Shown here in pieces: positions 1 to 64,000 of a DNA stretch of 64,000 nucleotides; within the stretch, counting starts at the first letter, position 1; every line of letters starts with the position of its first letter. Origin of the DNA: Isurus oxyrinchus. Its lineage: Eukaryota. The stretch is taken from assembly GCA_026770705.1 (NCBI GenBank), contig JANJGN010000023.1, positions 37,944,001 to 38,008,000 of the forward strand, given 5' to 3'. The translations under genes were made by a program, and so were the position numbers. The notes below the pieces were generated by a model. The model was not told the origin of the DNA. It made no database searches and saw nothing but the letters and a program-made list of their open reading frames with translations.

Positions 1-229
1 ACAGTTTCTATAACTGGCTGAATGTCCAATTCCATGGTGGCTTCATTCAACTGCTTGAAGAGATAGGCGTGTATGAGATGAAACGGACCATCTCTTGAGT
101 AACGGTGGGGACACATTAAGCCAGCAGCAGGAATCCCCTTCCCTTGCGTTGGGTTAAGGATGGGGCATTAAGGTTCTCCCCCAGCCCATTGCCTGGGATT
201 CACTGCTGCTTGGTTTGTGAGCTCTCCTG

Positions 230-540
230 CACTGTAAGGTTGACGCAAAGTGGCAAGGCGGAGTTGTCACAATGGGATGGAACGCTCTGCCTAGCAACCG
301 CCATCTGGTGACCAGGTAGACATCAATCGGAGCAGCGTCTGAGAGTGACTCGGGGGGACATGGCATCAATGGTGTTAACGGCATCGGGGCCTACGGGGTT
401 GAAATCCTCCTGCCAGGCCTCGGTGTGAGCGATCAACACGGGTGTCAAGGAGGGGCCGAGCTTCCCAGACACGGACGGGGAGGCCTGGGCTCGCTCACCG
501 AGACTCAGGCCCTCCGATCTCCGAGGCGTCAAGGCTTCCC
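230..540. promoter_or_regulatory. CpG-enriched putative promoter with RFX-like and CTCF-like motifs
   Basis: GC/CpG-rich compared with the AT-rich intron; TGACGCAA (241-248), TCTGCCTAGCAAC (286-298, X-box-like), CGCCATCTGGTGACC (299-313, reverse complement resembles the CTCF core); about 300-550 bp upstream of the ATG. Confidence 0.45.
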
Positions 541-808
541 TCTGTAGTTCCAGGTTGCACTTTCATTGGGCCCAACGTCTCAAGCCTCAGTCAACAGGTG
601 GCTTTACCTGGGTACAGAGGAACCACCACTGGGCTTTAAGACTTGGAAATTCTTTACTGGGTGCCAGATCCAGCACCTTATTTGCGATCAGATTCCAGGC
701 ATCCTGTTGTAAGTTCTTCCTTCTACATTCTGGACATCAAATTTCTGGGCATCGGGCACCGAGTGGCCCGGTCGCCCAGGTGTGGATTCACCAGTTAGGG
801 TATAAAAT

Positions 809-1026
809 ATGGCAGTGGCCCATGTCATAGTGGTACTGCTGCTTTATAGACATCTTTATATTGGTCTAATGCAAACCGCCACAGAGAACACAGAGTCCCA
901 GAATGCCTCCTGCCCCATTTTGTGCACCTGTACCTCTTGGCTGCTATCCTGCATTGGGGCTGGGAAATGGCACCAACTGGATAATGTGCCATTCATCAGA
1001 GGGTCATCATACATATTCAACACCCT
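809..1026 (+). CDS. LRRC37: LRRC37-like coding exon 1: signal peptide + LRRNT cysteine cap
   Basis: ATG at 809 in good Kozak context (aatATGG); hydrophobic VIVVLLL; CPILCTC...LSCIG...L..VP....IFNTL cap; donor CT|gtaagt at 1026/1027 in phase 2, joining exon 2 as CTG (Leu). Confidence 0.85.
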
Positions 1027-1659
1027 GTAAGTATCAGAACAAGTCAACTGTATGCAGTGACAATATTCCTGAGAATTATTATTTACATAATTTGTGAGTC
1101 CTAGGAATGAGTATTTCTTAGATTTCAAAAAGGTGACTACTAATTTAGCGGCAAGAGCAATTTGAACTAATCAATAGTACTGGTTTGACCACCAGACTAA
1201 AATTTACTAATTGTCTAGATCTAAATAATGAAAGAAATTCTATTGAAAAATTGCTGTATTTTGGTGTTCAAACTCAAATCTACCCATAGGATGTCTTAGA
1301 ACTGCCCATATGGTGAGATGCCTCACAACACTGAAATCTCACATTTTAGGCTGGGTTTCAGCTTACTCAATTTGGAAACATTAATTTCTACCGAAGCTGA
1401 AGAAAAACACAGCTGGCTTGAAAGTAGTGTCAGTACATTTGCCTTGCAGTGCAAATTTTTGTTTCTTTCCTTTTTGCTCACAAGGTTAAGTTCTGATGAG
1501 AATATGGTATTTGTCCCTACAAGTCACACCCTTCTCTCAGTTTCTTGAGATGTTGCAACCATTACCTTATCTAGAGGTCCATCCCAGTATTGATCACTCT
1601 ATATGAACAGTTCCTGATGTCATTCCTAGACTTTTCACATTTTTAAAAATAGTTTCATA

Positions 1660-2090
1660 CATGAATTAGTGGTAACAGTCCTGCCTTTGAATCAGAAATT
1701 TTTGGGTTCAGGTCCCATTTCATGATTTGAGCATATAATCTAGACTGGTACTTCAGTGTGTACTGAGAGTGTGGGACTTTCAGATGTATTGTTTTTCAGA
1801 TGTAAAGTCAAGGCCTTGTGTTCCCAGATGCGCATGGCGCTATTTTGAAGAGGAGCTTGTAAGTTGTCCCTGTGTTCTGGCCAGTTGTTATCCCTCAACC
1901 AGCCTCACTAAAAGCAGATTATCTAGCCATTATCACATTGTTGCCAGTGGACCCCTGCTCTACACATATTGGCTACCACATTTGCTATATTACAATAGTG
2001 ACTACATTTGAAAAGTACTTTATTGGCTGTAAAGCACTTTGGGATAATGTCCTGTGATCATGAAATGTGCTATATAAATTTGTTTCTTTT
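1660..2090 (+). mobile_element. tRNA-derived DeuSINE (SacSINE1-like)
   Basis: tRNA-like head (agtggtaac...gggttcaggtccc), central domain (tatccctcaacc...cagattatct...tatcacattg), tail aaagcactttggga...gctatataaat; homologous to copies at ~3465 and ~44308. Confidence 0.75.
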
Positions 2091-2614
2091 CCATTTGTCA
2101 GGTTTAACTTCAAGTAATATTTTAGATTAACAGTTTCTACTCATACTATTTGTCTAATTGAATACTTTCGGGAAGCCTATTTAAATAACTATGCATAGAC
2201 ATTCCCTGTCCATTTCTTTACCCTTTACAAATCCATGCTGGCTCTCTCTGATCAGCTGAAAAATTTCAAGGTTCAGTTGCTTAACCATTAGCTATAGACT
2301 ATAGCAACTTCTCAACAGGCCTTAGGCTAAATGTTCCATAATTCCCTGGTTCCCCTCTGCCACCTTTCTTAAACAACAGAATGATATGGACAATTTTCCA
2401 GCCAAAAGGATTTTGACATACTTTCACTCCAGTGGGGTCTGCCTATCCTCATTTACATTATCAACACTTTACAGATTTTTCTTCAAACCTTGCAAACGAT
2501 GTCAAATTCATTAAGTTTAGACGAGCCCCTTTCTTAATTGAATACAGAAGGAAGAAATTATTTATTATTTTAACTGTTTCCCTACTTTCAACTCCATTTA
2601 CAACCTTTGTTTTT

Positions 2615-3270
2615 TATATTCATGGCTGCATGAACTGGCAATGCCAGCATTTGTTGCCCTTGAGAAGGTGGTGGCGAGCCATCTTCTTGAACCACTACAG
2701 TTCATGTAGAAGGAAATTCCAGTTTTTGTCCAGTGTTAGTGAACGGCTGGCTATGCAGTTCCTAGTCAGGGTGATGTATGACTTGGAGGGAATTTGCAGT
2801 TGATGGTGTCCACATGAGTCTTCGCCCCTAATTCTTCAAGGTGGTAGAGGTTGCAAGTTTGAAGGATGCTGTTGAAGGAGGCTTGACAAATTGCTGCAGT
2901 GCATCCTGTGGATGATACAAACTGATGCCGCTGTGCATCGGTGTTGGAGGGAGGAATTTTATGTTGGTAGATGGGGTGCCGATCAAGCAGGCTGCTTTGT
3001 TTTGGATGGTCTTGAGCTTCTTGCTTATTGGAGCTGCACTCTATCAGGCAAGTGTAGAGTATTCTGTCATACTCCTGAGCTGTGCCTTGGAGATTGTGGA
3101 CAGGTTTTGTGGAGTCAGGAGGTGAGTTACTTGCCACAGAATTCCCAGAGTCTACACTGTCTCTTTAGTCACAGTCTTTATATGGCTGGTCCAGTTAAAC
3201 TTCTGGTCAATGGTAAGTCTCCAGATGTTGATGGTGGGGGATTCAATGACGGTAATGTCATTGAACGTCA
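2615..3270 (-). mobile_element. LINE family B (CR1/L2-group) 3' fragment
   Basis: Homologous to the 14390-14993 fragment that encodes a LINE ORF2 C-terminus. Confidence 0.75.
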
Positions 3271-3464
3271 AGAGGAGATTCTCCTTTGGTCATTTGTCTG
3301 TAGTGTTGGAATAATTTGTTACCGTTATGTTTGAATTGTACTGTTGTGATCAGTTCCAATTTCCTTTTGGTCATGATTATTTTCTTTTACATTTTTTGAA
3401 GTTTTCTATATTCTTTCCCATAGTTTTCTTTATCTTTCCCCTACATGGGTATCCGTATCCGCTC

Positions 3465-3893
3465 TGACTAAAAGATAGCACTCTTGCCCCCAAGTTGGAA
3501 GGTCAAGTCCCACTCCAGAAATTTAAAAATCTAATCTAGGCTGACATTTTAATACAGTGCTGAGCAAATGTTGCATTATTAGAGGTGCAATTTTTCTATG
3601 AAACATTAAGCTAAGGCCCTTTCTATGTTCTTAGATGAAAGGTTTCACTATTTAAAGAGTAGAAGATTTCTCTAGGTGTCCTGGCCAATATTTATGCATC
3701 AACTAACACTGCTAAAACAGATTATTTTGTCATATATTTCATTGCTGTTTGTGAGACTTTGCTGCATGCAAATTGGGTGCTTTGTTTCCCTCCCTTAACA
3801 TTGTGATTATGCTTCAAAGATATTTAGTTAGCAGTAAAGTGCTTTGGGATGTTTTGAGTTTTTGAAATGTGCTTTAGACATGCAAATTCTTTC
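3465..3893 (+). mobile_element. DeuSINE copy
   Basis: gtgtcctggccaatatttat...cagattat...attgctgtttgtg...gctttggga...atgcaaattctttct. Confidence 0.75.
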
Positions 3894-4639
3894 TGCATAT
3901 CTTGTTTCTCTTTCTCATTTCATGTATTTTAAAATTAGTTAATCAGGGTTCCCTTTATTATAGTATGCTTACTAGCTCTTTATTTACTGTACTTGCTCAG
4001 TAGTATACCCTCAATTGAAATTTTCTTGAGCGCTGCCCTGTAGTAGATTTGTTTAAACCCTTTTCTCATTCCTTGAAGTTGGTGCTTTTAAAGTTGTGCT
4101 TGAGCACTGCTTTGCATATTGATTTATGCCTGATCAGTACAAATACAAGACCTCCCCACTGATCACACCAAGTTTAATAGTGTAATGAGTGCTGTCATAT
4201 TGTGGTGCTATGATTTCAGTTTCTAAAATGCATTTTGCCATTAGCAATTAAATATGTTAATCCTCATGTCATCCCTAGCTCAGTGTGTCAGAAGCAGTCA
4301 GGGATTATGTTAATAAACTCTGATACTCTGTTGCTTGGGCATTCCATGTTTATACCAGGTTGGTTGAAATTCTTTATTAGTAAGATCTTTTATTTTGCAC
4401 ATACTTCCTTTATTCTTCATACAGTCATCTGTCATTTTTTAAATTTTGAAACAATAGCATATGGCAAAGCCAGAGTTGTTATTGTTCCATTCACATGACT
4501 TTCAGCTTGTTAAAAACAGATCCTGTATTCTGTCTATCATCCATTGCACTGTGCTTTTCTCCAACTCACTGCCCAACTCCTTCTCCATATTAAAGGTTTA
4601 TTTTTTTTCAACATACATTATATGTTCAGCTAGAGTATT

Positions 4640-4910
4640 TTGTCTAATCCTGGGCACCACTCTTTAGGCCTTTGAGAAAGTGTAAAAGAGATTTACTGGA
4701 ATTGTACCAGGGAGGAAGTATTTAAGTTTTGTAAAGAGACATGAAAAACTGGGAGCAAGGAAGGTTATGGGGAGATTTAATGGAGGTGTTCAAAATTATA
4801 AGGGATTTTGATAGAGGAGATAAGGGAGAAACTTTTTCCATTGGAAGAATGATCAGTAACCAGAAGACACAAATTTAAGATGATTGGCAAAGGAGCCAGG
4901 ATGAATATAA
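4640..4910 (+). mobile_element. CR1 ORF2 C-terminal fragment
   Basis: Homologous to the 3' part of the other CR1 copies (gaggtgttcaaaattat...ggacacaaatttaag type). Confidence 0.65.
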
Positions 4911-4915
4911 AGAGA

Positions 4916-5051
4916 ACAAAAGCAAAATACCTAGATATTAGAAATCTAAAATAAAAAACAGAAAATGATGGAACTACTCAGCAGGTCTGGCAGCATCTGT
5001 GGAGAGAGAAACAGAGTTAACATTTCAGGTCACGGACCTTTCTTCAGAACT
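4916..5051 (-). mobile_element. Micro-PLE (pLTR end) with hammerhead motif
   Basis: Homologous to 54683-54818; minus strand reads AGTT CTGAAGA A AGGTC cgt GACCT GAAA TGTT AACT (5015-5051). Confidence 0.75.
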
Positions 5052-5914
5052 ACAGGCTGTGTTTGAGTGGGAGTACTTGGCAGTTGGAAGAGTTGATAAA
5101 ATTGGCGAAGGTGAGAGGAAGTAATGCTGCATGTGGAGAAGGCCCTGTGCCTCCAAAGGTTCAAGTCAGATCACTGGCTCCCAGCTATGGGTGCTATAGT
5201 TGCATTCCCTGTTGGGCTGCAACATGAGATTGAGAGAGAGCAAAGGTAGCAAAGAAGAGGAAAAGCTGCTCATGACCAGAGGACTCACAACAGGAGGCCT
5301 TACTCTTTTTGGGTTATACTTTTGGAGCACTTTTCTTACCACAGCCTAAGCTGGGAGCAGTGTGTGCGCTCACTCTGTTTTGTGAAGGAGATGCTCACAA
5401 AACCCTGCCTCACTTCTTGCAGCCAGACCCCCTAAGCCCTAGAGCAAAGTGAAGACAGCACTGCCAATGGCTATGAAGGTGAGTGCGGCCTAAATTTCTT
5501 TGTGACAGGATCCTTCCAGGCTGGAGAAGGCAATATCGGTAACAGTTCCCAGTTTGCAGTCAGCTGCTGTGTCAGTACCATGACAGCTGTTCTCAATGCC
5601 AGGAGAGGTGAGTTCACTGTGTGTTTTGAATAGAGAGAAGCAGATGGAGCATGCACATGGTTTTGCCAGGATAGGAGCCATCCCCATGGTAGGGTGTCAT
5701 CGATTGCATACACATAGCTTTGTGGGCATCGCATTTCAATACTGAGATGTACTAAAAACTCTCTGAATATGTGTTTGGTATGTGACCATGCTCAGCCTAT
5801 CATGCTGGTGAATGTCTGCTATTCTACCCATAGTCATGAAGATTTTGTTTTGCGCCAGTCTGCTGTTCCCTCAGTCTTTCAGCCACCACATTAAACAAGA
5901 GTGTTTCTAGTACA

Positions 5915-6573
5915 GAATTGAGTATTGCTGAAAAAATACATTTTGTCAAAGCTTTTCATCTTGCATTCATCAGGACAATCAGGACAATGTGGTATATGAA
6001 TTTCAGTGCCAGTGTGATGCTAGATATATAGGCTCTATGTTCCAAAGACTGGCAGATCATATCAAACAGCATGTCCCTTCTGCTGGTTGCAATGGGCAAG
6101 ATACATACCATACCCAACCAGCCCGTGCTTGCAAAACTCAAAACATGGTGTCCAACATTAGATGTGATTCAGCGATTGGGCAACATATGCTAACTAATCC
6201 CCAGTGTGCTAAAAATTACACTCAAGTCAAATTAAGATTGTTAGTCGGACTCAGTGTGGTGCATTTGCGTGTACTGGAAGCTACATATATTAATACACAG
6301 GCCCTGTTCTTTGCAGACAGAAAGAACATATACACACATTGTGCCTATTACAGCTAACAACACAAATGATAGCCATTCACTGGTTCATTCCTCAGGAAAT
6401 GCCTTGACCAATCAGAGTCAAGCCACCTGGTTCAACATTTCAAACAAGGCTTGGCAGTTAACTGTCAGTCACCATTAATTGGTGCATTCTCCATGGCAAT
6501 GCCTCTACCAATCAGAGTCCACTTGCCAACCATTCAGCACTCTCTTCTCATGTCCTTTCTCAGCAATACTCAA
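5915..6573 (+). mobile_element. Second PLE family: GIY-YIG endonuclease 3' fragment with short inverted pLTR
   Basis: ORF 5989-6357 VYEFQCQCDARYIG...RLADHIKQH...SAIGQH...VLEATYI is GIY-YIG-like; the ends ttgagtattgctga (~5916) and tcagcaatactcaa (~6560-6572) are inverted; degenerate hammerhead on the minus strand at ~5944-5977. Confidence 0.7.
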
Positions 6574-8269
6574 GATGGTTTCTGCTTCGATATAAAAGCT
6601 ATCTGCTTTAAACCTGGCTCATGACTCTGCTCTGTCGCCCAGTCATGCCATCACACGTACAATCAGAGCTATGCTGTCATGTGAAACATCATGTTGACTT
6701 GAAGCAATTATTCTGCTGCCTGGACCACTCTGGAGGAGCCCTGCAGTACTCGTCAAAGCATATGTCCCAATTCTTGGTGCTCTATATCCTTCGGAACCTG
6801 GTCATCATGAGGGCACATCCCTTGCCACCAGGAAGGGGAGAAGGTGGAGGAGCAGGAAGGGAGAAGGCAGCTGACAGATCCTGTTCTGGTCAAGCTGCCC
6901 TGAGAGTCTCATTCGACTGAAGTCCCCGTGAACTCAACCCTCAATCCCTATTCTACCAGCAGCCCCTTACCTTAACATCCCTCTGTTACCATCAATGTCC
7001 TCTTTGCCAAAATATTGAAATAAAAACCATCCTAAAACAAACATTTCATGCCAACTTTATCCAATAAACTTCCAATAATCCATGCAAAAGTCAACTAACC
7101 ACCCTTGTGCAATCCATTAGGGTATGTCATGCGGATGGTTGCCTTTTCCTTGCCTAGTGCTCCTGCGCAGTACTACCCAGTGGCTGCAGCATGACTGGTG
7201 GAAAGCTTCTGACTTTCAGTGGGGGAGTCCTGGGCCTTAAAGGCAGGGCTTTGAACTACAACATCTCAGCATAGGCAGTAACAGTCAGGAAATACACAAC
7301 AGCAGGGCAAGTGTTTCAGTGGTGGGAGCACGAATACTGTCCTCCTGAAAGAGGCCAGCAGACTTGTGCTCCATAGTGCAATTGTTACTCCAGTGAGTGA
7401 TGTCTCAGCTATCCTTTAATCTACTGGAGCATCGATTGTTGAACCCTGAAAACCCATTTGGTCACTGGCATCTGGAACCGTGATGGCAGCAGTCTGCACC
7501 TGCATGACGATAAGCTGAAATTTTGTGACCTCAGATCATTTAGGTGACTTCTGTTTGTGCCAGCACTGTCTCCTCTGTGGCGGCAACAGTGTGCAACCGT
7601 TCCTTGCTACCACTGTTTAGGTGTTCCTGCAACTGATTATGGGCCATCCTGTCCTGCAAGAGCAAGGGAATTATGTCGGAGTGTGGTGCAGTGTGTTTGG
7701 GTGATGTGCCTGCCACAGTTGAATAGATGGAAATTTGTGCAAGCTGTAAGATGTGGATGTGAGGCTGGCGTCAGTGCTAAGCATGCTAAGTAAGGTGAGA
7801 CAGTGAATCTTGGACATGAGCCATGCTTGATAGAGACTGTTGCGAGGGAGTAGTAAGTGAGGCTAGAGGTTCATTTTTAATAATGTGGCATGTGAAGATG
7901 CATTTGCTCACTTTCTTTAATCAGGTGAGGTGATTGAACATTTTCTAGCAAAGCATTCAGATTTTTGGAGCTACACTGCTGCACACTACTGTCATTTAAA
8001 TTCACAGACAGCACAACATTTATGTACTGCCTGCATCCCTGCACCCAATTACCAGCCTAATATAAGTTTTCCCCAGGACCTTTTAAGAACAGGAAAAGTC
8101 CACTTTGTCTAACAAAGATTTTTTTTTGGTTGAACTCAATCCCATCTTCCTCAGTATCGTCATACTATTCAATCCTGTTTTATTCCAGAATCATATTTAT
8201 GCTACTTGGCACTATGGCAAATTATTTTATAAATATTTATAAATATGTTGTGTAGAATGTTTTGTGTCT

Positions 8270-9360
8270 GAGTTACCTATTAGGAGAAAGCAACTGGGGA
8301 TAGTGGGTATGTACTCAAATTGACTGGAAGTGAATAGTGGTGCTCCACAGAGGTCTGTTGTGGGGGCATGGCTTTTCATGTTCTCTTAAATGACTTAGAT
8401 AAAGGATTTGAGAGCCACTATCTGAGTTTGCTGATGATACTAAGTTAGGTGGCACCGTTGTCAGTGTATATAAGAGCAGAAACTTGTAAAGGGACATTGA
8501 TAGATAAGTGAATTGGCAAAACTGTGACAAATGAGGTTCAATGTGGATTAGTGTGAAGTCATCAACTTTTGACTCAAAAGAGATCGATCTGAGTATTTTG
8601 CAAATGTGAGAAGCTAGGATTTGTGGTTGAGCAGAAATATTTAGGCATCCCAGTATAGAGATCATTAAAAGATAGAGGATAGGTATCTAATTTAAAGGCT
8701 AATAAAATGCTGCCTTTATCTTCAGAGACTGGAATGCAAAGGGGTGAAAATTATGTTATAGCTGTACAGAGTTCTGTTTAAATCCTGCCTGGAGTTTTGC
8801 ATTCAATTCTGGGCAGCACACCTCAGGAAATATATATTGGCCTTGGAACGGTACCGTGCAGATTCACCAGAATGATAAAAGCAAAATACTACAGATGCTG
8901 GAAATCTGAAGTAAAAGCAGAAAGTTCTGGTAAAACTCAGCAGGTCTGGCAGTGCCTGTGGAAAGAGAAACAGAAGAAAAGTCGTATTGGACTTTAAACA
9001 TTAACTCTATTTCCCTCTCCACAGATGCTGCCAGACCACCTAGTTTTTCCAGCACTTTGTTTTTATTTTACCAGAATGATACTAGGGCTAAAATAGTTAA
9101 ATTATGAGGATAGGCTGTATTAGTCTTGCATTCCCTTGAATATAGAGGATTAAGGTGTGATCTAATTGAGGTGTTTAAGATGATTAAATGATTTAATAGG
9201 GTCAATAGAAACTATCTCCTATGGTGGGAGAGCCTAGAACAAGAGAGCATCACTTTAAAATTAGCATGGTCGTTCACTCAAGGGCAATGTCAGAAAACAT
9301 TTTTTCACACAAAGGGTAGTGAAAATCTGGAACTATCTTCTCCCAAAAAGCAGTTGAGGC
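8270..9360 (+). mobile_element. CR1 ORF2 RT/C-terminal fragment (interrupted by micro-PLE)
   Basis: FADDTKL-encoding tttgctgatgatactaagtta at 8427; typical CR1 downstream sequence. Confidence 0.75.
8878..9069. mobile_element. Hairpin micro-PLE (two inverted pLTR ends) with 12-bp TSD
   Basis: Inverted arms (cagcaggtctggcag / ctgccagacc); TSD accagaatgata at 8866-8877 and 9070-9081. Confidence 0.8.
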
Positions 9361-10099
9361 TAGGTCATTTGAATATAATTATATAAAACATCTTTAACAT
9401 AGTACAACGTACTAAGGCGTTTAACATTATTATGAGGAAGGAATCAATATAAAGCCAAAGAAGAAGTTATGAGAGCTGACCCAAAATTTGGTCAGAGTGG
9501 AAATTTAAGGAAGCAGAGAACTGGAGGTAAAAACTGAAATTGGGACCTAGCTGACTGAAGGCATGGCTCTCAATAATGGATAGAAGGAGGGGTTGCATTA
9601 GGTCCTAGAATTGGAAGCATAGGGAGTTCAGGAGGCTTTATAGAGCTAGAGGAGGGTGTAGAGATTGTCATGGGCAAGTCTATGGACATACTCAAATACA
9701 AAGATAAGAAAATAATGTTTGACACATTGAGGGACTAAAAGCCAATGTTGGTCGGTGAGTATAGGTATGATAAATCAGTGGCACTTGTGCACCAGGGTTT
9801 TAAGTGTGCTGAGTTATAAAGAGAATGGGGGATTGGAGGCCAACCACGAGAGTATTGGAGTAGTTGATTCTGAAGATGGCAAGCTGTGTATGGTGGTAGA
9901 CTCCACAGTCATGATTATGTCTTTGTTATACTATTTGGCTCTCTGTATTGTGACCAGTATACTCAAATGAAGTTTGCCAATGTCTTTTCCCATATCAACT
10001 TCATCACATATGATTTGTATCCTGTTTACCTGGTAAAGCAGCCCAGTACTTCATTTCTGAAGAGAGATCTGTACCCAAAACATTGGCCATTTTTAAATT

Positions 10100-10800
10100 T
10101 TTTGTTCATGGATGTAGGTATTACTTGCAAAGCCAGCATATATTGCCCATCCCTAATTGTCCTTGAGAAGATGGTGTGTCACCTTCTTGAACTACTGCAG
10201 TCCATATGATTTAGGTAGTTCCACGTTCCTGCTAGGGGGGGAGTTCTAGGATTTTGACCCAATGAAAAGGAAGGTCAAGTCAGTCATACAAATTCCAAGT
10301 TGGAATGGTGTGTGGCCTGGAGGGAAACTTACAGCTGGCACATGGGAACATTATCCACCAACTTTAGAGTTCCCTCTCGTGTTCTTTCCAGGCGCCAGCT
10401 TTCTTGCCCTTTTAGGTACAGGTCTGGAAGGTGCTGTCGAAGGAACCTTCATGAGTTGCTGCAGCGCATCTTGTGGTTGGTACACACTGCTGCTGCTAGG
10501 CGCCATTGGCGGACAGAATGAATGCTAAAGTTGGTGGATGGTGTCCCCATGCACTAGCTGCTCCTGTCCTTCTAGGTGTGGATTTGGAATGTGCTGCTGA
10601 AGGAACCTTGGTGACTTGCTCTGCCAATCAAGTTGGCTGCTATGGCTTGGATAGTATTGAGTTTCTTTAGTGTTGTTAGAACTGAACTCATTCAGGCAAA
10701 CGGAGAGTATTTCATTACAGTCCTCACTTGTGCCTTGTAGGTGGTGAATAGGCTTTGGGGAGGCAGGAATTGAGCTTTTCACCACAGAGTTCCCAACTTC
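10100..10800 (-). mobile_element. LINE family B 3' fragment
   Basis: ttcatggatgtagg...ttgcccatccctaattgtccttgagaag tail plus ORF2 C-terminal homology. Confidence 0.7.
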
Positions 10801-10894
10801 TGTTTAGACATTAATAGGCTTGCTACACATAATTATCATTTTCTGCTTTTAGTCCAATTCCTTCCTTATTTATCTTTTGAGTCTGGGGATTTAT

Positions 10895-11395
10895 TAATGG
10901 GAAATAATGAGATGGCAGATGAATTGAACAGATATTTTGCATTGGTCTCCAGTACAGAGGATATAAGTAACACCCCAGAAAGAGCTGTAAATTAGGAAAT
11001 GGAAGAGAGGGTAGAACTCAAGAAAATTATAATCACCTGGGAAGTGGTATTAAGTAAATTGTTGGAGCTGCGTGCTGACAAGACCCCAGGACTTCACCCT
11101 ATGACCTTAAAAGAAGTGGCTAGTGAGATAGTAGATGCGTTCATTTTAATTTTCAAAAATTCCCTAGATTTGGGGAAAGTAGAGAATGTAACTCCTTTAT
11201 TCAAAAAGGGAGAGACACAGGAAGCAGGAAACTACAGGCCAGTTAGCTTAACATCTGTCATAGGGAAAATGTTAGAAGCTATTATTAAAGACAATATAGC
11301 AGAGCACTTGCAAAAATTCAAGATAATCAGGCAGAGTCAATATGGTTTTGTGAAAGGGAAATCATGTTTAACCAATTTATTGGAATTCTTTGAAC
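10895..11395 (+). mobile_element. CR1 ORF2 fragment
   Basis: ORF 10999-11421: NVTPLFKKG..AGNYRPVSLTSVIGKMLE...QYGFVKGKSCLTNLLEFF. Confidence 0.85.
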
Positions 11396-12479
11396 CATAT
11401 AATATCAATGTCGAGTGTTGAAATCCTGAGAAGATTTCTGAATATGTGTTATTTTTCTCCGCATTTCAACACTTGCTATTGTTATTATATAGCTCATTGA
11501 TTCTGTGCATATGCATTCTGGGTGAATAGGCATCGGACCATGGAGGAGCCCATGGGAGGTGGGTGAGGGGGTGTGAGGGGCAAGGGCAAGAAGGCCTAAC
11601 TGCTTTTAATACAGCTGGGACAAAACCCTAGAGAACCAAGGCAGGCCTTCTAACCAGCCCACCTTGGATCTTGCCTGCCCCCATGGCCACCTACAATCTG
11701 TTTCTGGGATCAGCAAGCATGACTCTATTGAACAGTCTCCCCTGAGGGAATATGGGTTGTAACATGTCTGTTTTCACTGAGGCGGGTCTGCTGAGTCAGG
11801 AAAATTCCCAGTCTGGGCTACCTGCTTTGGTAGCGAAAATCCAGCCCATTGTCTTTGCTTTGATGTTAGAATCAAGGTAAATGTTTTGTTCTTGATTTCA
11901 AATCAAAGACCCCAAACTGCTCAGAAACATATATTAGAAATAGGGGTGCAGCATTTTGGGTTTTGGGTCAGGACCCTGAGCAGCAGAGTGAAATGGGAGT
12001 CACAACCCCGCACTCTGTAGGGAACAGTCACCTGGCAGTGATTTTCCCTGAATTGGCCAATTAGTGGCCAGAGGGTGGGCTGGCTGTCCAGTTAAGGATG
12101 GGAGGTTGGCTCTCAAAGCTGAAGAGCCAATAGGAGGTCGTGCAGCTCAGGAGAAGCAGCAGACTATCTTTTTAGGTTAAGAGAGAAAGCAGATTCCTCA
12201 ACTCAGGATGGAGGTGACCTCTCTCCAACTTGTTAAAATTTTAAATAAGAATTGCCCTTTGCAGCTGATTCACCATTTTGGAGGGAGATAGGGGTTGGGG
12301 TGCTGGGAGCTAGGCAGGTGGGAAGGGCCTCAAGGCCATCCTGAATTAGTGCTCCTCCTTTCCCCCAGCCCCCCAACTGTCTGTCAGGAGGCCACCTCTA
12401 GTCACTGATGCCTTGGGGGCCCAGAGGCCAACTGAAAAAATCAAGTTGGCTTCTGACAATAGGAGCACAGGAGCATTGT

Positions 12480-12800
12480 TTTTATTCTTTCACAGGACGT
12501 GGGGCTTGCATTTTTATTGCCCGTCCCTAATTACCTTTCAGAAGGTGGTGGTGAGCTGCCTTCATGAACTGCTGCAGTTCACGTGGAGTAGATATGCCCA
12601 TAGTGCTGTTAGGAAGAGAGTTTCAGTATTTTGACCCAGGATCAGTGAAGGAATGGCATATAGTTTAAAGTCAGGATGGTGTGTGGCTTGAAGGGGAACA
12701 TGCAGGTGGTGGTGCTCCCATGCATCTGCTCCTTGTCCTTCTAGGTGGTAGAGGTTATAGGTTTGGAAGGTGCTGTTGAAAGAGCCTTAGTGAGTTGCCA
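12480..12800 (-). mobile_element. LINE family B 3' end
   Basis: Same tail as 14390 and 63715. Confidence 0.7.
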
Positions 12801-14389
12801 TATGATCAGGAGTAGGCCATTTGGCTCGTTGAGCCTGCTCTGATTCAATGATTGAGCTTCCACAGGCCTCTGCAGTAGGGAATTTCAAAGATTCATCACC
12901 CCCTGAGTGAAGAAATTCCTCCTCATCTCAGCCTTAAATGGCCAGCCCCTTATTCTGAGATTGTGTCCCCTGGTTCTAGACTCACCAACTGGGGAAACAT
13001 CTTATCTATATCTACCCTGTCACAGCTGTAATACTTCTGTTAGTTTCAGTGAGGTCACCTCTCATTCTTCAAAACTCTAGAGTCTGAGCCCAGTTTCCTC
13101 ATTGCGCTCCCTCTGTGGCAAGTATATCCTTCCTTAGATAAGGAGACTAAAACTGTAAACAATGCTCCAGGTGCGGTCTCACAATTGTGGCAAAGCATCT
13201 TTACTCCTGTATTTCAATCCTCTTGTGATGAAGGCCAACATGCCACTTGCCTTCCTAGCTACTTGCTGTATCTGACTGCTAAATTTTAGTGACTTATGAA
13301 CAAGCAGACCAAGGTCCCTTTGGACATCAACACTTCCTAACCTTTCACCATTTAAGAAATACTCTGCCTTTCTATTTTTTCTACCAAAGTGGATAACTTC
13401 ACAATTATTTGCATTATATTCCATCTGCCACGTTCTTGCTCATTCACTTAGCCTGCCCACGTCATCTTGAACCCTTCTTGCGTCCTCCTCACAACTTACA
13501 TTCCCACCTAGTTTTGTGTCATCAGCAAATTTGGAAATATTACGTTTGGTCCCTACATCTAAATCATTTATATAGATTGTGAACAGCTCTAGCCCAGCAC
13601 TGATCCTTGCGGTACCCCACTCATGACAGCCTGCCATCCGAGAATGACCCGTTTACTCTTGGTTTGTTGTTTGTTAACAAATTCTCAGTCCAAACCAGCA
13701 TATTATCCCCAATCCCATATGATCTAATTTTGTTTACTAAACTCCTCTGTGGGATCTTATTAAAAGCTTTCTGAAAATCCAAACACACCTTATCCACTCG
13801 TTCTCCTTTATTTACGCTGCAAAGAACATCCTCAAAAAACTCCAAGCATGTTTTTCTAACATGAGTTCCCTTTCATAAATCCGTGTTGACTCTGTCCAAT
13901 CATATCATTATTTTCTAAGTGTCTATTTATCACATCCTTATAGATTCTAACATTTTCCCTACCGCCGATGCCAAACTAACAGGTCTGTAGTTTTCCGTTT
14001 TCTCTCTCCCTCCGTTCTTCAAAATAGTGGGGTTACATTTGCTACATTCCAGCCTGCAGGAGCCTTTCCAGAATCTATAGAACTTTAAAAGATAACCAAC
14101 AATGCACCCACAATCTTTATAGCCACCTCCTTCAATATTCTGGGATGTAGTTCATCAGATTTAGGGGATTTATCAACCTTCAATCTAATTAATTTTTTGA
14201 GTACTACCTCTTTATTAATACTAATTTCTTTCAGCTCTCATTTTCACAAGACCCTTGGTTCCCTAATATTTTTGGGAGATTTTCTGTATCTTGCTCCGTG
14301 AAGACAGACACAAAGTAATTGCTTAGTTTTTCCACCATTTCCCTGTTCTCCATTATAAATTCTCTTGTCTCTGCTTGAATTTTTAAAAA

Positions 14390-14993
14390 AAATTTCTTTA
14401 TGGGATGTGGGCATCACTGGCTAGGCCAGCTTTTATTGCCCATCTATAATTGCCCTTGAGAAGGTGGTGGTGAGCTGCCTTCTTGAACCACTGCAGTCCA
14501 TGTGTAGGTACACCCACAGTGCTGTTAAGGAGGAAGTTCTAGGATTTTGACCCAGCGACAGTGAAGGAACGGCAATATATTTCCAAGTCAGGATTGCAAG
14601 TGGCTTGGTTGGGGAACTTCCAGGCAGGGATATTCCCATGTCTCTGCTGCCCTTGTCCTGCTAGATGGTTGTGGTCATGGGTTTGGAAGGTGCTGTCTAA
14701 GGAGCTTTGGTGAGTTCCTGCAGTGCATCTTGCAGATGGTACACACTGCTGCCACTGTGTGTTGGTGATAGAGGGCATGAATATTTGTGGATGGTGTACC
14801 AGTCAAGCGGGTTGCTTTGTCCTGGTTGGTGTCAAGCTTCTTGAGTGTTGTTGGAGCTGCACTCATCCAGGCAAGTGGAGAGTATTCCATGAAACTCCTG
14901 ACTTGTGCCTTGTAGATGGTGGACAGGTTTTGGGGAGTTAGGAGCTGAGTTACTCGCCGCAGGATTCCTAGCCTCTGACCTGTTCTTGTAGTC
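14390..14993 (-). mobile_element. LINE family B 3' fragment nested in CR1
   Basis: ORF 14675-14995 LSTIYKAQVRSFMEYSPLAW...KLDTNQDKA is a LINE ORF2 C-terminus; it interrupts CR1 ORF2. Confidence 0.8.
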
Positions 14994-15191
14994 ATCTGAC
15001 ATTTGTCCTTGCTAATCTTTTCCTTTTCACATATCCAAAGAAACTTTTACAATCTGCCTTTATGTTTCTCGCTAGGTTGCATTCATATTCTCACTCCCCT
15101 TTATCAGTTTCTTGGTCCCCCTTTACTGGATTCTAAACTGCTCCCAATCCTTGGGTTTAGCACTTTTTCTGGCAGCCTTATAAGCCACTGT

Positions 15192-15360
15192 TGCTGAGTC
15201 AAAATCCTGGAACTCCCTCCCCAACAGCACTGTGGATGTACTGACACCACATGGACTGCAACGGTTCAAGAAAGCAGCTCACCACCACCTTCTCAAGGAC
15301 AATAGGGATGGGCAATAAATGTTGGCTTAGCCATTGACACCCACATCCCATGAATGAAAA
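15192..15360 (+). mobile_element. LINE family B 3' tail nested in CR1
   Basis: tcaaaatcctggaactcc...cccacatcccatgaatgaaaa. Confidence 0.75.
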
Positions 15361-15576
15361 ATCTTTCTTTGACCTAATGCAATCTTTAACTTTTTTTGTT
15401 AAGCACTGTTGATTTACCATTCCAGTTGGGTTTTTGTGTCTTAGAGGAATGTATATTTATTTTCGACCATGTGATTAAGTACTTTAAGTACTAGCCATTG
15501 TCTCTGTCTACTGTCAAATTTTTAGTGTATTTTCCCAATCCACCATAGCCAACTTGCACCTCATACCTTCGTAGTT

Positions 15577-15677
15577 CTGTCGAAGGGTCATGAGGACTCG
15601 AAACATCAACTCTTTTCTTCTCCGCCGATGCTGCCAGACCTGCTGAGTTTTTCCAGGTAATTCTGTTTTTGTTTTTG
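15577..15677 (+). mobile_element. Micro-PLE of the young Neptune family, 10-bp TSD
   Basis: Nearly identical to 57227-57320; TSD cttcgtagtt (15567-15576) / cttcatagtt (15678-15687); begins at the hammerhead core. Confidence 0.85.
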
Positions 15678-17224
15678 CTTCATAGTTTCCTTTGTTCAGA
15701 TTTAAGACCCTAGTTTCAGAATGAACAATATCACTTTCACACTTAATGTAAAATTCTATCATATTATGGTCACTATTTCTTAAAGGTTCCTTTTCAGCAA
15801 AGTAATTAATTAGCCCTTTCTCATTACATAATAGTAAATCTAAAATAGCCTGATCCCTTGTTGGTTCTTCAATGTACTGCTCCAGAAACCCATCTTGTAC
15901 ACACCCCAGGAATTCATCCTCCACAGCATTAGCACTTTTACCCAGTGTATATCTAAATTGAAATTGTCCATTATTGCTGTATTACCAATACTACATGCAT
16001 CCCTAATTTCCTGATTTACTCTGTGTCCAACGTTATCACTACAGCATGGTGTCCTATAAACAACTCCCACCAATGTTTGCTGCCCTCTGCTGTTTCTTAG
16101 CTTCACCAAAACTGATTCTGCATCTTGATCTTTCAATCTAAGATCCTCTCTCTTGACCATTATTAAAAGTGCTACCCCAGGTCCTTTTCCTTTTTGCCTA
16201 TCCTTCCTAAATGACAAATATCCTTGAATATTCAGTTCCTGGTCTCAGTCACCCTGTAACCACATCTCCATAATGGAAATTATATCATACCCATTTACCT
16301 TGATTTGTGCCTTCAAATCATCCACTTTGTTGTGAATGCTTGTGTTCAGATAGAGTGCCCTTAACTTTGTCTTTTTAACCCATTCATCTTGTATAGGTCC
16401 CTATCTGATGCTTGCCTTTACTTCATTAGCCTCCTAATTCCACTTACTACTTTTCTACTGCCTGATACCAGTTTTGCTTCCCTCCAATCTGAACTCCCTC
16501 TCAGGTTCCCATCCTCCTGCCAATCTAGTTTAAACCCTTCCCAACAGCACTAGCAAATCTCCCTGTGAGGATGTTATTCCTGGTCCTGCTAAGGTGCAAC
16601 CTATTCATCTTGTATAGGTCCCACTTCCCCCAGAACCAGTCCCAATACCTCAGAAATCTGATGCCCTCCCTCCTACATCAATTCTCCAGCCACGTGTTCA
16701 ATCGCTTGATCCTCCTCATGCTCTCTAGCATGTGGCACTGGGAATAAACTTGGGATTACTGCTTTTGAGATCCTCCTTTTTAATTTCTTTCCTAACTCCC
16801 TAAAATCTGCTTTCAGGACCTCATCCCTCTTTCTACCTAAGACATTTGTACCAATGTGGACCACATTCTCTGGCTATTCACCCTCTCCCAGAATAATGTC
16901 TTGCAGCCGCTCTGTGACATCCTTGACCCTGGCACCAGGGAGGCAACACACCACCTTGGAGTCACATCTATGGCCGCAGAAGCGCCTGTCTGTTCCCCTA
17001 ACTAACAAATCCCCTATCACCTTTGATCTACCACTCTTCTTCCTCCCCTGCTGTGTCGTTGAGCCACCCGTGATGCCACGGACTTGGCTCTTGCATCAGT
17101 GGCCATTTAACCTACTTAATTAATTACCCACTGCTTATAGGCGGGTAGTCCTGCCGCCGCACCTTTCACCACCACGCCTTCAGCTCAGGGTTTCAACAGT
17201 GTTTAGGGGATTTTTCTTTCATAT

Positions 17225-17610
17225 TCTTTCATAGAGTGTAGAGATCGCTAGCAAGCCCAGCGTTTGTTGACTACCTAATTTCCCTTGAGTGGCTTGCTAG
17301 GCCATTTCAGAGGGAAGTTAAGAGTCAGCCACATTATTGTGGGTTTGTAGTCACATGTTGGCTCGACAAGGTAAGGACAGCAGATTTCCCTCCCTGAAAT
17401 ATAGTATTGAAACAGGCCTGTTTTTATGACAATCGATGATACTTCCATGGTCACCATTATTAAGACCTGCTTTTAGTTCCAGATTTATTTATTGATTGAA
17501 TTTAAATACCCCCGGCTATTGCAGTGTGATTTGAACCTGTGTCCCCAGTGCTTTAGCCTGGGATTCTGGATTATTAGTCCAGTGACATTACCACTACACC
17601 ACCATCTCGA
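17225..17610 (-). mobile_element. tRNA-derived SINE family 2
   Basis: Reverse complement of the 21287 and 39110 SINE (ggtggtgtagtggtaatgtcactggact head). Confidence 0.7.
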
Positions 17611-18739
17611 AAGTTCCTTTTAATGGCTTCTTCACAGAAAGGGCGTTAGAAGGATGGAACTCTGTCTCTCGAAATAATAGTAAATCCTAGCTTCATTAAT
17701 AATTTTAAATAGAATTTGATCAATTTTTGCCAGCCAAAAGTATTAAGGGTTATGGACCCAAGGTGAATAAATGGAGTTAGGGCACAGATTAACCATGATC
17801 TCATTGAGTGCTGGAACAGGATCAAAGGAGGGCTGAATATCTACTACTGTTCCTATGCTCTTGCTTCTGAATCACAATTCCATTTCCAGTATTCCAGGAC
17901 ACTTTATTATAACCATTCATCTCTGCTCCTAGTCTTGTCAGATACTTAAATCATTGTATCTGAAAACTCTAGTAAATTAGTCAAGCATGTCAATAATTAA
18001 CGTGGCCCAGATTTTGTGGCAGAAATGATTGTGGCATGAAGCCATCCATGTTGACTGTTATTGAGGGGTAAATTGGGCAGCAATGTCCGGCATCTACGAA
18101 TGCAATATTGAGGTTGAAAATAATGGGAGAGAAGACAAGAAAATTCAAGTAAGATTGATTAAGTGTTGCTGTGCTTTGGCATTAAGACCTATAAACTATA
18201 GAAAGATAAGAAGTCAGGGAGGTAAAGTTCTGAGACCTTGGTAAATAATTAGTTAAACTAAGAGACACTGTGATATGTCACTATTTGGGATAATAAGGAT
18301 ACAGGAAGCATGAACAACTTGTAGGATGGAATATTTGGATTTTAGGAGGAATGAGAAGAAAGTTCCGAGGAGCAATCACAATAATAGCATTATTCTAAAC
18401 AATGATTGCCATAGCATGATTGGCAGCTGAATGTGAGAAGATGACGTTGATGATTTGTTCATTGTTATTGATGATGACAACTTAACTTATCTTCAATTAA
18501 TGCAGTCTCCTATATTTTGTTAAGTCCATTGTTCACAAGAAATGCACGTGGAATATTAGCCTTTATTGCAAATTATAGAACCCTCTTTGATAATGTCATA
18601 TCAAACTTTTGAATTGTGAGCTGTCTATCTTAGCTGCACCTTTATTATTATACTTCTATGTCTGACAATTGCTTCCCTCAGTACCTCCTCTTGTGCCACC
18701 ATCAAATTTTCTTAATCTTCAATGCTGGAAGTGGATGAG

Positions 18740-19016
18740 GTTTCCTGAAAAAACATGAAGGCCACTTGGGCTTTTCGCCTGCCCACCAACTTTAAGGTTG
18801 GATAGGCAGCATTCTTAACTACTTTAATTACTTCCTTAATGGCCTTAATAGGCCGTTGACATTTCAGTGGGTGTGTAGCCGACTCCGGCGCGCACCCGCT
18901 GAATGAAATAGCAAGATGACGTGATGATGTCGGGGCACACGCCCGATGTCATCGTGCATAGTTTTACGCGTCAGTGTGTTGGGCCTGCCCCGCACGTCAA
19001 CCGGAAGATTCTGCCC
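18740..19016. mobile_element. Harbinger terminal fragment/MITE
   Basis: Ends in gaagattctgccc; homologous to the right ends of the 29006-33178 and 53844-61762 elements. Confidence 0.7.
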
Positions 19017-19108
19017 ATACAGTAAGGATGTTATTTATAACTAGTGCACTCTAGGCAATGGGGTTAAATTTGGCTAAGACCGGAAAATGAGTGTGGGGAT
19101 CACGGTTT

Positions 19109-20211
19109 TGTTACAATCCAGCAGATGTTAATTCTAGACAAGTCAGATTCCAGAGTGAAACCTGGCTTGATAGATCCTAACTTTTATTTTTTTTCTGAAA
19201 CAGTGGAGGAAAGTTACTGAACAAAGTCTGCTGATGAGCTTTTAACACAAAGAGTAAAACATTTATTAAACAAAAAAAATTAACTATATTACACCAGACA
19301 AAAAGGTTGTAAAGATTTTGATACAAACGCAAGAAAATGATTCAAATATTCACTATTCTTTCACCCCAGCCATATTTTTCAGCCCCATACAAATTCAGAA
19401 AGATAAAACAATTTACCATAACTGCCTTATACTCTAATATTCAGGGTACGTATGCAGTACGTGTGCATTAACAAGTGAACAGTGGTCAGATACACCACAC
19501 TGCAAAGTAAATGATAGATGCAACCAAAGTAGATTCCATGGATTTCTCAACACTTCTCAAACTGTAAGCCAACCAGTCTCACTGAAATACTGTCGTTCTC
19601 GTGAGGGTTTCCAATCTCCACATTTGAAGAACTCACCTTGGAATTCTCTCCAAACATCGCTCTGCCCTGGATCTCCTAGTACACTCAAGCTTCACTTTCC
19701 AAGCACATTTTCAGATCTTCGGCTGTGCCAAGCAGAACACCACTACTCCAAAAGGCCTGCAGTAAGGAGTCACCAACCTTGGCTGCCCCCTCAGATCTTC
19801 AGAGCTTCTCTCAAGCCTGCTTTGCTTCAAGTCTCTCTCTCTCTTTAATTCGGAGCCTATTGTTCTGCTCCTTTCTCTCAACTTTACTTAACAGGACCTG
19901 TTTCTAATCCCTGCCCTCGTCCCTGTCTGAGACATCCTTCTGGGACCTCTCCCTGTCTCCCTCCCTGTGTCTGCTCCCTGGGACATCTTCCTCTGGAATC
20001 GTGCTCCAGTTCCAGGTCACCTGAGCTACAATGTTATGTCGTTTCACTTCTTTATTTACTTTTCTTCTGCACATGTGCACAGTGCCGGTTCCCAGCCTAA
20101 AGACATGAAAATAAACAAACTGCACATGTGCAGCCATTTCCCGGCCAGCACATGTGCAGATGTCCCAAAAAACACCCGAACTGCACATGTGCGGCCATTT
20201 CCCAATCTTAC
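19109..20211 (-). mobile_element. Probable solo LTR
   Basis: Starts TGTTAC, has tttatt (AATAAA on minus), pyrimidine-rich repeats and repeated GCACATGTGC motifs; no TSD confirmed. Confidence 0.4.
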
Positions 20212-20914
20212 TGAATGGTGGAGTAGATTTGAGGGATGAAAGGCCTGTTCCTGCTCCTATTTCTTATGTTCTTATGTAGTCCCAACAACATGATCTGACT
20301 TGAGTTGTCAAGATGCGCAAATTCATTCCTTAAATGGCGTATCCTGCTAACTGCACCACTAGCCTTATTCACTGCTCAATTCATTGCATTCCCATCATCA
20401 CCTACAAAGAATCTCTATCAATCAGTACTCAATTTTTTAATTCATATGTTTCACCACACCCCCACACACAGGAGTACAGTTGTAAGACTCACTCCTACAA
20501 CTCACAGCTTACACAAGCTGGCAAGTATTTAATCATGACGGCTATACCACTCAAACATATCACAGGCTGCTCACCAACACACTTGTCTCTTTACTGCTAG
20601 AGAAGCTGATGCATCACAAGAGGTACATCAAAGAACTAGAGGCAGACTTTTTTTATTCCCATGAAAGAGACAGTGCTAGCTATTAGAGGAAGGGTCATCA
20701 CTGAAACTGTAGCCGCTGGCAGCATTGGTGGTATTAATGATGATGAGGTTTTCTGCACACGTAATCCTTCTTCTATCTTTCCACTTCTCCTTCACCCACA
20801 ACTCTTCTGACTCATAAGTTGCTGGTGGTGTAAGCATGCACCTCTTATGTTCTCCTGTGCCCTCATCACAACTCAACCGTTGTCTGTTTTTGATTTCAAA
20901 TACTCAAGAATTGG

Positions 20915-21140
20915 AAAAAAAACAAAATAATGCAGATGCTGGAACTCTGAAATAAAAACAAAAAGTGCTGGAAAAACTCAGCAGGTCTGGCAGCATCTGT
21001 AGAGGGAGAAACAGTGTTACTGTTTCAATTGCAATATAACTCTTCAGAACTCTTCAGTTGCAAAGAAGAGTCATATTGGACTTGAAACGTTAACTCTCTT
21101 TTTCTTCTCGCAGATGCTGCCAGACCTGCTGAGTTTTTTC
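20915..21140. mobile_element. Hairpin micro-PLE (inverted pLTR ends meeting at hammerheads)
   Basis: Left arm ends ...ctcttcagaact; right arm starts agtt..aagaagagtcatattggacttgaaacgttaact. Confidence 0.75.
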
Positions 21141-21286
21141 ATTTCACAAACATTGGGGCATTCCTAATCAGAGGGGGAAGAGACACTGTCACTCCCTCCT
21201 ATTCTTGCAGCACCAGCTCAGATATGGACACATTAGTACTTTGAGGCTAGGATAGAGCAGGGATCTGGAGGGATCAGTAATCAGTA

Positions 21287-21520
21287 GGGAGGCGGTGGCA
21301 TAGTGGTAGTGTCGCTGGGCTAGTATTCCAGAGAATCCCACCACAGCAGGTAGTGAAATTTGAATTCAATAAAAATCTGGAATTAAAAGTCTGATGATTA
21401 CCATGAAACCATGTCAATTGCCATAAAAACCCATCTGGTTCACGAGTGCCCTTTGTGAAAGGAAATCTGGCATCCTTACCTGGACGCTGGCCTAGCCAGC
21501 AATGCCCACATCCCATGAAC
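21287..21520 (+). mobile_element. tRNA-derived SINE family 2 with LINE-B tail
   Basis: A-box-like ggtggcatagtgg head; ends gctggcctagccagcaatgcccacatcccatgaa followed by an A-rich tail. Confidence 0.75.
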
Positions 21521-23379
21521 AAAGAAAAAAAAAATGGTAAGATAAAAAATATGCATAAGTGCACAGGAACCAGGGAGGTGAGAAAGCATAGCACAGGTGA
21601 CATATTGGTGGAGGATGGTCCAAGCTGTTGAAGAAGACTGATAGGTATACGCAACTAGCTTGGTGCACAGTAAAAAGGAGCTTGGAGGAGTCCAACTCCA
21701 GTATGATGCATGGCTTTGCACAGAGCTTGGAACCCATACTTTTAAACAGGGAATGAGTGGTCACTTCCATTAGCCCTCGTGGAACCCACCATGATGCAGC
21801 ATCTGGTGGCTAGTGTTCCAGCTTTCATCAGAGGTCTGACTGGCCTCACCCATTTCCTTGCAAGCTGAGACTTTGCCAGTGTGGCTCAAGATACCTATGT
21901 TCACATGGGCTTCTAGTATGTCACAGTAGTTCATCAATCAGTTTTCCAACAGATACCCAGGATTTCTGATGAGTCACCCTGGGAGAATGGAAGTGGGTCC
22001 ATGATATAAGGCTGTTAACCTTTCTTAGGATGACAACCTTCTTGCTCCCACTCCTCGGCTATTCCACCAGTACCCTACTTCATATCTGTCAGCCAGCTAT
22101 CCCAGCCTGCTGCAGCGCAGGCCAAGATGGTGCAATCTGAAGCTAGGATCTCTAAGGAAAAAACTGCTTGAGGTCATTTTCTAAGACCATCTACAGTCTC
22201 CTGAATTGAAGGTCAGCAGCCTTCCACTTCCAATGCTGCAGCCACTGGGAAAGCACTTTGTAGGAACACTAGGAATGTTAAAGACACTTAGAAGGCATGC
22301 ACTAAAGAAATGCACAAGGCTGATTAGTTTAATTTTGTATACATCATTTAAGGAGTGAATTTATAAAATCTGACTTGAATCTGCAATTCCTGGTGGTTTC
22401 TATTTTTTGCAGTGAGAAAGAGGATTGTATGATGGTCAGTGATAGAGGAGTCTGGGACTGTTGGTGAATGGGGGAGGTACAGTTTAGGTTACTGGTATCA
22501 CTGAAGAATAAGCTGTTCATGTAGAACCTGAGAAAAGAGGCTGCCTATGTCGTAGCCGGCCTTCCTCTTCCTCTGTTTCCTCTTGCACTTCCTCCTCTTC
22601 CACTTACCCCTCTTCTAGCAGCTTATCCTGCTCTTTGTGATCTCTTGTCATTTTCCTAGTCATGTTCAATTCCCGGAGGAATTGCTACCAGGCCACCCAT
22701 GTCTGGAAGCAACTTCTTTCAGCATAATATATTTTATGACAAAAAGTATACTGCAAGACCAACTTGACCACTTTCTGTATTCAAACTATAGTCAAGTGTA
22801 TGAAACCTCCAAAATGTGCTTAACTGTAAGCCAGAAGAAATTATCCAACAGTTAACCTGTAACTATTTCATGATTTCTTTAAATAGCGCTGGTGGGGGAA
22901 TGAGACACAGGGTGTCTTTCATTCAATTTAATATCGCGTTCAGCTTTGCAAGGGTGCTGGACGGAGTGGGGAGTTGGAGAATGGGAGTATGGAAAATGGG
23001 AAGTGTGCGATCGTATCTCAGACTCCATTTTCAAATTTAATGTAGCTGCCTAGTGCTTACGTGGGCACTACATGACCCAATTTACCCTTCAAGTTTTGTT
23101 ATCAGTTCAATGCCCCTTTTCCCCCATAATTTCTCATGAGGCCTTTCAAAAGCACTGCTGGCTTTATTTAAATAAACTGTTGTTCACTTTATCATCTAGG
23201 TGCACATCACAATACATGGTTGGTAAACCTGTCCACTGCATAGAATGTGTGCCCTACAATATTAATATTGGGTGATGAAGAAATAAGGAAAGGTTTGCAT
23301 TTATGTAGCAAGCACCTTCCACGACTGCTAGGCATCTCAGAGTGCTTTAAAGTTAATTGAATGCTATGGGTAAATGATG

Positions 23380-24480
23380 GTACGCATGGCTTTCCAGGGG
23401 CAGGTTGGTGTACAACTTGGGCTAAATTTTTTACAAGCACCTGAGAAATGCTCTATGTTAACTTGGAGTTCTTCTTCTATGCAGACACCAGTCACCAGCA
23501 AACAAGAGATCCCAGAAACTTTCTTCAAAACTCTTTGTTTTGGATTGCAGGTGTTGGATATGATATAGTCTGCCATCCTTCTTGAAAGAAAAATACATTC
23601 CTTTATCCAGGTTCTTAAAGACGTAGAAGCAAAAAATGCACCAAAGTGCAAGTTAGAATGCAATATTGCATTCATTGGAGACAGAGTAATCGTTGGCAAC
23701 TTTGCCGTCTTTCATGACTCTAACCATGATGGAACTGGCAGATCATGTGGATAAATTTTTCATCACAGCTAACTTTGGCCATTACTTTCCAGAGGTCCTC
23801 TCTGCTAACTCAATCAAAGATCTTTGCCAGATCAACAAAGGCACAGTAAAAGTCCAAGTTTTATTCTCAGCGCTTTTCCTGAAGTTATCCAGCAGTAAAA
23901 ACGGCATCAGTAGTATCTATGTCTTTTTTTGCATCCACACTGAAGTTTTATTTTAATGTAAATGGTGCTTCCCGGTACCGTGTTAACTGGCAATTCCCTT
24001 CCAAGACTGGAGGTACTTCTACAAGAGCCTTAAAGTCACCCACGTTAATGAGTTTGTTCTACTTAGAAACCTGTGAGGTGATACACTGTAGATTGTCATT
24101 GAATTCACTTTTTCTTTCATCAAAGTTTTTTGTGGTTGGTGCATAGTCTTAACAACCGTGGAATTCTCCTTATGGGAGAATGAAAGGCTCATAGTCACCA
24201 GGCAGTTGCTGACTTATTTAGGAATACCTTCATGCTTAGATATCATGTTGGATTTTACAAGAAAGCTTACCCGAATTAATCTGTCTTCTTCTATGGAGCG
24301 TCCTATGCAGAAGGAGACGTATCCTGCATCAACCGCGTTCAGCTGATTCTTTTCAGCTAGCTGGATTTCCCTGACATACTGTTAGTTCCTTACTGATCAA
24401 CACTTTTTTTCACTCTACTTGTTAACCCAGTGTCCTAGAGTGTTTTCACATTCCAAGCTGCTATATTTAAGTGTTGGTTC
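23380..24480 (-). mobile_element. Decayed RTE-clade LINE fragment
   Basis: Minus strand reads FVDLAKIFD*VSREDLWKVMAKVSCDEKFI (~23750-23840) and NIAAWNVKTL (~24440-24470), which are RTE-type RT and endonuclease motifs. Confidence 0.7.
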
Positions 24481-25389
24481 ACTTATTGTTTTGGCAGCTG
24501 ATCTAAGGCATAGTAAACGGGCCAGGATTTTGTGAAGCAGGCGTTGTTTCGGACACCTTTCCTAGCCTTTTCCTTGTGTTATGAAGCTGAACAATTCAAT
24601 CCTAAGAGGTCTAGTCTCTCTAGACATGAAAGGACTTGGGCTTTATAAATACGTGAGAAGTTTTGGTGAGGAAAGGAGATGCCAAGCATTAAGAAGGTTT
24701 TTGGAAGCAGGGTCAGCAATGTAGTAGATCTTGGTTCTTTTGAGATCATTTAAATATTTAATATCAAGGGAGATAATGAAACAAAGAATCTCTCGATGTA
24801 GGAAGACTAACAGGGAACCATCAAAAGTAAGAGCTGCTAGCTGTCTGTTAGGCCTGAGAGAAATGTAGAATCTGGCCTTGGCTTCCCATTCTTCTGCCCA
24901 CTAGCCTGCAGTTCTGTGTACATTGACCTCAATGATCAGAAAATCACACCATGACAAGTACAGAAGCGTTATAACAGGGAAGAGTTATATTCAGTCATAC
25001 TTTTCCTTTTCTGTTTTGCAAAGCGGTGCAATTTTTTGTCACCCCATTGAAGGATACTGAAAAGTTTAAGGTTTACTTATTCCATTATTCCATTGTAAGA
25101 GGCATGTAGATTATGAATATGGAAGATATGCAACCTAAAGAAAGTTGGATGTAAAATGAAACTCTCATCACAGGAATGATTATGGGTGGATAATATGCTG
25201 AGGTTGACACTGATACAGAGCAAGAACAAAGTGAGTGAAAGAACAGAGCTTCATAAGGAATGCTCAGAACAGAGAAAACTAGATAACCGTGAACATAATT
25301 TTGATGGAAGATCATTATTTTGTAGATTATTTACAAGTGCACGATACTAGACCTTGTCAAGGACTTTTGAACACAAAAAAAACTTATAA

Positions 25390-27650
25390 ACATAAGAATT
25401 AGGAGCAGGAGTAGGCCACTTGGCCCCTCGAGATTGCTCCGACATTCAGTAAGATCATGGCTGATCTAATTTTAACTTCAACTTCACATTCCTGCCAATA
25501 CCTGATAACTTCTCACCGCCTTGCTTATCAAGAATCTATTTACTTCTGCCTTAAAGACAATTCAAAGGCTCTGCCTCAACCACCTTTTGAGGAAGAGAAT
25601 TCCAAAGTCTCACAACCCTCTGAGAGAAAAAAAAAATTCCTCATCTCTTTCTTAAATGGGTGACCCTCTATCTTTAAACAGTGGCCCCTAGTTCTAGATT
25701 CTCCCACAAGAGGAACCATCCTTTCCACATCCACTCTATCAAGTCCCCCAGGATCTGTTATGTTTCAATCAAGTCACCTCTTACTCTTCCAAACTCCAGC
25801 CGAGAAAGGCCTAACCTGTCCAGCCTTTTCTCATAAGACAACTTGCCCATTCCAGGTATTAATCTAGTAACCCTTCTCTGAACTGCTCCATTGCATTTAC
25901 ATCTTTCTTTAAATAAGGAGACCAATACTGTACACAGTACTCCAGAGGTGGCCTCACCAATACCCTGTATAACTGAAGCATAATCTCCCTACCCTTGTAT
26001 TCAATTCCCCTTGCAATAAACAATAATATTCTATTAGCTTTGCTAATTACTTGCTGCTCCGGCATACTAACCTTTTGTGATTGATGCACTAGGACATCCA
26101 GATCTCTCTGCATCTCGGAGCTCTGCAGTCTCTCACCATTTAGATAATAAGCTTATTTTTTATTCTTCCTGTCTAAATAGACAATTTCACATTTTCCCAC
26201 ATTATACTCCATTTGCCGGATCTTTTCCCACTCATCCAATCTATCAATACCCTTTTATAGTCTCCTAAAGTCCTTTTCACAACTTACTTTCCTGTCTTTA
26301 TCTTTTTGTTTTTGTTCTAGATTTCCAGCATCTGCAGTATTTTGCTTTTTTCCTATCTATCGTTGTGTCATCATCAACAAATTTAGCTACCATACCATTG
26401 GCCCCTTCATCCAAATCATTTATATAAATTGTAAAGAGTTGAGATCCCAGCACTGATCCATGTGCCACACCACTCATCATATCATGCCAACCAGAAAATG
26501 ACCCATTTATGCCTACTCTCTGTTTCCTGTTAGTTAGCCAATATTCTATCCATTACCCCCTACATCATGAGCTTTTATTTTCTGCAGTACCCTTTTATGA
26601 GGCACCTTATCAAATGCCTTCTTAAAATCTAAGTACAGTACATCTAGTGGACCCCCTTTATCCACAGCACCTGTTACTTCTTCAAAGAACTCCAATAAAT
26701 TGGCTGAACATGATTTCCCTTTCACAAAATCATGTTGAGTCTGCCTGATTACCTTAAGTGCCCTTTTATAACATCTTTAATAATAGCTTCTAACATTTCC
26801 CTATGATAGATGTTAAGCAACTGGCCTATAGTTTCCTGCTTTCTGTCTGCCTCCCTTTTTGAATAAAGTAGATTTGTTAGCTATTTCTCAATCTAATGGA
26901 ACCTTCCCCGAATCTAGTGAATTTTGGAAAATTAAAACCAATGTATCAACTATCTTGCTAGCCACTTCTTTTAAGATCCTAGGATGAAACCCAACTGGAC
27001 CCAGGGATTTGTCAACCTGCAGTTCCAACAATTTGCTAAGTACTACTTTCCTGGTCATTGTAATTTTCTTGAGTTCCTCCCTCCCTTCCAATTCCTGACT
27101 TACAGCCATTTTTGGGATGTGGACTGTATTATGAAAACCCATGCAAAACACCCATTCAATTCATCTGCAATCTCTTTATTTTCCATTCTTAACTCCGCAG
27201 ACTCACTTTCTATAGGATCAATGCTCACTTTATTAATTCTTTTTAAAATATCTATAGAAACTCTTACTATGTCTTTATATTTTTAGCTAGCTTTCTCTCG
27301 TACTCTAATTTTTCCATCCTTTTTAATCTTTTAGTCATTCTTTCCTGTTTTTTATATTCTATCCAATCTTCTGACCTGCCACCCATCTTTCCGCAATGAT
27401 ATGCATTTTCTTTAAGTTGACATTATCTTTAATTTCTATAGTTAACCGCAGATGGTGGGTCCTCCCCTTGGAATTTTTATTTCTTGTTGGAATGTATCTA
27501 TTCTGTGTGTTCTGGAATATCCCCTTAAATGTCTGCCACTGCATCTCTATTCACCTATCCTTTAACATAAATTCCTAGTTCACTTTCGTTAGCTCTGCTT
27601 TCATGCCCTCATAATTGCCCTTATTTAAGTTTAAAATACTAGTCTTAGAC
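25390..27650 (-). mobile_element. 5'-truncated CR1 LINE
   Basis: ORF fragments GSVLG..LFTIYINDLD, LYRVLVRP.LEYCVQYWSPYL; 3' UTR ending near ataagaatt at ~25390. Confidence 0.9.
26298..26350 (+). mobile_element. Ultra-short PLE tail insertion in CR1
   Basis: tttttgttctagatttccagcatctgcagtattttgcttt is the PLE pLTR tail; flanked by tttcctgtct / tttcctatct. Confidence 0.6.
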
Positions 27651-27892
27651 TACTGTTTGAGATGGCAAGGTTATGACAAATGTTTAGCAAATTATTCATG
27701 AACTGAGTTCGTCAGGCATGTAGTGTAGGAAAAATCATCAGTGTAAGGGCCATTTTGAAATTTACCAATGATCATGGAATAAGACAGAATCTCCAATTAA
27801 TTTGAAGGATAAGAACTTCTACAAGTTCAGAAAGCGCAGCTGTAAGGGCAAACTACTGGTAGTTAAAATATGATATTGAATATGTTTATTGG

Positions 27893-28780
27893 TGTCATGA
27901 CCCACTGGAGAGAGTGCACCGTAATATCAAGCCCCACTGTTCCCCGAGCTGGGACAAATGTGAAAAAGTTTGATCAAACCACCCGATTGCCCCAATTCTA
28001 CCTAACTCTTTAACTTAGGTTAACGGAATACGAGCACCAGATTTATAAGCTTAATAAGTAAGTAATTGTTTATTGAACAAACTGTTGTTAACCAATGGCA
28101 AAAGAAAGAAATATGAACTGCCAATTTCTAACTCTATAATTTAAACTCTACCCCCTTCTTAAATCCCTAAACAAATAAAAGACACATAAGACATCACAAA
28201 AGCATGGATTTTAAGGGTGGGATAAAACAGTTCAATAGCACAAATTCTAGAGTACAAGATTCATTGGGTTGATTTTGATTGATGTCTTCAAATTCCTTGC
28301 AGTTCTTGTTGATGACACAAGGTGGTCTTCCAGCACTTTCAGTATTTAGTTCACTGGTTGAGCACTTGCCTTTCAATGTCTCTAACAGTGATTTTTCCCT
28401 TTGCCTCTTGACAGGGTTTTCAGAGAGAGAGCAGGTTATAGAGATATGAGGAGAAAAAAAACAGCTAGCCATTTTAGTGGAATTACTGGAATCTTCCACA
28501 TGCAGGAGAAAGAGGGTTTAGGTCATGTTCCTTTCAAACTCTGCTGCACTGCTTCTCACACAAAACCTGGTCAGGAGCCAATTAAAATGCTATTGTCGGG
28601 CAGTTGCCTTAGTCCAGGACTCCTTTCCGGCACCACCCTGTCTTTCATGGCACACTCTGTTTCAGGACTGCAACATTGTATATATCTCTCATCCTGTTCC
28701 AGTGGATATGTCTTTCATCCTGCAGCCATTGTAATTCTAATCCACAATCCAACAGAAAATAAAAAGATATGTTCCTTTCA
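27893..28780 (-). repeat. 3' LTR
   Basis: Direct repeat of 37786-38646. Confidence 0.9.
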
Positions 28781-29265
28781 TGCCTCCACTCTTAAAAGAG
28801 ATGAAAAGCCAATTCAAAAATATGTTTTATCACAACGTATGTGACACATGGACAATAAAATACGAGACTTACTTTCATTCACCCTTCCTTCCCTTTATAA
28901 TCTTCAGCATTCCTTACCCCTTTAACTTACTTAAGTATTTTACACCCGGGACTATGAATCCATGATCACATTATCTTTACTGGCAATGTGAACAATCTTT
29001 ACATTGGGCAAAATTTTGCCCTCATCGGGCGGGCTCAGTGGGGGCGGCCGGGAAGCCAAGTGCAGTCTGTGATCATGGCCGGACTACGATTTCACGCTGG
29101 CAGGCCAATCAAGGCCTGCCCCGTGTGAACGTGGGCTGGAGAATCTCCAAGAAGGGGTGGGCGGGCGCCTGTTGTCCGCCGGGTCCATTAGTGACCTGGC
29201 AGCTGGTGCAAAAATGGTGCAGGCAGTCCCAGGGAGGCTGCCCGCATTGGAGTTGCAGCAGTGAT

Positions 29266-31091
29266 ATGTCAGCAAACCAGGATGCAGAGACCAGGCGGGA
29301 GGTGAGGTTGGCCGGGCACTCAGCACCCCCCATTTTTCCGACAAGTCCTCGCCGCCATCCTGGAGGAGGTGGCTGCCATAAGGGACACCCTTGTCCCCAG
29401 AAATGGGAAGAGGAAGCCATCGCACCTTGCAAAGAGGGCATGAGAAGAGGTGGCAGCTCAGGTGAGCAGCCACGACGTGGTGTGGCACACCTGGGTGCAG
29501 TGCCGGAAGCGTTTCAATGACCTGCTGCGCTCAGGAAGGGTGAGTATCGTTTTGGCATGGGTCAGTGTCTTGAATTATTTTGGGCTGGCCATCCTACCTA
29601 GAGCCCAGGGGTTAGAGTCTGATTGCCAACTGTCAATCACGCTGGAGCTGGCCAAGGGGCTAAGTACTGGCTGCTTTGACTGAGTGTCTTGCAGCTCGAG
29701 GGCCACAACTCGGATGTGCCCTACAAGGTGCTCCTCAGATGGGGTTGGCCAGGCTGCAATGGCACTGCAGGTAGTGAGAGGACTAATGAACGCTCCTCTG
29801 TCCTTTCAGGAGAAGACATCCCATAGCAATATTGAGAGGGCGTGGACTGGCAGAGGACCCCCACACCTCCTCATCCTCTCCTGATATGAGTAGGAGGCTT
29901 TGGAGCTCAAGAGGCGCCATGCATCTCGGTCAACTGGCCGCGGTTAAGCTGGGGTATCAGATGAAGGTAAGAGTGCAGTGCATTGAGGTAAGAGTTTTGG
30001 ATGGTTCAAACATTCATGTGCAGTCTTGTCATTGATGGGAGCCCCCAGACTCGATTCCTCTTTAATCATTGAAAGATGATGGCACCATGATGCACATCTC
30101 CATTGTCTCACCAGCATGCCTGGCATGCATAGTGACAGTGTCATGACTTAAACTAATGACATATCCCTCTTCTCCTTTAGATCTGCCACCAAGCAGCGAA
30201 GCGCATGACCTCCAGGAGCTATTCCTGACCCCTGACCCCGGAGGACCACCATGCTGCTCCCTAAGCACCCATTCTCTGAACCAGGCACCAGTGCAGATAC
30301 CAGCACCTCAGTGGGCATTTCTTTCAGTGGCTAGTTTCTAGGTGCACATTGGTGAGGGCACTACACACTTGCTTGAGGTGCAGATGGAGGCAGAGAGTGC
30401 CCAGGGCACTCGCATTCGGAGGACTGCTGGAGACCAGGACAATGCTCAGTTGAAGGCTGATGATGGGCCTCTGGAGTTGTCCATTAGGCAGCAGATGCTG
30501 GATGTCCAGTGGGATGTGTGGGAGGATCTGGCAGAGATTCATGAGGGCATGCGTGCCCTGGTCTCCATTGTGGAGGAGACCCTGCAGAGCTTGAGCACTG
30601 CATTGACCCTCATGGCTGAACACACTGCCTCCTCCATTGGAGAAAGTGGCAACTCTCATTGAGAGGCAGCTCCAGGAACAGCATCAGGGGTTCCTGGGGT
30701 TGCACTACCACCTGCTGGCCCTCACACAGGCATTGACTGTGACCATGTGTGAGATGGGTGAGGCACCCAGTATCTCAGCTAGGTGCCCATCCATCAATGG
30801 ACGAGCAGGGAGGTCCACAGCGACCTCATGTTGGTGCATGAGCTGCTTGTCGTCTCTGTCGGCTCCTCTCAGGGTGCTGTGGATGACGGCAGCAGCCACG
30901 CCGCCCTTCTGCCAGTGACTGACACATCTGATGAGGCTGCGGCAACTGGGGAGATGCCAGCCGTGGCACTGGCAGCTCCCTCCCAGGCGGGGACAGCAAG
31001 AGGACAACCGCCAATGTCATTAAGGCCAACAGGACAGCAGAGTCAGCAGGCTGTCTCCAATGCCGGTGCCAGTGAAGGGGGGAGCACTTAG
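29266..31091 (+). pseudogene. Harbinger Myb/SANT-like DNA-binding gene, 3 exons, decayed
   Basis: WVQCRKRFNDLLRSGR then donor at 29540; exon 2 from 29810 (EKTSH..ERAWTG); exon 3 from 30181. Confidence 0.8.
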
Positions 31092-31459
31092 ACGTAGGAC
31101 CCTTAAACTTAAGTTTAAAGTACCTTAAGAACAAGAGGGACTGCTCACGGGTGATCTTTTGTTCCCCCATTTTGTTTTTCTTTTTTTTAATGGTGTGACT
31201 ACCAACATCGGATATTATTCTGCTCAATGCTACGTGAGTTCCAACATTAAATTACATTTGCTTTTGTGTTACTGGCCTGAGAATGTTTCATTTGGTTTGT
31301 ATGTGCAGGGGAGGCCAGTATGTAATGCTGAACATGGGTGACTGAAAACTTTATTGCACAGGCACTGAGTCTATCCTGGGGGCCAAGAACAGGATCATTT
31401 CTGCGATCCAGGATGGAGGTGGCAGCCCTGGCTTGAGGTGGTAGTTCTTATTTGGCAGT

Positions 31460-32670
31460 CTAGCTGAAGGAGCGTTGGATCAAGGCACCCTTGGTGTCTC
31501 TGCCTCCCTGGAGGTTTCTGATGTCTGTCTGCACGCCCTCAGCGTTCTCTTCACCGTGATGCTCTTCTGAATTGCTACTGGATTCATCATTTGTGGCCTG
31601 TGCAGCTGCATCAACATCCTCTTCCTCCAGTGGCTCCGCCCTTGCCAGTGCCAGATTGTGGAGAGTGCAACATGCAACCACTATCAGTGACATCCACTCT
31701 GGGGGGGTCTTGCAGTTCTCCCCCTGAATGGTCTAGGCGTTGAAGGCACATCTTGAGAAGATTTATGCTTCTCTTTACCACTGCCCTTGTGGAGGTGTGG
31801 CTCCTGTTTTACCGCTGCTCCGCCTTTGTTCATGGGTGGCGAAGAGGTGTCATGAGCCACCTTTTCAAGGGATAGCACTTGTTACCCAGCAGCCATCCAT
31901 CCAGCCGGGCTGAAGCACTGAAGATCCTCGGCACCTGGGAGTGTCTCAGGATATATGCTTCATGAGAGCTGCCAGGGTTCCTTGCAAGACTTGCAGACTC
32001 TGCATCCTGTGGTCACACACTGTCTGCATGTTCATGGAGTGAAGCCCCTTACTGTTAACAAAGGCACCCGGCTGACCCGCTGGTGCCTTGATAGCCACGT
32101 GTGGGAACCCAGCAATCGCTGCAAAGCCTCTGGCTCGCTCAGCCTAGCTGGCCTCGTCTGTACGGAAATGACTGAAAGTCAATACCTGCCTGAACAGAGT
32201 TTGACGCAACTGTGGACAGCTGATTGGGAGACTCCACGCAGATCTCCCACTGAGCCCTGGCAGGAGCCAGAGGCATGGAAGTTGACGGTCACAGTAACCT
32301 TCAGAATCACTGGTATGGGGTGTCCACCCACATAGCTGGACCTGGTCTCAGGCCAGATCATCTGACAAATGGAGGTCATGGTCTCTCTGGAGAGACGGAG
32401 CCTCCTTCAGCATTGCACGTCGGACACATTGAGGTAGCTGCATTGCCGCCTGTAAACCCTGGCAGCAGGATAGTTCTGTCTTCTGTGGCCCATTCCGCCT
32501 TGGGCTACGTGCTAGCGCTGTGTCCCTTGTGGCTGTGCCTCTCCTCCCAAAGGTCCCTCTACTGGAAGATGCATTGGGATAAGTCGCCTCCTCTCCCTTC
32601 TGCCCCTCTCTTCCTCCTCAGAGTAGGTGCCTTCAGTGGAGACCACAATCCCCATTACCAGGGTAAAGGA
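31460..32670 (-). pseudogene. Harbinger (HARBI1-like DDE) transposase, decayed
   Basis: NFHASGSCQGSVGDLRGVSQSAVH; [13 protein letters not shown]; acidic C-terminus. Confidence 0.88.
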
Positions 32671-33178
32671 AGGCTGTCTGATTCCTGGAAGGGTCCACTC
32701 AGTCCAAATCCTCAGGGGCCTGGAAGACACCAATGAGTCCTGAAATGAAGCCAGGAAATGCTAAAGATGAAGCTTTAATCAGCGATTAAGCTGACAAGTA
32801 CCAACAAACTACCAGCAGCAAATTATCTCCAAAATTCCTCACTACTCACATTGACACTGCTCACTGCTGCTGTTACTTCTTATCCTGTCCGCAGAATGAA
32901 GTTTTGCAAATTGTGGGCTGCCCGCCTACCCGTTTTGCCTGTGCGAAGAGCGAAAAATCACACGGGCAACATTAAATTGCTGTCAATTGGGTTGTCAAGG
33001 GCCTTAACTGGATTCTTAATTAATGGTGGGCGTGGTTCCAACTCCCGCGTGTGTCCGCCAAGTGAAATATCGCGCAAGTGCACGATGACGTTGGGACATT
33101 CGCCCGATGTCATTGTGCATCATATTACGCTCGTTTGGGTTGGGTGCACGCCCGCCCGACAAGTGGAAAATTCTGCCC

Positions 33179-36100
33179 CTTGAATTTTTGAAACAATAGT
33201 CTCCATCTAAACAGTCTTGCATTACAAGTTTTAAACTTTTCAATGAACACCAGCATATTATGCCCGGTGTAGATTAGTGTTTCTTTGTTATCGTACCAGA
33301 CATAAACTTCAAAATGTTGAAGAGACAATAACAATGCTAGAGTTTCTTTTTCTACTGTAGAGTACTTCATCTGATATTGATTTAGTTTCTTGGCAAAGAA
33401 ACCGGCTTCTCTATCGCTAATTCATCATCTTGTAATAGAACTGACACTACCCCCAAGTCGCGAGCATCATTTGCTATTTTAAAAGGTTTGGTAAAGTCAG
33501 GGTTGGCCAACACTGGTTCATTTATTAAGATTAACTTCAGCTTTTCAAAGACTGTTTGGCATTCTGCTGACCATACCACTTTTGCTGTGTCCTTAACAAA
33601 TTGGTGAGAGGTCCAGCTATTGTGCTGAAGTTAGGCACAAACCTCTTATAAAGCCCACACATTCCCAAAAACCTCATGATTTCTCGTTTAGTTTTAGGAA
33701 TGGGGAATTCTATTGGACCGTTTACTTTTGCTCTTCTTGGCAATACTTGCCTTTGTCCAACAATGTGACCTAGGTAAGTTAACCTTGCCTTTGCAAATTC
33801 ACTTTTGGCCAGAATTATTACTAAGCTAGCCAACTGCAATTTTTTAAACAGGTCATCTAATTGCTTTACATGTTCTTCTCATGTGTTACTATATATTACG
33901 ACATTGTCTAAATAAATGACATAGTTAGGTACTTCAACTACAACTTGATTCATAAGTTTCTGAAATGTAGCTGGCATTTTTAAACCCAAATGACATGACT
34001 TGACATTGATACAACTCACTCGGTGTAACAAAGGCAGATATTTCTTTAGCCCTTGATGTCAATGGCACTTGCCAGTACCCCTTCAATAGATCAATTTTAG
34101 AAAGAAATGAGGCAGTGCCAATCCCATCAATGCAACCTTCTAAACAAGAAATTGGGTACAAATCTGCCTTCGTTACTACATTCACTTTCAATCAATCAGT
34201 TGATTGTCCAGCATATATTGGATCTCTGTTTCTAACTGTGCTTGTTTTTCTGGGCCCAACCGATAATGATGTTGTTTTTATTGACACTGAGTCTCCTACG
34301 TCCACGTCATGTTTAGCTAACGTAGTACATCCAGGTGTATCCTTATTAGATCTTTCCTTGGTCCTCCCTCTAAATATGAGAGCCTGGTGTCTAACTGTCG
34401 CAGTATTGTCAAATTGGCTAGTCGAATTGTAGGAGGTTTGCTTTGAGCACTGTCTACTTCTCCTTCTACCTTGTCTTTACAGCCTCTGTCATGCTCCAGT
34501 ACTCCTACCACCAGGCATACTTGCTCTGTCTTATCGTTTTCCCTGCTATGATATTGCTTCAGCATGTTTAAGTAACATAACCCTTTTTTTCTTCCCACAC
34601 TCAGGAGTATCTATCAAGTAAGTCACTTATTATTAACTTTCCTAACTATCTTGTAGGGGCCACCCTGAAACGGTAATAATACTTCAACTCCTGCTTAGAA
34701 CGTTCTAGTTGTAGCATGTTTGCCCATTCTTTCATTTTTGGCTTGGGAAATTTTTTAATGCTCTCGTGCTACTTTACATGCTCCTGTCAGTCTTTCCAAA
34801 AACATGGACATGTAATCCAATATGGAGGATTTGCCTTTCTGCTTTAGAAACTTTTCCTTAATCACTTTTAATAGACCTTTTATTTCATGACCATAGATCA
34901 ATTCAAATGGACTAAATCTAGTAGATTCGTTCAGAGAATCTCTGGTAGCAAATTGTAAGAAATCTAATCCTTTGGGTATTCATGGCAATAGTCTTAATCA
35001 TGGTTTTGAGAGTCTGATATTTTCTTTCTCAAGCTCCCTGTGTCTGTGTGTGATAGGCGGTAGACCTTAGTTGTTTGATACCCAAATTGCTGATTATGCC
35101 CTGGAAAATTTTGGACATGAAGTTAGAATCTTGGGAAGATTGTATTTCAATTGGTAGGCCATAACAAGTGAAAAACTGAGTTAACTTTTCCACGACCGCC
35201 ATAGCTTTAATATCCTTAAAGGAATATCTTCTGAAAATCGGGTTGTCATATCCATGATTGTAAGGATAGAATGATGTCCTGCTTTCGTTTTGGGTAATGG
35301 TTCTATACAATCTACTAATACTTGACTGAATGGTTCTTCAAATACTAGTATGGGTATTAAAGATGCTGGTTTGATTACATGTTGAGGTTTACCTACTACC
35401 TGACATGTATGACACATTTTACAAAATTGCACGACATACTTATGAAGCCTTGACCTGGTAAAATGCCTGTTTATCAATGCTTGGGTTTTCTGTATTCCTA
35501 CATGTTCTGCCACAGGGATTTCATGTGCTACTCGCAATATCTCCTTATGATATTTGGGCAGTACCACTGGCTGATGAACAACTGCCCATTCTTCATCCGC
35601 AGATCTGTGAGGGGATCTCCACTTCCTCATCAGAACTCCATTTTTAATGTAATAGCACTCCAGAACTCTTTCAGCCTCAGCTTCAGTGTGAGCTGACTGT
35701 GCTAACTTGTTTAACTCTGGACCTGCTTTCTGAGCCTCAATTAATGAAGACCTGCCAAACACTTCCTTTGAATTATCCTCATCCTTAAACAAAGTTTTGG
35801 CCACTCTAGCATCTGCTCATGGTATTACTTTGACCTCTGGTGATGGACTTTGTTGAGCCATTGCTCTGGTCACCACAAATGATAGAAAAATACCAGGAAC
35901 TTGTTCTTGTAACTGCTTCATCTCTTTAGCCTCTCTCGGACTTTCCGTAATTATGGGTGAAGCTATGACCTTCACTCCTGACAACTCATTCCTCAGGAGT
36001 AAATCAACTCCCTCCATAGGTAATTTCTTAACCATTCCTACAACCACCAACCCAGACAACAAATCACACTACAATTGCTTTTTGTACAATGGAAGCGGGA

Positions 36101-37669
36101 TTAACTCTCCACTTATCCCGTTTACCAAAACTTTAGCTTTCGTTGAACTCTCTGGAGGGAAAACTAGGTCTTTCTCCAACAAAAGTGTTTGAGTAGTTCC
36201 TGTGCCTCTTAATATAGTTATGGGTTGCATCATTCGATGAAAAAGGCGTTATCTTCCCTTTGGACAAAAACCCTTTATATCTCTCATCTACCTCATTTAC
36301 TTCACCTGCATTCATAGCAGTGTTTACCTCCAGGCCCTTATTTGTAGTTAAAGCTACAATTTGATCTGTGGCATTTTCTTTTTGAGTTCCCTTTTCAGAT
36401 TCATTCTTATCATTTCCAATAAGTCCCATGGGCTTCCCTCACAACCTCTAGCATTCTGAACGAATGTGTCCCACTTTATTACAATGGAAACACTTAAGCC
36501 TTTGAGTTTCACCTCCACCCTCAGTACCTTTCTCCTGATCTGGGGAGGAGATCTCGAGGTATTCCCAGCTATCCATTCTTTACCCTGGCTACCTGCCTTC
36601 CTTTCACTCTCCCACTTTCTACCCTTTTCAAATTTATGGGGATGATGGAAAAAAATGTTTAGTTTATGGATCAGCTCATAATTGTCAGCCATTATTGTTG
36701 CCTGTCTAGCAGTTACAACCCTTTGGTCTTCAACATGGGTTCTTATTACAGAAGGTAGGGAGTTTTTAAATTCTTCCGAGAGAATTGTCTCTCTGAGAAC
36801 TTCATAGGTCGTTTCAACTCCTAATGCTCATATCCACCTGTCAAAACTACCTTGCTTAATCCTTTCAAATTCAATGTAAGTTTGCCCAGGCTGTTTCCTT
36901 AAATTTAGAAACTTTTGCCTGACGCTTCAGGGACCAACTCATATGCTCTAAAAATGGCCTTTTTCACCAATCATAATCCCTAGAAACCTCCTCTGAGAAA
37001 TTTCCTGTGCTGTACCTGTCAATTTGCTCTGCTTGGGCAACGTCCAATTTTCCTTTGGCTCGTTCATCTGTTTAGCTCGCTTCTGAAATGAAATAAAGAA
37101 TACTTCAACATCCCTTTCCTCAAATTTTAGTAGAACTTGTTCAAATTTAAACATTTTTTCACTGGGTTCTGATCTGGAAATAAGTCCTGCCTCACCTACT
37201 GGTGTCCCTTTTTTAACTGTCAGCATTTAAAGCTGGAATTCTCTGTCTTTCTCTTTTTCTCTTTCTGTTTTTTCAAGTTTATATTTCTTCATTTCTATCC
37301 TCGCCATTTCTAATTCATTTTGAAATGCTCTCTCTCTTTCCTTTTCTTTTTCTTTCTCTGCCCTTTCTGCCTTTCTCTTTGAAATGCCTTTTCTTTTCCT
37401 GCTGCCTCCAGTTCAAATTTTTTTATTTACAACTGAATTTGAGCCCATTCCAATGAACCACCCCTTGGAGAACTCAGTATCTCGGGTATTCCTTCCAATT
37501 TCAAATGCTGTGCCATCTCTTCAATTACCTCTGCCTTCCTAGCTTTAGCAGGCAATCCTATTATTAATTTACTTGCTAATTCGATTAACCTGGCTTTTGG
37601 GAACCCTTTTAAAATTGTCAGGGTCATCTCTTCTATTTGCAGGAAAGCTTTAACAGTTTCCAGTGCCAC
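33179..37669 (-). pseudogene. Gmr1 gag-pol pseudogene (frameshifts and stops)
   Basis: Gag FEERDVEVFF..LTGTAQE; CFHCNKVGHIRSEC; IN H..H..C..C and PFSQVLVDC; RT KIDLLKGYWQVPL, IYLDN; RH YSTVEKETLA. Confidence 0.9.
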
Positions 37670-37785
37670 CTTATTTTTGACAGTACAAAACTGGTGTTTC
37701 CTTTTAGCTGTTATTACTTACTAAATCTACACAAATTGTTGTTGTCTTTTGTTCCAAAATATCCCTGACCCGAGCCCCCAATCTT

Positions 37786-38646
37786 TGTCACGACTTAGTG
37801 CGCCGGAATATCAAGCCCCAAGCCGCGAAAAATGTGAAAGAAGTTTGATCAAACCACCAGATTACCCCAGTTCAACCTAACTGTTTAATTTAGGTTAACA
37901 GAATACGGGCACTGGGTTTGTAAACTTAATATGTTAGTAACTGTTTATTAAACAAACTGTCGTTAACCAGTGGCAAAAGAAAGAAATATGAAATGCTAAT
38001 TTCTAATTCTATAATTTAAACTCTAACCCCTTCTTAAATCCCTGTACACAGATATATAAGACATACAAAAGCATTGATTTTAAGGGTGGGATAAAACTGT
38101 TCAATACCACCAGTTCTGGAGTACAGGATTCGATGGGTTGATTTTGATCGATGTCTTCAAATTCATTTCAGTTCTTGTTGATGACATGAAGTGGTCTTTC
38201 AGCACTTCCGGTATTTAGCTCACTGGTTGAGCACTTGCCTTTCAATGTCTCTAACAGTGCCGTTTCTCTTTCCGTCTTGAGAGCAAGTTATAGAGATACG
38301 AGGAGACAAAAACAGCTAGCTATTATAGTGGAGTTACTGGAATCTTCCACACATAGGAGAGAGATGTTTTAGGTCTTGTTCCTTTCAGGCTAGGAGCTAC
38401 TCTGCTGCACTGCTTACACAAAACCTGGTCACCTGGTTAGGAGCCAATTGAAATGCTGTTGTCAGGCAGCTCCCTTGGTCCAGAACTCCTTTCTGGCGCC
38501 ATCCTGTCTTTCAAAGCATACTCTGTTCCAGGACTGCAACATTATATATATCTCTCATCCTGTTCCAGTGGACATGTCTTTCAACCAGCAGCCATTGTAT
38601 TTCTAATCCACAGTCCAACAGTAAATAAAAAGGTATGTTCCTTACA
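37786..38646 (-). repeat. 5' LTR
   Basis: Direct repeat of 27893-28780; followed on the minus strand by the PBS. Confidence 0.9.
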
Positions 38647-39109
38647 TTGAGGATAAGATGAATACAAATAAATACTGGTCCTAAGAAAGGTGATTGCTCC
38701 TACACTTCAGCTAAGACAAATCAAAGTAAACGCATAAGTTTCGGTCATTCTCAGCAATGTATATTGGAATTTAAAAGGACATCAGAACTTAAGACATAAT
38801 TTAAAATTGTGGCCACGTGATTGCATTGATGGCTCTATGTATGTAATGCTGCAGTAAAAAGAAAGGATGAAAAGGCTATTCAAGCCTTTCTTTCATGTTC
38901 CGTTATTTAATATAAACTCCCTAAAAAAACAGCATTTCAAGGGTCTGTGTAATGTGAAATGTTCTCCTCTGTACTGTCCTCTGCTTTGAATATTAGCAGT
39001 GCTTTACTACATGCGGAGATATTGTCATTAAAACATCACTGGTTCTAAAATTCAACAGGCACAGTTATCTTTCTCAAACCTTCTTAAAGCAAGCTTAGCT
39101 GCTGGGATC

Positions 39110-39525
39110 AGGGGAGACAGTGGCATGTTGGTAATGTTAATGGACTAGTAATCCAGAGACCCAGACTAATGCTCTGGAAACATGGGCTCAAACCTCACTG
39201 CAGCAGCTCGTGGAGTTTAAATGCAATTAATTAATTCATAAATCTGGAATTGAAAGGTAGCCTCAGTAATGGTACCATGAATCTATCATCATCCGGTTCA
39301 CTAATGTCTTTTAGGGAAGGAAATCTGTCATCCTTACCTTGTCTAGCCTACATGGGACTCTAGGCCCACAGCAATGTGGTTGACTCTTAACTGCCCTCTG
39401 GAATGGCCTAGCAAGTCACTCAGCATACCAACATTGCTACATAAACCAATGGATTGCAGTAGTTCAAGAAGGTGGCAACAAATGCTGGTCTTGTTAGTGA
39501 TGCCCACGTCCTGTGAAAGAATAAT
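39110..39525 (+). mobile_element. tRNA-derived SINE family 2
   Basis: Homologous to 21287-21520; ends atgcccacgtcctgtgaaagaataa. Confidence 0.75.
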
Positions 39526-39619
39526 GAAAAAAAGTCAGTAGCAACATTAGTGTGTGTCAAACACTGGGTCTGTTAAATATATCATTGACTGTTTAACATT
39601 TTTATTTTTTTCCCCAAAG

Positions 39620-39691
39620 GGAATTAGGTGAAAATGATATCACTTCTATCCAAGAAAGTAATTGGTTACCCTACAGATGGACAGAAGCCTT
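39620..39691 (+). CDS. LRRC37: LRRC37-like exon 2 (72 bp, LRR1: ELGENDITSIQESNWLPYRWTEAL)
   Basis: Polypyrimidine tract + aag acceptor; gtaagt donor; 72 bp, phase 2-2, no stop. Confidence 0.92.
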
Positions 39692-41869
39692 GTAAGTCAT
39701 TTATTTTATTAATACCCATTCACCTTCTTTTGAACACTGTAGTACCAAATTATATAAAGCAATTGCAATGTTTGTGAATCGATGAAAGAGTTGGAGGTCA
39801 AAATGTGTGATCAAAAATGGTGCCCCTTTACAACCAACTTGTACAATGACTCCTCATAGGCTTGTGTTGGGCATTTGTCAGTTCAACGCTTAATCTCAGA
39901 TAATGCAGCTCTGGAGAAGGAATTTTTAAAAGTATTATCTGGACTCTCTTGGAACACAACAGTTCTGCCTCAACTGGCAAGATTGACGCCAATATTGATT
40001 AAGTTGAAGGTGGGGTAAACCATCTGGCACTTTCAGTCTCATGCATGAAAGTAACTGGGTGGGAGGGAATGAGAGCTTTAATCTTGAAGTGCCTGGGAGG
40101 TGTGGCTTAGAATCTAGGAGAGAACAAAAAGGGCACAGCTGAGGTCTGAGGAGAATGTAACCTAGGTCTTGGTGCTGAAAGAGACAAATGAGCAGAACCT
40201 AATGGAGCTAGAGGGAGTAGTGGCTACAGCTCTGTGAGAAACTGTGGAGTCAGGGTTGTGACCTGAGCATTTATAAGCGTGATAATATGTTGTATGTAGT
40301 TAAAGTGGTGCAATTTGCATTATTATTTAATGCATTATTTGTGAACATTATTTGCCTGTGATGTAGCTCCACTTATCTTAATTCTTAGTCTCACTTTGGG
40401 CCTAAAGTTACAAACATATACCAAATTTAAATTTGCTTTGAATGTAGCCTCACCAATTGGAAATTGTAGTATACTTGGTGGACGGTCAGTCTTGCTGTCA
40501 ATTGTTGAAAAGATCTGGTGTTTATTCCCAATTACAAAGTTTCAAAATGTTGGAACAGAGCTGAATTCAAGCCTCCAGATTCAAAGAGAGGCATACTTCT
40601 CCAGTGAAACTACTTGGAGGCATTTCTAATGCACAATTACTACCTTTATGGGAAGGTTTAAGATATTTTTTCAGTTTTTTTTCATGTTTATGATGTTATA
40701 AGTTTAATGGCTAGGAGTATGTAATGGAATGGGTGAGGAAACAACATATGTCCTTTGAATGGAATTTCAAAAAAACTTGCTGTGTTTATGACATGTCTTT
40801 TGGGATTTATAACTTTGTCAGTTTATTATCTTATAAATTGATTGACATTTGAAATCACTGCTTTTAATGTAGTTTGGTTGGATCTTTGCTGATATATAAT
40901 TTAACAAACTAGTGCATTTAAGTTGTTTAATTGAGCCAGTGAGAAAAAGCAACACCTTTTCTACCATATGTGAACAGGATTAATGTGCCACCAATATGTG
41001 GTCACTCTGGAGGTTCTCAAACTTTTTTAGTTGAAGACACCTTTTCAAATGATTGCCAATTATGTCCCCCCATCACCTAAATTATACTATAACACACAGA
41101 ATGCAAAAGTGTTGCGTTTACAAAGGGTCCTCCTAATGCCTTTAAGAAAACAGGTTCTTACAGATAGCAGTAAGAAGGTTGTGTCTGCTTCTTACTGCTG
41201 AGTTTGCAGGAGTACGGAGTGAGCAGAAGGGGACTAGAACCTAGGGAAGCAGTCCCCAGGAAGAGCAGGAGCACAGGGAGAGCAGAGCACACCTCCGGCT
41301 GCTGCTCACCCGCCCTGCTTTTGACTATGTTGCCTATTTGTATGGACTGTCCTGCATATCCATCCTCTTAGTAGGACTCCTAGGATCTCCACTGGTCAGC
41401 AGACTGCACTTAGAGAACTACAGGAATTGTACACAGCGAGTGAAAACTAAATGTGATCTTGAAATGAAGTGGGTTCAAAAGGTGGAGTACAATCAGCCAG
41501 GGCATGCAATCATAATTTACTTCCCATTGTAAACTCATGCATTATGTCCTTATTTTTATACATTTCTTTGTTTTGATATGATATGATTTGATTTGATATG
41601 CAAAGCATGTGGGAATTTGGAAAACATGGAATTAGAAATGTTTGGATAAGTATCTTTGCAATACAGCCTGAAGAGCCAGGAAAGTAACCTCTGGTCTATC
41701 AAAGTAGGAATTTATAATGGAAAGGCACATAAATATAATATTTTAAAATGCTATGATATATTTTAGGAAATTTATGAACATTTTGAACAATATAATTGAT
41801 TGTCTTTCTAGTGGTTGCAGTTTGTACATTGGCTGAGTTCTAATGAAGACAAAAATCGAGATGGGAAAA

Positions 41870-42480
41870 ATGCAATTAGCGCCATTTCCCCATCTGCTCC
41901 CATAACTCTGTACATTCTTCCTTTTCAGACAATAATCCAATCCTCTCTTGAATGCTCCACCGCTGTCTCAGGCAGTGCATTCTTGACCTAAACCGCTTGT
42001 TGCATGAAAAGGTTTCTCCTCATGTCTCCATTGCTTCTTTTGCCAATTAACTTAAATCTGTATCCTCTCATATTGACCCTTCCACCAGTGGGAGCAGTTT
42101 TTCCTTATCTACTCTGTCCAGACTCCGCATGATCTTGAATACCTCTATCAAATCTTCTCTCAACTTTCTCAAAGGAAAAGGATCTCAACTTCTCCAGTCT
42201 ATCTACGTAACTTGCTTATCCCTGGAACCTTCTCGTGAATCCTTGCTGCACTCTCTCGCATGCTTTCACAACTTTCTGCAAGTGCAATGCCCAGACTGGA
42301 TTAAATACTCCAGTTAAGACCAAACCAGTGTTTTAACATAACCTCCTTTCTTTTGTACTGTATGCCCCTATTAATAAAGCCTGGGATACTGTATGCTTCA
42401 TTAACCACTCTCTCAACCTGTCCTGCCACCTTCAGTGACTTATAGATGTAGATCCAGGCCCTTCTGCTCCCGCACCCTCT
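41870..42480 (-). mobile_element. CR1 3' fragment
   Basis: Homologous to 48936-49710. Confidence 0.7.
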
Positions 42481-42881
42481 TTAGAAATTGGCAAAAAAAA
42501 TTTTCAGCATTCACCTTGGAATATATGACTGTTGCAAGTTGAAAGATAATCAGTTCTGAAACCATTCTAGATATTGTACAATACTAAAGGCAGTTATACA
42601 ATGCATTGATATTGTTTGTAAGTATAATATTTAGCAGATAATTGTCAGACTTAATGCCCCCTGGGAGAAGCCCTGTCTTTTGGCAGCATATATTCAAAAC
42701 ACAAGTACGTAACGGAAATCATATGGAATGCACTTCTTAATTCTTGATCTGCACTCTAGGTTAATGAGGCTGTCCTGGGAGCACAAAGTTGGATAATTAC
42801 TCACTATGTTTATCGAGTGGATTTTAAAAGAAATCCGGACAGGCATTTTAATTTGACTTAGAGAAGCCTCATTTTAACTTA

Positions 42882-43542
42882 AGGCTAGAATATTGCCGTC
42901 GGTGTGCAGGGACAGGCTCAACACACCGATGTGTAAAATGACGCAAATGATGTCGGGTGTGCGTCCCGACGTCATCACACGTCATTTCCATCTTTTGTTT
43001 GGCGGGCGCACAGCCGACACTGGCGCACACCCGCCAAACTGTCAACGGCCAATTAAGGCCATTAAAAACGTAATTAACCATATTAACAATGCTGCTCATC
43101 AAACCTTAAGGTTGGCGGGCAGGCGAAGAGCCCAAGCTGCCTTCGCGTTTTTCAGGAAACCTCATCCACGGGCGGGATGAGGTTTCTTGAAGGTTTTAAA
43201 AAGTAATTGAATAAATTTTCAAAACTTCACAAGCATGTCCCAGCTCATATGACACTGTCACATGATGTGACATGTTTAAATAAATTTTCACTTTATTTAT
43301 TAAAAAGTTTGGTTGTCAACTTAATCTCAGGGAGATTGCTGTGCTCTTTTATGAACATACGTGAAAGAGCGCAGGCCCCCCAACTCTCCCTCCTCTCCCA
43401 GCCCACACAGGTAGCGCTGAGCACTACTGGCCGCGCATTATGCTGTGTGGGCCTTAAAATGGAGGCGCACAGCTGATCATGGGTTTCGCGCCCACCCACG
43501 CCTGCTCCTGAACAGCCCACCCACCAACTGAAAAATTCACCC
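42882..43542. mobile_element. Harbinger-derived MITE with TTA TSD
   Basis: Degenerate TIRs (aggctagaatatt / aaaattcaccc), tta on both sides; left ~300 bp is the reverse complement of the Harbinger right ends. Confidence 0.75.
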
Positions 43543-43824
43543 TTAAGTGTTTTCATCAAATATCATGTGACGGATTTGTCACTATGTGCAGGGATGCCAT
43601 AAGTAATTTATTGAATATCTTCTCTGTTTGGTATTTTTAGAAAAATGGGAGTGAAGATTTTGCTAAAAATCCAGAATAATGAAAATCTTCCTGAATGCAG
43701 TTGTACACATAGCAACCACAGGAATCACCATCCTGTGTAGCTTGTTTGAACTATCCTCAGAAATTGATCAGTTAGATGTTTAGCATATAAGTTGATATTT
43801 TAATTGTTGTACAAACTGTTTTAG

Positions 43825-43896
43825 AGATCTGCATGGAAATCAACTTGACACACTACAGAAGGATTCATTTGAAGGGCTCATTTTAGTAAAGAAATT
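43825..43896 (+). CDS. LRRC37: LRRC37-like exon 3 (72 bp, LRR2: DLHGNQLDTLQKDSFEGLILVKKL)
   Basis: ttttag acceptor, gtaagt donor, LxLxxNxLxxLxxxxFxGL consensus. Confidence 0.93.
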
Positions 43897-44307
43897 GTAA
43901 GTATAGCTATTAACTGTTAAACAAATCATTTTCAATTGCTTATTTCAAACTTCCCATTTTGTTAATTGTAAATATTATTCAACAGTTAAAGAGACCAAAT
44001 GTAAAATAAATGTGTAAATTTTCTAAAGGGATTAAGCATTTTTACTTAATACTCAGTGACTGTTTCAAGAATTCTTATGTCAGAGATGAGGTGCTACTTT
44101 CCCAACAATATATTTCAATTTCAGCCTGAGAACATGATCCCATTCTCCACTGTTGAATACCTTACACACCATATCCTATGCTTGCCATCCATGCAAATTC
44201 TTGAGGGGAATTGAGCTACTACCACTGAATTTGGGAAGAGTTATATTAGGAAGTATTCTGCTGAGAATGTGATTTTTAAACTGGAACTGAATATTCAGAT
44301 TTCTGAG

Positions 44308-44730
44308 AGAGAGCTGTGGCTCAGTGGATAACATTCTTGCCTCTGAGTTAGAAGGTTCTGGGTTCAAGTCCATCTTTAGGGCCAGAGTGTAAAAATCAAG
44401 GCTGATAATTAAGTGCAGGACTGAGGGAGCACTGCACTGTAGGAGGTGCTGTCTTTTGGATGAAATGTTAAACTGAGGCCTCCTCTGCCTGCTTGAGTGG
44501 ATGTAAAAGACCCCTTGGCTCTTTTTCGAAGAAGAACGAGGGAGTTGTCCCAGTGTCCTGGCTAGTTATCACATTGCTGTTACTGGGAATTTGCTGAGCG
44601 CAAATCGGTTGCTGTGTTTCCTACATTACAACCGTGACTACATGTCAAAAAGAACATCATTGATTACAAAGCGTTGAGAGACATCCTGTGGTCATTAAAA
44701 GTGCTTTGTAAATGCAAATCTTTTCTTCCT
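44308..44730 (+). mobile_element. DeuSINE copy
   Basis: gctgtggctcagtgg...gggttcaagtcc head, Deu-like core, taaatgcaaatctttt tail. Confidence 0.78.
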
Positions 44731-45330
44731 TTTTTTCTTTGCCAGATGTATACCAAGATCTCAGTGGTGAATGAGCCGCATTCTTACCCAATATTTGCCC
44801 TTATTCTATACATTAATTCAACCATCTGCTGTAGTGCTCCGCTGTTCGGCTTCACAGTTTCTATTGGACTTTATCCAGTGATTGGTTGTTACTTTCAGCA
44901 AGTATTCTCTCTGTCCTGTACCCCGCAGGAGAAATGTGTGATGATGTTTCTTGGGAGTACTTAATACAGTACAGACTTATAAGTGTAGTCATCATTCATT
45001 CTATTAGGTTCAGGTAGCTCCACTAGGTGCAACACTATTTGCAGTTCCATTGTGTGTGATGCCAGACATATGTTGTTACCATTATCAGGCTCATTGGTCC
45101 ATTCCAGTGGGACAATATAGCTCTTCAGTCTAGAACTTTTGAAAGTATATTGAGTCAGATCAAACGTAAATAACTGTATGCTCTTTCTATGTCCATAGCT
45201 TTGTATAGAAGTAATAACCTACAAGTGCTTTACCACAGAGTTATACAATGGTTGTGCACTGATTGTTATGGAGCATTTTTGGATTTTCAGGCGCAACATT
45301 ATTGAACAGTTTGTTTTTATTCCAACATAG

Positions 45331-45402
45331 GAATCTTTCTCAAAATGCCATCGTGAAAATTGCAGGGTATACATTTCAAGCTCTACCTTTCCTGGAAACT
45401 CT
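45331..45402 (+). CDS. LRRC37: LRRC37-like exon 4 (72 bp, LRR3: NLSQNAIVKIAGYTFQALPFLETL)
   Basis: catag acceptor, gtgagt donor, LRR consensus, phase 2-2. Confidence 0.93.
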
Positions 45403-47414
45403 GTGAGTTTTAGTATTCATTTTGAAATATCTAAGAATCTAGTGCAGTATACATATCAGGAAAGGGTGAAGAGGCTGGGTTTCTTGAAAAAAGAAGGCTG
45501 AAGGGGTGATGGAATAGACGTCTTTAAATTTAAGAAAGATTTTGATACGGTAGTTGCAGAGAGAATGTTTCTACTTGTGAGGAAGAGCATAACTCGAGGC
45601 CATCAGTATAAAATAGTCACCAAGATATTGAAATTACAGTTGTTGCAGGAGATTCCAGAATCAGGGGGACAGACAGGCATTTCTGTAACAGTTTTCATGA
45701 GTCCCGCATGGTGTATTGTTTCCCTGATGCCAGGGTAAAGGACACCACAGAGAGGCTGCGGAATATTCTTCTAGAGGAAAGGAGTGAGACAGAAGTTATG
45801 GTAAATATTGTTACTGATTACATAGAGCGGGCAGGCATTGAGATCCCAAGGTCAGATTTTCAGGAACTAGGAAGGAAGATAAAAAGTAGGACCTCAAAGA
45901 TCTCTGGGTTACGCCCAGTGCCACACACTATCCAGAGTAGAAATACAAGATAGGGAGGATTAATATGTGGTTAGAAATATGTTGCAGGAGGAAGGGCTTC
46001 AGATTCTTGGGGAATTGGGACCAATTCTGGGGTAAGAGGCACCTATTCAAATAAAACAGATTGCACCTCAATAAGACTGGGACCAATGCCCTCATGGGGA
46101 GGTTCACTAGTGTGGTTGGGGAGGGTTTAAAATAAATTGGCAGGGGAATGGGCACCAGGATACAGAATTAGGGAAGAGGAATAAAGTGCATAAATTGAGG
46201 GTGTTGGGCAGTACTGGAGAAAGATGTAGTTCCGTATTAGACAAGAGTGGACTAAGAAAGACTACTGGGAATGCAAAGATAGGATTACAATATATTTGTA
46301 AATGCACACAAAGTTCGTGAACTACAAGCTCAAATAGCCTTGTGGGCATTTCATGTGTCCGAAATAACAGAAATGTGGCTTAAAAGTAGTGCGAATGGGG
46401 TGCTTAATATCCAAAAATATAGAGTGTTCAAAAAAGATAGAGAATAATAAAAAGGAGGTGGTGTGGCTGTACTGATTAGGGAAGACATTGCAGCATTGGA
46501 AAGAGGGGATGTCCCTGAGGGAACAAGGCCAGAATCCATTTGGTTAGAGTTCAGAAGCAAAAAGGGTATGATTGTGCTACTGGAAATATTCTATAGGCCT
46601 CCAAAGATTGAGAAAGAGAGAGATAGAGGAACAAATCACAGAGATATGAAAGAACTAAAGAGTGATGATATTGGTGGTCTTTAATTGCCCAAATATTGAT
46701 TCGGAAATTGTTAGAGAAAAGGGGAAAGTGGGATGGGGAGGGGAGTTTCTGAAATGTGTTGAGGAGAACTTCCTTGATCAGTATGTTCACGGCCCAACTA
46801 GAAAGGAGGCATTGCTGGATCTGTGGTTGGGAAATGTGGTGAGCCAAGTAGACCAAGTGTCTGTGGGAGTACTTGGGTAAGAGTGATCATCACATCATAA
46901 AGCTTAGATTAATAATGGAGAAAAGCAAGGAACAATATGAAGTAGAATGTCTAAATTGGAAGAGGGCTAATTTCAATGGGATGAGAATGGATGTAGCCAG
47001 GGTAAAATGGAATTAAAGACTAACAGGAAGAACTTTAACAGAACGACGGATGGCCATTAAGGAAGAGTTGCTTCAGGTTCAAAGAAGGCACATTTAAACA
47101 AGAGTGAAAGGCAGGGGGGAACCGAAAACAGGACTCCTTGGATGACAAGGGAGATAGAGAATATGATGAAATGATAAAAGAGGTTTATGATGTATGTCAG
47201 ATGTATTCTTCATGTGAGAACCATGTTAAATACAGTAGGTTGAGAGGGGAGGTGAAGAGGAAAATAAGACTGGCAAAGAGAGAGTATGAGAATGGAATGG
47301 CAGTCAAAATAAAAGGGAACTGAAAATTCTTTTACCAGCATGTAAATAGTAAGTGGGTAACAAGAAGTTGAGTGTGCTCTATTAGGGATAAAGAAGATGA
47401 AATATGCCTAGCAC

Positions 47415-47875
47415 AGCAGGGTAGAGGTTGCCTCCTTCAATAGCCCCCTTCCAATATCGGGTGCACCTCCCTCCACCCAGCCCAAAAAGGTCTGGCTCTT
47501 GCAGGTGCTCCCTCCCCTACTGGTGTCTCCAACAACACCCCTACCTCCCACCTTTCCTTCCCGCCCTGAGACCCCACACTCTTCTGGTCCTTGACTCCTG
47601 AGACTTAGATTCTAGGGACTGCTTATAGTCCCAGTCCTATCCATTGCAGTTTCTGGTGCTGCTGGGACTAGAGAGCTACCGGCCAATCATATTGTCTGGC
47701 AGTTCGCTGAGGTGTGACTTCCTCTCAACTGAGGGGGCAGAAGTCCTGCCACCATCCCATTAACATTCTTTGGAGCATCAAATGGCTGCAGGACAACCAG
47801 TATCAGTGGCAATGTGTTCCCCATTGACTCCTCAGATGGTGGGAAAGGAAACTCCGCCATCCAAAAAACCTTGGC
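47415..47875. mobile_element. Unclassified GC-rich insertion (probably DNA-transposon derived) in CR1
   Basis: Interrupts CR1 ORF2; CR1 homology resumes at tgagtacttcgcatcc (~47880). Confidence 0.45.
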
Positions 47876-48935
47876 CAGTGAGTACTTCGCATCCATGTTT
47901 ACTAAGGAGGAGGAATCTGGCAAATATTGGTAAAATTGGAGATAGTAGTGGGTGAAAATTGAGAGCGAGGAGGTACTGGAAAGGTAAGCTATACTTAGGC
48001 TAGATATGTCACCTGGTCCGATGGCTTGCATCACAGGTTGTTGAAGGAAGTGTGGGTGGAACTAGCGGAAGGGCTTGCCATAAATTTCCAATCTTCCTTA
48101 AATACGGGGGAAGTGCCAGAGGATTGGAAAGTGACAAATGTGACACCCTTATTCAAGGAAGAAGGTAAGGACATTCCTAGCAAATTTAGACCAGTTAGTT
48201 TAATATCAATAGTGGGTTAGGTTTAGAAACAATAAGTAAGGGAAAAAAAACAAGCACATGGAGAGGCTTGAGTTAATCAAGGAGATCCAGCAAGGATTTT
48301 TAAAAAGCAGCTCATATTTGACTATTCTAATTGAATTTTTTGATGATGTAACAGAGAACATTGATGAACGGAATGCGACAGATGTTGTCTATATGGCTTT
48401 TAAGAAACTGTTCAACAAAGTACCACATAAAAGATTGGTTAACAAAATTAAGGCTCGTGGAATAGAAGGGTCAGTTTCTAATTGGATAAAATGTTGGCTT
48501 AAGGACAGAAAGCAGCATTGGTTATTTTTCAGACTTGGAAATGGTAGAGAGTGCCCAAGGGTCAGTGCTAGGTGGCTGCTTTTTTCTTGCAATATATAAA
48601 TGACTTGGATTTTGGAATACAGAGTAGAATTCCACAATGTGCCGATGCTGCCAAACTTGGAGTGGCAAACAGTGATGATGATACAAATCACCTGCAACAA
48701 ACTGAGAGCAGAATAGACAGGCAAGTGGCAAATTAAATTTAATATGGAGAATTGTGAGGTGATGCATTTTGGAAGAAAGGATGGGGAGAGGCAATATATA
48801 CTTAACGACACAATCCTCAAAAGTGTGCAGGAACAGAGGGACCTGGGGGTGCATGTGCATCAATCTTTGAAGGTGGCAGGATATATTGAAAGAGTCATTA
48901 GAAAAGAATATAGGATCTTGACTGTCATAAATAGA

Positions 48936-49710
48936 GAATCATAAAATCATAGTATTGTTATGGTGCAGAAGGAGACCATTCACCCCATCAGATCTGCACT
49001 GGGTCTCCAAATGAGCATTATGACTCAGTGCCGTTTTCCTGCCTTTTCCCCATAACCTTGCAAATTGTTTCTGTTTAAATAATCATTTAATGACCTCTTG
49101 AATGCCTCGATTGAACCTACCTCCACCACACCTTCCAGGCAGTGCATTCCAGACCCAAACCACTTGCTGTGTGAAAAAGGTTTATCTCACGTCACATTTG
49201 CTTCTTTTACAAATCAGTTTAAATTTGTGCCCTCTTGTTCTTGATGGCTTTACGAGCGGGAATAGTTTCTCGTTACCTCCTCTGTCCAGCCCCCTCATAT
49301 TTTTGAACACTTCTATCAAATCTTCTCTTAGCCTTTTCCTTTTCAAGGAGAACAGTCCCAACTTCTCCAATCTATCTTTATAAGTGTGGTTCTTCATCCC
49401 TGGAACCATTTTCTGCACACTATCTAAGGAGTTTACATCCTTCCTCAAGTGCGGCACCCAGAACTGTACACAGTACTCCAACTGAAGTTTAACTAGTGTC
49501 CTTTACATATTCAACATAACCTTGCTCTTGTGCCTATTAATAAAGCCTGGGCTACTGTATGCTTTATTAACTGATCTCTACACCTGTCCTGTCACCTTTA
49601 ATGACTAATGTACATACACACCCAGCCTCTGCTCCTGCACACCCTTTAGAGTTGTACCCCTTTTTTTATGTTGTCTCTCCATGTACTTCCAACCAAAATG
49701 AATCATGTCA
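48936..49710 (-). mobile_element. CR1 3' fragment inserted antisense in CR1
   Basis: ORF 49182-49481 EYCVQFWVPHLRKD...LEKLGLFSL..RLREDLIEVFK. Confidence 0.85.
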
Positions 49711-51608
49711 CCGAGGCATCAAGTACACAAGCATGGCAGTTATGCTGAACAGTTATTAAGCTCTGGTTAGGTCCCAGCTGGAGTTTGCATCCAGTTCTGG
49801 TCACCACACTTTAGGAAGGATGTGCAAGCCCTTGAAAGGGTGCAGAAGAGATTTACCAGAATGGTTCCAGGGATGGGGGATTTTTATTACAAGGTTAGGA
49901 TGGAGAAAATTGGGTTGTTCTCCTTAGAGCAAAGGAGATTGAGGGAAGATTAGATTGAAGTGTACAAGATTAATACAAGGACTAGGGATCACAGATATAA
50001 GGTTTTGGGCAAGGTACGCAGGGGGAATGTCAGGAAGAACTTTTTTACATAGTGAGTGGTAGGTAAGACCTAGAAGTCACTGCCCACAAGGGTGGTGGAA
50101 GTGAAAACAATCGATGGTTTCAAAAGGAAATTGGATTGTCACTTGAAAGAAATTAACCTGCCTACAGGGATCAAACGGGGAGTGGGACTGACTGGATTGC
50201 TTCAAGAAGAGCTGCATGGACTCCATTGACTGAATAGCTTCCTTCTGTGCTGCAAATGACTCTATGACTCTAAATCCATTGGGGAATTCTGAAGAAGCTT
50301 CTGTATCCAAAGAATGTGGAATTTGCTACCATAGAGAGTATTGAGGCGAGTAGCATAGATGCATTTTAGGGGAAGCTAGACAAACATATGAGGGAGAAGG
50401 GAATTGAGGGTTACAGTGATGAATGAGGAAAGATGGAAGGATGCTCAACTGGAGCTTAAACACTGGCATGGGCCCATTGGACCAAATGTCTGTTTCTATG
50501 CCGTATATCCTTCATAATTCTATACAGAATTGTTGTATAGTCTTTGTGATTCTAGTAGTATAATAGTCAACATAGTTCTAGACTTAATCTGTGCTACTTT
50601 GTTCCTGAAATAGTAACGTTTACTTGTCTTTGGCTCAGACAGGAGGTCGTTTAGTATTCTTTAGGAATCATTGGGCTGACCTTTCCAGACTTAAAACATT
50701 TTCAGCCAATTGAGCTGTTATCAGAACCCAACCTCATTTGCAGCACCAGTGTTGCTTCCTGTTAAATGTTCCTGAAGTTGGCCAATTAATTAGGAATGGG
50801 GGACAGCTTGTTAAAACAGGAAGTCGATTCAGCGTATCTCCATTGTAAGAGTAGCTGCCAGCCTTCACTGTATCTGCAGTGAGAGTGCTACTGAGGGGAA
50901 TGTAGCAGGAGAGATAGGGGTTTAATGGAGGCACAATCAGCCTGATGAGAGCAGCTGTCACTGCATCACCTCCAGCTCTATTGGAGACACCGGTACCCAG
51001 GAGCTTCTCACGCAATGACAAGACTCTGTCAGCCAACCAGTGGAAAGCGCCGACAACGTGCACACTCCCGCCACAAAGAGGCCTAAGTCATTTTGAGGCC
51101 CAGGCCTCATTCATCTACAATTGGTGTGCTGAAGGTGCTAAAAGGCTTTCCAGTCTCGTCAGACTCCAGCTAGCACAATATCAGGGGGCAGCCCAGCCAG
51201 CAGCAAGGTGAGGAAGGAGGAAGCACCCCTGTTCCCCTTCGTCTCTCAACGATAATTTAAAACTTATCTTTTCAGGGCCTCTTCTGTTCTGTCATCAGTG
51301 AAAAAAGTTGTAGCGTGCAAAGCACATTCTCTAACCTGTTTCAGGCTGAAAAGTTAACCGGGATCCTTTGTACTGTACATGGGAGTGCGATTTGTAGATT
51401 AATGGAGCCTGCCACCTACCACAGAAGTGTTCATTGCATAATTTGCAATCGCAGAGTGAAAGCACAGCATACTTCTCCTCTGAGAGTGCATTTAATAGTG
51501 TTGTATTTTCACTTTAATAAACATCACAAAAATAAGCAATCTATAGCAATAAAAATTTAATAATGCTCAAGAAATTGAAGTCCCCTTTTTTTGCGGTTTA
51601 TTGCACAG

Positions 51609-51689
51609 CGATCTTTCTGAAAATAAGGTATCAACGCTGCTTGATGGAACATTCAAATCCTGGCATGGATTACGTTTCTTTAGACAATT
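51609..51689 (+). CDS. LRRC37: LRRC37-like exon 5 (81 bp, LRR4: DLSENKVSTLLDGTFKSWHGLRFFRQL)
   Basis: cacag acceptor, gtaagt donor; 27-aa LRR with the GTFxxWHG insertion I recall as characteristic of LRRC37. Confidence 0.93.
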
Positions 51690-51747
51690 GTAAGTGTGAT
51701 ATCAGCAACTTAAATCCTTTCTCCAACAATAAGACATTCTTTTTAAA

Positions 51748-52060
51748 ATAAAAGAGCAAAATACCGTGGATACTGGAAATCTGAAAGACAGAAAATGCTG
51801 GAACTACGCAGCAGGTCTGGCAGCATCTGTGGAGAGAAACTGAATTAATGTTTCAGGTGGATAACAGGCCATTGACCCAAAATGTTGACCGGGATTTTCC
51901 TGGGGATCCTGTGGACCAGCCAAAAGTCCATTGACTTTCCAGGGGACCAGAAAATACTGGCAGTGGGCGGGGCCAGAAAATCCCAGCCAATTGTTCAGTT
52001 TCTCTTTCCGCAGATGCTCCCAGACATGCTGAGCATTTCCAATGTCTTTTTTTCTGATTT
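51748..52060. mobile_element. Hairpin micro-PLE in LRRC37 intron 5, interrupted by a ~100-bp MITE
   Basis: Inverted arms cagcaggtctggcagcatctgtggaga / tttccgcagatgctcccagac. Confidence 0.7.
51887..51988. mobile_element. Small Harbinger-type MITE
   Basis: TIR gaccgggattttc / gaaaatcccagcc. Confidence 0.6.
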
Positions 52061-52216
52061 TAAAATACTTTGTATCATAATAGTCACAGTCCTGAGTGCA
52101 ATATTCAGAATTTGTATTTTTAAAAATTTACTGTGTCAGTTACTGACAAAGAACCTAAATATTTTCCTTGAACATTTTCTGTCATGATTTCTTTCATTTT
52201 TCCTTCTATTTAACAG

Positions 52217-52288
52217 GAATTTGAAGTCAAATCCATTAGAAGTAATTGAGAATGATGCTTTTGATAAATTGCCCTCAATGCAGTACCT
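52217..52288 (+). CDS. LRRC37: LRRC37-like exon 6 (72 bp, LRR5: NLKSNPLEVIENDAFDKLPSMQYL)
   Basis: aacag acceptor, gtgagt donor, LRR consensus. Confidence 0.93.
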
Positions 52289-54779
52289 GTGAGTATCCAG
52301 AATTGAAATACCCGTGAGTAGCAAGACACCTAAAACAATCTCTGTGGCTTTGCGGAAGGACTTTCTTAGAAAATGTAATTACATCTTCTGCCCAATTCTC
52401 CATTTACCCAAAAGTTGCTAGAGGGCAGATTTGGCAAAGCCATGCCAAAGTGCAAATTGCAAATGTCATGCCTCGAATCCAATTCTTTTTAAACAAACTA
52501 GATTTTTGGAAACGTTTTGAGCAAGTTTCAACGATTATTTTCAGCACAGCTATAAGACCACAGGGGGCTTCCTGAAGTACAAAATGTCACAGAAATAATT
52601 TCTAAATACAAATTAAATAGTTTCAATATGGGTCTAAAAGTAGAAAATCAATAGAACCAAATGGTATGCATCTCAGAAGATATTGTGGAAAACACAATGG
52701 AGTTATTAAACCTGAATGGAGTCACTAAACTCCTGAACCACCTGTCGTGGAGAGACATTATAATTCATTAACATAATTAAATTGTGTTCCCACAGTACAT
52801 TTGTGAGCCTAATTTAAATTTTACAGTTGCTACGTGGGTTTCCAAGGGCTCAGGAAACCTGGCAGTAAATGAGAGGTGGGAGCTGCTTGCTACCCAAAGC
52901 AAGTGACTTTTACAGCACCCTTTGTAGGTCAAGAGGAACAAGAGTTCACCCCGTGTCCCCTTAAGGATGCCACATCCTCCCCCAACTGATCATAGCCTCG
53001 CTCCCCCCCCCCACCTGCTGATAGTGGCTAAACCCCCCATTTGTCGGGAATGATCTCTAAGAGTCTCCTGCCCATGGGTTTCCTACACACAAAGCTGGCA
53101 AAGCAGGGTCCCAGGAGGGAAATGGAAGAAAAACTGTTCGAAGTTTGGCTGTAAAATTCTGCAGAACCTCCCTGTAATGGGCCTTGCTGGGTTCCTTGCC
53201 ATTTCTAGCCCCTGTTGCACATTCCCCATCTCCCCATAAATACTCAGGCTTATGATTCCAGAATTTTTAATATGAAATGGAATTAGTGAACATTTAGAAC
53301 AGTGTTGTCCAATGGAAATCACTGACTGGCCATGGATACAGCTGCGGCGATATGCTTTTAGCCACTTGCACTAGTTTTAATAGAAAATGCCAAAGGCATT
53401 ATGCAGGTACTTACAAAACAAAATTTGTAATTCTGGCATGAATCTATCTTAGTGCAGCTTATAGGTTTTTTTTCCAGCATCACTGAGCAGCAGGTACTTG
53501 GACTGTATTAGAATGATCGCTGAAAATGTTGACTAGTACAATGAGATGCAGCAAACCCGCCATTGTTTTCCGTTCAGAACCAGGTTAGAGGCTGGTTGCC
53601 CTTTTCCCTGAAACGACCTGTTGGAGCTGTTGGCTGGGCTTGCATCTGTTTGGTGGCCCAAAGCTGTTACTCTGATTGATTGAGTTGATTATGATGATAG
53701 CTCCACTTTCTGTACAATGTTTTTGCTTTCACCTATGGGATGCATCATTTTAACAGATGATTCATAAGCAAGGAAGTAAAGCACACATGACAGTCAAAAA
53801 CACTCGCACTGTTTTCTCTTACTATTTTGCCAACAAACGCATAGGGCAGACTTTGATGTTTGTCGGGTGGGCGGAGCCGACCCAATCGATGGTAGGTGCG
53901 TAGCTGATCTCCCCTGGTGAAATGGGCCGTGCCGCCATTTTGCGCAGGCCTGCCAATTAAGGCCCGCCCAGCGCGTTTCAGACTCCTGTGTTCAGCGTGA
54001 AATTCAAATCTGCAGTGGGCGTGTACAGACCACCGGTTCCTTTAGGCTGTTCACCATGGCCTGCGATTGGGCTCCAGAAGAGGGCAGGGCAGAGGAGGAG
54101 GGGGGCAGGCTGCAGGGCAGGCCAGCAGAGGGCCAATGTGCCCCTTTGTTCTCTGATGCCTGCCTTGATGCCCTCCTCGAAGAGGTGGCACATCATCGGG
54201 AGATGTTGTTTTACAAGGATGGGAGGAGGAGGGCCCCCCACGTGACCAGGCAGGCGTGGCAGGAGGTGGCGGAGGTAGTAAACTCTCAAGATGCTGTGCG
54301 GTGCACAGGAACGCAGTGCCGCAAGCGCTTCAATGATTTGTTGCGCTCTGGAAGGGTGAGGACCATGTCGGCCTTGGCCATTTAACCCAGCAGGTAGCCT
54401 CAGCCTTTGAACCCCACCCCCATCCCACGTCTTAGTGTCGTTACTGCATTGGGCATTTGACGCACGCTGGGTGGACAAACAGATAGTGACCATGCTTACA
54501 TCAGCCATAGTGGTTGAGGAGAAGATGGGTTCTCCCTGCAACAAATGTTGGTGTTTGTCGCACTTGAGTAGTCTGGGGGCAACCTGCAGGAGGCAGCTAG
54601 ATACAAACTCAGAACTCCAACACATGTCTTATTGAGGGTGATGAGATGGTGCAAGGGGAACCTCAAGGTGTCGTGGACAAGATAAAAACAAAAAAACTGC
54701 AGATGCTGGAAATCCAAAACAAAAACAGAATTACCTGGAAAAACTCAGCAGGTCCGGCAGCATCAGCAGAGAAGAAAAG

Positions 54780-54818
54780 AGTTAACGTTTCGAGTCCTCA
54801 TGACCCTTCGACAGAACT
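54780..54818 (-). ncRNA. Hammerhead-like motif in the inverted pLTR
   Basis: Same motif, with GUU in place of GUC. Confidence 0.65.
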
Positions 54819-55009
54819 TGAGTTCGAGTCCAAGAAAGAGTTGAAATATAAGCTGGTTTAAGGTGTGTGTGTGGGGGGCGGAGAGATAGAGAGAGAGAGA
54901 GGTTGGGGTTGGGGGGGGGGATGTGATTGTGTGGACAAACAAGCAGTGATAGAAGCAGATCATCAAAAGATGTCAACGACAATGGTACAATAGAACACAT
55001 AGGTGTTAA

Positions 55010-56834
55010 TGTCCAACCCTGACATTGTCATCAAACCCGCTGACAAGGGTGGTGCTGTTGTTGTTTGGTGCACTGACCTCTACCTCGCGGAGGCTGAGCG
55101 TCAACTCGCAGACACTTCCTCCTACGTCTCCCTGGACCATGACCCCACCACTGAGCATCAAGCCATTGTTTCCAGGACTGTCACTGACCTCATCTCCTCT
55201 GGGGATCTCCCTCTCACAGCTTCCAACCTGATAGTCGCCCAACCTCGGACAGCCCGCTTCTATCTCCTACCCAAAATCCACAAACAGAACTGCCCCGGTA
55301 GACCGATCGTCTCAGCTTGCTCCTGCCCCACAGAACTCATTTCTCGGTATCTTGACTCCCTTCTCTCTCCCCTTGTCCAGTCCCTTCCCACCTACATCCG
55401 TGATTCCTCTGACACCTTACGTCACATCAATAATTTCCAGTTCCCTGGCCCCAACCGCTTCCTCTTCACCATGGACGTCCAATCCCTCTACACCTCCATC
55501 CCCCACCAGGATGGTCTGAGGGCCCTTAGCTTCTTCCTCGAACAGAGGCCCGAACAATCCCCATCCACCACTACTGTCCTCCGTCTGGCTGAACTTGTTC
55601 TCACGCTGAACAATTTCTCCTTCAACTCCTCTCACTTCCTCCAAATAAAAGGTGTGGCTATGGGTACCCGCATGGGCCCCAGCTATGCCTGTCTCTTTAT
55701 GGGGTATGTGGAACATTCCTTGATACTGTCCTACTCCAGCCCCCTTCCACAACTCTTTCTCCGGTACATCGATGATTACTTCGGTGCCGCTTCATGCTCT
55801 CGTCGGGACTTGGAAAAATTTATTAATTTTGCTTCCAATCTCCACCCCTCCATCATTTTCACGTGGTCCATCTCTGACACTTCCCTTCCCTTCCTTGACC
55901 TCTCTGTCTCAATCTATGGTGATAGACTGTCCACCAATATCCATTACAAACCCACCGACTCCCACAGCTACCTCGACTACAGCTCCTCACACCCCGCTTC
56001 CTGTAAGGACTCCATCCCATTCTCCCAGTTCCCTCGCCTCCGTTGCATCTGTTCCGATGATGCTACCTTCAAAAACAGTTCCTCTGACATGTCCTCCTTC
56101 TTCCTTAACCGAGGTTTTCCACCCACGGTCGTTGACAGGGCCCTCAACCGTGTCTGGCCCATCTCCCGCGCATCCGCCCTCACGCCTTCTCCTCCCTCCC
56201 AGAAACATGATAGGGTCCCCCTTGTCCTCACTTATCACCCCACCAGCCTCCGCATTCAAAGGATCATCCTCCGCCATTTCCGCCAACTCCAGCATGATGC
56301 CACCACCAAACACATCTTCCCTTCACCCCCCTTATCGGCATTCCGTAGGGATTGCTCCCTCCGGGACACCCTGGTCCATTCCTCCATCACCCCCTACTCC
56401 TCAACCCCTCCTATGGCACCACCCCATGCCCACGCAAAAGATGTAACACCTGCCCCTTCACTTCCTCTCTCCTCACCGTCCAAGGGCCCAAACACTTCTT
56501 TCAAGTGAAGCAGCATTTCACTTGTATTTCCCCCAACTTAGTCTACTGCATTCGTTGCTCCCAATGTGGTCTCCTCTACATTGGAGAGACCAAACGTAAA
56601 CTGGGCGACCGCTTTGCAGAACACCTGCGGTCTGTCCGCAAGAATGACCCAAACCTCCCTGTCGCTTTCCATTTTAACACTCCACCCTGCTCTCTTGCCC
56701 ACATGTCTGTCCTTGGCTTGCTGCATTGTTCCAGTGAAGCCCAACGCAAACTGGAGGAACAACACCTCATCTTCCGACTAGGCACCTTACAGCCTTCCGG
56801 ACTGAATATTGAATTCAACAACTTTAGGTCGTGA
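55010..56834 (+). pseudogene. PLE RT + GIY-YIG ORF, 5'-truncated, one frameshift near 56410
   Basis: KPADKG, YLLPKIHK, GRPIVS, MDVQSLYT, GVAMG, RYIDD, FLD, KPT; then CPRKRCNTC linker and VYCIRC..C...YIGET...RFAEH...E..LI..L.T..P.GLN. Confidence 0.93.
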
Positions 56835-57129
56835 GCTCCCTCCCCCATCCCCACCCCATTTCTGTTTCCCCCTTCCTTTTTTTTCCAATAAATTATAAAG
56901 ATTTTCCTTTTCCCACCTATTTCCATTATATAAAAAAAAACCCCACTAGAGCTATACCTTGAGTGCCCTACCATCCATTCTTAATTAGCACATTCGTTTA
57001 GATAATATCACCAACTTTAACTTTAACACCTATGTGTTCTATTGTACCATTGTCGTTGACATCTTTTGATGATCTGCTTCTATCACTGCTTGTTTGTCCA
57101 CACAACCACATCCCCCCCCCAACCCCAGC

Positions 57130-57160
<31 letters not shown>

Positions 57161-57222
57161 CGCCCCCCACACACACAGCTTAAACCAGCTTATATTTCAA
57201 CTCTTTCTTGGACTCGAACCCA

Positions 57223-57261
57223 AGTTCTGTCGAAGGGTCATGAGGACTCGAAACGTCAACT
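57223..57261 (+). ncRNA. Minimal type-I hammerhead ribozyme-like motif (variant core)
   Basis: AGUU-CUGUCGA-A-GGGUC(augag)GACUC-GAAA-CGUC^AACU: stem I AGUU/AACU, stem II GGGUC/GACUC, palindromic ACGU stem III, GUC site. Confidence 0.72.
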
Positions 57262-57859
57262 CTTTTCTTCTCTGCTGATGCTGCCGGACCTGCTGAGTTT
57301 TTCCAGGTAATTCTGTTTTTGTCGTGGACAAGAGTCTCCTTGCCATCGGCGCTAGGATCCATGTGTCATTCAAAATGTTAGACGCTGAATATGTCCAAGG
57401 TGGCCATTGGGGGAGGGGTTTGGGAGCAGCCGTACTATCTTCTGGTGACTGATTACCAGTAGTGTGGACAGGAGCAGCTGGAGGCCTCAGATGGGTCACT
57501 ATGATTGGGGTGTGGCATGTACGTGCAGAGTACATGAGCGATCAGCCCAAATAAATGCTCTTCTCTTCTGCAGGCAAAAACAGAGCACAATAGCTGGGAA
57601 TATTTGTGGACTGGTGGTGGGCACGCCGTGCACCACATTTGAGGAGCACATGGAGCTGAGGAGGAGGCAAGCGGCCAGGTCGGCAGGTGTTGGCGAGGCT
57701 AGGGTGCAGCGTCAGGTATTTGAGGCCTATAGTCCCATCCGCTCTGTCTCCCCACCATCCAAAGCACTGATGATTGCTGCAATCATTAATGCAGCAACAC
57801 TGCTCATTCACAGACTGAAACAGTCAGACGTGTGGGTCATACGCAAAGGTTCCTCGGCC

Positions 57860-58680
57860 CCTTGAGGATGCGCATCTCTAGCACCTTCCAAAGTCGCCTT
57901 ATCCCATTTGTGACCACTATTCCCATGGCCTGACATGTCATGGCATTGCTGCTGCACATCCAAATACTTATTGCATCTTAGGAGGGTTTGTACCTCCACC
58001 ACTCTTTCAGCCAGTGCGTCCCACATTACTCTGTCTAAAATGTCCTCAGCACCTCACCTGTCAACCTCATGGTACTCAACTTAAATAAATGCCACCATGT
58101 TAGTCATCCCTCCGCCAAGGGAAAATGTTGCCTTCTGTCCACCCGTTCCATGCCGCTCATAACGGTATGAAGGTCAATAATGTGACCTGTTAATCTCCTG
58201 TGCTCCACGGCAAATGTCGCAAGTTATGCAATGGTTCCTCATAATTCCAACTATCCAGGCCAGCATGCATTCAGGTCAGGAACCTCTGCATTCTCCCCAC
58301 TCCAATGCCATCCCTCCCATGAAGCGCAGGTCACAACTGAACGCAGAAGTGTAGATGTGGCCTCGACAGCATTTTCTGCACTTGCAACATGCCCTCCCTT
58401 TTCCTACATTCTGTTCCTCAGCTAATAAAGGTAAGTCTGGCTTTGACCTTGTTAAATGCCTTATGTTCCTGTTCTGCTACCTTAATGGGTCTGCCCAGCA
58501 AGGTCCCTGTAATCGTCGTGACTTTCTACGGTCCTACCATTACTCATGTATTCCCGTACCTTGTTTGTCTTGCCCAAATGCTTAACCGCACACTTATCCA
58601 CATAACATTCCATGTGGCATTCCTTAGGCCATCTGACCAACCTGTCTGTATGTGCGTGTAATGTTTGGGCCTCCACCGCA
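57860..58680 (-). mobile_element. Highly diverged CR1 3' fragment in Harbinger Myb intron 2
   Basis: Minus ORFs WDALAERVVE...CNKYLD and KCAVKHLGKTN resemble the CR1 ORF2 C-terminus. Confidence 0.6.
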
Positions 58681-60069
58681 CCAATGTTCATTTCCTTAGG
58701 TTCTTGAAGGTTGAGCGCATTATGAGCCTGGGGGGGGGAAAGAGATGAATGGTGTTACTGACTGAACGCTAACTGATGCACAGTCCCTGTTGTTAATTTC
58801 AGCATCATCACTGCATGGCCGCCAGCAACAAGTCCAGAGCTCCCTCTCCACACCTTAGGGGCATCACTTGCAACTTGCATCACATCATTTCAGCGAGCCA
58901 GGCACCAGCGCAGCGACTACCACATCAGTGAGGAATATAACGTCGGCTAGTGTCCCGGGACACAGTGGAGAAGGCACTTCACAATCGCTGGAGGAGATGG
59001 CATGGACAGAGAGTGCCGATGGCGCGAGCAGCCAGATGACTGCAGAGGACCAGGCACATGCTGAGTTGGGCAGTGATGATGTGCCTCTGGAGATGTCAGC
59101 CATGCAGCAGCTGCAGGACAAGCGGCAGGGTGCGCGGGAGCATCTGGCAGGGTTGCATGAGGGTGTGCTTCACTTAGTCTCTCTGGTGGACGAATCCAAG
59201 CAGAGTGTCAGCGATGGCAGGAACCTCAGCGTCAGGCTTCCTCCATTGAGAGATTGGCGACTCTCATGGAGAGGGGCTTCCAACAGATTGAGAATCATCT
59301 GATGGGGTTACTCTCGGACCTGCAAACCCTCACAGTGCTAATGGCCACTGGTGGTCATTGGCAATGTGGGAGATGTTCTGGGCACCAAGTGTCCCAGCTC
59401 GGTGCCCATTCATCTGTGGTGAGCAGGGAGGTCCAATGGGACCTCACATCAGTGCAGCAGCTGCCTGTCGTCACTGTGAGCTCCTCTCAGGGCGCTCTGG
59501 ATGAAGGCAGCAGCTCCTCTGCCCCTCAGCCAGTAACTTGCATCCATTGAGGTTGCAACAACTGGGGAGGTGCCAGTTCTGGAACTGGCCATTGCCTCCC
59601 AGGCGGGGCCAGCACAGGCTCCACGGGCCAGAGGACGTCTGCCAAGGTCATCGAGGCCAACAGGACAGCAGAATCAGCAGGCTGTCTCACAAGCCACTCC
59701 GAGTGATGGGGTGGCACCAAAACGTAGCACCCACAAACATAAGCATAAGGCACGTTAGGCCTTCCACGGGTTTGTCACTGGTGATTTTGTGTTGGCCCTA
59801 GATTAGGGAATATTTCATTATCAACCCCAGAGCGACGTTTGTAGTTTTTTTTGGTGGTAATAAAGTCCACATTTCTGACCATGGCTGAGGTTGTTTCCTT
59901 TGTGCTGCCTTTGTATGTTTCACAGACATATCATGAGTGTTTGAGTGGACATCGATGTTTATGTACCAAACCCTTAGTTGCAGCTGATGAGGTGGAAGAT
60001 GGAGCACCTAAGTGCCACATGTGGAAGCGCCAGGCAATGCTGGTCCTACGGATCCATGTGTGTGGAGCC

Positions 60070-61264
60070 AGCTGAAGGTTCGTTGGATTAAAGTGTCCCG
60101 GATGTCCCTGCCTCCTTGGTGTAGTAGTGGGTCAGCGTGCCCTGTGCTTCCTCAACCTCTGAACCACTGCTGGATTCATCATGTGCAGCCTCATCCACTT
60201 TGTCAAGGTCTTCATCGTCAACTGCATCCCTCCTTTCCAGCGCAAGATTGTGCAGAGTGCAGCATGCTACCACTATCAGAGAGATGCAATCTGGCGGGTA
60301 CTGAGTGGTCCAGGCAAAGAAAGCGCATCTTGAGAAGACCAATGGCTCTCTCCACCACGGCCCTTGTGGTGCCCTGGCTCCTATCGTAGCGCTGCTCAGC
60401 TTCTGTTCTTGGATGGCGGAGATGTGTCATGAGCCACCTTCTGAGGGGATAACCCTTGTCACCCACCAGTCATCCATCCAGCCGTGCGGGAGCACTGAAG
60501 AGCCCCGGCACCTGGGAGTGTCTGAGGATGTATGCGTCATGTGAGCTGGATACTTTGCACAAACTTGCAGAATCTACATCCTGTGATCACACACTATCTG
60601 CAGTTCATGGAGTGGAAGCCCTTCCTGTTGACAAAGGCACCGGGCTCACCTGCTGGCACCTTGATGGCCACATGTGTGCAGTCTATTGCACCCTGGACGC
60701 GGGGGAAGCCAGCAATGGCCACAAAGCCTCTGGCTCACTGTGCCTGACTTGCCTGCTCGCAGCGGAATTGGATGAAGGTCAATGCACATCTGAACAGAGC
60801 GTCTGTAATCTGTTTGACACAAGTGTGGACAGCTGATTGGGAGACACCGCAAAGATCACCCACCAAGCCCTGGAAGGAGCCAGAGGCATAGAAGTTGAGG
60901 GCAGCTGTGACCTTCAGAGCCGCTGGCATGGGGTGTCCACCAACACAGTTGGGGGAGATCTCAGGGCCAATCATCTGATAGATATAGTTCACTGTCCCCT
61001 TTGACAGTTGGAGCCTCCTTCAGCACTGCACCTCAGTCATATTGAGGTAGCTGCTTCGCCGCCTGCATACCCTGGCAGCAGGATAGTGGCGTCATCTGCG
61101 GCTCCTTCCACCTTGGACAACCTCTTGGCCCTGCGCCCCTTGTGCCTGTGCCTGGCCTCCCAAAGGTGGCTCCCTTGGAGGCTGATTGTCCACTCCTGGC
61201 CTCCTCCTTGTTCTATCCCTCCCTCCACAGAGGAGCCGCCTCTGGTGGAGATGTCACAACGCAT
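60070..61264 (-). pseudogene. Harbinger DDE transposase, decayed
   Basis: ALNFYASGSFQGLVGDLCGVSQSAV; [13 protein letters not shown]; [16 protein letters not shown]; [10 protein letters not shown]. Confidence 0.9.
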
Positions 61265-61899
61265 ACCCCCAGGCTAAATGGAAGCCTCTGGAAAGCTGCA
61301 GGCCCAATAAAGATTACTGTCTACAGATTGCTGAGTTGAAGTTTCAAAGTACGGAGAAATCTGTCGGATATCGATCTGAACTGGTAACAATCACACAGGC
61401 AAGTTTAAAACATTTTCTGCAATAAATACTTCAGATAAAACATTAACAACCCCTCTAAGCCCACATATCCCGCCTGTGGATGAGGTTTGTTAAAAAATAA
61501 CTTACTCGCCTGCCCATTATGCCTGTGCGCCAAGGCGAAGATCGCACGGGCACCTCAAAATCAGCGTCGACTGCCGAGTTAAGGGCCTTAACAAGGCCTT
61601 TAATTAACGGCGGGCGCGTGTCGCACTTCATCGCGCGTCTGCCCAGCTAAGTATCGCGATTGCACGTGCTGACATCGGCACGCTCGCCCGACGTCAGCAC
61701 GTGACATTTTAAGTGCTGACATGCGGGGTTGCCACCTGTACATCATCCAGAAAATTCTGCCCATGGTTAAAGTATACCTGCATATGCTATGCAAATGAGT
61801 ATTGAGATCGCACGCCCACAACTGTAACTCTTTATTTTTTACTTTCAAGTCAAAAATGCAATTAGCCACAGTTGGATTCTCAATTAGTCACATATGCTT

Positions 61900-62280
61900 A
61901 GTGACTAGTGTATTGAATGACAGTAACTTAGGCATGGGCAACTTAAAGGTAGTCAACAGAATTTGCAAAGTAATGCTCGACCAATTTAATTAAATCTGTT
62001 GAGGAAATTAGATAAAGGACATGTGATGAGTGTTGTATATATGGATTTTTAGAAGGAGTTTGAGAAAGCACCACATAAGAGGCTTGTTACGAAAGTAACA
62101 TGACATGCACTTATTGGAAATGCGGCTTCATGGATGTAGAGACAGCTAAGGAACAGAAAGGTGAAAAGCAGCTTTTTAATTCAGTGATATGTGTGTAGTG
62201 GTTTGCCCTAGGGATTTGCACTGGACCTCGTTTTTTCATTTATATTCTTCTCAAGGACATAAGCATAAGAGAATGTTGCT
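61900..62280 (+). mobile_element. CR1 RT fragment
   Basis: gtatatatggatttttagaaggagtttgagaaagcaccacat (VYMDF.K.F.K.PH). Confidence 0.6.
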
Positions 62281-62289
62281 GGTGATTCA

Positions 62290-63660
62290 GGACTAGTGGA
62301 CAATGCCACCCCAGAGGCTGCAGCAAGGCTGGTGGAAGGCTGCTAATTTTCTGTGGGGGTGGATTGTATCACTTTGGCATGGGTGACTGCAGTCTATGCT
62401 GGCTGACTGATAGGCAACAGTGAGGGCACTGGCAGAGTGGCCGTGGTGGGAGCATAAATATTGTCATCCTGAGAGAGGACAGCAGGCTCATGCTCTGAAA
62501 GCCTCATGCTCCATTGAGGACTGAGATCTGCACCCAAGATGGCAGCAATGTGAGCCTGCATGGCAGTGACCATGGATCTCATGACCTCTGTCTAACAACA
62601 CTGAGACATTGGAGAGAATCCACCTCTATTGCAGTGACTATCAGATGCTCTGTCATGGCTTGGTCTGCCAGTGCTCTCTTGGACTTGACCACCACATCAA
62701 TGATGGAAAGAATGGGCTCCAAGCTCTGTGCAGTGGCCTCTGCCAAGTTAGAACCAGACTCCTTCACAGTGACAGGAGGCTATCTAGCAGGCCTGGCAAT
62801 GTCCCAAGCATCTCAGTGTACATCGTCTTCAACATTCTCCTGTGGGATACCCTATTGATGCCTTCATCTGTATCCCCTGCCGCTGAGCTCATCTGCAACA
62901 TCGCCTTCTGGGGAGCTGGCATGTTAGCTATGTGTTCCTTCAGGCCTGGATGCAGCCAGTCCATGCCTGGAAACTCACTATGTATTGCTCCTGACTCTAC
63001 ACCAGTTTGTACAGTTTGTCAGTATCTGACCTGGTGGCCGGGACTGTAAGATCCACTCTGCCTTTTCTTCACTTTCATGGGGTAGGTCGTCCTCTTCTTC
63101 CTGCCTTTTTGAAGTTGTCCAGCCAGCAGTTCTTCTGTACCTGAAATCATACAAGCAGAAGAGAGGATGGGGGCAAGGGAAATGAGAGATGGGGAGGAAA
63201 ACAGGTGTTTGATGGTCACAACATCTCTAGCTTCCACTTGATGCCACATCTCAAAATGAGGGTGAAGGTCTTGTAAAGGTGTATAAAGTTGTCATTTACC
63301 ATCATCCTGGGCAAACTCTGCTGCACCAGATGCCATGGCTATGTCGCCTCTGGGCCCATGATGCGTTCCAGGGGAATCAGAGGATGGAGTCATGGAGCTC
63401 CCTTTCTGGTCATCTGCCTCTGCCTCCTATTATAGGCAGAAAGGAGTAGAATGTCAGCGATTGTGTGTCACTTTGCTTGGATGATGTGCCTGCCACTGCT
63501 GAATAGTTGGAGGTGTGCAGAGGCAGGGTGATGTGAGCATGATGTGTGTGACTGAGCTGCAGTATGTGAATGTTAGACATGAGGCATGAGTGCTAGGAAA
63601 TGCAGCTGTGTCTGGTTGCATAGAGCTTAGTGAGAGGTTGCTGGTGTATGGGGCATGATG
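62290..63660 (-). mobile_element. Old Harbinger Myb-gene remnant
   Basis: Similar to the remnants at 7100-7900 and 21600-22300 (LEPILS, AVLSQDDN-type segments). Confidence 0.4.
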
Positions 63661-63714
63661 TGCATATGAGAATGTGTAAGGTCATTGTATTTTTTGTGGC
63701 AATTTAAAAAATTA

Positions 63715-63965
63715 TTTCATGGGATATGGGCGTCGCTGGCTAGGCCAGCATTTTTATTGCCCATCCCTAATTTCCATTGAGAAGGTGGTGGTGGTGAGCT
63801 GCCTACTTGAACCGCTGCAGTCCAAATAGATACACCCACAGTGCTGTACAGGAGGGAGTTCCAGGATTTTGACCCAGCTACATTGAAGGAGCGGTGATAT
63901 AGTTCCAAGTCAGGATGGTGTGTGGCTTGGAGGGGAACTTGCAAGTGGGGGTGTTCTCATGCAAG
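63715..63965 (-). mobile_element. LINE family B 3' end
   Basis: ttcatgggatatgggcgtcgctggctaggccagc... tail. Confidence 0.8.
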
Positions 63966-64000
63966 TGTATTTCATATATCACTGTCTTGAATACTGACAA

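What the first reader, a model, noticed from the sequence alone, without database searches (positions are those of the whole stretch)
809..52288. Intact LRRC37-like receptor gene in an apparently chondrichthyan genome, largely invisible to the ORF track
Seen in sequence: five 72/72/72/81/72-bp exons spread over 51 kb splice without stops, with consensus splice sites. From my recollection, the motifs W..Y.WTE.L, KDSFEGL, LPFL and GTF..WHG are those of LRRC37A/B, a family studied mainly as a primate core duplicon and usually discussed as amniote. Inference: if this genome is a shark, the family dates to the jawed-vertebrate ancestor with the same exon architecture.
Basis: partly seen in the sequence, partly recalled or inferred. 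Interest (0 to 1): 0.75.

Follow-up and report, generated by a model that had tools for sequence, protein, structure and literature searches.

The report
Shark LRRC37 sperm-protein gene, already annotated
This is the first six exons of a shark's LRRC37 gene, a real and already annotated member of a family known across jawed vertebrates, which likely makes a sperm-head (acrosome) membrane protein as it does in mice.

Summary
The gene is real but not new. Six exons (218/72/72/72/81/72 nt, all phase 2, GT-AG) give 195 codons without a stop. The product is 190/195 identical to a Scyliorhinus canicula protein that NCBI already names LRRC37A-like. The exon 5-6 joint appears in contigs of a related species, from one sample. 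Reciprocal search, a tetrapod-only profile (163 bits against at most 64 for 60 other LRR proteins) and a tree place it in LRRC37. A 2026 preprint already reports LRRC37A in cartilaginous fishes. Only about a fifth of the coding sequence lies in the window, so 'intact' is untested. Two side results: (1) the long exon-1 region looks therian, since shark, amphibian, gecko, bird and platypus models put the signal peptide next to the LRR cap; (2) every named non-amniote hit of an exhaustive C-terminal search comes from an internally fertilising lineage, and the only frog named is the tailed frog Ascaphus. Against (2), a 286-aa 'LRRC37A-like' protein is reported in sturgeon sperm, and I could not test it. 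Likely role: acrosomal single-pass LRR membrane protein (inferred from mouse).

The parts
809..1026 (+). Coding exon 1: ATG, hydrophobic N-terminus (predicted signal peptide), Cys-rich LRR N-cap; no long repeat region
   Evidence: In-frame TAA at 803-805 and A at -3, G at +4; 99% identical over 72 aa to P0001/P0002; donor GTAAGT
39620..39691 (+). Exon 2, LRR unit (24 aa, W..Y.WTE.L motif)
43825..43896 (+). Exon 3, LRR unit (24 aa, KDSFEGL motif)
   Evidence: a sawshark isoform model lacks exactly this unit
45331..45402 (+). Exon 4, LRR unit (24 aa, LPFL motif)
51609..51689 (+). Exon 5, long LRR unit (27 aa, GTF..WHG motif)
   Evidence: covered edge to edge by contigs in runs X5 and X6
52217..52288 (+). 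Exon 6, LRR unit (24 aa); the gene is expected to continue beyond the window
   Evidence: joint 51689>52217 (skips 527, GT..AG) in X5 and X6

Best explanation
The window holds the first six coding exons of the shark LRRC37 gene, which likely encodes a single-pass membrane protein of the sperm acrosome that would organise ion-transport partners there, as mouse LRRC37A does. Shown here: exon structure, open frame, family membership, and splicing of exon 5 to exon 6 in a related species. Shown for the 97%-identical catshark protein: LRR domain, LRRC37AB_C domain above the Pfam cut-off, and a hydrophobic helix near the C-terminus. Inferred: the signal peptide would send the protein into the secretory route. 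The capped LRR solenoid would face the lumen or the outside and bind partner proteins. A long low-complexity stalk with a conserved R-V-[RK]-R site would let a proprotein convertase release the LRR part, while the helical domain, membrane helix and tail stay in the membrane. Testis expression, acrosomal location and Na/K-ATPase binding are borrowed from mouse and are untested in sharks.
For: Exons and frame. Spliced contig. The top 78 of 151 BLASTP hits among stored non-chondrichthyan proteins are LRRC37; a tetrapod-only profile gives 163 bits against at most 64.3 for 60 outgroup LRR proteins; the family clade has UFBoot 94 and its main splits follow the species tree. PF14914 scores 97.6 bits against a cut-off of 27 in P0002. 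The AlphaFold2 model has pLDDT 83-95 over residues 71-150 and a helix at 833-868, with top matches to extracellular LRR receptors. R-V-[RK]-R occurs in 7 of 8 chondrichthyan proteins, and human LRRC37A is cleaved and released (PMC3530683 passages). Mouse knockout males are infertile; the protein is acrosomal and binds ATP1A1/ATP1A4 (preprint sections 5, 9, 11). Mouse expression is testis-specific (PMC3371713 passages). A protein so named is found in sturgeon sperm (PMC11291920 text and supplements).
Against: No tissue is on record for the runs laid, and 'RNA' is the tool's guess. The splice evidence is one joint from one sample of another species. The C-terminal four fifths of the gene lie outside the window. 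The shark LRR region changes slowly (branches of 0.01-0.14 against up to 0.69 in tetrapods), which is unusual for a sperm-only protein (own knowledge). The preprint notes a competing structural role for mouse LRRC37A. Mean pLDDT of the whole model is only 46.5.
Confidence: 0.62

Rival explanations
1. It is an LRRC37 orthologue with a mainly somatic or neuronal role in sharks, such as an LRR receptor for FGF13-like ligands that tunes sodium channels, and the sperm role is secondary.
For: The LRR-containing fragment of human LRRC37B and LRRC37A2 bind FGF13A (PMC10754148 passages). Conservation among chondrichthyans is strong, 87% shark to skate over 195 aa.
Against: SCN1B binding needs the simian LB domain (residues 133-186, upstream of the LRR), for which the shark exon 1 has no room. 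Broad and brain expression is described as gained in primates from a testis-specific state.
Confidence: 0.15
2. It is an acrosomal protein acting as a structural anchor between the acrosomal membrane and nuclear envelope, or in binding the egg coat, and not as an organiser of ion pumps.
For: The preprint cites two other reports of a structural role and shows reduced zona binding (I did not see those two reports). Sharks probably lack the mammalian ATP1A4 isoform (recalled, no call).
Against: [quoted passage not shown]
Confidence: 0.18
3. It is a decaying or truncated copy (pseudogene) in this species.
For: The downstream exons are not visible, and transposons fill 53.9-61.5 kb.
Against: There are no stops, all splice sites are canonical, and only 5 of 195 residues differ from the catshark protein. 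Long repeat-filled introns are the rule here (intron 1 is 38.6 kb).
Confidence: 0.03
4. It belongs to a different LRR family (LGR, LRRC32, Slit, TLR, chaoptin type).
For: Single exons hit only generic LRR_8, below its cut-off. PDB hits are other LRR receptors, and none of the 60 listed sequence hits is an LRRC37.
Against: Profile, reciprocal hits and tree; PF14914 in the near-identical protein.
Confidence: 0.01

Closest known systems
NCBI LRRC37A-like proteins of Scyliorhinus canicula (P0002; its X2 isoform P0001 carries LOC119954549), Amblyraja radiata, Pristiophorus japonicus, Narcine bancroftii and Hemitrygon akajei
   Same: Same start, same collinear 195 residues; 97.4% identity to S. canicula, 86.7% to skate.
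   Different: Five substitutions against S. canicula; no protein of exactly this sequence was returned.
Mouse LRRC37A (bioRxiv 10.64898/2026.09.11.751093)
   Same: Same family. The window product is about 41-42% identical to rabbit and mole LRRC37A proteins over 170-180 aa; the mouse sequence itself was not compared.
   Different: Placentals carry 15-18 PF15779 repeats before the LRR (rabbit, mole) and the shark has none. Function is shown only in mouse.
Human LRRC37A and LRRC37B (PMC3530683, PMC10754148)
   Same: Signal peptide and LRR N-cap in exon 1, one LRR unit per small exon with the LxxLxLxxNxL motif split by a junction, and a C-terminal membrane helix.
   Different: Human exon 1 is 2612 or 1690 bp; the B type has an LB domain that binds SCN1B; the human genes are multi-copy core duplicons.

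Membership tests
LRRC37 | LRR region closer to LRRC37 than to other LRR families | tested here: met
   163 bits against at most 64.3 on a tetrapod-only profile; first outgroup at rank 79 of 151 BLASTP hits; clade UFBoot 94
LRRC37 | One LRR unit per small exon, 24/24/24/27/24 residues, junction inside LxxLxLxxNxL | tested here: met
   (12 of 13 other proteins keep all five lengths; one caecilian isoform lacks unit 6). Human junction placement is from the text of PMC3530683; tetrapod intron positions were not read from DNA.
LRRC37 | Signal peptide and LRR N-cap in exon 1 | tested here: met
   Hydrophobic N-terminus (Kyte-Doolittle 9-mer means 2.5-3.1) and Cys cap aligned with tetrapods; no signal-peptide predictor was run
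LRRC37 | LRR C-cap, LRRC37AB_C domain (PF14914) and membrane helix | tested here: inconclusive
   Outside the window; met in the 97%-identical catshark protein
LRRC37 | Testis expression and acrosomal location | not testable with these tools
   Runs carry no tissue record
LRRC37 | Conserved synteny with the tetrapod locus | not testable with these tools
   No genome is held, and I recognised no other host gene in the window
Placental A-type LRRC37 | Long exon-1 region with PF15779 repeats | tested here: not met
   In-frame stop 4-6 nt before the ATG; PF15779 in 2 of 12 proteins scanned, both placental
Simian LRRC37B | LB domain that binds SCN1B | tested here: not met
   Only about 30 residues precede the LRR cap; LB lies at 133-186 of LRRC37B. 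Judged by length, not by sequence comparison.

The most novel reading that the evidence does not exclude
Membrane-anchored LRRC37 is an ancestral jawed-vertebrate sperm gene kept only where fertilisation is internal (sharks and rays, coelacanth, caecilians, salamandroid salamanders, the tailed frog, amniotes). It was lost or cut down to a short form several times in external spawners (ray-finned fishes, lungfish, most frogs). Since a lost gene is not regained, this would be genomic evidence that internal fertilisation is ancestral in jawed vertebrates and in frogs.
Probability: 0.2. Interest if true: 0.7.

Novelty: already known. Interest (0 to 1): 0.22.

Why it matters
The gene call itself adds one more shark orthologue to an annotated set. 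It does show a compact, slowly changing form of a family known for primate duplications, which makes a clean construct for asking what LRRC37 did before its long first exon arose. The open point is distribution. The ancestral mode of fertilisation in jawed vertebrates is unsettled (0.574 for internal in PMC13762310 section 3.2). A gene whose retention followed internal fertilisation rather than the acrosome would bear on that, and a synteny survey could test it quickly.

Tried and rejected
No whole genome is held, so downstream exons and synteny were not examined. The run search listed no holder on record as RNA. Laying four runs on 39,500-52,400 was swamped by repeats, and none of the 15 joints shown of 518 was an exon joint. 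Runs X3 and X4 showed no cover of exons 5-6, which is no evidence either way. The word-based search with the catshark LRR region returned chondrichthyans and generic LRR proteins but no tetrapod LRRC37. The profile search for short forms returned 2 proteins, both chondrichthyan, and missed P0168 and P0176, which are in range. So it is insensitive and says nothing about sturgeon, frog or teleost short forms. A tree run on 138 C-terminal pieces timed out. The FastTree replacement misplaced the coelacanth among mammals, so I used it only to choose proteins to name. The ESM Atlas gave one LRRC37AB_C cluster at 0.85, a lead only. No earlier finding of this scan matched. dN/dS was not computed because no orthologous DNA was available. 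No complex was predicted. Paper searches LRRC37+'internal fertili' (0 papers), Ascaphus+internal fertilization+gene loss+sperm (0), LRRC37+teleost (8 listed of 10), LRRC37+Xenopus+sperm (2, unrelated by title) and LRRC37+sturgeon (1) showed no paper on loss of LRRC37 in external spawners. The library lacks most subscription papers, including the two other LRRC37A reports the preprint cites.

Full report
Observation. The exons are 809-1026, 39620-39691, 43825-43896, 45331-45402, 51609-51689 and 52217-52288, with introns of 38,593, 4,133, 1,434, 6,206 and 527 nt. All introns are GT-AG and phase 2, and the 587 nt give 195 codons without a stop. A strict LRR-exon pattern finds 5 sites on +, none on -, and none in 100 simulated windows; the pattern was written after seeing the exons. 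The five small exons span 12.7 kb; the 51 kb includes exon 1. Nothing beyond residue 196 of two full-length relatives maps convincingly to the window, so about four fifths of the coding sequence lies outside, and no genome is held to follow it.

Identity. Exon 1 alone retrieved 9 proteins among 14 candidates. The 8 named ones are shark, skate or ray proteins, and 3 of them are named LRRC37A-like. The spliced product is 190/195 identical to S. canicula, 188/195 to S. torazame and 169/195 to two skates, so the genome is a shark close to catsharks. The catshark protein carries PF14914 (LRRC37AB_C) at 97.6 bits against a cut-off of 27. Against stored non-chondrichthyan proteins, the first 78 of 151 BLASTP hits are LRRC37, led by rabbit LRRC37A3 and mole LRRC37A-like. 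A profile built from 17 tetrapod LRRC37 LRR domains scores the product at 163 bits, and the best of 60 other LRR proteins at 64. In a 33-sequence tree the family is one clade (UFBoot 94), split into chondrichthyans and coelacanth plus tetrapods. Unit lengths of 24/24/24/27/24 residues hold in 12 of 13 other aligned proteins.

Splicing. In runs X5 and X6 (one sample, a related species, RNA by the tool's guess), one contig each covers exon 5 and exon 6 edge to edge and joins 51689 to 52217 across GT..AG. Two other runs laid did not cover the exons. Three of the four listed differences are synonymous by my reading of the frame. The other four junctions were not seen in reads and rest on the NCBI models.

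What is already known. NCBI names exist for sharks, skates, rays, a caecilian, axolotl and the tailed frog. [quoted passage not shown] It shows an acrosomal protein needed for male fertility that binds ATP1A1 and ATP1A4. The words amphibian and teleost do not occur in it.

Anatomy and likely working. The ATG follows an in-frame stop by one codon and opens a hydrophobic stretch, and the Cys cap begins about 30 residues in. The AlphaFold2 model of the catshark protein is confident only for the LRR solenoid. It shows a long disordered stalk, a low-confidence three-helix region at 696-755 and a helix at 833-868; fold matches are extracellular LRR receptors. An R-V-[RK]-R site in the stalk occurs in 7 of 8 chondrichthyan proteins, and newt, axolotl and caecilian stalks also have polybasic sites (read). 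Human LRRC37A is cleaved and released in HeLa cells (PMC3530683: section 4 and passages). I infer a type I membrane protein whose LRR head binds partners and can be shed, working at the acrosome. Mouse expression is testis-specific and broad expression arose in primates (PMC3371713 passages). The neuronal SCN1B interaction needs the simian LB domain (PMC10754148: section 8 and passages), which cannot fit in the shark exon 1. No shark tissue data were available.

Side result 1, exon 1. Residues before the LRR cap number 18-58 in shark, skate, ray, newt, axolotl, tailed frog, caecilian, gecko, bird and platypus models (one unnamed squamate-like model has 101), 475 in wombat and 1,600-2,200 in several placentals. 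PF15779 repeats appear in 2 of 12 proteins scanned, both placental. The long first exon therefore looks like a therian addition, and the shark form looks ancestral. This rests on predicted gene models.

Side result 2, distribution. An exhaustive phmmer search with the C-terminal 260 residues found 156 cluster representatives among 1.84 billion, of which 150 were listed. Three were chondrichthyan proteins already in hand. Of the other 147 I looked up 30: 21 amniotes, 2 unnamed and 7 non-amniotes (Heptranchias, two caecilians, newt, axolotl, Ascaphus truei, Latimeria). All 140 that are not those 7 have an amniote as their best labelled match; 119 of them are placed by that alone. No ray-finned fish, lungfish, cyclostome or other frog was identified. 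All seven lineages fertilise internally, and Ascaphus is the textbook internally fertilising frog (recalled, no call). This extends the preprint's remark to amphibians and coelacanth.

Against that reading. Sturgeon spawn externally (recalled) and keep an acrosome (PMC13762310 abstract and section 3.2). The Siberian sturgeon sperm proteome lists XP_034769890.1 'LRRC37A-like', 286 aa, and KAK1159025.1 'LRRC37A3-like' with 337 spectra (PMC11291920 passages and supplement rows). I could not retrieve them. A 286-aa protein could lack the part I searched with, so it may be a true short form, a truncated model or a misnamed LRR protein. Clusters at 50% identity hide members, so other frogs or externally fertilising salamanders could sit under the Ascaphus or axolotl representatives. 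Testis genes are often missed in annotation, six hits were not listed, and my search for short forms missed its positive controls. The pattern is a lead, not a result.

Verdict. This is a real, ordinary orthologue of a known family whose presence in sharks is annotated and published. Interest is 0.22. The most novel reading not excluded, retention only with internal fertilisation, gets probability 0.2.

Noticed in passing
database proteins P0098, P0133, P0081, P0088, P0079, P0082: The only frog named among the C-terminal hits is Ascaphus truei; the other non-amniote hits are coelacanth, caecilians and salamandroid salamanders. No ray-finned fish or lungfish hit was identified.
   Followed up: partly
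PMC11291920 supplements (XP_034769890.1, KAK1159025.1): An abundant protein named LRRC37A-like (286 aa in A. ruthenus) is reported in sturgeon sperm; it may be a short form without the membrane part. Sequence not retrieved.
   Followed up: partly
window 55003-56831 (+): Penelope-like retroelement: a 501-codon open stretch with RVT_1, then a GIY-YIG domain in another frame. It is flanked by repeated ends near 54.7-55.0 and 57.0-57.3 kb and sits inside another transposon.
   Followed up: partly
window 53900-61500: Harbinger-like DNA transposon: Myb/SANT domain on + at 53921-54382 and a transposase-like stretch on - near 60.0-61.2 kb (read by eye, label recalled). A similar stretch lies near 31.9-32.7 kb.
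   Followed up: no
window 35184-36827 (-): Fragmentary LTR-retrotransposon-type remnant in intron 1, with integrase zinc-binding and weak SCAN matches. Described only.
   Followed up: no
window 10996-11418 (+), 15517-16244 (-), 48392-48938 (-): LINE-like fragments; RVT_1 matched only the first of the three stretches scanned.
   Followed up: no
window 51784-51837: A short, very high-copy repeat in intron 5, covered at great depth in all runs laid.
   Followed up: no
P0001 against P0002; P0004 against P0006: Catshark and skate both have an isoform model 111 aa shorter, which skips the helical part of the LRRC37AB_C domain and keeps the membrane helix; this suggests conserved alternative splicing.
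   Followed up: no
PMC5127012 passage: In amniotes LRRC37 sits where fish and Xenopus have intron-containing type I interferon genes, next to ARHGAP27; a useful anchor for a synteny test.
   Followed up: no

What the first reader, a model, noticed from the sequence alone, without database searches (positions are those of the whole stretch)
4916..52060. Micro-PLE insertions whose internal breakpoints cluster at the hammerhead motif
Seen in sequence: five independent 100-300-bp insertions consist only of the pLTR end. Copies 4916-5051 and 15577-15677 stop exactly at the 5' edge of the hammerhead (AGTT-CTG). In 20915-21140 two inverted arms meet at that same edge. In 8878-9069 and 51748-52060 the junction falls within the core or stem II. 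Two copies have clear 10-12-bp TSDs. Most keep the ribozyme instead of starting at the predicted cleavage site. Inference: either the folded or dimeric hammerhead stalls PLE reverse transcription and triggers strand switching, or these form a non-autonomous ribozyme-delimited hairpin retroelement family (retrozyme-like).
Basis: partly seen in the sequence, partly recalled or inferred. Interest (0 to 1): 0.7.

Follow-up and report, generated by a model that had tools for sequence, protein, structure and literature searches.

The report
Penelope micro-copies mark the RNA start
Tens of thousands of very short copies of a Penelope-type jumping gene in this large vertebrate genome begin at nearly the same base, the front edge of its small ribozyme motif, likely because the element's RNA starts there and the copying enzyme runs off its end, which would give a handle on how these elements rebuild their promoters.

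Summary
The clustering is real. In 212 sampled 3' ends of the young family, 60 have their 5' end within 5 bases of the hammerhead's first base (AGTT), against 4.4-8.8 expected from length-decay fits; 0 of 203 start at the predicted cleavage site. Genome-wide, 55% of 91,689 hammerhead cores keep the box 30 bases upstream. The short copies are not a lineage of their own: 53 distinct junctions in 56 hairpins, no diagnostic bases. A ribozyme stall fits poorly: the peak is at the far edge of the fold, and cDNAs arriving from the ORF side mostly pass it (5 of 35 stop, against 60 of 180). A TATA-like box lies 28-32 bases upstream in three of four subfamilies. Best reading, inferred: AGTT is the transcription start, and the micro-copies are run-off cDNAs primed about 100-135 bases into the RNA, often on both target ends, giving hairpins. 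No RNA 5' end was observed; two side tests were inconclusive. The scan noted the fixed start and the run-off idea before, on other DNA. New variant of a known kind.

The parts
4917..5051 (-). Single-arm micro-copy with tail, older subfamily (C-like), 5' end at position 0; no TSD found
8878..9069 (.). Hairpin micro-copy: tailed arm on - ends at +38, untailed arm on + ends at +6; 12-bp TSD (8866-8877, 9070-9081)
15573..15677 (+). Single-arm micro-copy of the young family A, no tail, 5' end at 0; 10-bp TSD with one mismatch, overlapping the element's AGTT by 4 bases
20915..21141 (.). Hairpin micro-copy: tailed arm on - ends at 0 (21051), other arm at about +7, short duplication and filler between; no TSD found
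26303..26352 (+).
51748..52060 (.). Old hairpin micro-copy, junction in stem II near 51866; + arm interrupted by a later insert with inverted ends (about 51889-51988)
54683..57319 (+). 5'-truncated parent-type PLE (RT, GIY-YIG, one frameshift) with an inverted tailed pLTR arm at 54683-55011; 14-bp TSD (54669-54682, 57320-57333)
57191..57199 (+). TATA-like box (TATATTTCA), 32 bases upstream of AGTT; promoter role inferred
57223..57261 (+). Minimal type-I hammerhead motif; first base = breakpoint peak and inferred transcription start; predicted cut 57257/57258; core reads CUGUCGA instead of CUGAUGA
   Evidence: architecture as in PMC4209133

Best explanation
These are independent insertions of the 3' pseudo-LTR end of an endonuclease-bearing Penelope-like element whose 5' ends pile up at the hammerhead's first base, likely because that base is the element's transcription start and the reverse transcriptase runs off the RNA there. 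Inferred steps: (1) RNA polymerase II starts at AGTT, about 30 bases behind a TATA-like box in the upstream pLTR; (2) the RT initiates internally at +99 or at the tail end near +135, so on the first pLTR-ORF junction of an RNA it has only 100-135 bases to copy, like retroviral strong-stop DNA; (3) both ends of the cut target can be primed, one at each site, which gives head-to-head hairpins with one tailed arm; (4) the run-off ends are joined to each other or to the target with 0-4 bases of microhomology, trimming or filler, which smears the peak downstream; (5) long copies come from cDNAs that get past this point by a template jump, an internal junction of a tandem read-through RNA, or a circular RNA. 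The hammerhead is a passenger that sits at the RNA's 5' end and is not cut in the templates used.
For: Shown: peak of 60 of 212 at -5..+5, hazard 0.036 per base against 0.001-0.0025 at +20..+68 and below -31; 0 of 203 at +33..+37. Peak in tailed (22 of 79) and untailed (36 of 95) arms, in 36 hairpin arms and 24 single arms. Genome-wide 50,830 of 91,689 cores keep the upstream box; the sample gives 65 of 116, and 64 of 65 long copies have the box intact, so the loss is truncation, not mutation. TATA-like site at -28..-32 in families A, B and C although the spacer sequence differs; C has TATAAAT/TATAAAA at -31 and 10 of 17 arms end at -5..+5. ORF-linked arms stop less often, 5 of 35. Exactly one tail in 33 of the 40 hairpins whose partner end was recognised, none in 7, both in 0. 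Overlap of 0-4 bases at 35 of 56 hairpin junctions. Literature: internal RT initiation at two sites bounding the tail, extension on both target strands, need for ORF-side RNA, uncut RNA as main template (PMC11167929, parts 1-2 read); TSS in the pLTR (PMC2377424, PMC8557442, passages); TATA plus Inr-like motif in a rotifer pLTR (PMC3846280, passages).
Against: No RNA 5' end was seen: only assembled contigs were served and they cannot show starts. The family A and B boxes have 2 mismatches to TATAWAWR and the oldest family D has no convincing box (3 mismatches, 2 copies). The peak is weak in B (3 of 20 at -5..+5, 5 at +6..+16) and diffuse in D (4 of 11). The predicted upstream shift of the peak in the subfamily with the longer TATA spacing has the right sign but is not significant (40 against 18 arms, P = 0.10). 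30 of 35 ORF-linked arms pass the site, so step 5 is required and is untested; relative to their lower baseline the stop is still enriched there, which a stall modulated by processivity could also give. D. virilis Penelope has a TATA-less promoter and a TSS well upstream of its hammerhead (PMC2377424, PMC4209133), so the coincidence is not general. A second, smaller excess at -21..-31 (10 against 2.7, found post hoc) is unexplained.
Confidence: 0.65

Rival explanations
1. The folded or dimeric hammerhead (or a protein bound to it) stalls the reverse transcriptase, which then switches strand or integrates.
For: The peak coincides with the 5' strand of stem I; hazard is also raised at +6..+19 (0.006). 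ORF-linked arms still show 5 stops in 11 bases. RT protein assists hammerhead folding in vitro (PMC11167929).
Against: RT reaches the 3' strand of the fold first, where 2 arms end in +30..+39; by position 0 the whole ribozyme is already copied. Folding of six copies gave no shared helix just upstream (pairing 0.07-0.49 at -30..-1). Stop rate differs between ORF-linked and 3'-end arms (P = 0.027). Hammerhead catalytic mutants do not change the insertion band in vitro (PMC11167929).
Confidence: 0.13
2. The AG of AGTT is a splice acceptor (or another processing site) and spliced or processed RNA is the template.
For: A pyrimidine tract and YAG precede TTCTG in families B, C and D; in D. virilis the intron end maps to the 5' end of helix I (PMC4209133).
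Against: 18 of the 60 peak arms keep 1-5 bases upstream of the AG; the 24 single-arm peak copies share at most 4 upstream bases, so no common first exon; several have the TSD directly adjacent; no splice joint in four putative RNA contig sets (weak).
Confidence: 0.1
3. Junction microhomology creates the peak: the short palindrome around AGTT lets two cDNA ends anneal, or the stem I complement folds the cDNA back.
For: Family A32 has a near-palindrome across the edge; three junction types recur twice; overlaps of 1-6 bases are common.
Against: 24 single-arm copies show the same peak without a partner arm; family C lacks this palindrome yet peaks (10 of 17); stem I fold-back predicts partners at +35..+38 for arms at 0, and none of the hairpins with an arm at -5..+5 has one. 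Microhomology likely shapes the fine positions only.
Confidence: 0.07
4. A non-autonomous, ribozyme-delimited SINE- or retrozyme-like family with its own master copies.
For: High copy number, TSDs, near-constant length of 100-135 bases.
Against: No diagnostic bases or clustering; 53 distinct junctions in 56 hairpins; ends do not match the cut site; copies starting at 0 lack the upstream box; one direct duplication among the classified arms.
Confidence: 0.04

Closest known systems
EN+ Penelope-like elements, Neptune type (PMC8557442, PMC3846280; passages read)
   Same: RT plus C-terminal GIY-YIG, pLTR, optional 30-40-base tail, inverted 5'-truncated arm, TSDs, partial tandems, minimal hammerhead, Cys linker before the endonuclease
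   Different: The passages read describe 5' truncation as frequent and variable; here about a third of arms that reach the hammerhead end within 11 bases
Poseidon element of Anolis (PAc) in vitro (PMC11167929; parts 1-2 of 4 read)
   Same: Two 3' ends bounding a tail, both target strands extended, uncut RNA used, no ends at the cut site
   Different: There the ORF starts in stem II and no genomic 5'-end peak or TSS is reported in the parts read; here the ORF starts about 170 bases downstream
Retroviral / LTR-retrotransposon minus-strand strong-stop DNA (recalled, not from a call)
   Same: Short cDNA primed near the RNA's 5' end that runs off at the transcription start; upstream promoter must be regenerated from the 3' repeat
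   Different: Primed by cut target DNA rather than tRNA and integrated directly; no integrase, no PBS; a strand transfer is not shown here
Non-LTR retrozymes (bioRxiv 10.64898/2026.07.22.740005; parts 1-3 of 5 read)
   Same: pLTR-derived, non-coding, type-I hammerhead, present in a cartilaginous fish
   Different: Defined as tandem repeats with at least two hammerhead units; these are single or head-to-head copies, not bounded by cut sites and without their own lineage

Membership tests
EN+ Penelope-like element (Neptune type) | Single ORF with RT and C-terminal GIY-YIG | tested here: met
   926-codon open frame in L161; RVT_1 and GIY-YIG hits in the window copy, GIY-YIG not reported for the whole L161 protein
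EN+ Penelope-like element (Neptune type) | pLTR, partial tandem, inverted 5'-truncated arm, optional tail | tested here: met
   L161 3328-bp unit between two pLTRs; window 54683-57319; one tail in 33 of 40 hairpins
EN+ Penelope-like element (Neptune type) | Minimal type-I hammerhead in the pLTR | tested here: met
   Motif read by eye against the architecture in PMC4209133; no Rfam hammerhead hit; core altered in the young family; cleavage untested
EN+ Penelope-like element (Neptune type) | CX2-5CxxC linker (Neptune) and RT phylogeny | tested here: inconclusive
   CX4CX2C motif precedes the endonuclease in L161 (motif); no tree with reference clades was built
Non-LTR retrozyme | Head-to-tail tandem units, each with a hammerhead | tested here: not met
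   1 direct duplication among the 122 classified short arms; 71 inverted, 27 TSD-type, 23 unassigned
Non-LTR retrozyme | Unit bounded by ribozyme cleavage; circular RNA | tested here: not met
   0 of 203 ends at +33..+37; circular RNA itself could not be tested
Non-autonomous SINE-like lineage | Own masters: shared junctions and diagnostic bases | tested here: not met
Strong-stop (run-off) cDNA | cDNA end equals the RNA 5' end (mapped TSS, cap-derived G) | tested here: inconclusive
   TATA-like spacing fits; no raw RNA reads served; G excess confounded by partner-arm templating
Strong-stop (run-off) cDNA | Strand transfer to the 3' repeat | not testable with these tools
   Jump, tandem read-through and circle all give the same genomic product

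The most novel reading that the evidence does not exclude
Penelope-like elements make a retrovirus-like strong-stop cDNA: RT primes just inside the mRNA's 5' end, runs off at the cap, and must jump to the 3' pLTR to copy the rest and rebuild the promoter; the roughly 40,000 micro-copies in this genome are failed first jumps, and the pLTR is functionally a U3-R module.
Probability: 0.3. Interest if true: 0.78.

Novelty: new variant of a known kind. Interest (0 to 1): 0.52.

Why it matters
How PLEs regenerate the promoter-bearing pseudo-LTR is open (PMC2377424 states there is no obvious mechanism), and so is the job of their hammerhead. A genome with more than 100,000 young 3' ends gives an in vivo record: templates are not cut at the hammerhead, and a third of cDNAs end at one point that looks like the transcription start. 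This turns the question into direct tests (map the RNA start; assay run-off and jumping with purified RT) and warns annotators that these 100-135-base repeats are by-products of the parent element, not a separate SINE or retrozyme family.

Tried and rejected
Rfam found no hammerhead, only chance miRNA-like hairpin hits. A DNA search with the pLTR as query was biased to long copies and not used for statistics. Random 200-kb blocks gave only 38 hits in 600 kb, so 3'-anchored patterns were used instead. The artefact 'homology ends because upstream sequence differs between subfamilies' was rejected by using subfamily-matched upstream references, TSDs and the 64 of 65 intact boxes. A first alignment pass mis-scored arms whose references contained an inverted arm; 11 calls changed after anchoring. 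RNA contigs of 4 of 23 listed runs showed no splice joint and cannot show starts. Cap-G test: among the first 100 of 5,532 rows, 27 G against 8 A before AAGTT (counted by eye), but the partner arm templates a G there, and the flanks were not available; single extra bases in my sample were G in about 3 of 7: inconclusive. Subfamily shift test P = 0.10. Stem I fold-back rejected for family A. Literature searches for a published 5'-end peak or strong-stop model in PLEs listed none; the library lacks most subscription papers, including Arkhipova 2006 and Evgen'ev and Arkhipova 2005, and no supplements were read (Fig. S2 of PMC11167929 may bear on this).
Full report
What is in the window. The window lies in a 4.98-Gb genome; that it is a shark or relative is my inference from the repeats and from earlier scan notes, not from a call. 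All five named insertions exist and are ends of one repeat superfamily. Their parent is in the window: 54683-57319 encodes RT and GIY-YIG domains, carries an inverted tailed arm and a 14-bp TSD. A complete 3328-bp unit between two pLTRs with a 926-codon open frame was fetched as L161. The pLTR end holds a minimal type-I hammerhead of the kind described in PMC4209133 (parts 1-2 of 4 read). I number from the A of its AGTT (0): predicted cut +34/+35, untailed 3' end +99, tail end about +135. Window copies end at 0, 0, (0 and about +7), (+6 and +38) and (about +10 to +17 twice); two have TSDs.

Is the peak real? A 30-mer at the extreme 3' end of the young family has 111,121 exact matches. I took the 100 places listed there and 120 loci from two single-base variants; after removing duplicates, 212 arms remained, all from contig C1. 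The anchors lie at +47 or further downstream, so they do not select for the hammerhead. 5' ends were mapped against subfamily-matched upstream references. 60 of 212 end at -5..+5 (180 at risk). Hazard per base is 0.036 there, 0.006-0.008 in the shoulders (+6..+19, -6..-30), 0.001-0.0025 at +20..+68 and -31..-300, and under 0.001 beyond. Power-law and exponential decay fits expect 4.4-8.8. None of 203 ends at +33..+37. Genome-wide, 50,830 of 91,689 cores keep the box 30 bases upstream; the sample gives 65 of 116 and long copies keep it in 64 of 65, so about 40,000 arms end within those 38 bases. In older subfamilies (30 arms each) the share ending at -5..+5 is 3 of 20 at risk in B, 10 of 17 in C and 4 of 11 in D; B and D are weak or diffuse, and 3 of these 90 arms end at +33..+37.

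Not a family of its own. 67 inverted arms collapse to 56 hairpin insertions with 53 distinct junctions; 42 have an arm at -7..+5. Micro and long copies have the same majority bases, the same divergence (1.5 against 1.6 differences) and no clustering. Of 122 short arms classified, 71 had an inverted partner, 27 a TSD candidate (some of these distant and doubtful), 1 a direct duplication and 23 nothing assignable. Retrozymes as defined in the 2026 preprint (parts 1-3 of 5 read) are tandem arrays; these are not.

How the hairpins form. In the 40 hairpins whose partner end was recognised, 33 have a tail on exactly one arm, 7 on neither, 0 on both; in 16 the partner end was not matched. This fits PMC11167929 (parts 1-2 of 4): RT initiates internally at two sites bounding the tail and extends both target strands. 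Junction overlaps are 0-4 bases in 35 of 56; the rest mostly have short fillers or duplications. The layout itself is known (PMC3846280, PMC8557442; passages).

Why at AGTT? A structural stall should act where RT enters the fold (+38); the peak is where it leaves. Folding six copies showed no shared upstream helix. As an independent test I sampled 50 of 2,823 arms that continue into the ORF body: 15 end before +9, 5 end at -5..+5 and 30 pass (two of these reassigned by eye); 5 of 35 against 60 of 180 gives P = 0.027. A fixed per-passage stall predicts equal rates, though higher processivity late in synthesis could lower it. Upstream, a TATA-like site sits at -29..-32 in A (82 copies, 2 mismatches in 81), -28/-29 in B (14), -31 in C (5; 1 mismatch in 4) and is unconvincing in D (2), while the sequence between box and AG differs among subfamilies. 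That spacing is the textbook TATA-to-start distance (recalled). PLE transcription starts in the pLTR (PMC2377424, PMC8557442; passages), and a TATA plus Inr-like pair was noted in a rotifer pLTR. Since RT in vitro needs RNA from the ORF side of the initiation sites, the pLTR-ORF junction at an mRNA's 5' end is a natural priming place, and priming there leaves only 100-135 bases to copy. I therefore read the micro-copies as run-off cDNAs (0.65).

What speaks against it. No RNA start was observed: the 23 runs listed were contigs, and the 4 laid gave no splice joint and no start information. The subfamily shift test gave P = 0.10 and the cap-G test is confounded. Most full-length cDNAs pass the site, so a jump, tandem read-through RNA or a circle is needed; these cannot be told apart here. 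The splice-acceptor reading has a precedent in D. virilis but 18 of 60 peak arms keep upstream bases and single-arm copies share no first exon. A small excess at -21..-31 is unexplained.

Novelty. The element, hammerhead, tail and inverted arms are known. Seven paper searches listed no report of a 5'-end peak or a strong-stop model for PLEs, within a library that lacks most subscription papers. Earlier scan notes on other DNA of this genome and of other genomes report the same fixed start and suggest run-off; I saw them after recording my own reading, and they are not independent support. Verdict: new variant of a known kind, interest 0.52.

Noticed in passing
L161:2668-2755 (pLTR-ORF junction; donor also at window 57307): Predicted 88-base GT-AG intron in the 5' UTR that contains both RT start points, which would make only unspliced RNA a template and explain intron retention; signals are absent in family C (L301) and no splice joint was seen in RNA contigs.
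   Followed up: partly
L403, L409, L412, L414, L430, L439 and others: Several copies carry only about 100-135 bases of ORF body behind the tail, hinting at a further RT start point near +275 to +305.
   Followed up: no
family A arms, positions -21..-31: Second, smaller excess of 5' ends (10 against 2.7 expected) over the TATA-like box; found post hoc.
   Followed up: no
L144, L249: Apparently single-arm copies carry a vestigial 10-28-base second arm between TSD and element, supporting priming on both target ends.
   Followed up: partly
window 57227-57233: The young family's hammerhead core reads CUGUCGA or CUGUUGA instead of CUGAUGA; also noted in an earlier scan finding.
   Followed up: no
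window 51889-51988: About 100-bp insert with 14-base inverted ends (MITE-like) inside the + arm of the old hairpin.
   Followed up: partly
window 51590-51690 and 52217-52290: Two apparent exons with leucine-rich-repeat-like translations flank the 51748 hairpin, so it likely lies in an intron of a host gene; judged by eye only.
   Followed up: no
G000:C1:462211-468928: Three hammerhead cores 3.34-3.35 kb apart on one strand: a head-to-tail array of full units, a possible source of read-through RNA.
   Followed up: no
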